From NCBI GenBank assembly GCA_944359735.1, contig CALVTA010000001.1, forward strand, positions 1 to 43,384: DNA of 43,384 nucleotides, in the 5' to 3' direction. Position numbers and translations under genes: made by a program. Source of the stretch: an uncultured Bacilli bacterium (lineage in GTDB: Bacteria > Bacillota_I > Bacilli_A > RF39 > UBA660). Shown here one piece after another: positions 1-43,384 of the stretch (position 1 is its first letter; each line of letters begins with the position of its first letter). The notes below the pieces were generated by a model. That model was not told the DNA's origin. It ran no database searches and saw nothing but the letters and a program-made list of their open reading frames with translations.

Positions 1-138
1 GAAACCTCTGATAAAGATAGAATAAAATATACCAAAAACAACTTTAAACAATCTCTTAAACAATTACTTTCTTTAGGTCTTACATCTAATGAACTATTAG
101 AAATAGTTAATCAGAATGCCTCTATTTCTGATAGTTAA
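1..138 (+). CDS. 3' end of an unidentified protein-coding gene (truncated by window edge)
   Basis: Frame 1 is open from nt 1 to TAA 136-138 (...LSLGLTSNELLEIVNQNASISDS*). No motif I can recognise. Confidence 0.3.
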   Translation, partial: ETSDKDRIKYTKNNFKQSLKQLLSLGLTSNELLEIVNQNASISDS

Positions 139-330
139 ATTTTGACTTAACTTGGGGTAAGGGGAAGTCTGCCATTTTTTAGTTTTTTTCCTAAAATAAA
201 TTTAGTTTTATTTTTCAGATTATACCTGCTTTCTTTAGTAATTATAGCAAGTAAGTAGAATAAAGACAAGTTTGTACTTTTCAAAATGTTGAAACTAGGA
301 TATACTATATATAGTAAAGGGGTGTAACTT

Positions 331-1860
331 ATGATATTAAGGAAGCCATATGCTCTTTTAATTCAATACTTTCAAAGGATACATTTAGTTTTAATATTTT
401 TGTGTGCATATATATTTTATAAAATACTTGGATTACGTAGTTTTGTAGCAGATTTTTTAAATACAGAAAGTTATAATGCTTATTATGAACCTATAAGTGA
501 TCATATAAACTTTTTAGTGATTATTTCTATAATTGTTGTTATAGTAATGAGTGTAGTTTTAATAGTGCTTTTAAGATATAAAAAGAAGCCATGGAAAATT
601 TACTTAGTACCGATATTTGAATATGTCTTTATGTTAGGTGTTTTAATATATGTTAGAAGTTATTTTAATGGCTATGATGAAATGTCAACAATTACGGCAA
701 TAATGGCAGGAAGGGATTTATTAAATATTGTTTCTTTGCCTCAATATGTAGTATTTATTATTTTTGGTATTAGATTTTTAGGTATCGATCTAAAAAAGTT
801 TGGTTTTAAAGAAGATGAGGAATATTTAGACATAAAAGAAGAAGATCGTGAAGAGTTTGAAGTAAATATTGAATTCGATAAAGATAAGATTACAAGAAAT
901 ATTAAGAAATTTATTAGAAATGTTAAATATGTTTATTTTGAACATCGACTTGTTTGTAATGTGATTATAGGAATTTTGTTTATTTCTATTACAGGATATA
1001 CATATTATTATTTTGGTGTTTTACATAGAACATATCAGGAAGGTAATATATTTTCTGCTAATTATTATGATATAAAAGTTAATAATAGTTATTTGACTAA
1101 TAGAGATAGTCAAGGTACTGTTATTAGTAATAATTATAATTATTTAGTTGTTAATGTTACTGTCAAAAATAAATCTTCTAAAAGGAAAATTAATTTAGAT
1201 CGTTTTAGAGTAATGAATAAAGATAATGAATATCATTATGTTACTAAAGAATATGATAATTTTAAAGACTTGGGGAAAGAGTACAATAATAAAGAATTAG
1301 ATATGAATGCAGAAACAACATTTATTTTAGTTTATAAAGTTCCTAGTGATTTAAATGTTAGTAAGTTTGTTTTGTATTATCCAGATGTTACTAATGGTGT
1401 TTTATTGAAAAAAACTAAATTAAATACAAAAGATGTAAGAGAACTTGAGACAAAAGAAGAAGTGAAAATAACAGAAAAATTATCTTTTCCTGATAAAAAT
1501 ACTTTGACTATTACAGATTTTAATATAACAAATGAGACTACTTATAGTCGATATGCTTGTAATGATTATGGTTGTACTACTATGGAATTGCCTTTAAAAT
1601 CTGATAATAAAATTTTAGTGATTTCTTTTATAAGTAATAATTTTACAGGTAAAAGTTTTGTTGACTTTTCTAATATATATGCTAAAATTAGATATGAAGA
1701 TAATAATGGCAAGATGCACAATATAAAACCTTCTTCTTTGGTTAGTGATTATAATGGAAATTATGCATATTTTAGTTTACCTACTAATGTTAAGGAAAAT
1801 GGAAGGATAGATATGATATTTACTTTTAGAAATGAACGGTATATTTATCATTTGAATTAA
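331..1860 (+). CDS. polytopic membrane protein with large extracytoplasmic beta-rich C-terminal region (DUF4352-like?)
   Basis: 509-aa ORF with RBS AAAGGGG 8 nt before the ATG. About 5 N-terminal hydrophobic helices, an acidic linker (EDEEYLDIKEEDREEFE) and one more TM (LVCNVIIGILFISITGYTYYYF). Then about 270 aa rich in N/K/Y with the strand pattern NYLVVNVTVKNKSSKRKINLDRFRV. Family call is from memory only. Confidence 0.55.
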   Translation: MILRKPYALLIQYFQRIHLVLIFLCAYIFYKILGLRSFVADFLNTESYNAYYEPISDHINFLVIISIIVVIVMSVVLIVLLRYKKKPWKIYLVPIFEYVFMLGVLIYVRSYFNGYDEMSTITAIMAGRDLLNIVSLPQYVVFIIFGIRFLGIDLKKFGFKEDEEYLDIKEEDREEFEVNIEFDKDKITRNIKKFIRNVKYVYFEHRLVCNVIIGILFISITGYTYYYFGVLHRTYQEGNIFSANYYDIKVNNSYLTNRDSQGTVISNNYNYLVVNVTVKNKSSKRKINLDRFRVMNKDNEYHYVTKEYDNFKDLGKEYNNKELDMNAETTFILVYKVPSDLNVSKFVLYYPDVTNGVLLKKTKLNTKDVRELETKEEVKITEKLSFPDKNTLTITDFNITNETTYSRYACNDYGCTTMELPLKSDNKILVISFISNNFTGKSFVDFSNIYAKIRYEDNNGKMHNIKPSSLVSDYNGNYAYFSLPTNVKENGRIDMIFTFRNERYIYHLN

Positions 1861-1872
1861 GGAGCGAAGATT

Positions 1873-3717
1873 ATGAATAATAAAAAAATGAAATTTGATA
1901 AGAAAAAAATAATTAGAATTGTTTCTTTAATTATTATAGTAGTTGCTGTTATTTTATTGGTTTGGTTTCTTTTCCTTTATCCACGTAAAGTTTTTAGGGA
2001 TAATGAACGTATGCTTAGTGAAGCAGGAGAAAGATATTATGAGATTAATAATACTCGTCTTCCTAAAGAGGAAGGTCGGGTTATTTCTGTTTCTTTAAAT
2101 ACTTTGATAAAGCAAGAGTATTTGGAAGGTTTATATGAAGCTTATGGAAATAAGTTATGTGATTTAAATGAATCTAATGTTAAGGCTGTAAATAAGAATG
2201 GTAATTATGAATATTATACTTATTTAAAATGTGGTAATTATGAATCAGATGTTGATCACGAAGGACCTGTGATTACTTTGAATGGTGATAAAAATATTAC
2301 TGTTAGTATGGGATCTGAATATAATGAACCTGGGGTTAAAAGTGTTAAGGATGATAGTGATGGTAGTATTGATGTTTCAAAGGTATCTATTAAAGGCGAT
2401 GTTGATACTTCAAAAGTTGGTACATATGAAATAACTTATACAGTTAGAGATAGTCTTGATAATAGGACAGATGTTGTTAGAAAAGTTAAGGTTGAACAGA
2501 GATTGGCTAGTGTAGTTAGAGAGAATACAGAAGATGGTTATTATGTTGGGCAAGCTATTAATAATTATATATTGTTTAATAATATGCTTTTTAGGATTGT
2601 TCGTGTTAATGATGATAATAGTGTAGTTATTGTTAGTGATGATGCTCTTGCTAGTGTAGATTATACTAATGATGGTAGATTTGCTAATAGCGCTTTAGAT
2701 AAATGGTTAAATGAATATTTTTATGGTTTGTTAGAACCTCGATATCAAGAGTTAGTAAAATCTAGTAAGTGGTGTGATGATGTTTTAGATAAAGAGACTG
2801 CTTCTACTATAAAAGAGTGTAGTAGGCAAACACCAGAAAGGAAAGTAGGTATTTTGTCATTACAAGATTATAATCTTAGCTATAATGGTATAAGTAGTTA
2901 TCTTAATAAAACTAATCTTACTTGGTATTCTAATTTTGCTAGTGACAATGAAGCTTGGTCTATAACATCAACAGGAGCTTATCCAAATTCTGGTCTTGTG
3001 GCTACGGAAAAGTCAAGTTTGTTAAATGTAGTTCCTGCTTTAGCATTGAAAGCTTCAACTTCTGTTTTAGCTGGTGATGGGTCTATTACAAATCCTTATC
3101 TTGTACTTGATACAAATATAGCTAAAAAAAGTAGTGAACTTAATAAAAGAGAGATAGGGGAATATATTAATTATTCAGGTTATACATTTAGAATTAGTAA
3201 TATATTAGATGACGGTACTGTTGAAGTTATTATGGAGTCTGTATTGAAATCTGATGGGGAACAGGTTAATATTGGTTATACTAATACTCAAAAACAAAAA
3301 GTTTATAATCCTAATCAAGAAGGAAATATTGGTTATAAAATTAAAAATGATATGACTAGATATATTAATACAGATTTATTTGTTAGGAAGACGATAAGTG
3401 TACCTATATACGATGAAAAAATTACGTATCAGGGTGAAAAAAATGTTAAAAAATACAAACTTTTAGTGACAATTCCGTCAACTTTTGATATATTTAGTGC
3501 AAGACCTAATAATGTTAGTGATTCTGGTTATTGGTTAATTGATTCTTCAAAAGCAGAAAATATTAAAGCTATAGTTAGATCTTTGGGGACTGTAACTTAT
3601 GTAATTGCTTCAGATGATTCAACGGCTGGAGTGAAACTCAAAGCATACTTTGATAAGGATACTTTGATAAGAAATGGAAGTGGTACTTTTGGAGATCCAT
3701 ATACGCTTATTGATTAA
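1873..3717 (+). CDS. membrane-anchored surface protein with Ig-like (DUF5011-type) domain
   Basis: RBS AAGGAG. N-terminal K-rich stretch plus TM (IIRIVSLIIIVVAVILLVWFLFLY). GPVITLNGDKNITVSMGSEYNEPGVKSVKDDSDGSIDVSKVSIKGDVDTSKVGTYEITYTVRDSLDNRTDVVRKVKV fits the DUF5011/HYR-like Ig signature. About 350 aa at the C-terminus are unassigned. No C-terminal sorting signal. Confidence 0.7.
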   Translation: MNNKKMKFDKKKIIRIVSLIIIVVAVILLVWFLFLYPRKVFRDNERMLSEAGERYYEINNTRLPKEEGRVISVSLNTLIKQEYLEGLYEAYGNKLCDLNESNVKAVNKNGNYEYYTYLKCGNYESDVDHEGPVITLNGDKNITVSMGSEYNEPGVKSVKDDSDGSIDVSKVSIKGDVDTSKVGTYEITYTVRDSLDNRTDVVRKVKVEQRLASVVRENTEDGYYVGQAINNYILFNNMLFRIVRVNDDNSVVIVSDDALASVDYTNDGRFANSALDKWLNEYFYGLLEPRYQELVKSSKWCDDVLDKETASTIKECSRQTPERKVGILSLQDYNLSYNGISSYLNKTNLTWYSNFASDNEAWSITSTGAYPNSGLVATEKSSLLNVVPALALKASTSVLAGDGSITNPYLVLDTNIAKKSSELNKREIGEYINYSGYTFRISNILDDGTVEVIMESVLKSDGEQVNIGYTNTQKQKVYNPNQEGNIGYKIKNDMTRYINTDLFVRKTISVPIYDEKITYQGEKNVKKYKLLVTIPSTFDIFSARPNNVSDSGYWLIDSSKAENIKAIVRSLGTVTYVIASDDSTAGVKLKAYFDKDTLIRNGSGTFGDPYTLID

Positions 3718-3732
3718 TTAAGGGAGTAAAAT

Positions 3733-4518
3733 ATGAAAGGGAAAAAGAAGTTGTATTTGATTTTTGGAGTTATCATAATTTTTGTAGCAGCTTGCATACT
3801 TTTCTTATATCAAAACATGAGTAAAACAAGTGATTTTACAATTAAAGATGAGAGCTCCAAAATAGAAAATGCTAAAAAATATGGTGATGATGTAGTTGGC
3901 TGGCTGAGAGTTGAAGGTACTAATATTGATTTGCCTTTAATTGCTAGAAATAATGTTGCAGATGTTTCGAGGAGAGATTATGAATTTGCTTGGACTAATT
4001 CTTTTCCTGATGAAAAGAGTAATCATTTTACCTTTATATCTCACAATATAAGAAATGTTTCAAGTAATCCTATTGTTGGTGATGATAGTATGACTTATTT
4101 TGAACAACTAATGTCATTTATCTATCCTGATTTTGTTGAGGAAAATCAATTTGTTGAGTTTACTGATTCTTCTGGTGAAACGGTAATCTATCGTATATAT
4201 GGAATTACTTTAATTGATGAAGGTCAGTCTTTGTCATATTATGATACTTTTACTAAGAAAGAGTTGAGGGAGTATATTAAAAAGGCTAAAGATGAGAGTA
4301 TGTATGATATGGATGTAGAAGTTTCAGATGATGATAGACTGTTGACTTTATATACATGTACGAGGTTTTATGGCTCTACTGACAGTTATTCATTTAGAGT
4401 AGATGCTAGAAAACTACGGGAGGGTGAGAAAATGAAGTATTCTATGGTTGAAACAAATGAAAATTATGCTAAAATAGCAGAAAAAATGGAAGAAGGTGAA
4501 AGTAATGAAGAAGTCTAG
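3733..4518 (+). CDS. sortase-family transpeptidase (class B-like)
   Basis: N-terminal TM. VGWLRVEGTNIDLPLI (SrtB-type N-terminal motif), His in FISHNI, catalytic TLYTCT (TLxTC) and Arg in FRVDARKL. Confidence 0.8.
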   Translation: MKGKKKLYLIFGVIIIFVAACILFLYQNMSKTSDFTIKDESSKIENAKKYGDDVVGWLRVEGTNIDLPLIARNNVADVSRRDYEFAWTNSFPDEKSNHFTFISHNIRNVSSNPIVGDDSMTYFEQLMSFIYPDFVEENQFVEFTDSSGETVIYRIYGITLIDEGQSLSYYDTFTKKELREYIKKAKDESMYDMDVEVSDDDRLLTLYTCTRFYGSTDSYSFRVDARKLREGEKMKYSMVETNENYAKIAEKMEEGESNEEV

Positions 4519-7309
4519 ATTATTATTAATTCCTTTAGTTGGTGTTGCAGCTGGTTTGGGTGTTTTACTGTCTAACACAAACAATGTTGAAGCTGCTAAT
4601 AATCAAACTTGTTCATCTGATTATTTTAAAAGTTTGATGGAGAATAATATTAGTGTAACTGTTAGTTCAGGTGGAGTAAATGTCACAAATAATACAGGAA
4701 TTAATTTAAAATACACTTTCTTTGCTGATGGTAGTAATCGTGGTTCTGGGGCTAATTTAGATGCTGGTGATACTGCGTCTTTAGGAGCTACATCAGGTGG
4801 ATATATAGAGTTGGTTTTAAATCAAGATTTAAAAGATCCTTGTATAGCTAGTACTGATGATGTGCTTGGTAGGGTAGAATTTAATACAGATGGACTTATT
4901 GATAATCCTTTGTATAATGATACAATTTGTGTTAACTACCGTAATAGATGGGGCAATGATCAAATAATGAAAAATGCGGTTCCATACTGTTATAGCCCGC
5001 AAACGTATAGTACGTATTCTGTTGATCAAGTTCAGACTTGGATAAATACAGCGGAATCTCTATATTCTAGTGCAAGTTCTCCTGATGATTCTGAATTTGA
5101 AGTTGATAAGTCATATAAAAGAGTAGAAGATGTTACTAAAATTGATCCTTTAGTATGTGATGCTTTTAGTAATAATAATTATGAAACTATGCACAAGTAT
5201 TCTTATAAGAAAGTAACGACTGAAGGTGATTGTAAAACTACTTGTCAAGAAAAGATTGAGGTTAATTTCAGTGATCCTGTTGAAGTTCAAGCTGGTTTAT
5301 GTTTCGAATATTTAATTGAAATAAAGTCTAAGGTGGAATGTAAGTCTAAATATAAAGCGGCACCACCAACTAGAAAAACTGTTTGTTATCCTACTCCTGT
5401 TTGTATAGGTATTGGAAAGAGTGGTACACAAATTTCTACTGATGCTGGTGGTCCTAATGAAGATTTTGATGCTTGTGTTCTTAGTTGTGATGGTGGTGAA
5501 TATTCTCAAAAGTGTATAGATAAATGTTATAACAAAGTTTATAAAAACAAAAAATCTACTAAGAAAGTATCTAATGAAAATAAATTAACTAAAGATGAGT
5601 TGAAAGCACTTAGTCCTTTAGTAGCACTTAACGATAGCTTTTATGAGGCTGTTAAAGTTAATAATAAGTGTAGTTTATATTCTATTGAGTCTATTAGAGC
5701 TGGTCTTATAAGTGCTGAGGACTTGTATAATTATAGACAACAAGATCCTGGTGGTTATTATAGTGCAGCTGGTTGGACTCGATCTAGTAGTGATGATACA
5801 GATAGTTGTCCTAGTGATTTAGGACCTTATTATTTCAGAAGTTTAGATCAAACTGTTAAAACTATTGCTATGATTCAAGGTACTTATAAATATAATCAAA
5901 GTAATTTGTATTATAATGCTATTGCTGGAATCTTAATGGCAGTACATGCTGATGGTACTTATTGTACGGATTATTGTTATTGGTCAGGTTCTTGTGGAAC
6001 TGATACGGTGTTAACTGAAGCTCAAGCTCAGGCTGAATATGAAAAAGAGCTTGAAGAATATATGAAAGCTAAAGCAGCGTGTGAACAATCGTCTAAATCT
6101 TGTAATACTGCTACTACGGAATATGAAATTATTGTAGATAATGCTGATAATGATAATGATACTAAAGATGATAAAGAGACATTCTCTTCTTATCAAAAAT
6201 TAAATAGTAATAAAGTTCAAGGTGATTTTCCTGATATGGTTACTCTTACTAGTGGTAAATGCGAAGGTAATGAAGATGGTTGGTGGTATCATAATATAAT
6301 TACTTTTCCTGGTACTTGGATAAATAATAAAACAGGTCAAAGTATTCATACTATGGATCCAGGTTATGAAGATTTTTATACTGCCGTAGGGCATGAATTT
6401 TGTACAAAAATAAATTCTGTTCCTGTTAATACAGCTTGGTATTATTGGAAAGTAAACCAAGAAGGTAATCCTGATGCTTTAACTGATAAGGAAAAACAGG
6501 AAATTGAAGAAAATATTGATATGAATATTCATGGTAAGATAGAAAATTATGGACAATTTGGTTGGGATTTTGATATAGAGTGTTTCTATGCTATTGGTGA
6601 ACCTGAGCAAGATCCTCCAAGTCCTTCTGATCCAGATCCAGATCCTAGTGATCCTCCAGGTGATGGGGATGGTGAGGGTAGTAGCGAATCACCAGTAAAT
6701 GATTATGAATTTAGATCTATTGCTTTAGATAATTTATTTCCTAATAGTGTTACTCCAACTAGTTCTATTGATAATAGTAAAGATATAATTGCTTCTAATT
6801 TAATAAATGAAGTTGAGAGTTTGAGAAATAATAATGTTACTACTATTGCTGATCCTGATACTAGAGAACTTGGATTTAATTGGACTTGTGGTGCGACTAA
6901 TCTGGAAAATCCTGATTATATAGTTCAGCCAGTATCACTTATTAATGATATTCAACTTTTAGGTGATAGTATTTATGATGGTGATTATTATTTAGATTAT
7001 CATATTAGATTGACTCCTGAGACGATGAATATAGTTCGAAAATATAATAAAGATAACGGAAATAATTATGCAGCACCTACAGATGTTAAAAAAGGTGGTA
7101 TTTCAACTGCTGGAGTTGATAAAACAGCTGGTGTTACAGTTTATAAAAGCTATTTACTTCATAACGAAATTCGTTCCTCTTTGCTTAAGAGTGGACTTAT
7201 AGGATGTAATAATGAAGAAGATGGTGAATGTAAAAATACTATTGATACTTCTACTAGTTGTTATAATGAATATATGGCTGAAAGTGCTGTATTGAAGGGA
7301 GTTGAATAG
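4505..7309 (+). CDS. large secreted cysteine-rich protein (possible adhesin or tip factor)
   Basis: The ORF track starts at GTG 4496. ATG 4505 lies 5 nt after AAGGTGA and overlaps the sortase stop. Signal peptide MKKSRLLLIPLVGVAAGLGVLLSNTNNVEA/AN. I count 29 Cys. Pro/Asp linker EPEQDPPSPSDPDPDPSDPPGDGDGEG. No LPXTG or NPxTN motif and no C-terminal TM. Confidence 0.7.
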   Translation: MKKSRLLLIPLVGVAAGLGVLLSNTNNVEAANNQTCSSDYFKSLMENNISVTVSSGGVNVTNNTGINLKYTFFADGSNRGSGANLDAGDTASLGATSGGYIELVLNQDLKDPCIASTDDVLGRVEFNTDGLIDNPLYNDTICVNYRNRWGNDQIMKNAVPYCYSPQTYSTYSVDQVQTWINTAESLYSSASSPDDSEFEVDKSYKRVEDVTKIDPLVCDAFSNNNYETMHKYSYKKVTTEGDCKTTCQEKIEVNFSDPVEVQAGLCFEYLIEIKSKVECKSKYKAAPPTRKTVCYPTPVCIGIGKSGTQISTDAGGPNEDFDACVLSCDGGEYSQKCIDKCYNKVYKNKKSTKKVSNENKLTKDELKALSPLVALNDSFYEAVKVNNKCSLYSIESIRAGLISAEDLYNYRQQDPGGYYSAAGWTRSSSDDTDSCPSDLGPYYFRSLDQTVKTIAMIQGTYKYNQSNLYYNAIAGILMAVHADGTYCTDYCYWSGSCGTDTVLTEAQAQAEYEKELEEYMKAKAACEQSSKSCNTATTEYEIIVDNADNDNDTKDDKETFSSYQKLNSNKVQGDFPDMVTLTSGKCEGNEDGWWYHNIITFPGTWINNKTGQSIHTMDPGYEDFYTAVGHEFCTKINSVPVNTAWYYWKVNQEGNPDALTDKEKQEIEENIDMNIHGKIENYGQFGWDFDIECFYAIGEPEQDPPSPSDPDPDPSDPPGDGDGEGSSESPVNDYEFRSIALDNLFPNSVTPTSSIDNSKDIIASNLINEVESLRNNNVTTIADPDTRELGFNWTCGATNLENPDYIVQPVSLINDIQLLGDSIYDGDYYLDYHIRLTPETMNIVRKYNKDNGNNYAAPTDVKKGGISTAGVDKTAGVTVYKSYLLHNEIRSSLLKSGLIGCNNEEDGECKNTIDTSTSCYNEYMAESAVLKGVE

Positions 7310-7311
7310 TT

Positions 7312-7773
7312 ATGAGTAAAGCAATGTTAGTTCTTGGTATTATTCTTTTAGCAATTATTACCTTTGGTATTGTTAATATTGTTCAAAATTATCAAACTGG
7401 AAACGAACTTGATTATTATTTACTTAAAGAAACGACTGAAGCGGCAATGACTGATGCAGTAGATGTTGGTTATTACCGCTTAAGCGGTCTACTTAGAATT
7501 GATAAAGAAAAATTCGTAGAAAGTTTTGTTAGACGTTTTGCTCAAAATGTATCTAATAGTCGTACTTATGATATTGGATTTTATGATATTAATGAAACAC
7601 CACCAAAAGTTAGTGTTCTAGTTAGATCAGAAACAGTCGCAACTGTTAATGGTGAATCTTTGGGTTTGTCTAATAGAATTGATGTTATTTTAGAAACTAA
7701 ATATCATACTAATAAACTTGTTACTGAAATGATTAGATCTGGTAAATTAGATTATAGCGAAGTTGATGAATAA
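7312..7773 (+). CDS. small N-terminally anchored protein (possible minor-pilin or TadF-like accessory)
   Basis: Starts 2 nt after the preceding stop. Single N-terminal hydrophobic helix (AMLVLGIILLAIITFGIVNIV) followed by about 125 soluble aa. The call rests on position next to cpaB only. Confidence 0.4.
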   Translation: MSKAMLVLGIILLAIITFGIVNIVQNYQTGNELDYYLLKETTEAAMTDAVDVGYYRLSGLLRIDKEKFVESFVRRFAQNVSNSRTYDIGFYDINETPPKVSVLVRSETVATVNGESLGLSNRIDVILETKYHTNKLVTEMIRSGKLDYSEVDE

Positions 7774-7793
7774 AAGAATAAGGAGGGTTTTTA

Positions 7794-8615
7794 ATGAATA
7801 ATTTAATTGTTGGAATTAAAAAATTCTTTACTAATAAAAATACTGTTACAGTTGTTGGAGTTATTCTTGCGATTGTAATACTTTATGTTGGGTATAATAT
7901 GCGAATAAATCAAGCGATTACTCCAGTTACTGTACCATATGCTACTGTGAAAATTAATCCTAGAACCCAAATAACAGAAGATATGATAGGTACTATGGAG
8001 ATTCCTCAATCGATGGTAAATGAGAATATTATTACTAATAGTGCTGATGTCATTGATATGTATTCTAATGGTGATAGTGTTATTCCTCAAGGCAGTTTAT
8101 TTTATAGTAGTAGTGTCGTATCACGTGATCAATTGCCTGATAGTATTATTTTAGATTATCCTAAAGGTTATGTTTTATATAACTTAGATGTTGATATGGC
8201 TAGTACTTATAGTAATTCTATTTATCCTGGTAATTATATTGATATTTATTTAAAGGTTCAAAATGCAGAGGGAGCGGAAGGTACATCTATTGCTCCAGAT
8301 AGAATTATGGTAGGCAAATTATTATCTAATGTCAAAGTACTTGCTGTGTTTGATAGTAATGGAAATAATGTTTTTGCTAATCTTGAAGAAAAGACGGCTC
8401 CTGCTCAAATAGTGTTTGCAATTCCTGAAGAATATCATATTTTACTTCGTAAGGCTAGTTTTTTAAGAATGTATGAGGCTGAAATTATTCCAGTTCCTAC
8501 TGCCGAATCTTTAGAAGATGAGCCTGGAGATGTTGAATTATCTAGTGAAGATTTAAGAAACTTTATTAATAATGTTACTGCTATGACAGAAGAAGATTTA
8601 TCTTATACTCGATAG
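7794..8615 (+). CDS. cpaB: Flp pilus assembly protein CpaB/RcpC-like (SAF domain)
   Basis: RBS AAGGAGG. N-terminal TM. SAF-like VTVPYATVKINPRTQITEDMIGTMEIP. PGNYIDIYL, LLSNVKVLAV and IVFAIPEEYHILLRKA match the CpaB pattern (PGDrVDVl, vrVLAv, tL.vtpeqa..L..A). Confidence 0.75.
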   Translation: MNNLIVGIKKFFTNKNTVTVVGVILAIVILYVGYNMRINQAITPVTVPYATVKINPRTQITEDMIGTMEIPQSMVNENIITNSADVIDMYSNGDSVIPQGSLFYSSSVVSRDQLPDSIILDYPKGYVLYNLDVDMASTYSNSIYPGNYIDIYLKVQNAEGAEGTSIAPDRIMVGKLLSNVKVLAVFDSNGNNVFANLEEKTAPAQIVFAIPEEYHILLRKASFLRMYEAEIIPVPTAESLEDEPGDVELSSEDLRNFINNVTAMTEEDLSYTR

Positions 8616-8633
8616 TAAAAAGGGGTGAATATA

Positions 8634-9863
8634 ATGAACGATTCCATATTTGATAAGTTAGACTTTGGATTATTTAAACCTTTGATAGATAATGATGATA
8701 TAACAGATATTTCTTATTGTAATCATGGACAGATTTGGATTCGTTCTTTAACGGAAGGGTCTAAAAGAGTAGAAATTGAAGGTTTGAATGATTCTTTTGT
8801 AGAAAAATTAGCTTTTCAATGTTCTAATGTAATGGGGACGACTTTTAATAATGCTAAACCATTTTTAGATGCTGAATCTACAGAACTTCGTCTTAACTTT
8901 GTTCATGAGTCTATTGCTACTAATGGTATAGCAGTTGTTATTCGTAAAACTCCTGCTAAAATCAGACTTAATAAAGAGAAATTAATTAGTGAAGATTATT
9001 TTACGGCTAATATTCATGATATTTTAATGAAATGTGTTGAAGGTCATTGTAATATTATGGTTAGTGGAGAGACTGGTTCTGGTAAAACAGAATTTGTTAA
9101 ATATTTGGCTAGTCATACTAAAGAAAATGAAAAAATAATTACTATAGAAGATACTTTGGAACTTCATCTTGATAAGATTTTTCCACATCGGGATATTGTT
9201 GCTATGAAAACAAATAATGTAGCAAGCTATAGTGAAGTTTTAGTTACTTGTATGAGACAAAATCCTAAATGGATATTGTTATCTGAAGTTCGTAGTGCAG
9301 AAGCGGTTACTGCTGTTCGTAATTCAATAAGCTCAGGACATAATATTTTATCTACAATTCATGCTGATAAAGCTAGTGCTATACCTTATCGTATGTATTC
9401 ACTTCTTGAAAGTGACATTGATGTAGAACAGTTCTTAAATACAATATATCGTTATATTCAATTGGGTGTTCATATTAAGGCTTATTATAGTAAAGAGTAT
9501 GGTAAATTTCATCGTGAAGTTGATGAAGTTGTGGAATTTTATGTTGATGATGATAATAAACCGCAGTCTCATATACTTTATCAAAAGACTTTTGGTAAGG
9601 CTCCTGTTCAAAATATGCCTAGTAAACATTTAAAAGAATATCTTGAAAATCAAAATATTTTTATAGATAATTTATTTACTAAAGGTGACTCAATGGATGT
9701 TATTAATAATGAAGTAAATGCAGTTAGTGAGTCATTTGTAGAACCTCAGGTTAATGTAGTTGAATCTCCTAATTTTAATATTAGTCAAGAGCAAGTAACA
9801 CCAAATATTAATAATTCAACTAGTCCACTGTTTGATGGTAACTTTCCTACTGAGATAGTTTAA
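8634..9863 (+). CDS. cpaF: CpaF/TadA-type secretion ATPase (GspE/VirB11 superfamily)
   Basis: ATG 8634 lies 9 nt after AAAGGGG (the track starts at GTG 8625). Walker A GETGSGKTE, Asp box ITIEDTLEL, Walker B RQNPKWILLSEVR and His box STIHA. About 70 aa of low-complexity C-terminal tail. Confidence 0.85.
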   Translation: MNDSIFDKLDFGLFKPLIDNDDITDISYCNHGQIWIRSLTEGSKRVEIEGLNDSFVEKLAFQCSNVMGTTFNNAKPFLDAESTELRLNFVHESIATNGIAVVIRKTPAKIRLNKEKLISEDYFTANIHDILMKCVEGHCNIMVSGETGSGKTEFVKYLASHTKENEKIITIEDTLELHLDKIFPHRDIVAMKTNNVASYSEVLVTCMRQNPKWILLSEVRSAEAVTAVRNSISSGHNILSTIHADKASAIPYRMYSLLESDIDVEQFLNTIYRYIQLGVHIKAYYSKEYGKFHREVDEVVEFYVDDDNKPQSHILYQKTFGKAPVQNMPSKHLKEYLENQNIFIDNLFTKGDSMDVINNEVNAVSESFVEPQVNVVESPNFNISQEQVTPNINNSTSPLFDGNFPTEIV

Positions 9864-9879
9864 AGAGAGGAGGGGCTTT

Positions 9880-10773
9880 ATGGTATTATTTTTACTATTA
9901 GTAATTGCTGTTGTTATATTATTATATAGAAATTATAAAGGACAAAATATTTCTAAGTATATTACTGATCAGGTCCAAGCTATATATGATAGATTTGCAC
10001 CTTATTCTTATAAAGTAGTTAGAGAAAAGACTAAGCAATTAGGTCAAGAGTATACAGCTAGACAATATCTTATACAAGTCATTGTGATGGGTGGTTTTGC
10101 TGCTATTGTTACTTATATGTATTTTTATAATATAATTGTATCTCTTATTTATGTAGTAGTTGCAGTTTCTTTTATTCCTTATTTGTCTTTTTTAAGATGT
10201 AAGAGAGTTTATAGTGAATTTATTTTTGAACAAATTCAAGTTTATACTACTAATGTTATTATGGAATTTGCAACAACACAGAGTTTTGTTAAATCTTTGG
10301 AAGGAGTAAGAGATTCTGGAATTTTAGAAGATCCTGTACTTTCTGATATTAATCATATGATAGATATGGCTTATGAAGAAGGATCTATAGATGGTGCTAT
10401 AAATTTTATGAGCGAAAAATATCCATATTATATTGTTAAAAATATGCATCAGTTATTTTTACAAATAACTAAAGAAGGTGCTAAGGATACTGGAGAGAGT
10501 TTAGAAAATATGCAGCTTGATATTGATACTCTTGTTGAAAGTGTTTATCGTGATAGAATGGATAGAGCAACTTTTCATAGAAAATTCTTGCAATATGGTA
10601 TTATGCTTTTCCTTTTAGTTATGTTAGTTCAATATATGCTTGGTAACGAAAGTTATATTGAATTAATTAAAGCTACTTGGGTGCAAATTGTTCTCCACTT
10701 TATTATTATCTTTAATAGTTATTATCTATTAAAGGGAGAAAAATATTATAATGAGAATGTGGGGGTTGAATAG
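9880..10773 (+). CDS. tadB: TadB-like inner-membrane platform protein (T2SSF-like)
   Basis: RBS GAGGAGGGG. N-terminal TM, two central TMs, a helical cytoplasmic domain and C-terminal TMs. Size (297 aa) and position directly after the ATPase fit TadB. Confidence 0.6.
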   Translation: MVLFLLLVIAVVILLYRNYKGQNISKYITDQVQAIYDRFAPYSYKVVREKTKQLGQEYTARQYLIQVIVMGGFAAIVTYMYFYNIIVSLIYVVVAVSFIPYLSFLRCKRVYSEFIFEQIQVYTTNVIMEFATTQSFVKSLEGVRDSGILEDPVLSDINHMIDMAYEEGSIDGAINFMSEKYPYYIVKNMHQLFLQITKEGAKDTGESLENMQLDIDTLVESVYRDRMDRATFHRKFLQYGIMLFLLVMLVQYMLGNESYIELIKATWVQIVLHFIIIFNSYYLLKGEKYYNENVGVE

Positions 10774-10775
10774 GT

Positions 10776-11555
10776 ATGGAAATAGTATTTGTTGCAGTTA
10801 TTATTTTATTTATTTTAATTTATAATAAGACAATTGATAAAAATCAATTTATTAATGATAATAAAAAATATTTTGAAATATTAAGAGAAGATGACTATGA
10901 TTTTTTAGTATATGCAAAATATGGAGATAGTGCTACTCCTAATGTACTATTTCAAAAAAGAATTACTTATGCTATTGCTATTTTCTTTGTATTTATGTTT
11001 TTATTTATTGATGATGTTAGCTTAATTAATATTATTTTAGCTTGTCTTGTAGCAGCTTTTGTTTTTAAAATGCCTTATATGCAATTAAAAAAATATTATA
11101 AAGCTCACTTGCATCAAATTGACATAATGTTGCCATACTATTTAAAGAGTTTAGAAATATTAATACAGCATTATACTGTTCCTGTAGCGATAGGAAAAAG
11201 TATTAATGATGCACCTGATATTTTTAAGCCAGGTCTTAGAGAATTAATTGAAAAAATTAATTCGGGAGACTCTAGTATTAATCCATATATGGATTTTGCT
11301 AATACATACCCAGTTAGAGATTCAATGCGTATGATGCGTCTTTTATATCGTTTAGGTCTTGGTGGGCAAGAGAAAAAACAAGAGCGACTTTTGATGTTTT
11401 CACGTACAGTTTCTAATTTACAATCTAAAGCAAGGGATACTAAATATAAAGAAAGATTAGATCATATGGGCAATCAAACTATGATTATGCTTGTTGTTAC
11501 TGGTGTTAGTGTTATGCTTGTAATTTTGGCATCTATGTTTACGATGATGGGTTAA
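10776..11555 (+). CDS. tadC: TadC-like inner-membrane platform protein (T2SSF-like)
   Basis: Starts 2 nt after the tadB-like stop. LPYYLKSLEILIQHYTVPVAIGKSINDAPDIFKPGLRELIEKINSG...FANTYP...MRLLYRLGLGG follows the T2SSF helix pattern. C-terminal TM. Confidence 0.6.
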   Translation: MEIVFVAVIILFILIYNKTIDKNQFINDNKKYFEILREDDYDFLVYAKYGDSATPNVLFQKRITYAIAIFFVFMFLFIDDVSLINIILACLVAAFVFKMPYMQLKKYYKAHLHQIDIMLPYYLKSLEILIQHYTVPVAIGKSINDAPDIFKPGLRELIEKINSGDSSINPYMDFANTYPVRDSMRMMRLLYRLGLGGQEKKQERLLMFSRTVSNLQSKARDTKYKERLDHMGNQTMIMLVVTGVSVMLVILASMFTMMG

Positions 11556-11563
11556 AAAAAAGA

Positions 11564-11591
11564 TTACAAAATATAAAATATTTGATATAAT
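11564..11591 (+). promoter_or_regulatory. candidate sigma-A promoter with extended -10 in front of the Flp-like ORF
   Basis: TTACAA (11564-11569), 16 nt, TGaTATAAT (TG 11583-84, -10 at 11586-11591). RBS AAAGGAGAG at 11611-19. Confidence 0.45.
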
Positions 11592-11627
11592 TAGTTTTGT
11601 AAGATATTTGAAAGGAGAGATATTTAA

Positions 11628-11777
11628 ATGAAAGAAGCGACTGGTGAATTAAATATGACTGTAGTAACTATTGTTATGATTGGGCTTATTGCGGCTTTTT
11701 TTGCAATATTTTGGCCTCAGATACAGGAACAAATTCAGACAGAATGGACTGATACTACTAATAATGCTAGAGGATAG
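11628..11777 (+). CDS. 49-aa Flp-type pilin-like protein (below ORF-track size cutoff)
   Basis: I translate it as MKEATGELNMTVVTIVMIGLIAAFFAIFWPQIQEQIQTEWTDTTNNARG*. Short polar leader ending in Gly, a hydrophobic helix of about 22 aa and a short polar tail. Good RBS. Sits between the tadC-like and tadE-like genes. Confidence 0.45.
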   Translation: MKEATGELNMTVVTIVMIGLIAAFFAIFWPQIQEQIQTEWTDTTNNARG

Positions 11778-11841
11778 TTATATAATTTAATATTGTAGAA
11801 TAAGGTAATAAACATATTGATTTTGGAGGATGTGATTAATA

Positions 11842-12291
11842 ATGAGAGATGCAATAGGGCAGGTTTTTACTTTACAAATTATATTGGCCTTTGTGCTTTT
11901 GATTAATGGATATATGGCATATTCTGTTAACTATACTAGAGCATTTCGCGTTAAAAATCAAATCGTTAACATTATAGAACAATATGAAGGTCCTAATCAT
12001 GAAGATGCTATAGCAAAAATAAATACATATATTGATCAAATGGCTTATGAAGTTCCTGCACATCTTACTCAAGCATTTTTAAATGATAATAATGGTCAAG
12101 ATGTGAGTTGTCAAAATGGTTGGTGTTATATTGTGCATGATGTTTCTATTGATGGCGCTGATGGAGAGAGAAGAGGAAAATATTATTCAGTAACTACATT
12201 TGTTAATATTAACATTCCTGTTATCAATAATATAGTAGGATTAGGGCAATTTTTAAGAGTTGTTGGTGAAACTAAGACAATTTATGAATAG
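11842..12291 (+). CDS. TadE-like pseudopilin or minor pilin candidate
   Basis: N-terminus MRDAIG/QVFTLQIILAFVLLINGYMAY (Gly followed by a hydrophobic helix), then about 120 aa with 2 Cys. Call rests on position and N-terminal architecture only. Confidence 0.4.
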   Translation: MRDAIGQVFTLQIILAFVLLINGYMAYSVNYTRAFRVKNQIVNIIEQYEGPNHEDAIAKINTYIDQMAYEVPAHLTQAFLNDNNGQDVSCQNGWCYIVHDVSIDGADGERRGKYYSVTTFVNINIPVINNIVGLGQFLRVVGETKTIYE

Positions 12292-12308
12292 AAAAGGGAA
12301 GTGAGATA

Positions 12309-13289
12309 ATGAACGTAATTGTTGCTAATGAAGCGAAAGCAATGTTATCTACTTTGGATATAGATGTTATTAAAAGTGTAGATGGCATTCATACTGCTGA
12401 TGAGATTGTTAATATGTTCAAAAACTTCTTTTATGCAAGAATGATTTTAGATGTCACAGCGATTAAAGATTATGATGATATTACTAATATTCAAAAAATA
12501 TCTATTGGTCTTGATGCTGATAAAATCATTCTTTTACTTCCTAATAATGAAAATTCAACTTCTAGTAGTTATTTGTCTAAAATAATCTCTATGGGTATTT
12601 ATAATTTTACCACAACTGTTGATGGTGTTAAATATTTTTTGGAACATCCTAATACTTATAAAGATGTTGCTCATATTCAGCAACTAAATGATTTATCTAG
12701 TACTATTAATGATAAGGTAGTTGCAGGATCTAGGATTATTGGAATAAAAAATGTTACTGATCATGCTGGTAGTACTACACTTATATATATGTTGAAGAAA
12801 GAACTAGAACAGTCTTATGGTATGAGTGTTGTTGCTATTGAGGTTAATAAACATGATTTTGTTTATTTTAATAGTAATAATATGTTTTCTGTTGATGATC
12901 AACATTTAATGACAGAGATTGTTAGACATAAAGATGCAGCGATTATTTTGATAGATTTAAATGATTCTAGTAATGAAGGTGCTTGTAGTGATGTTTTATA
13001 TTTAATAGAGCCTTCTAGTATTAGATTAAATAAGTTAATGAGAAGAGATAGAAGAATATTTGAAGAATTGAAAGGTAAGAAGATAATTCTTAATATGAGT
13101 TTACTTTCTAATAGTGATATTATGGATTTTGAATATGAAGGTAGAACTAAAGTGTTTTATAATATTCCACCTTTAAATGATAGAGTTAAAAATAGAGTTT
13201 TAGGTGATTTTCTTTCTAAGATAGGACTTATAAACAAACCTAAAGAAAAAGAAGAGGGTGGAAAAATATTTGGATTATTTAGAAGATAA
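12309..13289 (+). CDS. TadZ/CpaE-like ParA/MinD-fold protein with receiver-like N-domain
   Basis: N-terminal pseudo-receiver (MNVIVANEAK...KIILLLPNNE). The C-domain has IIGIKNVTDHAGSTTLIYML at the deviant Walker A position (no Lys) and AIILIDLND as a Walker B-like strand. Confidence 0.55.
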   Translation: MNVIVANEAKAMLSTLDIDVIKSVDGIHTADEIVNMFKNFFYARMILDVTAIKDYDDITNIQKISIGLDADKIILLLPNNENSTSSSYLSKIISMGIYNFTTTVDGVKYFLEHPNTYKDVAHIQQLNDLSSTINDKVVAGSRIIGIKNVTDHAGSTTLIYMLKKELEQSYGMSVVAIEVNKHDFVYFNSNNMFSVDDQHLMTEIVRHKDAAIILIDLNDSSNEGACSDVLYLIEPSSIRLNKLMRRDRRIFEELKGKKIILNMSLLSNSDIMDFEYEGRTKVFYNIPPLNDRVKNRVLGDFLSKIGLINKPKEKEEGGKIFGLFRR

Positions 13290-13292
13290 TAA

Positions 13293-13321
13293 TTGACAAA
13301 TATTAATTATTTATATATTAT
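13293..13321 (+). promoter_or_regulatory. candidate strong promoter for the pilin-like gene
   Basis: TTGACA (13293-13298), 17 nt, TATTAT (13316-13321). RBS AGAGGAG at 13331-37. Confidence 0.5.
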
Positions 13322-13344
13322 TAATGTAGTAGAGGAGAATGTTT

Positions 13345-13740
13345 ATGAATAGTTTAAGTTTAATGAGTTTAGTACAAATTTTGGATACTGCTACTTCAAC
13401 TTCTTTTGATGACGGTCCTTGTCATGGCTTTGGGTTTGTAGTTAGGATAATAAAAAATGGTTTATTTCCTATTTTGCAAATTGGTATTCCTATAGTTTTG
13501 ATTGTTTTAGGTACTTTAGATTTAGGTAAAGCTGTTATTTCTTCTGATGATAAGGCTGTTAAAGAAGCACAATCTAAACTAATTAAAAGATGTATTTATG
13601 CAATTTTAGTATTCTTTATTGTTACACTTGTTAGTTTAGTGTTCAGTATGGTAGGTAGTGTTGCAGGAGAGAAGGCTCCAGGTTTACAGGACTGGAGTGA
13701 ATGTTGGAATAGCCCTGAAGAGGCATCTAGTGGTTCCTAA
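13345..13740 (+). CDS. two-helix hairpin membrane protein, VirB2/TrbC-like or Mbov_0395-type pilin-like conjugal transfer protein
   Basis: ATG 13345 lies 7 nt after AGAGGAG (the track starts at 13339). TM1 LFPILQIGIPIVLIVLGTL, loop DLGKAVISSDDKAVKEAQSKLIKR, TM2 CIYAILVFFIVTLVSLVFSMV. Placed directly upstream of the VirB6/VirB3/VirB4 genes. Has its own promoter and terminator. Confidence 0.5.
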   Translation: MNSLSLMSLVQILDTATSTSFDDGPCHGFGFVVRIIKNGLFPILQIGIPIVLIVLGTLDLGKAVISSDDKAVKEAQSKLIKRCIYAILVFFIVTLVSLVFSMVGSVAGEKAPGLQDWSECWNSPEEASSGS

Positions 13741-13753
13741 TTATATGTAGTTT

Positions 13754-13782
13754 ATAGCAATTGTGATTGCTATTTTTTTTTT
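13754..13782 (+). terminator. rho-independent terminator after the pilin-like gene
   Basis: ATAGCAAT (13754-61), loop TGTG, ATTGCTAT (13766-73), followed by nine T (13774-82). Confidence 0.75.
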
Positions 13783-13818
13783 GAAATGCTATACTTATAT
13801 CATGAGGGAGTGCGTGAG

Positions 13819-15003
13819 ATGAAGAAATTTTTGTATTTAGTAATGTTTGTTTTTTCTTTTTTTGTTGTAGGTAGTATTAATGTTGATGCTAAAACTACAG
13901 AGAAACAATGTAGCTATTATGTTAATGCTGAACAACTTACTGGTGATGGTGGTTCAACAATAGATTGTACGTTTGAATGGAGTGATTCATTGCTCTTTGG
14001 CGGTTTCTCTTATAGTTGTAAATATAAAGTTAATTCTAAAGAAGATGCAACAATATTAATTGGAAATTATAATAAAGAAAGAGGAACAGATTTTAATTTA
14101 TCAAGTTGGTTTAAAGATAATAAATCTTGTCCACGTTATCTTGTTTTTGATTTACATAATTTGTCATCATCAGGTTCTGCTTATGCTGCTAATACAAATC
14201 AACAAGTTGAATTAATTAGAAAAAAATATGGTGCTTCTTTTGCTTCTTATTTGGAAACTAGTATAAAGAAAAATGAACTAGAAAATGATCCTAATAGTGA
14301 AGCTGCTAAAGAATGTGAAGAGAGTAAAAAAGCTCTTGAAGATGCCATTTCTTTATTAGAAGGTAGAAAGAAAAATTGGGAAGAGTTGAATTGTCAAAAC
14401 TATAAATTGAGTGATGAAGAAAGAGAAAATGTAGCTTCTTCTGAAAATATTGAATGGGGGAGGAAATGTAAGGAAATTTTAGATACTTATGATATTTCTG
14501 TTTCTGCTGCAAAAAAGTCATTGAATGATTATGTAAATTCTGGATGTATTAGTAAAAAAAGTCAAGAATATAAAGATTATAAAAACAAAATAACAAACTT
14601 AAAACAGGAAGCTGATAGTGTTAGTAATAATATAGAAGAGCAAAATACAAAGCCATCAGATGCTGAGAAGGAATGGGAGAACTTAAAAGATGGAGTAACA
14701 GCTGAAGATTTTAAGGATCCTGATATTGAATGTGAGGATATTATAGATACGGAAACACCTGGTGCTTTTGGTTGGTTACTTAATACTATTTTAAATTATA
14801 TTAAAGTAATAGGTCCTGTTTTAGTTGTATTATTAAGTGCTATTGATTTTATTAAGGCTATATTTGGTTTTGATGAAAAGGCTATGAAAGAGGCTCAGAA
14901 TAAGTTAATTATTAGATTGGTGGCAGCACTTGCTTTATTTTTGATTCCTACATTGGTTCAATTGTTGTTATCATTTATTAATCAAGCACCATGTGTTTTA
15001 TAG
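13819..15003 (+). CDS. secreted protein with Cys-containing N-domain, charged coiled-coil-like middle and C-terminal pilin-like two-helix module
   Basis: ATG 13819 lies 9 nt after GAGGGAG (the track starts at 13786). Signal peptide MKKFLYLVMFVFSFFVVGSINVDA/K. C-terminus IGPVLVVLLSAIDFIKAIFGFDEKAMKEAQNKLIIRLVAALALFLIPTLVQLLL is paralogous to 13345-13740. Confidence 0.6.
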   Translation: MKKFLYLVMFVFSFFVVGSINVDAKTTEKQCSYYVNAEQLTGDGGSTIDCTFEWSDSLLFGGFSYSCKYKVNSKEDATILIGNYNKERGTDFNLSSWFKDNKSCPRYLVFDLHNLSSSGSAYAANTNQQVELIRKKYGASFASYLETSIKKNELENDPNSEAAKECEESKKALEDAISLLEGRKKNWEELNCQNYKLSDEERENVASSENIEWGRKCKEILDTYDISVSAAKKSLNDYVNSGCISKKSQEYKDYKNKITNLKQEADSVSNNIEEQNTKPSDAEKEWENLKDGVTAEDFKDPDIECEDIIDTETPGAFGWLLNTILNYIKVIGPVLVVLLSAIDFIKAIFGFDEKAMKEAQNKLIIRLVAALALFLIPTLVQLLLSFINQAPCVL

Positions 15004-15017
15004 TTAAATAAATTAAA

Positions 15018-15046
15018 TTGATATTTGTTATTATATTTGATACAAT
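15018..15046 (+). promoter_or_regulatory. candidate promoter with extended -10 ahead of the VirB6-like gene
   Basis: TTGATA (15018-23), 17 nt, TGaTACAAT (-10 at 15041-46). Confidence 0.45.
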
Positions 15047-15082
15047 AATAAAAAATAAAGATGTGAAAGAGAAGTGAGATTC

Positions 15083-17155
15083 ATGTGGAATGACCCTAAC
15101 TTTTTTAATAACTTATTAAGAAGCTTTTTTGCTATGTTAGATAATATAGGTTATTTCTTTTTGGGTGGAATATATGATATTTTCTTTACTGTTGCAAATG
15201 CAAAAATTTTTCAGGGTGATTTAATTAACACTTTTTATTCAAGAATCCAAATGATATTGGGAATTTTGATGATTTTTAAATTATCAATTACAGTTTTACA
15301 GATTATTTTAAATCCAGATATGTTTAAAGATAAACAAAAGGGTGCTGGTTCTATCGTTATGCGATTGGCATTAATAATTGTTATGCTTTCATTGATTGTT
15401 CCAATAGATATTCCTACTAATACTGCTAATAAGAATCCATTGAATGAACAAATCAAAGCTAATGGTATTTTATTCGGTTTTTTATATCAAATTCAAAATA
15501 GTATAGTTGATGATAATATTTTAGGAAAATTAGTTCTTGGTTATAACGTTGACAATACTGCAGATGATAAAAATTCTAATGGTCTGGAACTAAATAATAT
15601 GGCTAGTGTAGGTGATGTTATTACAGCACAAATTGCTAGGGCTTTTATTAGACCAACTTTATCATCATCTGAAAAAGAAGATGAATTTACAGATGAAAAG
15701 GATTATGAAAAGTTTGTCGCTTGCAATGGTGATGAAGCTAATGCTTATTTTAATGAAAATCTTACTTCTGGGACTTTATTAGATCACATAAATGATACTT
15801 GTGAATCTGATGATGGGGAAGTGTATGTTTTTGATTATACAGGATTTGGCGGTGTAGTTTGTTCTATTATTATGACAATAATTATTTTAGGATTTACACT
15901 TGATGTAGCAGTTAGAGCAATCAAGTTAGCATTGTTAAGATTAATTGCACCTATTCCTATAATTTCTTATATTACACCTGGTGCAGAAAAAGATGGAGCT
16001 TTTGGTAATTGGGTTAAGACTTTGACTTCTACTTATATTAGTTTATTTGTTAGATTAGTAATTATATATTTTGGTATTTATTTGATTATATTATTGCGAT
16101 CTGGAGATTTAGTAACTTTGGTAGGAAGTTCAAGCGTCTTTACAACAACTTTAGCAAATGTGTTTATTATAGTGGGTATTCTTGTATTTATGAAGCAGGC
16201 ACCAAAATTTTTCCAAGATATGTTAGGGATTAAAGGTGATGGTAATTTATTTAGTGGCATTGGTACGATGTTAGGAGCTGCTGCTTTAACTGGTGGCTTA
16301 CTGGGGTCTGTAGCTACTAATGCAAGATCATCTTTTTATGAAAATAAAGAGCGTGGTAAAGGTACAATAAAAAGTACTTTAGGAGCTATTGGATCAGGTG
16401 TTGCTGGTGGAATTGGTGGTGCTTTTGTTGGGGGGAAAGCTTTAGCTGCTTCTGATAAAAAACATGCAAGTGCAGTATTTGCAGCAATGCAAAAAAGGAA
16501 TGCTGTAAGAGCTTCTGGTTCTACTTTATTTGGTCGTGCTCAGGCTGGTGCTTCGGCTTTAGTTACAGGTAGAGCATTAGGAGCAGCTGATGAGAAAAAG
16601 CTTGAATTATATGATGCATTTGTAGAAAAAGCTAAGGCTCAAATTCAAATGGCAGAATCAGAAGCTTTAAATGATAACAAAATTATGGGAAATACATCTG
16701 TTATGGAATTTTTTACAGATGAAAATGGTAAACGATCTACTCGTAGTATTAATATAAATGCTAATTATCGTGATTTTGAAACTAGATTTCAAAATGCTAG
16801 GGCGAGAGGTGATAAAACATTTACTTTTGCTGGTCATGAGATTGAACTTGATAGTATAAATGAAAATACATTTGAAAGTCTTAAAAAATCTCAGGCTCGT
16901 GTTTTTGCTAGTCAACAACGTAATTTATCTCCTGATAAGAAAAATCCTAAATTTGCTGGAACTACACAAGACCTTGAGTATGTTGCTAGAAATCTTCAGA
17001 TTGATATAGACCCTTATGATTATGATGTTAATGATAATAAAAGTGTTAAAAAGTCAATGGGTAATGTTATGAATAAAGCACGTGATATTAGAACTAGTAG
17101 TAAACGTAATAGGTATATCGCTAATAGTAAACAGATTAATGGTGGAACTAAATAA
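15083..17155 (+). CDS. VirB6/TrbL-like polytopic T4SS channel protein
   Basis: ATG 15083 (the track starts at GTG 15074). At least 6 hydrophobic helices, a Gly/Ala-rich segment (GAIGSGVAGGIGGAFVGGKALAA) and a hydrophilic C-terminal third. Sits between the pilin-like and PrgI/VirB4 genes as in Gram-positive T4SS loci. Topology and synteny call only. Confidence 0.6.
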   Translation: MWNDPNFFNNLLRSFFAMLDNIGYFFLGGIYDIFFTVANAKIFQGDLINTFYSRIQMILGILMIFKLSITVLQIILNPDMFKDKQKGAGSIVMRLALIIVMLSLIVPIDIPTNTANKNPLNEQIKANGILFGFLYQIQNSIVDDNILGKLVLGYNVDNTADDKNSNGLELNNMASVGDVITAQIARAFIRPTLSSSEKEDEFTDEKDYEKFVACNGDEANAYFNENLTSGTLLDHINDTCESDDGEVYVFDYTGFGGVVCSIIMTIIILGFTLDVAVRAIKLALLRLIAPIPIISYITPGAEKDGAFGNWVKTLTSTYISLFVRLVIIYFGIYLIILLRSGDLVTLVGSSSVFTTTLANVFIIVGILVFMKQAPKFFQDMLGIKGDGNLFSGIGTMLGAAALTGGLLGSVATNARSSFYENKERGKGTIKSTLGAIGSGVAGGIGGAFVGGKALAASDKKHASAVFAAMQKRNAVRASGSTLFGRAQAGASALVTGRALGAADEKKLELYDAFVEKAKAQIQMAESEALNDNKIMGNTSVMEFFTDENGKRSTRSININANYRDFETRFQNARARGDKTFTFAGHEIELDSINENTFESLKKSQARVFASQQRNLSPDKKNPKFAGTTQDLEYVARNLQIDIDPYDYDVNDNKSVKKSMGNVMNKARDIRTSSKRNRYIANSKQINGGTK

Positions 17156-17174
17156 TAAGGGAGTGTGATAATAG

Positions 17175-17504
17175 ATGAATGATAATTATTTGATACCTGC
17201 TAATACCAAAAGTGGTAGTCTTATTCTTGGTATTTTTAAACCTTTTGATTTAATTTTGTTAGGAACTGGAGTTTTGTTTTCTTTAATTCTTTTGATGTCT
17301 CTTTCTATGAATTATACTTGGCAAGTTATACTTGTTGTTACTCCAGGTTTACTTAGTGCTTTTCTTGTTATTCCAATTCCTAATTATCATAATGTTTTAA
17401 CTATAATTATAGAATGTTATAATTTCTTTACTAATAGAAGAAGTTATATTTGGAAAGGTTGGTGTGTTAAAGATGTCAAAGATGTCAAGAAGAGTAGTAA
17501 GTAG
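17175..17504 (+). CDS. PrgI/VirB3-like small membrane protein
   Basis: 109 aa with two TM helices. N-terminus LIPANTKSGSLILGIFKPFDLILLGTGVLF resembles PrgI-family proteins. Lies immediately upstream of VirB4. Confidence 0.6.
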   Translation: MNDNYLIPANTKSGSLILGIFKPFDLILLGTGVLFSLILLMSLSMNYTWQVILVVTPGLLSAFLVIPIPNYHNVLTIIIECYNFFTNRRSYIWKGWCVKDVKDVKKSSK

Positions 17505-18033
17505 TCAATATTCTGAAGATTGGTTGCCTATTACAGGTATTCAAAATGGTTACATTATTTGTGAAGGTAAACAAAAAGTTACAGGTGTTAAGATTACTCC
17601 TCGTAATATATTTATTCTTGATCAACAATCTCAAGATAATGTTTTAATTAGTCTTAAAAATTTTTATAATATGATTGATTTTGAGTTTTGGTTAGTTGTT
17701 GCTGATAGACCTGTTGATATATCTGTTTATATGTCACAATTGCAACTCTTATATAATGATTCTGCTTCGCCTGCTATTCGTAAACTTATTTTACAAGATA
17801 TTGATAAAGGTAATACTTTTATGAATAATAATATTGTTGATACTGAATACTTTATTTTATTTAAAGATACTAGTGAAGATGTGCTTCAAAAAAGAGTTAG
17901 ACTTCTTATTAATGGACTTGCTAGTTGTGGTTTAAATGCAGCGCAGGTTAGTAATGATGATTTGAGAATAATTATGGAAAATTTCCTAAATGGAGGAGTT
18001 TCTACTGAATTTGGGACGGTGATGCCAGTATGA
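17473..18033 (+). CDS. VirB4 N-terminal-domain-like protein (separate ORF)
   Basis: The track starts at GTG 17464. ATG candidates are 17473 and 17482. DWLPITGIQNGYIICEGKQKVTGVKITPRNIFILDQQSQDNVLISLKNFYNMID parallels the N-terminal domain of Gram-positive VirB4 (CD1110/Orf16-type). The stop overlaps the next start (ATGA). Confidence 0.55.
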   Translation: MSKMSRRVVSSQYSEDWLPITGIQNGYIICEGKQKVTGVKITPRNIFILDQQSQDNVLISLKNFYNMIDFEFWLVVADRPVDISVYMSQLQLLYNDSASPAIRKLILQDIDKGNTFMNNNIVDTEYFILFKDTSEDVLQKRVRLLINGLASCGLNAAQVSNDDLRIIMENFLNGGVSTEFGTVMPV

Positions 18034-19820
18034 GTATAAGTATTAAAAGCCAATTAGCACCTAAGGGATTACATTTTAATCCAAGTGATTTCTTTATTAG
18101 TGATAAGTATGCAACTATTCTTTCTGTTATTTCTTATCCGCGATATATTTCTCCTGGGTATTTATCAACTCTAACATCTATGAGTGGTATTAAAATTGTT
18201 ATAAAGCATATACCTGTTCCTTTTTCTACTATGTCTAAAATGATTAATAGACAAATTGCTGATTTGAGAGAAAAATATAGACAAGAAAAAGATCAAACTG
18301 CTAAAGAGAGAATTAGACAAGATGCTGAAAGTCTCGAATATTTTGTTTCGATGCTTGCTTCAAGTCAATCTAGAATTTTTGATTTTCAAATGCATATTAT
18401 GATAAATGCTGATACTAAAGAAGATCTTGAATTGAAAAAGGTTAATGTTAAGAATTATTTAGATGCTATGGAACTTAGAGCGGTTTCACTTAGGTTTGAA
18501 CAAGAGAAGGTTTTAAAAAGTATTTTACCAATATTTCCTAGTCAAGATATAGAAGAAAGGATTGGTACTCCTATTCCAACTCCTACTATTGCTGCTATGT
18601 ATCCTTTTATCTTTGATAGTATTAAAGATCCTGGTCTTTCTGTTTTGCTCGGTGTTGATTTTTCAGGTGGGGTTATTTTGTTTAATCAATTTCTTTATCA
18701 AACAAGAAAAGAAAATAATAGAAATAATGCTAATATGATTATACTTGGTACATCTGGATCTGGTAAATCAACTGCTGCTAAACTTTTGCTTAGATCTCAT
18801 ATTAGAAATGGTTGTCAGATAGTAGCGATCGATCCTGAAAATGAGTTAGAAGAGATGACGAAAACTTTTGGAGGAGATATCATTGATATTGGTAAAGGTG
18901 GAGAATTTGGAATGATTAATCCACTTGAAGTTATTATTGATGCTGATGATGAAGAAATTTCGCAAGGATTAGGTTATACTGTTTTGACTCGAACTTTACA
19001 GTCTCTTAGAGCTTTCATGAAATATTATGATCCATCTATTGAAGAGGATGTTCTTAATATGTTTAGTGAGATTGTTCAAGATACTTATAAACGTTTTGGA
19101 ATAGATTTTAATACTGATTTTTCAAAGTTTACATCAGCAGATTATCCGACTTTTTCTGATGTTTATGCTACTATTAAAGGTAGACTTATGTCTTTGACAG
19201 AACAGACTAGAGAAAAAGATATTATTCAGAGATTAGAGCTTAAAATAAGACCGTTAATAAAAGAATTAAAATTTTATTTTGATGGTAAGACTACTATAAC
19301 TGCAGATAGTGATTTTATGGTCTTTAATATTAAAGAGTTTATGAATTCTGATACTAATATTAGAAATGCTTTATTCTTTAATATTTTAAAATATGCTTGG
19401 GGACTTTGCCTTGATGTTGATGTTAATACAATATTAATGGTTGATGAAGCTCATGTATTACTTGGTACAAATAATGAACAAGGGGCTGATTTCTTAGCTC
19501 AAGTTCAAAGACGTGCTCGTAAATATAATACAGGTACTATTATAATTACTCAGCAGCCTAGTGATTTTTCATCTGCTTCTATTATTACTCAAGGAAAAGC
19601 TATTTTTGATAATTCTTCATATTATTTGGTTATGGGACTTAGAAAACAGGCAGTGGAGGACTTGTCATTACTTATAGATCTAAATGAAAATGAAAAAGAT
19701 AGTATTAAGCGTTATTCTCAAGGAGAAGCACTATTTGTATGTGGTAATAGACGTATGAGAATAAATGTAGTAGTTACTCAAGAAGAACTGGAATCATTTG
19801 GTTCAGGTGGAGGTTTTTAG
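18030..19820 (+). CDS. virB4: VirB4-family conjugal transfer ATPase (C-terminal two thirds)
   Basis: Walker A ILGTSGSGKSTAAK, Walker B ILMVDEAHVLL and IIITQQPSDF. N-terminal APKGLHFNPSDFFISDKYATILSVISYPRYISPGYL matches the VirB4 middle domain. Confidence 0.85.
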   Translation: MSISIKSQLAPKGLHFNPSDFFISDKYATILSVISYPRYISPGYLSTLTSMSGIKIVIKHIPVPFSTMSKMINRQIADLREKYRQEKDQTAKERIRQDAESLEYFVSMLASSQSRIFDFQMHIMINADTKEDLELKKVNVKNYLDAMELRAVSLRFEQEKVLKSILPIFPSQDIEERIGTPIPTPTIAAMYPFIFDSIKDPGLSVLLGVDFSGGVILFNQFLYQTRKENNRNNANMIILGTSGSGKSTAAKLLLRSHIRNGCQIVAIDPENELEEMTKTFGGDIIDIGKGGEFGMINPLEVIIDADDEEISQGLGYTVLTRTLQSLRAFMKYYDPSIEEDVLNMFSEIVQDTYKRFGIDFNTDFSKFTSADYPTFSDVYATIKGRLMSLTEQTREKDIIQRLELKIRPLIKELKFYFDGKTTITADSDFMVFNIKEFMNSDTNIRNALFFNILKYAWGLCLDVDVNTILMVDEAHVLLGTNNEQGADFLAQVQRRARKYNTGTIIITQQPSDFSSASIITQGKAIFDNSSYYLVMGLRKQAVEDLSLLIDLNENEKDSIKRYSQGEALFVCGNRRMRINVVVTQEELESFGSGGGF

Positions 19821-19854
19821 TATTTAATATTTAAATAGTTGTGGTAAGGTGGTG

Positions 19855-22164
19855 ATGAAAGTGGAAGAAGAAAAAAAAGAAAAAGGGCAGGATAATAATT
19901 CTGGAACTGATAATGCAAATAAGAAAACTAATTCTTCTGATTCATCATTTTTAGGTAAAGCGATAGAGAAATATAGGAGTAATAGAAGGAGTAAAAAAGG
20001 ATTTGATGATGATAGTGGTGATACTACTAATCCTGATATTGATGCTTCTCCTGTAAAAAAAAATATTTCTAATGGTAAAAATGGACTTGAAAGATCTATT
20101 GCTAATAAGGCATTAAATGCTGGAGCTAAAGTTAGTCCAACTTTACGAACTTTAAAAACTGTTAATAATATTAAAAATGGAATTAATGGAGTTAGAACTA
20201 GAAGAAATATGACAGGGGCTGCTCCTTCAGGGGGATCCGTTGGTGGTCTTTTGCGTGATGATAATAATGATAATAAAGAAGTTGATAGAACTAACAATGT
20301 AGGTGATGTTACTTCTTCAGATAATGTTGTTAATGAAGATTCTAGTAGTGAAGGCGGTAATTTTTTAAGTTCTCTATTAGGAGGTAAAAAAAGTAAAGGT
20401 TTAGCTGGTTCTTTTAATATTTTTGGAAGATTTTCAATTAAAAGTAAAATTTTTTCGGTTATACTTGGAGTTTTTGTTTCTTTGTTTATAATTTTACTTC
20501 CCGTTATTTTAATTGTTCTTGTATTTAGTCCTCTTTTGGGACAAAGTGAAGCTTCTGCTAATGAAGGAGATGTATCATATGATGCAGGACAATCTGCTTA
20601 TTATCAAAGAGTTGAGGATGTAAAAAAAAGTTATTCTGAAGAAGAAAAAGAATTTTCGGAAATAGTCATTACTGCTGCTTTTACAGTATTACAGGTAAAT
20701 GTTCCATCTTTTACTTTTGCTGATATGACAGAGTCACGAATTAGAGAGGTTGCTGATTTAATGCTTGAAGAATCTGAAAATGAAGATGGTACTATTACGT
20801 ATACGGCTAAAGGTGAAGATGATGTCAAAGAAGCATTAGCTGCTTATTTTAAAAGTATTGATTCTAGCCTAAGTGATGATACATGTAAAAGAATGGCTGA
20901 TGATGTATTTAGTTATGTTGAAGCTTATCAAGAATTTACAAGTGATGAAGAACAATCTAGTAATGTTGCATCTTCATGTGAGGGTAATTCATATTGGTGG
21001 CCAATTGGTAGTATTGATACTACTACATCAAATGGAGTTACTTTTGCTAGTGGTGATCCAGAGCCTTCTTCATTAACTGCTTATTTTGCTGGTGCGGATA
21101 GTGTTCATAGAGGTAATCATGGAGCGATTGATATTTCTACTAGTAGTGGTGTAGGTGTTACTAATGTAATTGCTGCTCAATCTGGTACAGTTATATATCC
21201 TACTAGTGATGATCAAACAAGGTATGATGATAATGGTAGTCTTAATAATAGCGATGGTGGAGGTTATGGTAATTATGTTATTATAGAACATTCTGATGGT
21301 AATTATACTTACTATGCACATATGGCTAAAAATAGTATTACTGTTAGAGCGGGTGATACGGTTAGACAAGGACAAGTTATCGGTAAAATGGGACATTCTG
21401 GTAGATCAACAGGGGCACATTTACATTTTGAAGTTAGAGTTGGTGGTAATACTAGTGCTAATAAAGTAGATCCACTTGATTATGTTAGTATTGATGATCC
21501 TAGATCTGGATGTGCTGATTTTTCTCTAACAAGTACTTCTCTTTCAAAACAGGAATTTATCTCTAAGATGGAGGCATATTGTACTAGTAGTGGTAATAGT
21601 GACTTTTGTACTAATTTTGCTGATCATGCGGCTGAAATTTATGATGTATCAATAGATTCAGGTGTTAATCCCGAACTTGTTGTTGTAACAGCAGGAACTG
21701 AACAAAATTGGGCTAAATGTCAGGATCTTTATAATTATTGGGGGATTGATATTTCAAATGGTCAAGGTTGTTATGATGGTCCTATTTTAAGATCTCTTGC
21801 TGATGGAATTCGTGAATATGCTTCTACATTAGATAACTATCAACCTGGTGGTAGTAATGCTGCTTTAATAGAATCACGAAATCAAGAAAGAGAAGCGGCA
21901 GGATGTGATCCAGCAGGACATGGTCCTCCAGGGACTTTAGCAGGAATGCAGTCTGTATATTCTTGGCTTGGTGATTATCGTTATAATCCTGGTGATTCAG
22001 GTTTGGGTGGATGTTATTATTTAAACGTAATGTATGGTGAAGACTATTGTAGTAGAGTTCCATCTGGTAGTGATGTTCCTACTACGGTATGTGAACAGAA
22101 TGATTATACTAAATGGCAAATTGAGAAAAAAGTGTATCTTAGAAAGGCTATATTTGGTTTATAG
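19855..22164 (+). CDS. bifunctional cell-wall hydrolase (M23 peptidase plus glucosaminidase/lysozyme-like), VirB1 analogue
   Basis: ATG 19855 (the track starts at GTG 19849). About 190 aa of K/N/S/G-rich disordered N-terminus and a TM (IFSVILGVFVSLFIILLPVILIVLVF). M23 motifs HRGNHGAIDI, GGGYGNYVIIEH and HSGRSTGAHLHFEV. C-terminal AAEIYDVSIDSGVNPELVVVTAGTEQNW...YNYWGI is glucosaminidase-like. Confidence 0.8.
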   Translation: MKVEEEKKEKGQDNNSGTDNANKKTNSSDSSFLGKAIEKYRSNRRSKKGFDDDSGDTTNPDIDASPVKKNISNGKNGLERSIANKALNAGAKVSPTLRTLKTVNNIKNGINGVRTRRNMTGAAPSGGSVGGLLRDDNNDNKEVDRTNNVGDVTSSDNVVNEDSSSEGGNFLSSLLGGKKSKGLAGSFNIFGRFSIKSKIFSVILGVFVSLFIILLPVILIVLVFSPLLGQSEASANEGDVSYDAGQSAYYQRVEDVKKSYSEEEKEFSEIVITAAFTVLQVNVPSFTFADMTESRIREVADLMLEESENEDGTITYTAKGEDDVKEALAAYFKSIDSSLSDDTCKRMADDVFSYVEAYQEFTSDEEQSSNVASSCEGNSYWWPIGSIDTTTSNGVTFASGDPEPSSLTAYFAGADSVHRGNHGAIDISTSSGVGVTNVIAAQSGTVIYPTSDDQTRYDDNGSLNNSDGGGYGNYVIIEHSDGNYTYYAHMAKNSITVRAGDTVRQGQVIGKMGHSGRSTGAHLHFEVRVGGNTSANKVDPLDYVSIDDPRSGCADFSLTSTSLSKQEFISKMEAYCTSSGNSDFCTNFADHAAEIYDVSIDSGVNPELVVVTAGTEQNWAKCQDLYNYWGIDISNGQGCYDGPILRSLADGIREYASTLDNYQPGGSNAALIESRNQEREAAGCDPAGHGPPGTLAGMQSVYSWLGDYRYNPGDSGLGGCYYLNVMYGEDYCSRVPSGSDVPTTVCEQNDYTKWQIEKKVYLRKAIFGL

Positions 22165-22323
22165 GAGACCAACTATGAATAGTTAATAGTTATTTTGAAA
22201 AAATATTAAATATACTATAAAAAAATTAGAGAGAAATACAAAAGAAGGAATGTGATAATATACTAGTCAGTATTAAATACAAAATCTCTCTTGTAACTGA
22301 CTATATATATCATACAAGGGGTT

Positions 22324-22851
22324 ATGAATAAAACAGAAAAAGTTGAAATTACGATAGTTGTTATATTAATAGTATTTTTTTGTGGTACTCTGATCTATTC
22401 TAAAGTTGTTCAGAAAAATGTAGATGATAATAAAATTGATACTACTGTTTTTGCCTTAAATGATGTAAATAGGTTTTTCTCTATTGATTCATCTATTTCC
22501 AAATATGTATCTTATGTATCTAATAAAGATGTTGATAATATTATTAAAGTTTTAGATAAAAATTATAAAGAAAATAATAATATTTCTAGTAGTAATGTTT
22601 TTGATTTTGTTGGTAATTATAATATAGGTTATATTAGTAGTACTAGAGAGATATATCAAGTTAGTTCTAATAATAATATTTATAAATATTATGCTAAAGT
22701 AAGATTATTAGAGGAAACTTTTGATTCTTCTACTTTTATAGATAATGCTTATTTTGAGGTTACTATTAATGAAAATGAACTTACGTTTGCAATTGCGCCG
22801 ATTAGTGAAATTGTATATATGAATAAAATAAAGGAGGCTACTAATGGTTAA
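22324..22851 (+). CDS. small bitopic protein (VirB8/TcpC-like candidate)
   Basis: N-terminal TM (VEITIVVILIVFFCGTLIY) plus a domain of about 140 aa. Placed between the hydrolase and the coupling protein. Function inferred from architecture only. Confidence 0.4.
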   Translation: MNKTEKVEITIVVILIVFFCGTLIYSKVVQKNVDDNKIDTTVFALNDVNRFFSIDSSISKYVSYVSNKDVDNIIKVLDKNYKENNNISSSNVFDFVGNYNIGYISSTREIYQVSSNNNIYKYYAKVRLLEETFDSSTFIDNAYFEVTINENELTFAIAPISEIVYMNKIKEATNG

Positions 22852-23302
22852 AACTTTTAAAATAATAATATTTATTTTGTTAGTAGTTTTGTTTAGTTTT
22901 CTGATCTTTAGGAATTTTAGAAATGTTGATGAAGTGGTAAGGATGTTACCTACAGTGGAAGAATTAGATAAATATAATTCTGTTTCTATTAAGAATGAGG
23001 CTAATATATATGAACTTAAAGATATTAGTGACAAACAATTAATTACAATTTACTATACAGATTTTAAAAATGAAGTTTTTAATTATCCAGAAGAAATTTA
23101 TCAAAAAATAAGAAATAAGGATGAAATAACTTATGAGATATTTAGTAATTTTAGAAATGAATTAATTAATAATTATTATACTAATAAGGTTGAAGATTAT
23201 AAAATTGTTGATCAAGAATATACAATTGAGAATAATTATAATCAAAAAATAATTTTTTATGTGGATTCAGTTTTAAATTATGAAATTAAACTAATATTAT
23301 AA
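22844..23302 (+). CDS. small bitopic protein, unknown function
   Basis: RBS AAGGAGG 7 nt upstream. Overlaps the previous stop by 8 nt. N-terminal TM (FKIIIFILLVVLFSFLIF). Confidence 0.4.
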   Translation: MVKTFKIIIFILLVVLFSFLIFRNFRNVDEVVRMLPTVEELDKYNSVSIKNEANIYELKDISDKQLITIYYTDFKNEVFNYPEEIYQKIRNKDEITYEIFSNFRNELINNYYTNKVEDYKIVDQEYTIENNYNQKIIFYVDSVLNYEIKLIL

Positions 23303-23308
23303 AATTTG

Positions 23309-23337
23309 TTTTCAAATTAGAAAAATACTGGTATAAT
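23309..23337 (+). promoter_or_regulatory. candidate extended -10 promoter ahead of the coupling-protein gene
   Basis: TGgTATAAT (TG 23329-30, -10 at 23332-37). The -35 is weak (TTTTCA 23309-14). Confidence 0.4.
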
Positions 23338-23366
23338 AAGCGTAGATTTTGAAATGAGGGATTTTC

Positions 23367-25559
23367 ATGAAGTTAAAGTTTAGAGCTGATAAAGATGATG
23401 TTATGATATTTGCTGTTTTTGCTTTGTTTTTACTTTATATTGTAGCGATTGGTATTGTTAATTTAAATTCTTTTGCAACTGAAGGATATTTTAGTGGTCT
23501 TAATCCTTTTCCGGCATTTACACCTAAGTTTTTATGGATGACTTTAATTATTTATTTTGTATCGTTAATAGGAATGTTTGTTAGTGTAAAATCTTATTTT
23601 TTTGAAGTAGAAAAAGGTTTTGGTTTTACTACTGAAAAGAAAGATAAAGGATATTCTAGGTGGGCTAAGGATAAAGAGATTAAACAAGAACTTACTATGG
23701 TTACTCCACAACAAGAAACTAGTAATGCAGCAGGTGTTCCTTTGATTTTGAAAGATAATGAAGCTTGGGTTGATAATGGTGAATATCATACTTTAGTTAT
23801 TGGTTCTACTGGTTCTGGTAAGACACAAACTGTTATTAAGCCTACTGTTAAATTACTTGCTAAAGCAGGAGAATCAATGATTATTACCGATCCTAAGGGT
23901 GAGATTTATGAAGCGACTGCTAATATGCTTAAAAGTAAAGGATATGATGTTCAAATATTAAATTTCCGTGATCCTCAAAATGGTAGTAGTTGGAATCCAT
24001 TGTCTTTACCTTATAGAATGTATAAGAGTGGTAATCAGGATAAGGCTATTGAGTTATTAGATGATTTAGCTTTAAATATTCTTTATGATGAGTCTAGTAA
24101 TAATAGTGACCCATTTTGGGAGAAAACTTCTGCTGATTATTTTTCAGGTGTAGCATTAGGACTTTTTGAAGATGCTAAAGAAGATGAAATTAATATTAAT
24201 AGTATTAGTTTAATGACTACAGTAGGGGAAGAGAAGTTTGGTGGTACTACTTATATTAAGGAATATTTCTCTTTTAAAGATCCAGCAGGGGCTGCTTCTA
24301 TTAATGCATCTAGTACAATTAATGCTCCAACTGATACAAAGGGATCAATTTTATCTGTGTTTAGACAGAAGATTAAATTATTTGCATCACGTGAGAATTT
24401 ATCAGAGATGTTAAGTCATAACAATATTGATCTTGCTGATATTGGTAAGCGTAAGACAGCTTTATTTATCGTGGTTCAAGATGAAAAGAAAACTTATCAC
24501 TCCCTTGTTACAATTCTTTTAAAGCAATGTTATGAAACTTTAATAGATGTAGCTCAAGAAAATGGTGGTGAACTTCCTGTTAGAACAAACTTCTTACTAG
24601 ATGAGTTTGCAAATATGCCACCTTTAAAGGATGTTACAACTATGATTACAGCAGCTCGTTCTCGTAAGATTAGATTTACAATGATTATTCAAAACTATGC
24701 ACAATTAAATCAAGTATATGGTAAAGAAAATGCTGAAACTATTCGTGGTAACTGTGGTAATATTATTTATTTGATTTCAGCTGAACTTGCAGCATTAGAA
24801 GAAATTTCTAAAATGTGTGGTGAGGTTAAATCTAAGGATAATGATAAAACTGCTAGTACTCCTCTTGTTACAGTTTCTGATTTGCAAAGAATGAAGCAAT
24901 TTGAAGTTATTGTTTTAAGAATGAGACAACAGCCTTTTAAGACTAAATTTACGCCAGATTTTAAACTTAATTGGGGTAAAGATTATCCTAAAGCTACATA
25001 TCCAGTTAGGGATAAAATACCTGTTCATACTTTTGATATAAAGACTTTTGTTAAAGAAAAGAAAAAAGAAAAGTTGCTTGAAATGATGAATAGTTCTAAT
25101 CCTAATGGAGGTAATACTTCGTCTGGATCTGGATTTGTTCCTCCTAATTTATTTGGAATAGGTGCTGGAAATAGTAATAATCAGGGATTTTCTAATCCTA
25201 TGTTTACGGGTAATAATAATGGTCCAATGTCAATGCCTTCTGATATGCCAGGAATGATGCCTAATTTTAATCCAGATTTATCAAAAAATAATATTCAACC
25301 TAAGAAACCAACATTTGATGTTGATGAGTTGGTTAAGAAGATTGATGCTAAAATTGCTGAACTTGAAAAAGAAGAACAAATGAATAAGCAAAAACATCAG
25401 GAAACTCTTGTTAAACCTTTAGAAGATTCTTCTGTTAAAGAAGTTGTGGATAATAAGAAAGAAGATCCTGTTGTTAAAGAACAGCCTAAAAAAGAAGTTA
25501 ATTTAAGTTTAGATGATGATGACGATGATGATTTCTTTGATGATTTTTTCGATGAATAA
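23367..25559 (+). CDS. virD4: type IV coupling protein (VirD4/TraG family)
   Basis: Two N-terminal TMs. Walker A VIGSTGSGKTQT, ITDPKGE, Walker B NFLLDEFANMP and MIIQNYAQL. Low-complexity C-terminus ending DDDDDDDFFDDFFDE. Confidence 0.85.
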   Translation: MKLKFRADKDDVMIFAVFALFLLYIVAIGIVNLNSFATEGYFSGLNPFPAFTPKFLWMTLIIYFVSLIGMFVSVKSYFFEVEKGFGFTTEKKDKGYSRWAKDKEIKQELTMVTPQQETSNAAGVPLILKDNEAWVDNGEYHTLVIGSTGSGKTQTVIKPTVKLLAKAGESMIITDPKGEIYEATANMLKSKGYDVQILNFRDPQNGSSWNPLSLPYRMYKSGNQDKAIELLDDLALNILYDESSNNSDPFWEKTSADYFSGVALGLFEDAKEDEININSISLMTTVGEEKFGGTTYIKEYFSFKDPAGAASINASSTINAPTDTKGSILSVFRQKIKLFASRENLSEMLSHNNIDLADIGKRKTALFIVVQDEKKTYHSLVTILLKQCYETLIDVAQENGGELPVRTNFLLDEFANMPPLKDVTTMITAARSRKIRFTMIIQNYAQLNQVYGKENAETIRGNCGNIIYLISAELAALEEISKMCGEVKSKDNDKTASTPLVTVSDLQRMKQFEVIVLRMRQQPFKTKFTPDFKLNWGKDYPKATYPVRDKIPVHTFDIKTFVKEKKKEKLLEMMNSSNPNGGNTSSGSGFVPPNLFGIGAGNSNNQGFSNPMFTGNNNGPMSMPSDMPGMMPNFNPDLSKNNIQPKKPTFDVDELVKKIDAKIAELEKEEQMNKQKHQETLVKPLEDSSVKEVVDNKKEDPVVKEQPKKEVNLSLDDDDDDDFFDDFFDE

Positions 25560-25758
25560 AAATTTGGCATGAATTTTCTAAAAAATTAAGGATCAAACTT
25601 ATAATGATGTGAAATCTATTTAGAAGACATCAAATAAAAAATAGTCTTTGAAATTAAAAATTAAGGACGAACGAAGTGAGGTCATCTAGACTTTTGATTT
25701 ATTAAACAATGATCACAATGTTTAAGATTAAAAGAAACTAAACCAGTCCTATCAATAA

Positions 25759-25986
25759 TTAATTGAAATTTACCCTTATATCTAAATCATCATTAATAGT
25801 ATCATAATTAGGTAGGTTATCTAATTTAGTATTAGTTATTTTAGAAATAGTATCAATACTTTGCCTTTTATCGGTTAGTTTTTCAAGCATAGTAAATAAT
25901 TTAGGTAAATATTTATTTATAATATTATATAGACTACAAACTAATAATTTATCTTTTCTTAATTCTCTTTTTTCTTTTCTTGTCAT
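25759..25986 (-). CDS. hypothetical 75-aa protein
   Basis: ORF with a plausible RBS (AAGGTAG 8 nt upstream on the - strand). Basic N-terminus MTRKEKRELRKDK. No recognisable domain. Confidence 0.35.
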   Translation of the reverse strand: MTRKEKRELRKDKLLVCSLYNIINKYLPKLFTMLEKLTDKRQSIDTISKITNTKLDNLPNYDTINDDLDIRVNFN

Positions 25987-26088
25987 ACAATCAACTACCT
26001 TTTATTTATTATATCAGATATTTGATTGCGAAAAAATTTCACTCCTTAAAGCTGGAGTCTTAAACTAAAATAGATTTATAAAAATAAA

Positions 26089-26115
26089 TTGACAAAGTAA
26101 AAAAAGCGATATAAT
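26089..26115 (+). promoter_or_regulatory. candidate promoter for 26148 ORF
   Basis: TTGACA (26089-94) and TATAAT (26110-15), but the spacer is only 15 nt. RBS TGGAGGAGG precedes ATG 26148. Confidence 0.35.
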
Positions 26116-26147
26116 ATAGCTACATTCGATTGGAGGAGGAATAAAGA

Positions 26148-26789
26148 ATGGAAAATAAAATCCAAAAAATGTATAAACGAACAGATGCTTATAAAGAACC
26201 AATAGCTTTTAATTTTAGGATAGAAAACTTTTTTGGTTTAAGAGGTGATTGTGTCGGTGAGGATGGTTGTGTTAAAGTCTTTCAACAAGCTTATCTTGAC
26301 TTAACTGGTGAACTTCTATCAAATGATTATATGAATGCAGTTTTTCCAACAATAAGTGCACATCCAATATCTGATTGGACTATACGTAATTTAGCAAAAA
26401 ATTTTGTTGATATTTGTGATATTAAAGAATATGGATATGAAAAGTTAGCGATTATATGTGACTATTTTAAACGTATAGAACGATCAGTACCGTTTGTAGA
26501 GTTTTATACAAAATTTAATCCAACTATGACTGATGAAGAATTTATTGCATTATGTTCAAGATTAGATGAGATAATTTCAGAAGCAGTAAAAAGTTTTTTA
26601 CTAATAAGAAAACTTGAAGAAGCAAAAAAAGTTTGTGATAAGTTATCAGTAGTATGGCCTGAAGCAAGTGAACATGCTGCAGAGTGTATTATCAAACTAG
26701 AAAATACACCAACATTCTCACAATACATTGTACAAGAAATATCTAAATTACCTGATATGATAGAAATAAAGGAATTCAAAAAAAAATAA
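26148..26789 (+). CDS. hypothetical cytoplasmic protein
   Basis: 213-aa ORF with a strong RBS. No TM and no motif recognised. Confidence 0.55.
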   Translation: MENKIQKMYKRTDAYKEPIAFNFRIENFFGLRGDCVGEDGCVKVFQQAYLDLTGELLSNDYMNAVFPTISAHPISDWTIRNLAKNFVDICDIKEYGYEKLAIICDYFKRIERSVPFVEFYTKFNPTMTDEEFIALCSRLDEIISEAVKSFLLIRKLEEAKKVCDKLSVVWPEASEHAAECIIKLENTPTFSQYIVQEISKLPDMIEIKEFKKK

Positions 26790-26831
26790 TAAATCTTTAA
26801 TATTAATATAAAAAGTTTAAAAAAAAGTATC

Positions 26832-26862
26832 GGCTGTTGACTAAATTAATTTATCAACAGCC
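26832..26862. terminator. 9-bp GC-containing hairpin, orientation ambiguous
   Basis: GGCTGTTGA (26832-40), 13-nt loop, TCAACAGCC (26854-62). The uridine tract lies on the - strand side only (A8 at 26819-26, 5 nt from the stem). Confidence 0.4.
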
Positions 26863-27318
26863 TGAATGATATATGTAAAATAAAATGCATATCTCATTTT
26901 TTATTTAAGTAAATGTCAAGTAAAAAATGGAAATAATTATGTTTAGTTGTAACTATTTACAGTCTAAAGTGAAAAAGTTACTTTTTTACCGTAATTTTCA
27001 ATACTAAATTCCGTTTTTAGGTAAATTATTTTAAATACAAGACTTATTTTTGTTTTGTGTTTTCTTGCATTTTATTTAATAGATAACAAATAAAGATAAA
27101 CTTTATTTGTAAAATAATTATAAAAATAATAAAGTTGTTAATGGTCTAGATGAACTTGAATAATGTTTTTTTGTAGGTGTCAATGATGTGAGACCAAAAA
27201 GTTATAGAAAATATTAATTAGGAAGCTGTGCGTTAGTATAAGCTTCTTTTATTAATAAAGTAAAAAGAAAATAAATAGTATTTGGAATAGTAAAATTTAA
27301 TAAGAAATAAAAAAATGG

Positions 27319-27347
27319 TTGACAAATTATCTTCTTATTAATATAAT
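27319..27347 (+). promoter_or_regulatory. consensus sigma-A promoter of the NAD operon
   Basis: TTGACA (27319-24), exactly 17 nt, TATAAT (27342-47). Confidence 0.65.
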
Positions 27348-27350
27348 GTT

Positions 27351-27377
27351 AATAACAAGTTTAATTACTTGCTTATT
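27351..27377. promoter_or_regulatory. imperfect palindrome just downstream of -10 (candidate operator)
   Basis: AATAACAAGT-TTAATT-ACTTGCTTATT. The perfect core is CAAGT-N6-ACTTG (27356-27371). Confidence 0.3.
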
Positions 27378-27424
27378 TCTTAGTTTTTGATATTAATAAA
27401 AAGTTAATAAGAGGAGGAATGATT

Positions 27425-28012
27425 ATGACGACTAAGAATTTAAAAGTTTATAATAAAGCTTTAATTGTTGTTGATATGGTTAATGGCTTTGTTAAGGAAG
27501 GAGTGTTACATGATAAATCTATTACTAGAGTTATACCTAGACAGATAGAACTTATTAAGGAATATCATAATGAGGGACAGTTAGTTATCTTTATTCAAGA
27601 TACTCATACTAAAGAATCTACGGAACATAAGAGATTTCCTGATTACCATTGTCTTAAAGGTAGTGGAGAAGAGAAAGTGGTTAATGAGTTAAAACCTTTT
27701 ACTCTCTTTAATAATACTATCTGTATACCTAAAAATTCTACAAGTTTTATGGAGGCTCCTATTTTTAGAGAAGTAATGAAGGAGGCTACTAATATAAAAG
27801 AGTTTGATATAGTAGGGTGTTGTACTGATATTTGTGTATGTAATGGTCCTATGGGGCTTGCAAATTATCTTGATGAACATAATAGAGATAGTATTATAAG
27901 AGTACATAAAGATGGTGTGGCAACCTTTGCAGAAGATGATAGACAAAACTATGTAGATTCAGCTTATCTACTTATGGAACAGCAAGGAATTCAGTTAGTT
28001 AAAAAAATTTAG
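27425..28012 (+). CDS. pncA: nicotinamidase (isochorismatase-family cysteine hydrolase)
   Basis: ATG 27425 lies 7 nt after GGAGG (the track starts at 27419). ALIVVDMVNGF (Asp), catalytic Cys in VGCCTDICV. Adjacent to pncB. Confidence 0.8.
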   Translation: MTTKNLKVYNKALIVVDMVNGFVKEGVLHDKSITRVIPRQIELIKEYHNEGQLVIFIQDTHTKESTEHKRFPDYHCLKGSGEEKVVNELKPFTLFNNTICIPKNSTSFMEAPIFREVMKEATNIKEFDIVGCCTDICVCNGPMGLANYLDEHNRDSIIRVHKDGVATFAEDDRQNYVDSAYLLMEQQGIQLVKKI

Positions 28013-28055
28013 AATTTGATATTAATAAGTTGATAAAAAGAAAGGAATGATTTAA

Positions 28056-29525
28056 ATGAAAGAAGAAAATTTAACTTTATTAACTGATTTATATGAACTT
28101 ACTATGATGAATGGATATTTTGATATGAGAAGGGATGAAAGAGTAGTATTTGATGTATTTTATCGTAAGAATCCATCAGATGGCGGATATGCTATTGTAG
28201 CAGGTCTTGAACAAGTAATCGACTATATTAAAAATTTACATTTTGATAGTGATGATATTGAGTACTTAAGAGAATTAGAGCTTTTTGATGAAGAGTTTTT
28301 AAAATATTTAGAAAATTTTAAATTTACTGGTAATATTTATGCCATGAAAGAAGGAACTGTTGTCTTTCCGATGGAACCTTTATTAAAAGTAGAAGCACCT
28401 ATTATAGAAGCTCAACTTGTGGAGACGGCAATCTTAAATATTATTAATCACCAAAGCTTAATTGCTACTAAAGCATCAAGAGTATGTGATGCTGTTAAAG
28501 GTGATGCTGTTATGGAATTTGGACTTAGAAGAGCTCAAGGACCTGATGCAGGTGTATACGGGGCAAGAGCAGCAGTTATTGGAGGATGTGCTTCAACTAG
28601 TAATGTTCTTGCTGGTAAACAATTTAACATTCCTGTCGCTGGTACTCATGCTCACAGCTGGATTATGAGTTTTGATAGTGAATATGAGGCTTTTAAGAAA
28701 TATGCAGAACTTTTTCCAAATAATGCAACTTTACTAGTAGATACTTATGATACTTTAAACTCAGGTGTTCCTAATGCGATAAGAGTATTTAAAGAATTAA
28801 AAGAACAAGGTAATATGCCTAAAAAATATGGAATACGACTAGATAGTGGAGATTTAGCATATCTATCTAAAAAGACACGAATTATGTTAGATGAAGCAGG
28901 ATTTCCTGATGCTACTATTTGTGCTTCTAATGACTTAGATGAATATTTGATTGAAGATTTAAAAAAACAGGGAGCGAAAATAAATCTTTGGGGAGTAGGT
29001 ACAAGCTTGATTACTTCTAAAGATTGTCCTAGCTTTGGAGGAGTTTATAAACTAGCTGCCATTAAAAAATCTGGTGTAGTAATTCCTAAGATTAAACTTA
29101 GTGAGGATAGAGTAAAAATTACTAATCCAGGAGATAAACAAATATTTAGATTCTATGATAAAGAAACTGGTAAAATTAGAGGAGATATTATTGGCTTTGC
29201 AAATGAAAAATATAGTGAAGATGAAACAACAGTAATGTTTGATCCTGTAGATACTTGGAAGAGAAAAGAATTAGAGAAAGGTACTTATACAGTTAGGGAA
29301 TTGTTAGAACCAATATTTATAAATGGGGAATGTGTTTATAAAAGTGATAGTGTGATGAAGCTTAGAGATTACTGTAGTCTGGAAAAAGAAACTTTGAGTG
29401 AAGAGAATAAAAGATTTGTAAATCCTCATCCTGTACATGTTGATTTAAGTTATGATTTATGGAATGTTAAAAATAAAATGATAGATGAAGAAAAGACATT
29501 AGTTAAAAGTAGGGAGAAAAAATGA
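28056..29525 (+). CDS. pncB: nicotinate phosphoribosyltransferase
   Basis: 489 aa. LLTDLYELTMMNGYF N-terminal signature, GTHAHSWIM and LDSGDL. Confidence 0.9.
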   Translation: MKEENLTLLTDLYELTMMNGYFDMRRDERVVFDVFYRKNPSDGGYAIVAGLEQVIDYIKNLHFDSDDIEYLRELELFDEEFLKYLENFKFTGNIYAMKEGTVVFPMEPLLKVEAPIIEAQLVETAILNIINHQSLIATKASRVCDAVKGDAVMEFGLRRAQGPDAGVYGARAAVIGGCASTSNVLAGKQFNIPVAGTHAHSWIMSFDSEYEAFKKYAELFPNNATLLVDTYDTLNSGVPNAIRVFKELKEQGNMPKKYGIRLDSGDLAYLSKKTRIMLDEAGFPDATICASNDLDEYLIEDLKKQGAKINLWGVGTSLITSKDCPSFGGVYKLAAIKKSGVVIPKIKLSEDRVKITNPGDKQIFRFYDKETGKIRGDIIGFANEKYSEDETTVMFDPVDTWKRKELEKGTYTVRELLEPIFINGECVYKSDSVMKLRDYCSLEKETLSEENKRFVNPHPVHVDLSYDLWNVKNKMIDEEKTLVKSREKK

Positions 29526-30112
29526 GAAAAGAGAAGTTAGAAGAGTTACATAGTTATATAGAAGAATTAAAAATAATTAAAAAAATTTTATTAGAAAGAA
29601 GTAATAATTCTTATATAAAAGTAGAAAACTATAACTGTTTACTTAATAACGGTATCACTATCGTAAGAGATAAAATAATTAAAGGTAATAGTAATGGTGA
29701 TGCCGTTGTTACTCTACCTGTTACTAAAGATAATGAGTTCTTATTAATAGTACAACCTAGACCAGTTAAAGAAGGATTTTTAGTAGAATTTCCTGCAGGT
29801 TATGTAGAAGATAAAGAAAATCCTTTGATTTCTGCTAAAAGAGAGCTTATAGAAGAGACAGGTTATTACTCTGATAATATTAAGTATCTTGATTCTTTTT
29901 ATCAAGACCAAGGTTGTAGTGAAGCTTATAACTATGCTTATCTTGCTTTAGACTGTGAAAAGATAAAAGAACAGCAACTAGATAAAGATGAATTTGTTAG
30001 ATATTTCTTGTGTAATTATGATGAAGTATTAGAACTTGTTAAAATGGGGTATATTAAAGATATACAGTCTAAATATGCTTTAGAGTTATCTAAAAAATAT
30101 ATTAAGAGGTGA
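29522..30112 (+). CDS. NUDIX hydrolase, ADP-ribose pyrophosphatase-like
   Basis: ATGA overlap with pncB. Intact Nudix box GYVEDKENPLISAKRELIEETGY. Confidence 0.75.
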   Translation: MRKEKLEELHSYIEELKIIKKILLERSNNSYIKVENYNCLLNNGITIVRDKIIKGNSNGDAVVTLPVTKDNEFLLIVQPRPVKEGFLVEFPAGYVEDKENPLISAKRELIEETGYYSDNIKYLDSFYQDQGCSEAYNYAYLALDCEKIKEQQLDKDEFVRYFLCNYDEVLELVKMGYIKDIQSKYALELSKKYIKR

Positions 30113-31365
30113 TGATGATGAAAAAAATAATTGGTATGACTTTTCCAAGACAAGATGTTACTTTAGGATTAGAACCATCTTTATTAACAGTTCTTCCTGA
30201 TGGAGATAATGTTATGTATTCTATGGAAAATAAAGATTTTGATGATAAGAATGTTGAAAAGTATGCTTGTTCTATTTATATTACAGGTATGAATGAGTTT
30301 AAGAAGTGGGCTTTAAAACATGATAAAAGTAAAATTGTTGTTGGAGGATATGAACCTACTATTAATCCGGAAGAGTTTTTACCTTATGCTTCTAAAGTTA
30401 TTGTAGGTCCTTGTGATGATTTTTATGCAACTATTAAACAAGAGGGAGATATTGTAAAAGGTATTACTAACTATAATAAGATACCTAGATATGATTTATA
30501 TGATATTAGAAATAATCAACAGATTATACCTGATAAATTAAAAGATGATGTTTGTACTTCTATTAATACTTCACAAGGTTGTCCCTTTAATTGTGACTTT
30601 TGTTGTAGTCCATTGATGTGTGATAAGTTAATGTCTAAACCTATAGAGTTAATTGAAGAAGAGATTAATTATTTAAAACAATATAATCCTAAGTACATTT
30701 TTATCCGTGATGAGAACTTTCCTTTACAGAAAGACTTTAAAGAAAGATTAGAAGTTATAAGTGGGCTTGATGCTAAAATATATCTTTTCGCTTCTGCTAA
30801 TCTATTAAATGTAGATACAGTAGAGTTTATGAAGTTACATAATGTTTATATGGTTTGTTTAGGACTTGAAGATATTACTGTTAATTATGCTAAAAATAAA
30901 GAATTAGATAAAGCATGTGATTTACTTCATGAGAATGATATTATGACTTACTTATCTTTTATTGTTAATCCATTAAAAGTACATAGTGAAGAAGAGAGTA
31001 GAGACTTTTATGATAGATTATTAGAAAGATTTTATGAGTTAAAACCTGAAATGGTATGTGGTAACTTTTTAATGCCTTTTAGAGGTACTAAGATATGGGA
31101 TCAATATAAAGATTTAGTTAGTACTGATGATTATGATTTATATACATCTAAAAGTGCTTTCTTAGAGAAAGATTTAGAGATAAGAAAAAGAATGGAATAT
31201 GAGATGTTTTATTATCAGTGGGAATATTATACTTCAAAGTTTTATCAAGATAATGTTAGAGATTTCTTTAAAGAAGATACACTACATTTAAGATTTTTAG
31301 AGTTAAAAGAGGAATTTGAAAAGAAGGGTATTCCTCTTGGTTATCAAAAATGTTTAAGGAGATGA
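30112..31365 (+). CDS. radical SAM protein (class-B-like architecture), unknown function
   Basis: CPFNCDFC (CxxxCxxC) cluster motif. An N-terminal Rossmann-like region of about 150 aa. The start lies in GTGATGATGATG and overlaps the nudix stop (TGA 30110-12). Confidence 0.8.
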   Translation: MMMKKIIGMTFPRQDVTLGLEPSLLTVLPDGDNVMYSMENKDFDDKNVEKYACSIYITGMNEFKKWALKHDKSKIVVGGYEPTINPEEFLPYASKVIVGPCDDFYATIKQEGDIVKGITNYNKIPRYDLYDIRNNQQIIPDKLKDDVCTSINTSQGCPFNCDFCCSPLMCDKLMSKPIELIEEEINYLKQYNPKYIFIRDENFPLQKDFKERLEVISGLDAKIYLFASANLLNVDTVEFMKLHNVYMVCLGLEDITVNYAKNKELDKACDLLHENDIMTYLSFIVNPLKVHSEEESRDFYDRLLERFYELKPEMVCGNFLMPFRGTKIWDQYKDLVSTDDYDLYTSKSAFLEKDLEIRKRMEYEMFYYQWEYYTSKFYQDNVRDFFKEDTLHLRFLELKEEFEKKGIPLGYQKCLRR

Positions 31366-31370
31366 TTAAT

Positions 31371-33290
31371 GTGTTAGAATATGGTTTTGTTAGAGTAGGA
31401 GCAATTGTTAATAAGTTAGTACTTGCTAGCCCTGTTGATAATGCTAAAGAGATAGTTAAAATGATTAGAAAAGCAGATAAAGAAGGTGTATCAATTGTTA
31501 CTACTCCTGAACTTGCTCTTACTGGTTATACTTGTGGGGATTTGTTTTTACAAGATGAATTACTTGAGGAAGTTGAGAAAGCTTTAAGTATTATTTTGGA
31601 AGATACTAAAGATTTAGATATTATTTCTATTATAGGGATGCCGTTAAGATGTAATAATCAACTTTTGAATACTGCTGTTGTTATAGAAAAAGGTAATATT
31701 GTTGGTATTGTTCCTAAAAGTTATATACCTAATTATAGTGAATTTTATGAGAAAAGATGGTTTACTTCTAGTTTTGATTTAAAATACTGTGAAATTAATT
31801 TATTAGGTACTGTAGTTCCTATTTCTACTAAGTTATTATTTAGAGATAAGAAATATAGAGAAGTTACCTTTGCAATAGAAATATGTGAAGATTTATGGAG
31901 TGTTTTTCCTCCTAGTAATAATCATGCTTTAAATGGTGCTTCTATTATCTTTAATTTATCTAGTAGTAATGAGATTGTAGGTAAAGATAGTTATAGAAGA
32001 AATTTAGTTTCTATGCAATCTGCTAAAACATTATCAGGTTATGTATATGTAAGTAGCGGTATTATGGAATCAACTTCTGATTTAGTATTTGGTGGTGCTT
32101 CTTTAATCTATGAAAATGGTAAGTTACTTAAATCTAATAAACGTTTTGAAATAGAAAGTAATTTAATATATACAGATATAGACGTTAAAAGATTAATTAA
32201 TGAAAGGTGTCGTAATAGTAGTTTTGCAGGAAGTTTTTATGATGGAGATTATAAAGTAATAGAAGTTAATGTTAGTGATAGAATAAAGAATCTTGATAGA
32301 AGTTATAAGATGTATCCTTTTATACCTACTAATGATAAAGAGAAAAGATTTGAGGAGATATTAGAGATACAAAGTAGCGGGTTAGCTAGACGTCTTATCC
32401 ATCTAAATAATACTAAGTGTGTTATAGGTATGTCTGGGGGACTTGATTCTACACTTGCTTTTTTAGTTATTGTTAGAGCTTTTAGAAAACTTGAAAGAGA
32501 TAATAAAGATATTATTTGTATAACTATGCCTGGATTTGGTACAACTGATAGAACTTATAAAAATGCTATTTCTTTAGTTAAAGAATATGGTGCTACATTG
32601 AAAGAAATTAGTATTAAAGAGGCAAGTTTACTTCATATGAAAGATATAGGTTTAAATGAGAATGATAGAAGTATTACTTATGAAAATATTCAAGCTAGAG
32701 AAAGAACACAAATTTTAATGGATGTTGCTAATATGGTTGGTGGTATTGTCATTGGTACGGGAGATTTGTCGGAATTAGCTCTTGGTTGGTGTACTTATAA
32801 TGGAGATCATATGAGTATGTACTCTGTTAATTCATCTATCCCTAAGACTTTAGTAAGATATTTAATAGAATGGGTAAAAGATAATAGTACTGATAAGAGA
32901 AAAAAAGTATTACAAGATATTTTGGATACCCCTATTTCTCCTGAACTATTACCTCCAGATGAAGCAGGAAATATTTTACAAAAAACTGAGTCATTTATTG
33001 GTCCTTATGTTTTGCATGATTTTTATCTTTATCATTTTCTAAGGTATGGAGCTTCTGTTAAAAAAATGTATTTTCTTGCTAAAATTACATTTAAAGATAA
33101 TTTTACTAGTAATGAGATAAAAAAATGGTTAACTGTATTTATTAAGAGATTCTTTACCCAACAATTTAAACGTAATTCTATCCCCGATGGTGTTAAGGTA
33201 GGAAGTATTAGTTTATCTCCAAGAGGAGATTTGAGGATGCCTAGTGATGCTAATTATGAAAGTTGGTTAAAGGAATTAGAAGAAATATAG
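31371..33290 (+). CDS. nadE: glutamine-dependent NAD+ synthetase (CN-hydrolase plus synthetase domains)
   Basis: The start is ambiguous (ATG 31350, ATG 31362 or GTG 31371). GTG 31371 lies 9 nt after AAGGAG. N-terminal nitrilase-like domain (FAIEICEDLW) and PP-loop GMSGGLDST. Confidence 0.9.
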   Translation: MLEYGFVRVGAIVNKLVLASPVDNAKEIVKMIRKADKEGVSIVTTPELALTGYTCGDLFLQDELLEEVEKALSIILEDTKDLDIISIIGMPLRCNNQLLNTAVVIEKGNIVGIVPKSYIPNYSEFYEKRWFTSSFDLKYCEINLLGTVVPISTKLLFRDKKYREVTFAIEICEDLWSVFPPSNNHALNGASIIFNLSSSNEIVGKDSYRRNLVSMQSAKTLSGYVYVSSGIMESTSDLVFGGASLIYENGKLLKSNKRFEIESNLIYTDIDVKRLINERCRNSSFAGSFYDGDYKVIEVNVSDRIKNLDRSYKMYPFIPTNDKEKRFEEILEIQSSGLARRLIHLNNTKCVIGMSGGLDSTLAFLVIVRAFRKLERDNKDIICITMPGFGTTDRTYKNAISLVKEYGATLKEISIKEASLLHMKDIGLNENDRSITYENIQARERTQILMDVANMVGGIVIGTGDLSELALGWCTYNGDHMSMYSVNSSIPKTLVRYLIEWVKDNSTDKRKKVLQDILDTPISPELLPPDEAGNILQKTESFIGPYVLHDFYLYHFLRYGASVKKMYFLAKITFKDNFTSNEIKKWLTVFIKRFFTQQFKRNSIPDGVKVGSISLSPRGDLRMPSDANYESWLKELEEI

Positions 33291-33338
33291 GTAAGTCTTA
33301 TAAAAAGCATTAAATTTGTGGAAGGAATGAAACTTAAT

Positions 33339-33959
33339 ATGAAAATCGGTATATTTGGTGGCAGTTTTAATCCACCTCATAAGATGCATAAAGCAATCGC
33401 TCATAATTTGATAAAAGATCATTATGTAGATAAGATTATATTTGTACCTACAGGTATTAAATATAAATATAAAAGTAATCTTTTAAATGATAAAGTAAGA
33501 TTTAATATGTTGAATTTAATGTGTAAAAATAATAAAAAATTGGAAGTTAGTGATTATGAGTTAAAAAATAGAGTGGTTTATACTTATGAAACACTAAATT
33601 ATTTTAAAGAAAAATATAAAGATGATGATATTTATTTTATATGTGGTACAGATAATTTAAGTTATATAGATAGATGGAAGAATGGTTTAGAAATTTTAAA
33701 AAATAATAAGTTATTAGTTATTAAGAGAAATGGTGATGATCTAAAAAAAATATTAGAAAAATATAAAGATTATAATGATAATATCATTATTACAAATATT
33801 AAAGAAAATGAAATATCTTCTACTAAAATTAGAGAAATGATTTATAATAATAAAGAGGTAGATGAATATTTAGAAGATAGAGTCTATTCATATATTAAGA
33901 AAAATAGGTTGTATATAATGAATGAAAAGACAACTATATACAAGTCAAGACTTAAATAA
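33339..33959 (+). CDS. nadD: nicotinate-nucleotide adenylyltransferase
   Basis: MKIGIFGGSFNPPHKMH (GxFxPxHxxH) and ISSTKIRE. The track starts at GTG 33318. Confidence 0.9.
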   Translation: MKIGIFGGSFNPPHKMHKAIAHNLIKDHYVDKIIFVPTGIKYKYKSNLLNDKVRFNMLNLMCKNNKKLEVSDYELKNRVVYTYETLNYFKEKYKDDDIYFICGTDNLSYIDRWKNGLEILKNNKLLVIKRNGDDLKKILEKYKDYNDNIIITNIKENEISSTKIREMIYNNKEVDEYLEDRVYSYIKKNRLYIMNEKTTIYKSRLK

Positions 33960-34044
33960 CAATTTTTTATGAAAGAGTTTGAAAATATAGAATTGATAAA
34001 ATTAAGGCATGACAAAAACAACTAAAAACAATATTTTTTTAAAT

Positions 34045-35247
34045 TTAGTTCTTGTTGTCTCTAATGTGGTCGTATCTAATGTAGTCTCTATCTTCTTTAA
34101 GAATATAGTAGATTATTGTTAAAAGTTTACGACTAATGCCTGCTAAGGCAACAAAATGGTGTTTACCCTCAGATATTTTCTTATCATAATAAGCTCTTAA
34201 TTCTGGTTCGTTTGATATAGCAACTAAACTTGCATTATAAATTGCATGACGAAGATAAGGAGAACCTCTTTTAGAAGTTTTCTCATTAGTAGAGAGTTTA
34301 TTACCAGATTGATTTTCAGAAGGATCAATGCCAGCAAAAGCAATCAGTTTACTGGGTTTATCAAAGTTATTAATGTCACCAATTTCTGATAGAATAATAG
34401 GGGCAATAGTACTGCCAACCCCAGGAACTGATAAAAGATGATTATCTAATTTATCATAAAGTTCTTTGATTTGTTTATCAACTTCATCAATTTGACTTTC
34501 TAAAAAAATAATTTGATTAATAAGTTGTTTAATTTCAAAGGAACAAGCATCAGTAGTAAATTTAATACCAAAAGATGATTTTGCAACATCTTTAATGTGA
34601 AGAGCAGTATTTTTATTAAATTTACCCTTAGAATACTTAGATAATAAATTAGATAGTTTAGTAGTAGAAATCTTGATAATGTCATCAGGAGTTGGACAAG
34701 TTAAAAGTAATTGTTTAGAAGTTACACCAAAGGTATTACAAAAAAGTTTCTTGTGCTCTGGGAAAACCTTATCTAATAAGCCAATAATTTGAACTTTTAA
34801 GGAAGCAACATTAGTAACAATATTTGATCTAAAACGAGTTAATTGTTTCAAAGAAAGCAAGTTATCTTCAGGTAATTTAGAATCTTTAGAACCAAAGACT
34901 CTTAAATAGTCAGCAATAATAATAGAATCAATGATGTCATTCTTTTGTTTTCTATTATTGTAAGCACCTCGATAAGATTTAATTTGATAAGGATTATAAA
35001 CAGATACAGGAAAGCCATTATCAGTTAAAGCAGAATATAAGCTTAACCAGTAATGTCCTGTCGCTTCCATTGCAACTTCGATATTACTTAAATCTTTAAG
35101 CTTATCCTGAATAGTAGTTAAGAGTTTGTTAAAACCTTCTTTGCTATTTGTAAATTTAATTGCCCTTATAATAACGTCTCCATTATTGTTAATTAAAGTG
35201 GCAACATGATTAGTTTTGGCAATATCAATACCTAAATAATAATTCAT
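34045..35247 (-). CDS. IS110-family transposase/recombinase
   Basis: N-terminal YLGIDIAKTNHVA (DEDD/RuvC-like). C-terminal SVPGVGSTIAPIILSEIGDINNF...FAGIDPSENQSG...SKRGSPYLRHAIY (Transposase_20-type). Confidence 0.9.
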   Translation of the reverse strand: MNYYLGIDIAKTNHVATLINNNGDVIIRAIKFTNSKEGFNKLLTTIQDKLKDLSNIEVAMEATGHYWLSLYSALTDNGFPVSVYNPYQIKSYRGAYNNRKQKNDIIDSIIIADYLRVFGSKDSKLPEDNLLSLKQLTRFRSNIVTNVASLKVQIIGLLDKVFPEHKKLFCNTFGVTSKQLLLTCPTPDDIIKISTTKLSNLLSKYSKGKFNKNTALHIKDVAKSSFGIKFTTDACSFEIKQLINQIIFLESQIDEVDKQIKELYDKLDNHLLSVPGVGSTIAPIILSEIGDINNFDKPSKLIAFAGIDPSENQSGNKLSTNEKTSKRGSPYLRHAIYNASLVAISNEPELRAYYDKKISEGKHHFVALAGISRKLLTIIYYILKEDRDYIRYDHIRDNKN

Positions 35248-35269
35248 AAAATCAACTCCAATTCTTGAT

Positions 35270-35458
35270 ATTTAAGATAGAGGCAATGCCCTCAGTACCT
35301 TTACAAAGATATAACCTCGCAATGAAAGGCAAAAGATAACAATCTAGTCCTTATACAACTTATTAATATCCAATTTGTAAAGAAGAGGCTTTAGTCTTAC
35401 TTAAGAACCAAATGTTCAAGGAGGGAGCTAAAACCACTCTATCTCTACAGACATTATA
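35270..35458 (-). ncRNA. candidate IS110 bridge RNA in the 5' non-coding end
   Basis: About 200 nt upstream of the transposase ATG is visibly richer in G/C than its surroundings. TATAAT on the - strand at 35453-35458. Perfect 8-nt long-range complement: plus-strand TTTACAAA (35300-07) and TTTGTAAA (35374-81). Confidence 0.3.
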
Positions 35459-35524
35459 ATATAGATTTATTGATCTATAAAATAATGAGTTTCTAGATAT
35501 CTCTTAACAAAAATCTAAATAGAA

Positions 35525-35554
35525 AATGTAGTTAAAAAATATCTTAACTACATT
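35525..35554. promoter_or_regulatory. perfect palindrome upstream of pncC (candidate operator)
   Basis: AATGTAGTTAA-AAAATATC-TTAACTACATT, with 11-bp arms and an 8-nt spacer. Ends 18 nt before ATG 35573. Overlaps a possible promoter (TTAACA 35504-09, 17 nt, TGTAGT 35527-32). Confidence 0.45.
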
Positions 35555-35572
35555 ATACGAGGAGGGAAATAG

Positions 35573-36046
35573 ATGAATTTTAAAGAAATTATTCATATTT
35601 TACAATTAGGACAAAAAACTATTGCTACAATGGAATCTTGTACTGGTGGAGGTGTGGTTAATGCTATTACTAATATGGAAGGAGCTAGTGAAGTTTTAAA
35701 ATATAGTGCTGTAACATATTCTAATGAATATAAAATCAAAATGGGTGTTCCTAAAGAAGTTATTGATAAATATACAGTTTACAGTATGGAGACAGCTATA
35801 GAAATGAGTAAAGCGATTACTCGTTTTGCTAATAGTAATTATGGTATAGGTATAACTGGTAAATTAAATAAGAGTGATCCTAATAATCCTACTGGTGATG
35901 ATAATACCGTTTATATTTCTATTTATGATAGAGATAATAATAAATTTTATAAAGAAAAGATGACAGTTAATAGAGAAAGCCGACAATTAAATAAAGAACA
36001 TGTTATAGATAAAATTATTAAAATGTTACTAGATATTATTAAGTAA
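35573..36046 (+). CDS. pncC: NMN amidohydrolase (CinA C-terminal domain family)
   Basis: TIATMESCTGGGVVNAITNMEGASEVLKYSAVTYSNEYK matches the CinA/PncC core. Confidence 0.8.
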   Translation: MNFKEIIHILQLGQKTIATMESCTGGGVVNAITNMEGASEVLKYSAVTYSNEYKIKMGVPKEVIDKYTVYSMETAIEMSKAITRFANSNYGIGITGKLNKSDPNNPTGDDNTVYISIYDRDNNKFYKEKMTVNRESRQLNKEHVIDKIIKMLLDIIK

Positions 36047-36072
36047 CATTTTTCTTAAAATTGTGTTATAAT
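36043..36072 (+). promoter_or_regulatory. candidate extended -10 promoter for nrtR-nadK
   Basis: TGtTATAAT (TG 36064-65, -10 at 36067-72). Weak -35 GTAACA (36043-48). Confidence 0.35.
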
Positions 36073-36099
36073 CAATTTATGAAGAAGAGGTGTAGTTTA

Positions 36100-36933
36100 A
36101 TGGAAAAAGTTTATAAAAGTGAAGAAGAATTCTTAAAAGATTATGATGCTAAAGCTTTTGACCAATTATCAATGACTGCAGATATTCTTTTAATTAGTGT
36201 TTCTAGTGAAGATGTAAGTAATTATCGTAAGAATAGTAAGAAAATGATGAGTGTCCTTTTAGTAAAAAGAGATGATTTTCCTTTTAAAGATAAATGGTGT
36301 TTACCTGGAGGATTTTTAGACCCTAATAAAGAAACTTTAGAAGAATGTGCTAAAAGGGTTTTAAAAAGAGAAACAAACCTTTCTAATATCTATTTAGAAC
36401 AGTTATATACTTATGATGCTATAGATAGAGATCCAAGAACAAGAGTAGTATCAACATCATTTATCGCTTTAGTTGATAAGAATAGATTAACAGAAATGAT
36501 TAATCCTAATGCTTGCTTTTTTGATGTTATATTTTTTGAAGAGAAAAATGATATTGTAGATATTTCTTTAACTAATGGAGTAGAGACTATTAATTTGTCA
36601 ATTAAAAAAGTTTTAAGAGAAAAGACTACTGATAGATATAATTTTAAATCACTTAAACGGACTCTAGCCTTTGATCATGATTTAGTAGTATTAGCAGGAA
36701 TAGAGCGTTTAAAAAATAAATTAAATTATACTGATATAGTCTTTAATATGATGCCTGAGTATTTTACATTAGGGGAATTACAACAGGTATATGAAGTAAT
36801 ACTTAATAAAAAATTATTAGATCCTGCTTTTAGAAGAATTATTAAAGATAAAGTAGTTAAAACTGATAAAATGACATCAGGTGAGGGACATAGACCATCA
36901 GTATTATTTAAGTATAGAAAGAAAAATGATTAA
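36100..36933 (+). CDS. nrtR: NrtR-type Nudix-related transcriptional regulator of NAD metabolism
   Basis: ATG 36100 lies 7 nt after AGAGGTG (the track starts at TTG 36061). Degenerate Nudix box GGFLDPNKETLEECAKRVLKRETN. C-terminal wHTH LAFDHDLVVLAGIERLKNKLNYTDIVFNMMPEYFTLGELQQVYEVIL...GHRPSVLFKY. Confidence 0.8.
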   Translation: MEKVYKSEEEFLKDYDAKAFDQLSMTADILLISVSSEDVSNYRKNSKKMMSVLLVKRDDFPFKDKWCLPGGFLDPNKETLEECAKRVLKRETNLSNIYLEQLYTYDAIDRDPRTRVVSTSFIALVDKNRLTEMINPNACFFDVIFFEEKNDIVDISLTNGVETINLSIKKVLREKTTDRYNFKSLKRTLAFDHDLVVLAGIERLKNKLNYTDIVFNMMPEYFTLGELQQVYEVILNKKLLDPAFRRIIKDKVVKTDKMTSGEGHRPSVLFKYRKKND

Positions 36934-37726
36934 AATAAATAGAATAAGATTATTTGTTAATGATAATTTAAAATCAAGAAAACTTGCTGATATTGTTAAA
37001 TCTAAATTAAAAGAAAACGACTTTAAAATCGTTACTAAAAATTATGATCTTGCTATTGCCATAGGTGGAGATGGAGCCTTTCTTCGTATGGTTAAAGAAA
37101 GTTGTTTTGATGGTAAATGTTACTATATTGGAATAAATACAGGAACACTTGGTTTTGCTCAGGAGATTAGTTTTGATGAGATAGATACTTTTATTAAGAA
37201 ACTTACTTTAGGAGAGTTAAAGTGTGATAAAATTGGGATAGGTGAAATAGAAGTAGAAACTAAGGATAGTACTTTTAAACATTTTACTTTAAATGAGATA
37301 GTTTTAAGAGAACAAGATCTTAATACAGCTAAATTTAAAGTCTTAATAAATGATGAATTATTAGAAAACTATGTAGGAGATGGACTATTAGTATCAACTT
37401 CATTTGGTTCAACTGCTTATAATCTTAGTTTTGGGGGTTCTATTGTCTATAATACTTTTCATACTTTACAACTAACACCTATCGCTCCATTAAATTCTAA
37501 AAGTTATAGAAGTCTTTTAAATTCCTTAATTGTTCCTTCTGATAAGATAATTTCTATAAGACCAGAAGTAGTTAGTAAAAATGTTCTTATTAGTATAGAT
37601 GGAGATAATTATAGATATAATGATGTAATAAGAGTAGATACTTATATGAAAGATAAAGAAATTAAAATACTTAGAATGAATGATTATGATATGATTAAAA
37701 AGATTAATGAGAAGTTTTTAAAATAA
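36926..37726 (+). CDS. nadK: NAD kinase
   Basis: ATG 36926 overlaps the nrtR stop (ATGATTAA); the track starts at 36881. AIGGDGAFLR and GDGLLVSTSFGSTAYNLSFGGSIV. Confidence 0.9.
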   Translation: MIKINRIRLFVNDNLKSRKLADIVKSKLKENDFKIVTKNYDLAIAIGGDGAFLRMVKESCFDGKCYYIGINTGTLGFAQEISFDEIDTFIKKLTLGELKCDKIGIGEIEVETKDSTFKHFTLNEIVLREQDLNTAKFKVLINDELLENYVGDGLLVSTSFGSTAYNLSFGGSIVYNTFHTLQLTPIAPLNSKSYRSLLNSLIVPSDKIISIRPEVVSKNVLISIDGDNYRYNDVIRVDTYMKDKEIKILRMNDYDMIKKINEKFLK

Positions 37727-37731
37727 TTGTA

Positions 37732-38412
37732 TTAGAGATATTTATATATCTTAACAATATAATTATTTTTTTTAGTTTGCTTAACTTTACCAAGATATTT
37801 AAACTTACCATATTTTCTAATACTAAAAATATCTTCTTCTTTTAAAAGATAAGAAGGATTGGTTAATATTTCATAGTTTAAAATAATCTCTTTGTTCTTA
37901 AATTTATCTTTTACTTTACTTCTAGATGTGTTAGTAATATTAGATACTATAGTATCTATTCGTTCACTTTTGATGATTAACTCTAGCTCTTTAAACTTTC
38001 TTTTATAATCTCTTAAACTATTAATATTTATTTCTTTTAATTCAATGTAATTGTTCTTAATTTTATTAAAATTAGTTAAAAAATAATCTTTCATAGAATC
38101 TAATAAATAAAAGTAATAGTTATTATCATCTATTATAATATCTCCAAATATTTCCTTGTCTATATTTAAAGAGAAGATACTACCTAAAATATCTTGATGT
38201 CTTAAAGTTTCTTTAGTTATTATTTTAAATAATACTACTTTAGGTAGTGTTTCTTTATAAAATATTATCTTTTCAGCTTCTTCAAAAGGTTTAAAAATAT
38301 TAAACTCATCTTTTTTTAAGTATTTATTAACTTCTTTTATCTCATTAGGTTCTAAAAAGAAAGTAGGTTCTCCTCTTTTTAATCTATCTATATTTTTTTT
38401 TATGTTATACAT
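37732..38412 (-). CDS. ylmH: YlmH-like RNA-binding S4-domain protein
   Basis: LRHQDILGSIFSLNIDKEIFGDII (the YlmH HRDxLGxxxxLGIxRExxGDI motif). C-terminal S4 domain RIDTIVSNITNTSRSKVKDKFKNKEIILN. Confidence 0.65.
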   Translation of the reverse strand: MYNIKKNIDRLKRGEPTFFLEPNEIKEVNKYLKKDEFNIFKPFEEAEKIIFYKETLPKVVLFKIITKETLRHQDILGSIFSLNIDKEIFGDIIIDDNNYYFYLLDSMKDYFLTNFNKIKNNYIELKEININSLRDYKRKFKELELIIKSERIDTIVSNITNTSRSKVKDKFKNKEIILNYEILTNPSYLLKEEDIFSIRKYGKFKYLGKVKQTKKNNYIVKIYKYL

Positions 38413-38503
38413 AGTTATCCCTTCTTAATTTGTTTCTTATTTTATCATATATTTCTTTTTTTGAAAAATTAGTGTAAAATGAAATAGTAAAGGTAGTGAT
38501 AAT

Positions 38504-39883
38504 ATGTATGATGTAATAGTAGTAGGAGCAGGTCCTGCTGGGCTTTTCGCTTCCTTAAATCTTGCTCGTAATAGTAAATTAAAGGTATTACTTGTAGATG
38601 AAGGGAAGTTTAGTGAAAAACGTGTTTGTCCAATGAATTCTAAAGGAACAGCATGTGTTAATTGTAATCCTTGTAATATCTTATCAGGATATGGAGGAGC
38701 GGGCACTTTTTCTGATGGGAAACTTAACTTTATTCCTAAGTTAGGTAAAACAGATTTATTTAAGTATATGGAGAAGAGTGATGCCTATAAACTAATTGAT
38801 GAAGTAGAATCTATCTTTAATGAATTTCATATGGATAGCGAGACCTATCCTAGTAATAAGGATGAAGCTTTAATGCTAGATGAAAAAATTGCTAAAGCAG
38901 GAGCTAATCTTTTGATTATTAAGCAAAAACATTTAGGAAGTGACTATTTACCTAAATATATTGAAGATATGGAAAATACTTTAAAAGAGTTAGGAGTTAC
39001 TCTACTCGATAATTTTAAATGTACTGATATAAGAAAAGATAAAGATTATTATATTGTATCATCAAAGAATAGAGAATATAAAGCTAAAAATGTTATTGTT
39101 GCTCCTGGTAGAACTGGTGCTAAATGGGTACAAGAGTTAGCAGATAAATATAATATTCCATATACATCTCAAAGTATAGAGATAGGTGTTAGAGTAGAAG
39201 TTAGAAAAGAGATATTAAAAGAAATTACAGATATTATTTATGATCCAACAATCTTTATTAAGACTAAAACTTATGATGATGAGATTAGAACATTTTGTAC
39301 TAATCCAGGAGGTTTTGTGGCAAAAGAAAATTATTATGGATATATCTGTGTAAATGGTCATGCTTTAAAAGATATTAAATCATCTAATTCTAATTTTGCT
39401 TTTATATCTAAAATTAATTTAACAGAACCTATTACTAATACTAGAGAATATGGTGAATCTATTGCTAAACTATCTAATACTCTTGGTGGAGGTAAGCCTA
39501 TTTTACAAACTCTTAAAGATTTAAGAAGAGGAAGAAGATCTACTAAAGAGAGAATTAAGAAAAACTATGTTGAACCAACTTTAACAGATTATACAGCAGG
39601 GGATTTAGCATTAGCTTTACCTCATAGAATTATTACTAATATAATAGAAGGACTTGAGGTTTTAGATAGAATAATTCCTGGTGTTAATAATGGAGAAACA
39701 TTATTATATGGTCCAGAGATAAAATTTTTTAGTAATGAGATTGCTACTGATAATAATATGAAAATAGATAAAGAAAATATTTATTTTGTAGGAGATGGAG
39801 CAGGGAAAGCTGGTAATATTGTAGCAGCAGCAGCGACAGGATTAATTGCTGCTAAAGATGTGGTAAGAAGGAGTAAGGAATGA
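38504..39883 (+). CDS. FAD-dependent oxidoreductase (COG2509-like)
   Basis: N-terminal YDVIVVGAGPAGLFAS dinucleotide fold and C-terminal FVGDGAGKAGNIVAAAATG. Confidence 0.75.
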   Translation: MYDVIVVGAGPAGLFASLNLARNSKLKVLLVDEGKFSEKRVCPMNSKGTACVNCNPCNILSGYGGAGTFSDGKLNFIPKLGKTDLFKYMEKSDAYKLIDEVESIFNEFHMDSETYPSNKDEALMLDEKIAKAGANLLIIKQKHLGSDYLPKYIEDMENTLKELGVTLLDNFKCTDIRKDKDYYIVSSKNREYKAKNVIVAPGRTGAKWVQELADKYNIPYTSQSIEIGVRVEVRKEILKEITDIIYDPTIFIKTKTYDDEIRTFCTNPGGFVAKENYYGYICVNGHALKDIKSSNSNFAFISKINLTEPITNTREYGESIAKLSNTLGGGKPILQTLKDLRRGRRSTKERIKKNYVEPTLTDYTAGDLALALPHRIITNIIEGLEVLDRIIPGVNNGETLLYGPEIKFFSNEIATDNNMKIDKENIYFVGDGAGKAGNIVAAAATGLIAAKDVVRRSKE

Positions 39884-40161
39884 GAGAATATGTGAAGAAA
39901 TATATAGATGATGTAGATATTAAAATTAAAAATTGTCATAAATTTTCTAATGATGAAATAGATGACTTTCTATTTAAAATTGAACTTTTTCAAAAAGAAA
40001 GGATAATTCACTTAGTTATAACTTTATCATATGTTTTTTTTACAATTCTTTTTTTATTTATAACTAAGTATATCTTTATGATGTTTATTGTTTTCTTTAT
40101 TTTGCTTATCTTTGATGGATTTTATGTGTATCATTATTTCTTTTTAGAAAATAATGTGTAA
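39880..40161 (+). CDS. small membrane protein, unknown function
   Basis: ATGA overlap with the upstream gene. Two hydrophobic helices in the C-terminal half. Confidence 0.5.
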   Translation: MREYVKKYIDDVDIKIKNCHKFSNDEIDDFLFKIELFQKERIIHLVITLSYVFFTILFLFITKYIFMMFIVFFILLIFDGFYVYHYFFLENNV

Positions 40162-40231
40162 TATATGTATAAACAGTATGATAAAATGAAAATAAATGTT
40201 ATAATAAAAAAGAATAGGAAAGAGGGATAAT

Positions 40232-41020
40232 ATGAATTTACAAGGAAAAATTGCAGTTGTAACAGGAGGAGCGATGGGTAATGGTAAAGGTATTGTGGAA
40301 TCATTACTTAAGTATGGAGCATCTGTTGTTATTTTAGATAAGTCAAGTGAATTAACTAATACTGTTAATGAATTAGGTTCTAAAGGATATAAAGTATTAG
40401 GTATTAATGTTGATATAAGTAATAAAAATATATTAGTACAAGTTGTGGATATTATTAAAAAATATTATGACCATATTGATATACTAGTAAATAATGCTGG
40501 TATTTGTAAGTTAGATACATTTGAAAATATGACTGATGAGTTACGTGACTTACATTTTGATATTAATATTAAAGGTACTTGGAATGTTACTAAAGTATTA
40601 CTTCCTATGTTAAGAGCAAGTGGTAAAGCAAGTATTATTAATTTATCTAGTGTTACTGGTCCTATGGTTGCAGATTCTGGAGAAGTAGCTTATGCTACTA
40701 CTAAAGCTGCTCTTGTTGGTTTTACTAAGGCTCTTGCTCGTGAAGAAGTTGATCATAATATTAGAGTTAATGCTATTTTACCTGGATATATTAGAACACC
40801 TATGGTTGATGGTATGGCAAAAGAAACTAATCCTAATGATCCTCAGAGTGTTATAAACGGTATTGCAAATGCTATTCCTATGAAAAGATTAGGAAATCCT
40901 AGTGAATTAGGAGAACTTGCATGTTTTCTTGCTAGTGATTCATCTAGTTATATAACAGGTACTAGTATAGTAATAGATGGTGGTTCTACTTTACCTGAGA
41001 CTGTTACTATGGGAGTTTAA
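40232..41020 (+). CDS. ucpA: SDR-family oxidoreductase, UcpA-like
   Basis: VVTGGAMGNGKG, NNAGI and YATTKAA (YxxxK). The long C-terminal string ILPGYIRTPM...IPMKRLGNPSELGELACFLASDSSSYITGTSIVIDGGSTLPETV closely resembles E. coli UcpA as I recall it. Confidence 0.8.
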   Translation: MNLQGKIAVVTGGAMGNGKGIVESLLKYGASVVILDKSSELTNTVNELGSKGYKVLGINVDISNKNILVQVVDIIKKYYDHIDILVNNAGICKLDTFENMTDELRDLHFDINIKGTWNVTKVLLPMLRASGKASIINLSSVTGPMVADSGEVAYATTKAALVGFTKALAREEVDHNIRVNAILPGYIRTPMVDGMAKETNPNDPQSVINGIANAIPMKRLGNPSELGELACFLASDSSSYITGTSIVIDGGSTLPETVTMGV

Positions 41021-41072
41021 ATAAGAGTAATTTAATAATATGTAAATAGTAAATAATTTTGAGGAGTAAGTT

Positions 41073-41798
41073 ATGAATAATAGAAATAATAATATAGAAA
41101 ATAATGAAGTGAATACAACACCTAACAATACAGTAAATCAACAAGTAACAAATGAAACAAATCAAAACTCTAATATTAATAATACTTTTTTAGCTCGTAT
41201 TTTTCCTATAATAATTATTGTTGTTGTTATAATTATAATATTAGCATTATATATGTTTAATAGGAGTAATTTATCTGCTAATAATAAAAATTATGAATAT
41301 GGAACTAATGAAAATGTAGATAATGATTATACTAAAATTAGTGCTCTTGATAATATAGATTTATTTAATGATGCAGAAATTGAACTAGATGATACTAACT
41401 ATATAAATAATATTTTTTCTATGACGTTTTCTGATAAGTTTGTAAAGAATCCTAATACTAATTATTTATATGATTATATTTATAAAACTGATAATATTAA
41501 TAGTAACTATATGTGTAGAGCATCTTTTACTAAGATTAATAGTTACAAGTCTATAGATGATGTAAAAACAAAATTAATTAAACATTATAGAGTAGAAGAG
41601 AATAATGAATTTAAGAATGTTAATGGAACATTTTTCCAAGTTATTAATATTAGTGATAATAATAATCTTTATCAGGTATTATTATATGAAGAAAATAAAG
41701 AAGTTTTTGCATATACGACAATTTCTTATGGTGATTTTAATGAGGATAACTGTTTTGAGTACAGTAATAATGAATTAAATAATTTATGGCATAAATAA
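41073..41798 (+). CDS. Asn-rich bitopic membrane protein, unknown function
   Basis: RBS GAGGAG. N-rich leader, a TM (IFPIIIIVVVIIIILALYMF) and a domain of about 170 aa. Confidence 0.55.
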   Translation: MNNRNNNIENNEVNTTPNNTVNQQVTNETNQNSNINNTFLARIFPIIIIVVVIIIILALYMFNRSNLSANNKNYEYGTNENVDNDYTKISALDNIDLFNDAEIELDDTNYINNIFSMTFSDKFVKNPNTNYLYDYIYKTDNINSNYMCRASFTKINSYKSIDDVKTKLIKHYRVEENNEFKNVNGTFFQVINISDNNNLYQVLLYEENKEVFAYTTISYGDFNEDNCFEYSNNELNNLWHK

Positions 41799-41823
41799 AG
41801 AAGCATTTAAGCTTCTTTATTTA
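41792..41823. terminator. bidirectional terminator between convergent genes
   Basis: TAAATAAAGAAGC (41792-804), loop ATTTAA, GCTTCTTTATTTA (41811-23). 13-bp perfect arms overlap both stop codons. Confidence 0.7.
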
Positions 41824-42016
41824 AATTAGTTTCTAAAATATTTAACATTTCATTTTTCATCTCTTCAGTTGCATTATTCCAAATTATTTCCATAAATACT
41901 CCCATACCAGGTAGAGTTACTTCATCTTTTGAATTGATTGATTCAACTATCGCTTCTTTAATCGCTTCCTTATTATCATTTTTAAAATTATTTAAAATAT
42001 AATCTTTTATACTCAC
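41807..42016 (-). CDS. sspI: small acid-soluble spore protein I family
   Basis: GTG 42016 lies 8 nt after GGAG (the track starts at TTG 42046). LPGMGVFMEIIWNNATEEMKNEMLNILETNL closely parallels B. subtilis SspI (LPGLGVLFEVIWQHA...), recalled from memory. Confidence 0.7.
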   Translation of the reverse strand: MSIKDYILNNFKNDNKEAIKEAIVESINSKDEVTLPGMGVFMEIIWNNATEEMKNEMLNILETNLNKEA

Positions 42017-42110
42017 AAAATCATCTCCTAGACATATCTTTACCAATATTTTTTAATTTATACTATATTTTTTTTGATTAATTTTATATAATTTTAATAG
42101 GAGGGATAAA

Positions 42111-42674
42111 ATGTCAACAGGAATGATTATAGGTATTGTAATAGTTGCAATTATCATTATTTTAATAATTTGGTATGTAGTAACATATAACTCTTTAATT
42201 GAGCTTAGAAATAGAGTTAAAGATCAGTGGAGTCAAATAGATGTTCAATTAAAAAGAAGAGCAGATTTAATTCCTAATTTAGTTGAGACTGTTAAAGGTT
42301 ATGCTAAACATGAAAAAACTACTTTAGATGATGTTATTAATGCTCGTAATAGTTTTAATACAGCATCAACTAAAGAGGAGGAGATAAAAGCTAGTGGTGA
42401 ATTAACTGGTATGTTAAATAGATTATTCGCTCTTGCAGAAGCATATCCAGATTTAAAAGCTAACCAGAACTTTGTTTCACTTCAAAATGATTTGAGAGAT
42501 ACTGAAGATAAAATAAGTACAATGAGACAATTTTATAATGATACAGTACTTACTTATAATAATAAGGTGCAAACTATTCCAAGTAATATAGTGGCAAAAA
42601 TTTCTCATTTTAAAGAAGAAGCTTTCTTTGAAATAGATGAGAAAGATAAAGAGACACCTAAAGTCTCATTTTAA
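42111..42674 (+). CDS. lemA: LemA family protein
   Basis: N-terminal [45 protein letters not shown] and [24 protein letters not shown] are LemA signatures. Confidence 0.85.
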
Positions 42675-42676
42675 GA

Positions 42677-42700
42677 CTTGCTTTATGCAAGCTTTTTTTC
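42677..42700 (+). terminator. weak intrinsic terminator or attenuator after lemA
   Basis: CTTGC (42677-81), loop TTTAT, GCAAG (42687-91), then CTTTTTTT. Confidence 0.35.
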
Positions 42701-42715
42701 TAAGGAGAGAGATTT

Positions 42716-43384
42716 ATGAATAAAGGAGTAAAGGTAGTAATAATTATTATTGCATTTTTAGCGATTGTATTTTTACCAACAATCATTTCATCTTTTGATA
42801 GTGAACCTACTGATAAGTTTTTAAGTGAAATAAAAATAAATGAAGATGGTTCAATTAAAGTTAGAGAGCTTATCAAAATGAATGGTGAGTATAATGGTAT
42901 GGAGCGAGATATTAGTTATGCTAATTCTAGTAGTGAGCCTTATACAGGAAGTATAAGTGCTATAAGAGGGAATAGTACATTATATGATGGAAGTGGTATT
43001 ACAGATATTAAAGTAGGTTCTATTAGTGATGATGGGGATTTAACATTTGATGATTTTAATAGGGATATTAACTATTTTGATGAAGTTAGTTATGCTAGTA
43101 ATGGGACAGCTTCTAAATATACATTTAATACCTTTATGGATGAAGTTAATTTAAAGCTTTTTAATCCTAGTGATTTAGATGAAATCTTTTATATTGAGTA
43201 TACTGTAACAGATGTAGTAGTTGTTCATAACGATATTGCAGAACTTGCTTGGAATACACTAGGTGATGGTTATAGAGAAAATATAGGAGATTATGAGGTT
43301 AAAGTAGTATTACCTAATAGTGATAGTGATTATAGAGTATGGTTACATGGACCTTTAAATGGTAATATAGAAAGAACTAATAAT
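42716..43384 (+). CDS. DUF2207-type membrane protein (5' part; runs off window)
   Basis: RBS AAGGAGAG. N-terminal TM. Open to the last base. Lies directly downstream of lemA, the usual gene pair. The track omitted it because it has no stop. Confidence 0.7.
   Translation, partial: MNKGVKVVIIIIAFLAIVFLPTIISSFDSEPTDKFLSEIKINEDGSIKVRELIKMNGEYNGMERDISYANSSSEPYTGSISAIRGNSTLYDGSGITDIKVGSISDDGDLTFDDFNRDINYFDEVSYASNGTASKYTFNTFMDEVNLKLFNPSDLDEIFYIEYTVTDVVVVHNDIAELAWNTLGDGYRENIGDYEVKVVLPNSDSDYRVWLHGPLNGNIERTNN

Follow-up and report, generated by a model that had tools for sequence, protein, structure and literature searches.

Between positions 331 and 25559 of the window (the whole analysed stretch of 43,384 nucleotides from an uncultured Bacilli bacterium), the ORF list holds 22 consecutive and tightly packed open reading frames on the + strand, which bears out the co-directional gene train described in the initial annotation. 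Neighbouring ORFs are spaced by -41 to +159 nt. Overlaps join genes 3 and 4 (-23 nt counting from the GTG start of gene 4, with an alternative ATG at 4505), genes 16 and 17 (-41 nt, with an alternative ATG start at 17473), genes 17 and 18 (ATGA at 18030-18033) and genes 20 and 21 (-8 nt). The G+C content is uniform across the locus, with no shift. The features are as follows.

1-138, + strand: 3' end of a transposase gene of the IS110 family (seen in an upstream extension of the window)
331-1860, + strand: gene 1, polytopic membrane protein (TM scan, weak DUF4352)
1873-3717, + strand: gene 2, surface protein anchored in the membrane, bacterial Ig-like domain (Pfam)
3733-4518, + strand: gene 3, protein resembling sortases, most closely class B (Pfam, NCBIfam)
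4496-7309, + strand: gene 4, secreted cysteine-rich protein, 937 aa (signal-peptide-like N-terminus)
7312-7773, + strand: gene 5, protein of the DUF5411 family, single TM segment at the N-terminus (Pfam)
7794-8615, + strand: gene 6, bitopic protein resembling CpaB/RcpC (N-terminal TM segment, SAF/RcpC-like domains)
8625-9863, + strand: gene 7, hexameric secretion ATPase, T2SSE superfamily (Pfam, PDB ranking, NJ tree)
9880-10773, + strand: gene 8, very diverged TadB-like inner-membrane platform protein (hhalign, fold)
10776-11555, + strand: gene 9, TadC-like second platform protein (family HMM, hhalign, TM layout)
11628-11777, + strand: gene 10, pilin-like protein of Flp size, 49 aa (leader and hydrophobic helix)
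11842-12291, + strand: gene 11, minor-pilin-like protein, 149 aa (leader, hydrophobic helix, globular domain)
12309-13289, + strand: gene 12, cytoplasmic two-domain protein (AF2 model, receiver match)
13339-13740, + strand: gene 13, weakly VirB2/T4SS_pilin-like protein with a hairpin of two TM segments (TM scan)
13786-15003, + strand: gene 14, secreted protein, 405 aa (C-terminus repeats the gene 13 hairpin)
15074-17155, + strand: gene 15, VirB6-like polytopic channel protein (Pfam, NCBIfam)
17175-17504, + strand: gene 16, small protein with two TM segments at the VirB3/PrgI position (TM scan)
17464-18033, + strand: gene 17, N-terminal domain of VirB4, which is split over two genes (NCBIfam)
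18030-19820, + strand: gene 18, VirB4 ATPase domain (NCBIfam, Pfam)
19849-22164, + strand: gene 19, hydrolase of the cell wall carrying an M23 metallopeptidase domain (Pfam)
22324-23302, + strand: genes 20 and 21, a pair of bitopic membrane proteins (TM scan)
23367-25559, + strand: gene 22, VirD4 type IV coupling protein (Pfam, NCBIfam)

All peptide motifs quoted earlier were located in the genes to which they had been assigned: GETGSGKTE, ITIEDTLEL, RQNPKWILLSEVR and STIHA in gene 7, GTSGSGKST and MVDEAHVLL in gene 18, and GSTGSGKTQ, DPKGE and LLDEFANMP in gene 22.

The type IV secretion (T4SS) half of the locus, genes 13 to 22, is well supported, and the VirB6-like, VirB4 and VirD4 assignments made initially are upheld. 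Gene 22 matches Pfam T4SS-DNA_transf (1.3e-57) and TraG-D_C (1.1e-24), scores 306.5 bits against NCBIfam conju_CD1115, above the cutoff of 250, and ends in an acidic, low-complexity tail. VirB4 is split between gene 17, which covers profile positions 94-276 of the 894 in NCBIfam VirB4_plasma (Mbov_0397; 2.4e-13), and gene 18, which covers positions 294-893 (4e-104) and also matches NCBIfam CD1110 (7.9e-51) and Pfam AAA_10 and P-loop_TraG. For gene 17, relatives carry a weak precomputed TraC-like Pfam match, and gene 18 retains 70-96% identity between species. Gene 15 matches Pfam TrbL_4 (1.2e-9, 38.4 bits, cutoff 27) and NCBIfam ICE_Mbov_0396_TM (8.7e-6), and its family HMM recovers p49 of plasmid pLS20 (1.6e-6). 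The small gene 16 has no Pfam match; its family HMM finds the ORF in the collinear position ahead of VirB4 on a Mycoplasmatota plasmid (8.7e-7), a plasmid matched by the VirB4 HMM of the window at 1e-89. The TM hairpin of gene 13 (37-64 and 79-111) is accompanied by sub-threshold T4SS_pilin matches in three of five orthologs (best 0.0082), and hhalign aligns it to pLS20 p45, itself above the cutoff for T4SS_pilin (1.3e-7), with a probability of 14% (E 1.9e-3). Genes 13 and 14 have the loop motif D(D/E)KA(V/M)KEAQ(S/N)KLI between the two TM helices in common, and a protein with the architecture of gene 14 on the Mycoplasmatota plasmid has a C-terminal T4SS_pilin match (0.0012). Gene 19 had been described as an M23/glucosaminidase hydrolase; the M23 part is confirmed (Pfam Peptidase_M23, 2.2e-24), but no glucosaminidase domain was found in it. 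It would occupy the VirB1 role. At the same position one relative has a CHAP domain in place of M23. Genes 20 and 21 each consist of an N-terminal TM segment and a domain of about 130 aa. No family matches them and hhalign gives no signal with pLS20 p51 or p53; they may be called VirB8-like in position and topology only.

The first five genes of the train include variable surface proteins. Gene 1 (about five TM segments at the N-terminus by TM scan) has an extracellular domain weakly like DUF4352 (Pfam E 0.0026, below cutoff) and is fast-evolving, with 29-78% identity between species. Gene 2 carries a single N-terminal TM segment and a Bact_surface_Ig-like domain (Pfam, 6.7e-21), is 31-72% identical between species and is a candidate adhesin. 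Gene 4, which varies more than any other gene of the locus (23-59% identity), has no family match in Pfam or NCBIfam and is a candidate surface or tip protein. Gene 3 exceeds the cutoff of Pfam Sortase (28.4 bits against 26.6) and matches the class B sortase model TIGR03064 at 1.6e-14, below the cutoff of that model. The earlier description of sortase and adhesin-like genes is thus sound as far as the sortase and the Ig-like domain are concerned, but the LPXTG sorting signal is absent from genes 1, 2 and 4, and no LPXTG-type substrate was detected in the locus. Gene 5 (Pfam DUF5411, 1.2e-49) is the counterpart of pLS20 gene 36, whose product also matches DUF5411 (1.4e-5; hhalign probability 46%, E 2e-4).

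Genes 6 to 12 had been read as a Tad/Flp pilus module. The ATPase module is real, yet it is related to Tad only remotely. Gene 7 is a T2SSE ATPase by Pfam (E 1.9e-28), but it falls outside the CpaF clade and is in that respect not of the CpaF/TadA type first proposed. Its scores with the NCBIfam VirB11 and TadA-conjugal models are about equal and both far below cutoff, VirB11 being nominally best (111.6 bits, cutoff 250), and among PDB structures FlaI (5.5e-20) ranks above CpaF (7.8e-18) and VirB11 (2.8e-13). In a neighbour-joining tree gene 7 clusters with the ATPases of pLS20 (p37), pXO2 and a Paraclostridium plasmid at 100% bootstrap, in a clade separate from CpaF and from the VirB11/TrbB references; the tree is a distance tree of a small reference set (16 sequences) whose deep nodes it does not resolve. 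The grouping with VirB11 that the initial annotation had named as evidence against its proposal did not appear. Gene 6 shows CpaB-like signals from three libraries, and the CpaB call itself is sub-threshold: TIGR03177 matches at 2.9e-9 (36.5 bits, cutoff 71), Pfam RcpC at 1e-5, also below cutoff, and the family profile has a single match in PDB, RcpC 9gzr (E 0.18). With the SAF protein encoded in the Mycoplasmatota Tad cluster, hhalign gives 53% (E 1.3e-4).

The two polytopic proteins encoded by genes 8 and 9 are platform-like by hhalign and TM layout, gene 8 by its fold as well, although neither has the Pfam or NCBIfam match expected of the T2SSF-like proteins they were taken for. No member of the gene 8 family (22 members) has a Pfam or PDB sequence match. 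Its AF2 model (pLDDT 83.8) resembles the cytoplasmic domain of EpsF/GspF (2vmb; Foldseek probability 0.95, TM(target) 0.62, rmsd 3.5 A, E 1.5), and hhalign identifies gene 8 as the counterpart of pLS20 gene 38 (97.5%, E 5.4e-12). It also aligns, over the full length, with the protein at the TadB position in a canonical Tad cluster (94.8%, E 4.9e-8), whose sole Pfam match is T2SSF at E 0.064; a Proteobacterial TadB alone reaches only 5% probability. The link from gene 8 to T2SSF is transitive, via this bridging protein, and a remote kinship with TadB is suggested by profile-profile comparison and fold only. Gene 9 is the counterpart of pLS20 gene 39 (family HMM 1.7e-4; hhalign 79%, E 1.6e-5), a weak paralog of gene 8 (38%, E 3.4e-4), with which it has its TM layout in common (TM scan), and is matched by the Tad platform alignment at 39% (E 3.2e-4). 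An ortholog of gene 8 bears the UniRef name 'Flp pilus assembly protein TadB'.

Genes 10 and 11 both combine an M-(K/R)-x-A-x-G leader with a hydrophobic helix, a pattern conserved between species. In gene 10 the short polar leader MK(A/E)ATG is conserved, and over about 67 species the N-terminus hardly changes while the C-terminus is variable; in gene 11 the leader is MRDA(F/I)G(G/Q) and the N-terminus is again kept. Both lack the Flp motif G/XXXXEY and an acidic residue at +5, and no prepilin peptidase was found within the window. Gene 10, called Flp-like, has the size of Flp and a pilin-like leader and helix, with no Flp HMM match or cleavage motif; it has no family match and no homology to pLS20 p41 detectable by hhalign. 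For gene 11, called TadE-like, neither Pfam nor NCBIfam gave a match, and five diverse orthologs showed no TadE/Tad match in Pfam. Gene 11 is the counterpart of pLS20 gene 40 (hhalign 49.5%, E 1.7e-4). Gene 12 has no sequence match in Pfam, NCBIfam or PDB. Its N-terminal domain is receiver-like and its other domain P-loop-like, with a degenerate Walker A; in a low-confidence AF2 model (pLDDT 57.8) the former matches the receiver 3hdv (probability 0.95, TM(target) 0.61), and TadZ itself was not recovered with this model. Gene 12 is possibly TadZ/CpaE-like. With the ATPase outside the CpaF clade, no match of the Pfam and NCBIfam T2SSF, Flp, TadE and TadZ models to the families of genes 8-12, no G/XXXXEY motif and no prepilin peptidase in the window, a bona fide Tad/Flp system is not what the locus encodes.

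Within one lineage of uncultured gut Bacilli, relatives of the locus occur in at least 529 GTDB species genomes, in one case on a closed chromosome of about 1.5 Mb (1.52 Mb). Synteny of the locus is preserved across the species sampled, about 80, and the order of genes 1 to 18 is kept in essentially all sufficiently long loci of these 80. The pairwise divergence of the Tad-like genes is correlated with that of VirB4 (rho 0.56-0.79). The Tad-like module lies inside a monoderm T4SS gene set, as first proposed, and is inherited together with it, and the block at 7.8-13.3 kb is not gained or lost independently of the T4SS genes. A T7SS EssC block can sit in the middle of the locus with both halves still present. 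A thioredoxin-like upstream flank is conserved in 17 of the 23 loci where it is visible, and downstream of VirD4, in the window as in the relatives, lie housekeeping genes that differ by species. No relaxase, integrase or ICE-type DDE recombinase was found with Pfam or NCBIfam in the 43-kb window or the flanks of three relatives. With these neighbours, the synteny and the closed chromosome, the description of the locus as a conjugative element is not sustained. The locus is probably chromosomal and inherited vertically, in a host that appears to be a gut bacterium related to Mollicutes and with a small genome (Candidatus Onthousia and relatives).

Gene for gene, the locus shares its architecture with the operons for conjugation on pLS20, pXO2 and a plasmid from Paraclostridium. 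The Mycoplasmatota plasmid has it too, but with canonical Tad genes. The T4SS half is closest to this plasmid and to Mycoplasma ICEs, whereas pLS20 and pXO2 are more distant. Because the architecture recurs on all these plasmids, the pairing of T4SS and pilus-like genes is itself not new: the published operons of pLS20, pAW63 and pXO2 contain the same combination, their ATPase labelled VirB11 and the adjoining genes unknown. The initial annotation, which knew of no such description, is right in so far as no paper was found that reads the pLS20-type combination as Tad-like. In well-studied Bacillus conjugative plasmids, then, the pairing has hitherto been taken as a lone "VirB11" ATPase with unknown genes.

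We consider it probable, at about 0.6, that the locus encodes one composite envelope machine, chromosomal and vertically inherited, that joins a T4SS half to a strongly diverged type IV filament module. The former would consist of VirD4, the split VirB4, VirB6, the VirB3-like protein, the M23 wall hydrolase and the VirB2-like hairpin proteins; the latter of the hexameric ATPase, the two TadB/TadC-like platform proteins, the CpaB-like protein, the Flp-sized and larger pilin-like proteins and possibly a TadZ-like organiser. We infer that the ATPase would dock onto the gene 8/gene 9 platform and drive the pilin-like proteins of genes 10 and 11 into a short filament or pseudopilus across the envelope. 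Together with the variable surface proteins (genes 1-4 and 14), this filament may make or stabilise contact with a partner cell; alternatively, it may open a path for the T4SS channel. VirD4 would then pass a substrate, DNA or protein, to the VirB4/VirB6 channel. The two halves would be coupled.

One alternative dispenses with the filament: gene 7 would be a VirB11 equivalent that energises the T4SS, genes 8 and 9 an inner-membrane scaffold, and genes 10 and 11 small membrane subunits rather than pilins. This we regard as unlikely, if worth serious attention. The NCBIfam VirB11 model does give the nominal top score, but far under its 250-bit cutoff and equalled by the TadA model, and FlaI and CpaF structures outscore VirB11; similarly, the tree leaves the deep placement of the ATPase clade open, yet sets it apart from the VirB11/TrbB references. 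The failure of the T2SSF, Flp and TadE models, the lack of a prepilin peptidase in the window and of a canonical cleavage motif all favour such a scaffold, whereas the full-length alignment of gene 8 to the gene at the TadB position in a canonical Tad cluster, its EpsF-like fold, and the conserved leader, hydrophobic helix and variable C-termini of genes 10/11 speak for a filament. We know of no VirB11 protein that comes with a pair of TadB/C-like polytopic partners and a CpaB-like protein, even though the ortholog is named VirB11 in the pLS20 and pAW63 literature. That the locus merely juxtaposes two independent systems, a Tad-like pilus for adhesion and a T4SS, is very improbable. Tad loci are usually autonomous, and strict operon continuity is not required, because the T7SS EssC block is tolerated mid-locus without the loss of either half. 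Set against this are the contiguity and gene order maintained in about 80 species, the co-divergence of the halves, the independent recurrence of the pairing on four plasmid types (Bacillus, Paraclostridium, Mycoplasmatota) and the fact that the p37-clade ATPases, among the examples fetched, occur only alongside T4SS genes.

The locus might also be, in line with the initial annotation, the transfer module of a functional ICE, with the Tad-like set as its mating-pair-formation pilus and a relaxase that is unrecognised or encoded elsewhere. VirD4 genuinely belongs to the CD1115 family of conjugal coupling proteins, the homologous pLS20 and pXO2 operons are conjugative, and VirB4 and VirB6 are nearest to proteins of Mycoplasma ICEs, in which, to our knowledge, no relaxase has been recognised. 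The proposal is nevertheless doubtful, given the missing relaxase, integrase and ICE-type DDE recombinase in the 43-kb window and three relatives' flanks, the presence of the locus in so many species genomes of one lineage, a synteny and divergence typical of vertical descent, the conserved upstream neighbour, downstream housekeeping genes that vary by species and do not travel with the locus, and the uniform G+C. IS110 elements on both sides of the locus in the window's genome speak for it, but the DNA sequences of the two copies are unrelated to each other. The upstream copy was recognised in a sequence reaching 503 bp further upstream (L006, position 504 of which is position 1 of the window), where the ORF at 3-641 matches Pfam Transposase_20 (7.9e-18). 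This transposase gene lies outside the machine and marks a contig-breaking repeat.

The locus is best classified as a new form of the pLS20-type monoderm T4SS that has become fixed on the chromosome. Its ‘VirB11 block’ appears to be a type IV filament module of diverged sequence that falls outside the Tad family, and the locus is not a demonstrated conjugative element. All 22 consecutive plus-strand ORFs of the gene train (331-25559) are present, with spacers of -41 to +159 nt and four overlapping pairs, and each peptide motif named in the initial annotation was found in its stated gene. This confirms the observation; the interpretation attached to it finds partial support. The window has a G+C content of about 28%, without a compositional break.

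The T4SS half of the locus (genes 13-22) is solid. The VirD4 encoded by gene 22 scores above the curated cutoff of the NCBIfam family conju_CD1115 (306.5 bits, cutoff 250), the VirB6-like gene 15 matches TrbL_4 (38.4 bits, cutoff 27) as well as Mbov_0396 (8.7e-6), and a TM scan and locus comparison place a two-TM protein (gene 16) at the VirB3 position. VirB4 is distributed over two reading frames, genes 17 and 18:

17464-19820, + strand: VirB4 split in two ORFs, a 189-aa N-terminal part and a 596-aa ATPase domain, with an ATGA overlap at 18030-18033

Against Mbov_0397, an NCBIfam model of Mycoplasma ICEs, gene 17 aligns to positions 94-276 of 894 (2.4e-13) and gene 18 to positions 294-893 of 894 (4e-104), the latter also matching CD1110 (7.9e-51). 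The same split is seen in four relatives (L005, L008, L091 and L093). A two-TM hairpin is common to gene 13 and the C-terminal end of gene 14, and among orthologs of the gene 13 hairpin T4SS_pilin matches recur, all of them sub-threshold. Gene 19 carries a Peptidase_M23 domain (Pfam, 2.2e-24) and no other in Pfam and NCBIfam, so that the glucosaminidase earlier assigned to this hydrolase has to be withdrawn. The bitopic membrane proteins encoded by genes 20 and 21 were considered as VirB8 candidates and rejected, as neither gives a signal against p51 or p53 of pLS20. With a CD1115-family VirD4, a VirB4, a p028/TrbL_4 VirB6 and a wall hydrolase, this half of the locus contains the pLS20-type set.

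Some further features of the T4SS half and the surface genes may be mentioned. The C-terminus of VirD4 (window 25200-25559) consists of a long low-complexity stretch rich in Asn, Pro and Gly, followed by an acidic tail (…DDDDDDDFFDDFFDE), which may serve as a docking or regulatory extension. The hydrolase slot holds the M23 protein in the window (19849-22164) and a CHAP-domain protein in a diverged relative (L093:7312-9405); the lytic module is thus exchanged at one fixed position of the locus. At the start of the train, gene 1 encodes a polytopic membrane protein (TM scan). Surface genes do precede genes 6-12, as proposed when adhesin-like proteins were called there, but an LPXTG signal is absent. 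Window 3733-4518 encodes a class-B-like sortase, in a locus that also encodes a peptidoglycan hydrolase; should the host fall in the group described in PMC10868615, the targets of sortase and hydrolase may lie on partner cells.

Genes 6-12, originally read as a Tad/Flp-like module, are predicted from remote homology, fold, topology and context to be a type IV filament-like module. Several tests that define the Tad family turned out negative (CpaF clade, G/XXXXEY motif, prepilin peptidase in the window, TadE/F), and sequence searches of Pfam, NCBIfam and the PDB with the window families returned nothing at any threshold for T2SSF, Flp, TadE or TadZ. Genes 8 and 9 encode polytopic proteins, both with a TadB-like layout (N-terminal TM, hairpin, cytoplasmic domain of ~130 aa, C-terminal TMs). 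In 22 diverse members of the gene 8 family there was no T2SSF (PF00482), no other Pfam and no PDB sequence match. A good AF2 model of gene 8 (pLDDT 83.8) gave a single specific match in Foldseek, local in extent, to the EpsF/GspF cytoplasmic domain, with a probability of 0.95, a TM score of 0.62 and an rmsd of 3.5 A, but with an E value of 1.5. Profile-profile comparison (hhalign) gave full-length matches of gene 8 to pLS20 p38 (97.5%, E 5.4e-12), a link that emerged only with a diverse alignment and was missed by clade-level alignments alone, and to the protein that occupies the TadB slot in a canonical Tad cluster, which is carried by a Mycoplasmatota plasmid (94.8%, E 4.9e-8). The single Pfam match of this bridging protein is T2SSF (E 0.064), and the TadC next to it matches T2SSF at 4.9e-8. 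One gene 8 ortholog is auto-annotated TadB in UniProt. By the same method gene 9 is a weak paralog of gene 8 and matches pLS20 p39 (79%, E 1.6e-5).

The CpaB-like assignment of gene 6 is based on signals that are mutually consistent in three libraries and all sub-threshold: TIGR03177 CpaB (2.9e-9, 36.5 bits, cutoff 71), Pfam RcpC (1e-5, 25.8 bits, cutoff 28.8) and the PDB, where RcpC is the sole match (E 0.18). The SAF protein of the Mycoplasmatota-plasmid Tad cluster is matched at 53%. Gene 12 has no sequence match in Pfam, NCBIfam or the PDB. A low-confidence model from a shallow alignment (pLDDT 57.8) gives it a receiver-like N-terminal domain (3hdv, TM 0.61) and a second, P-loop-like domain, TadZ not being recovered.

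The initial annotation further regarded the ATPase encoded by gene 7 as CpaF/TadA-type. It is indeed a secretion ATPase of the T2SSE family (Pfam), but not a member of the CpaF clade. Its score against the VirB11 equivalog TIGR02788 (111.6 bits) is far below the cutoff of 249.95, and NCBIfam gives nearly equal scores for its VirB11 model and its ‘TadA family conjugal transfer-associated’ model, both far below cutoff. Among solved structures, FlaI (5.5e-20) and CpaF (7.8e-18) are better matches than VirB11 (2.8e-13). In a neighbor-joining distance tree (296 columns, 200 bootstraps) built on a small reference set (three CpaF, three VirB11 and two TrbB proteins, Gram-positive plasmid ATPases and IncI TraJ as outgroup), gene 7 forms one clade with pLS20 p37 and the ATPases of pXO2 and a Paraclostridium plasmid (100% bootstrap). 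The CpaF references constitute a clade of their own (94%) with gene 7 outside it, and gene 7 is likewise apart from the VirB11 (n=3) and TrbB (n=2) references, the deeper nodes of the tree being without resolution. Gene 7 is therefore strictly neither CpaF nor VirB11.

Collinear architectures are found in pLS20 (genes 34-54), in pXO2/pAW63 and on a Paraclostridium bifermentans plasmid. The order in these operons runs from an adhesin and the DUF5411 protein p36 to the ATPase p37, the polytopic p38 and p39 of ~250-300 aa, the pilin-like p40 of ~120-150 aa and the tiny TM protein p41, then the VirB2-like hairpin p45, p46 with a C-terminal TM, a CD1115-family VirD4, VirB6, VirB4 and a hydrolase; a VirB3-like protein is also part of the set, as in the window. 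Homology to pLS20 counterparts was detected for the ATPase, p36, p38, p39, p40, VirB6, VirB4 and VirD4, with off-diagonal controls near 0. Both p36 and gene 5 are DUF5411 proteins, p40 matches gene 11 at 49.5% (hhalign) and p45 matches gene 13 weakly, while no homology was detected between p41 and gene 10. The window thus holds an ATPase of the p37 clade with counterparts of p36, p38, p39 and p40 in the same order. The best plasmid tblastn matches of the ATPase were the Paraclostridium plasmid and the pLS20 family; a plasmid megablast with window 7.3-25.6 kb gave no match. The pCP13 Pcp and pCS1 cst systems were discarded as closest relatives because their papers name no VirB11 or Tad genes.

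The window locus differs from the pLS20 family in several respects. The ATPases are only ~33% identical, VirD4 stands at the end of the train rather than before VirB6, VirB4 is split, the hydrolase is an M23 enzyme instead of a lytic transglycosylase/C40 enzyme, and gene 6 (CpaB-like) and gene 12 (two-domain) are not evident in pLS20. Moreover, members of the pLS20 family reside on plasmids that also encode a MobL relaxase, oriT and regulation genes, whereas the window locus is chromosomal and lineage-fixed with no relaxase nearby.

Canonical Tad genes accompany a related T4SS on plasmid CP074574 of Mycoplasmatota bacterium zrk4:

L095 (plasmid CP074574), 7371-20761: zrk4 T4SS and Tad genes, with VirB3-like and VirB4 followed directly by SAF/CpaB, AAA_31, CpaF, TadB, TadC, two Flp pilins and TadE-like genes

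The VirB3-like protein, the N-terminal part of VirB4 and VirB4 are collinear with the window, and the window VirB4 HMM finds the zrk4 VirB4 at 1e-89. Unlike those of the window, the zrk4 Tad genes are of the canonical kind: T2SSF is matched at 4.9e-8, the pilins carry the Flp motifs G|SPSLEY and G|GVIFEY, and the ATPase is a true CpaF, which falls in the 94% clade. They are situated downstream of VirB4 rather than upstream, on a plasmid that is typed ‘non-mobilizable’. The zrk4 VirB4 beside a canonical Tad cluster, together with the pLS20-type operons, shows that the pairing of a filament module with a monoderm T4SS is recurrent, and the zrk4 plasmid is a natural intermediate in which the coupling between the machines could be examined. 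The combination is hence not unique to the window, since the same pairing exists in the pLS20, pXO2, pAW63 and Paraclostridium operons and in the Mycoplasmatota plasmid. What was not found in the literature, within an incomplete coverage, is the Tad-like reading itself, for pLS20 genes 38-41 or the pLS20-type block, or any T4SS or pilus in RFN20-type gut Bacilli.

Compared with the Tad/Flp systems (type IVc; Caulobacter Cpa, Aggregatibacter Tad), the locus likewise has a secretion ATPase with two single-domain platform proteins behind it and a bitopic, CpaB-like protein ahead of it. It also has a tiny protein of major-pilin size, a bigger one that resembles a minor pilin, and possibly an organiser with receiver and P-loop domains; a secretin is absent from monoderm Tad versions and from the window locus alike. 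It differs in that its ATPase lies outside the CpaF clade, its platform proteins fail the T2SSF model, the G/XXXXEY motif, a prepilin peptidase, a TadE/F family match and TadD/RcpA are lacking, and its module lies inside a T4SS gene set. A precedent for a filament in the service of a T4SS is provided by the IncI plasmid R64 and by PAPI-1, where a type IVb filament acts in mating-pair formation, especially in liquid. These are systems of diderm hosts, however, whose T4bP relies on a PilQ-type ATPase together with a PilV adhesin and a prepilin peptidase, and their pilus genes form a separate cluster that is not interleaved with the T4SS genes.

Close homologs of the locus occur in Candidatus Onthousia and other MAGs of uncultured gut Bacilli/‘Tenericutes’, and a scan of one genome per GTDB species identified at least 529 genomes with a relative. 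The Tad-like and T4SS genes stay together in the 80 loci that were fetched: genes 1 to 18 follow one another in the same order in each locus whose sequence reaches far enough. Across the fetched loci identity amounts to 70-96% for VirB4 and 64-94% for the ATPase, and to just 23-78% for the surface proteins, and the Tad-like genes diverge in step with VirB4 (rho 0.56-0.79). A thioredoxin-like gene upstream is retained in 17 of 23 informative loci. Downstream of VirD4, housekeeping genes follow that vary by species: NAD salvage in the window, SepF/DivIVA/RelA in L091, and RmuC, a tRNA synthetase and GatCAB in L093. One carrier is a closed circular chromosome of 1,517,539 bp. The locus is chromosomal and vertically inherited. 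Its proposed identity as a conjugative element is not borne out, as Pfam and NCBIfam yield no relaxase or integrase family match either for the window or for the regions flanking the locus in L091 and L093, and the setting is chromosomal, including the closed 1.52-Mb chromosome. The lack of a recognised relaxase is, on the other hand, no proof that DNA is not transferred. Mycoplasma ICEs, the nearest T4SS relatives, have to our knowledge no recognised relaxase. Their families are the best NCBIfam matches (genes 17 and 18 jointly span positions 94-893 of 894), with genes 15, 17 and 18 all below equivalog cutoffs, and a DDE recombinase of the Mycoplasma ICE type is missing from the window, where only IS110 elements occur.

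By analogy, the pattern resembles the fixed chromosomal organelle of Patescibacteria, which have a chromosomal, relaxase-less T4SS (PMC12102498; reviewed in PMC12857230). That system likewise combines monoderm-type VirB4, VirB6, VirB3 and VirD4-like proteins with VirB2-like genes and is chromosome-fixed in small-genome uncultured hosts, without a relaxase and kept across a large lineage. It belongs to another phylum, an adjacent secretion-ATPase/platform module has not been described for it, and it is essential by experiment.

How donors locate recipients in Gram-positive conjugation is an open question, particularly for plasmid pLS20, which mates efficiently in liquid. According to reviews and primary papers, Gram-positive conjugation makes no pilus and uses adhesins instead (PMC8557374, PMC11730352, PMC12102498). 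The paper on the pLS20 family labels gene 37 a ‘putative VirB11’ and genes 38-41 unknown, and states that these systems are without VirB2 and pili (PMC8557374). As regards VirB2, p45 of pLS20 (L002:14035-14265) scores 32.1 bits against Pfam T4SS_pilin (cutoff 26.6) and pXO2 (L094:19606-19884) has a gene annotated ‘TrbC/VirB2 family protein’, in contrast to the published claim that Gram-positive T4SSs of this kind lack VirB2 homologs.

In the mechanism we propose, the ATPase would act on a platform of genes 8 and 9 and assemble the products of genes 10 and 11 into a filament of short length. Together with the fast-evolving surface proteins, this filament may bring cells into contact, steady that contact, or open a way through the envelope. 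VirD4 would pass the substrate to a channel of VirB4 and VirB6, and peptidoglycan would be cut by the hydrolase, whether M23 or CHAP. The main rival explanation sees in the module a VirB11-like energiser accompanied by scaffold proteins, with no filament made. Genes 10 and 11 display a pilin-like pattern, with N-termini near-invariant in about 70 species (MK(A/E)ATG-ELN(L/M)TV and MRDA(F/I)G(G/Q), respectively) that lead into a hydrophobic helix and a variable C-terminal part. Neither has the Flp G/XXXXEY motif, gene 10 has no E-Y at +5/+6 in about 67 species, gene 11 and four diverse orthologs have no TadE/Tad match (PF07811/PF13400) at E values up to 0.5, and none of the 42 window ORFs scanned encodes a prepilin peptidase (TadV/CpaA, Peptidase_A24).

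In its widest form, the filament reading is that the ‘VirB11 plus unknown genes’ block of pLS20/pXO2-type Gram-positive systems is a degenerate, Tad-related type IV filament machine that supplies monoderm conjugation with its missing ‘pilus’, and that one large clade of small-genome, uncultured gut Bacilli has domesticated this hybrid on the chromosome without a relaxase, as a core organelle through which cells in contact would exchange DNA or protein, parallel to the essential T4SS of Patescibacteria; we regard this as tentative, with a probability of about 0.3. The locus and its plasmid homologs indicate that one widespread class of monoderm T4SS always comes with a secretion ATPase, platform-like, CpaB-like and pilin-like partners and VirB2-like genes, which makes the donor-recipient question testable in a tractable system, with pLS20 genes 36-41 and 45. 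As the locus is chromosome-fixed in hundreds of species of a reduced-genome uncultured gut lineage with no relaxase in sight, it represents a second candidate, after Patescibacteria, for a conjugation-type machine retained for another lineage-wide function.

Mobile and accessory genes are also found at and around the locus. IS110-family transposase genes flank the region (window 1-138, and 34045-35247 on the - strand); the window starts inside the 3' end of the upstream copy, which coincides with contig breaks in all assemblies of the strain. A composite transposon bounded by the two copies was rejected because they share no DNA similarity. The downstream copy interrupts a compact NAD salvage/biosynthesis cluster that directly follows the T4SS (window 27419-37726) and comprises isochorismatase/PncA-like, NAPRTase, NUDIX, radical SAM/B12-binding, glutamine-dependent NAD synthetase, NadD-like, CinA, NrtR-type NUDIX regulator and NAD kinase genes. 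In some strains a bona fide T7SSb EssC gene of 1517 aa (TIGR03928, 963 bits, cutoff 778) and four short ORFs (85-106 aa) are located inside the locus (L003:14319-20894, and at the same position in L004), where they separate the VirB2-like genes from VirB6. In L005 this insertion is absent despite an identical gene 8 protein. Replacement of the T4SS by a T7SS was dismissed and EssC considered an insertion, because VirB6 to VirD4 resume ~1.5 kb further on the same 111-kb contig (L091 continues L003); in these strains a T7SS module is nested in the T4SS/Tad-like locus. Finally, VirD4 is followed in L091 (12970-14733), and not in the window, by a 587-aa HerA-like (DUF87) ATPase that partially matches both anti-phage HerA and CedD, an ATPase of archaeal DNA import.
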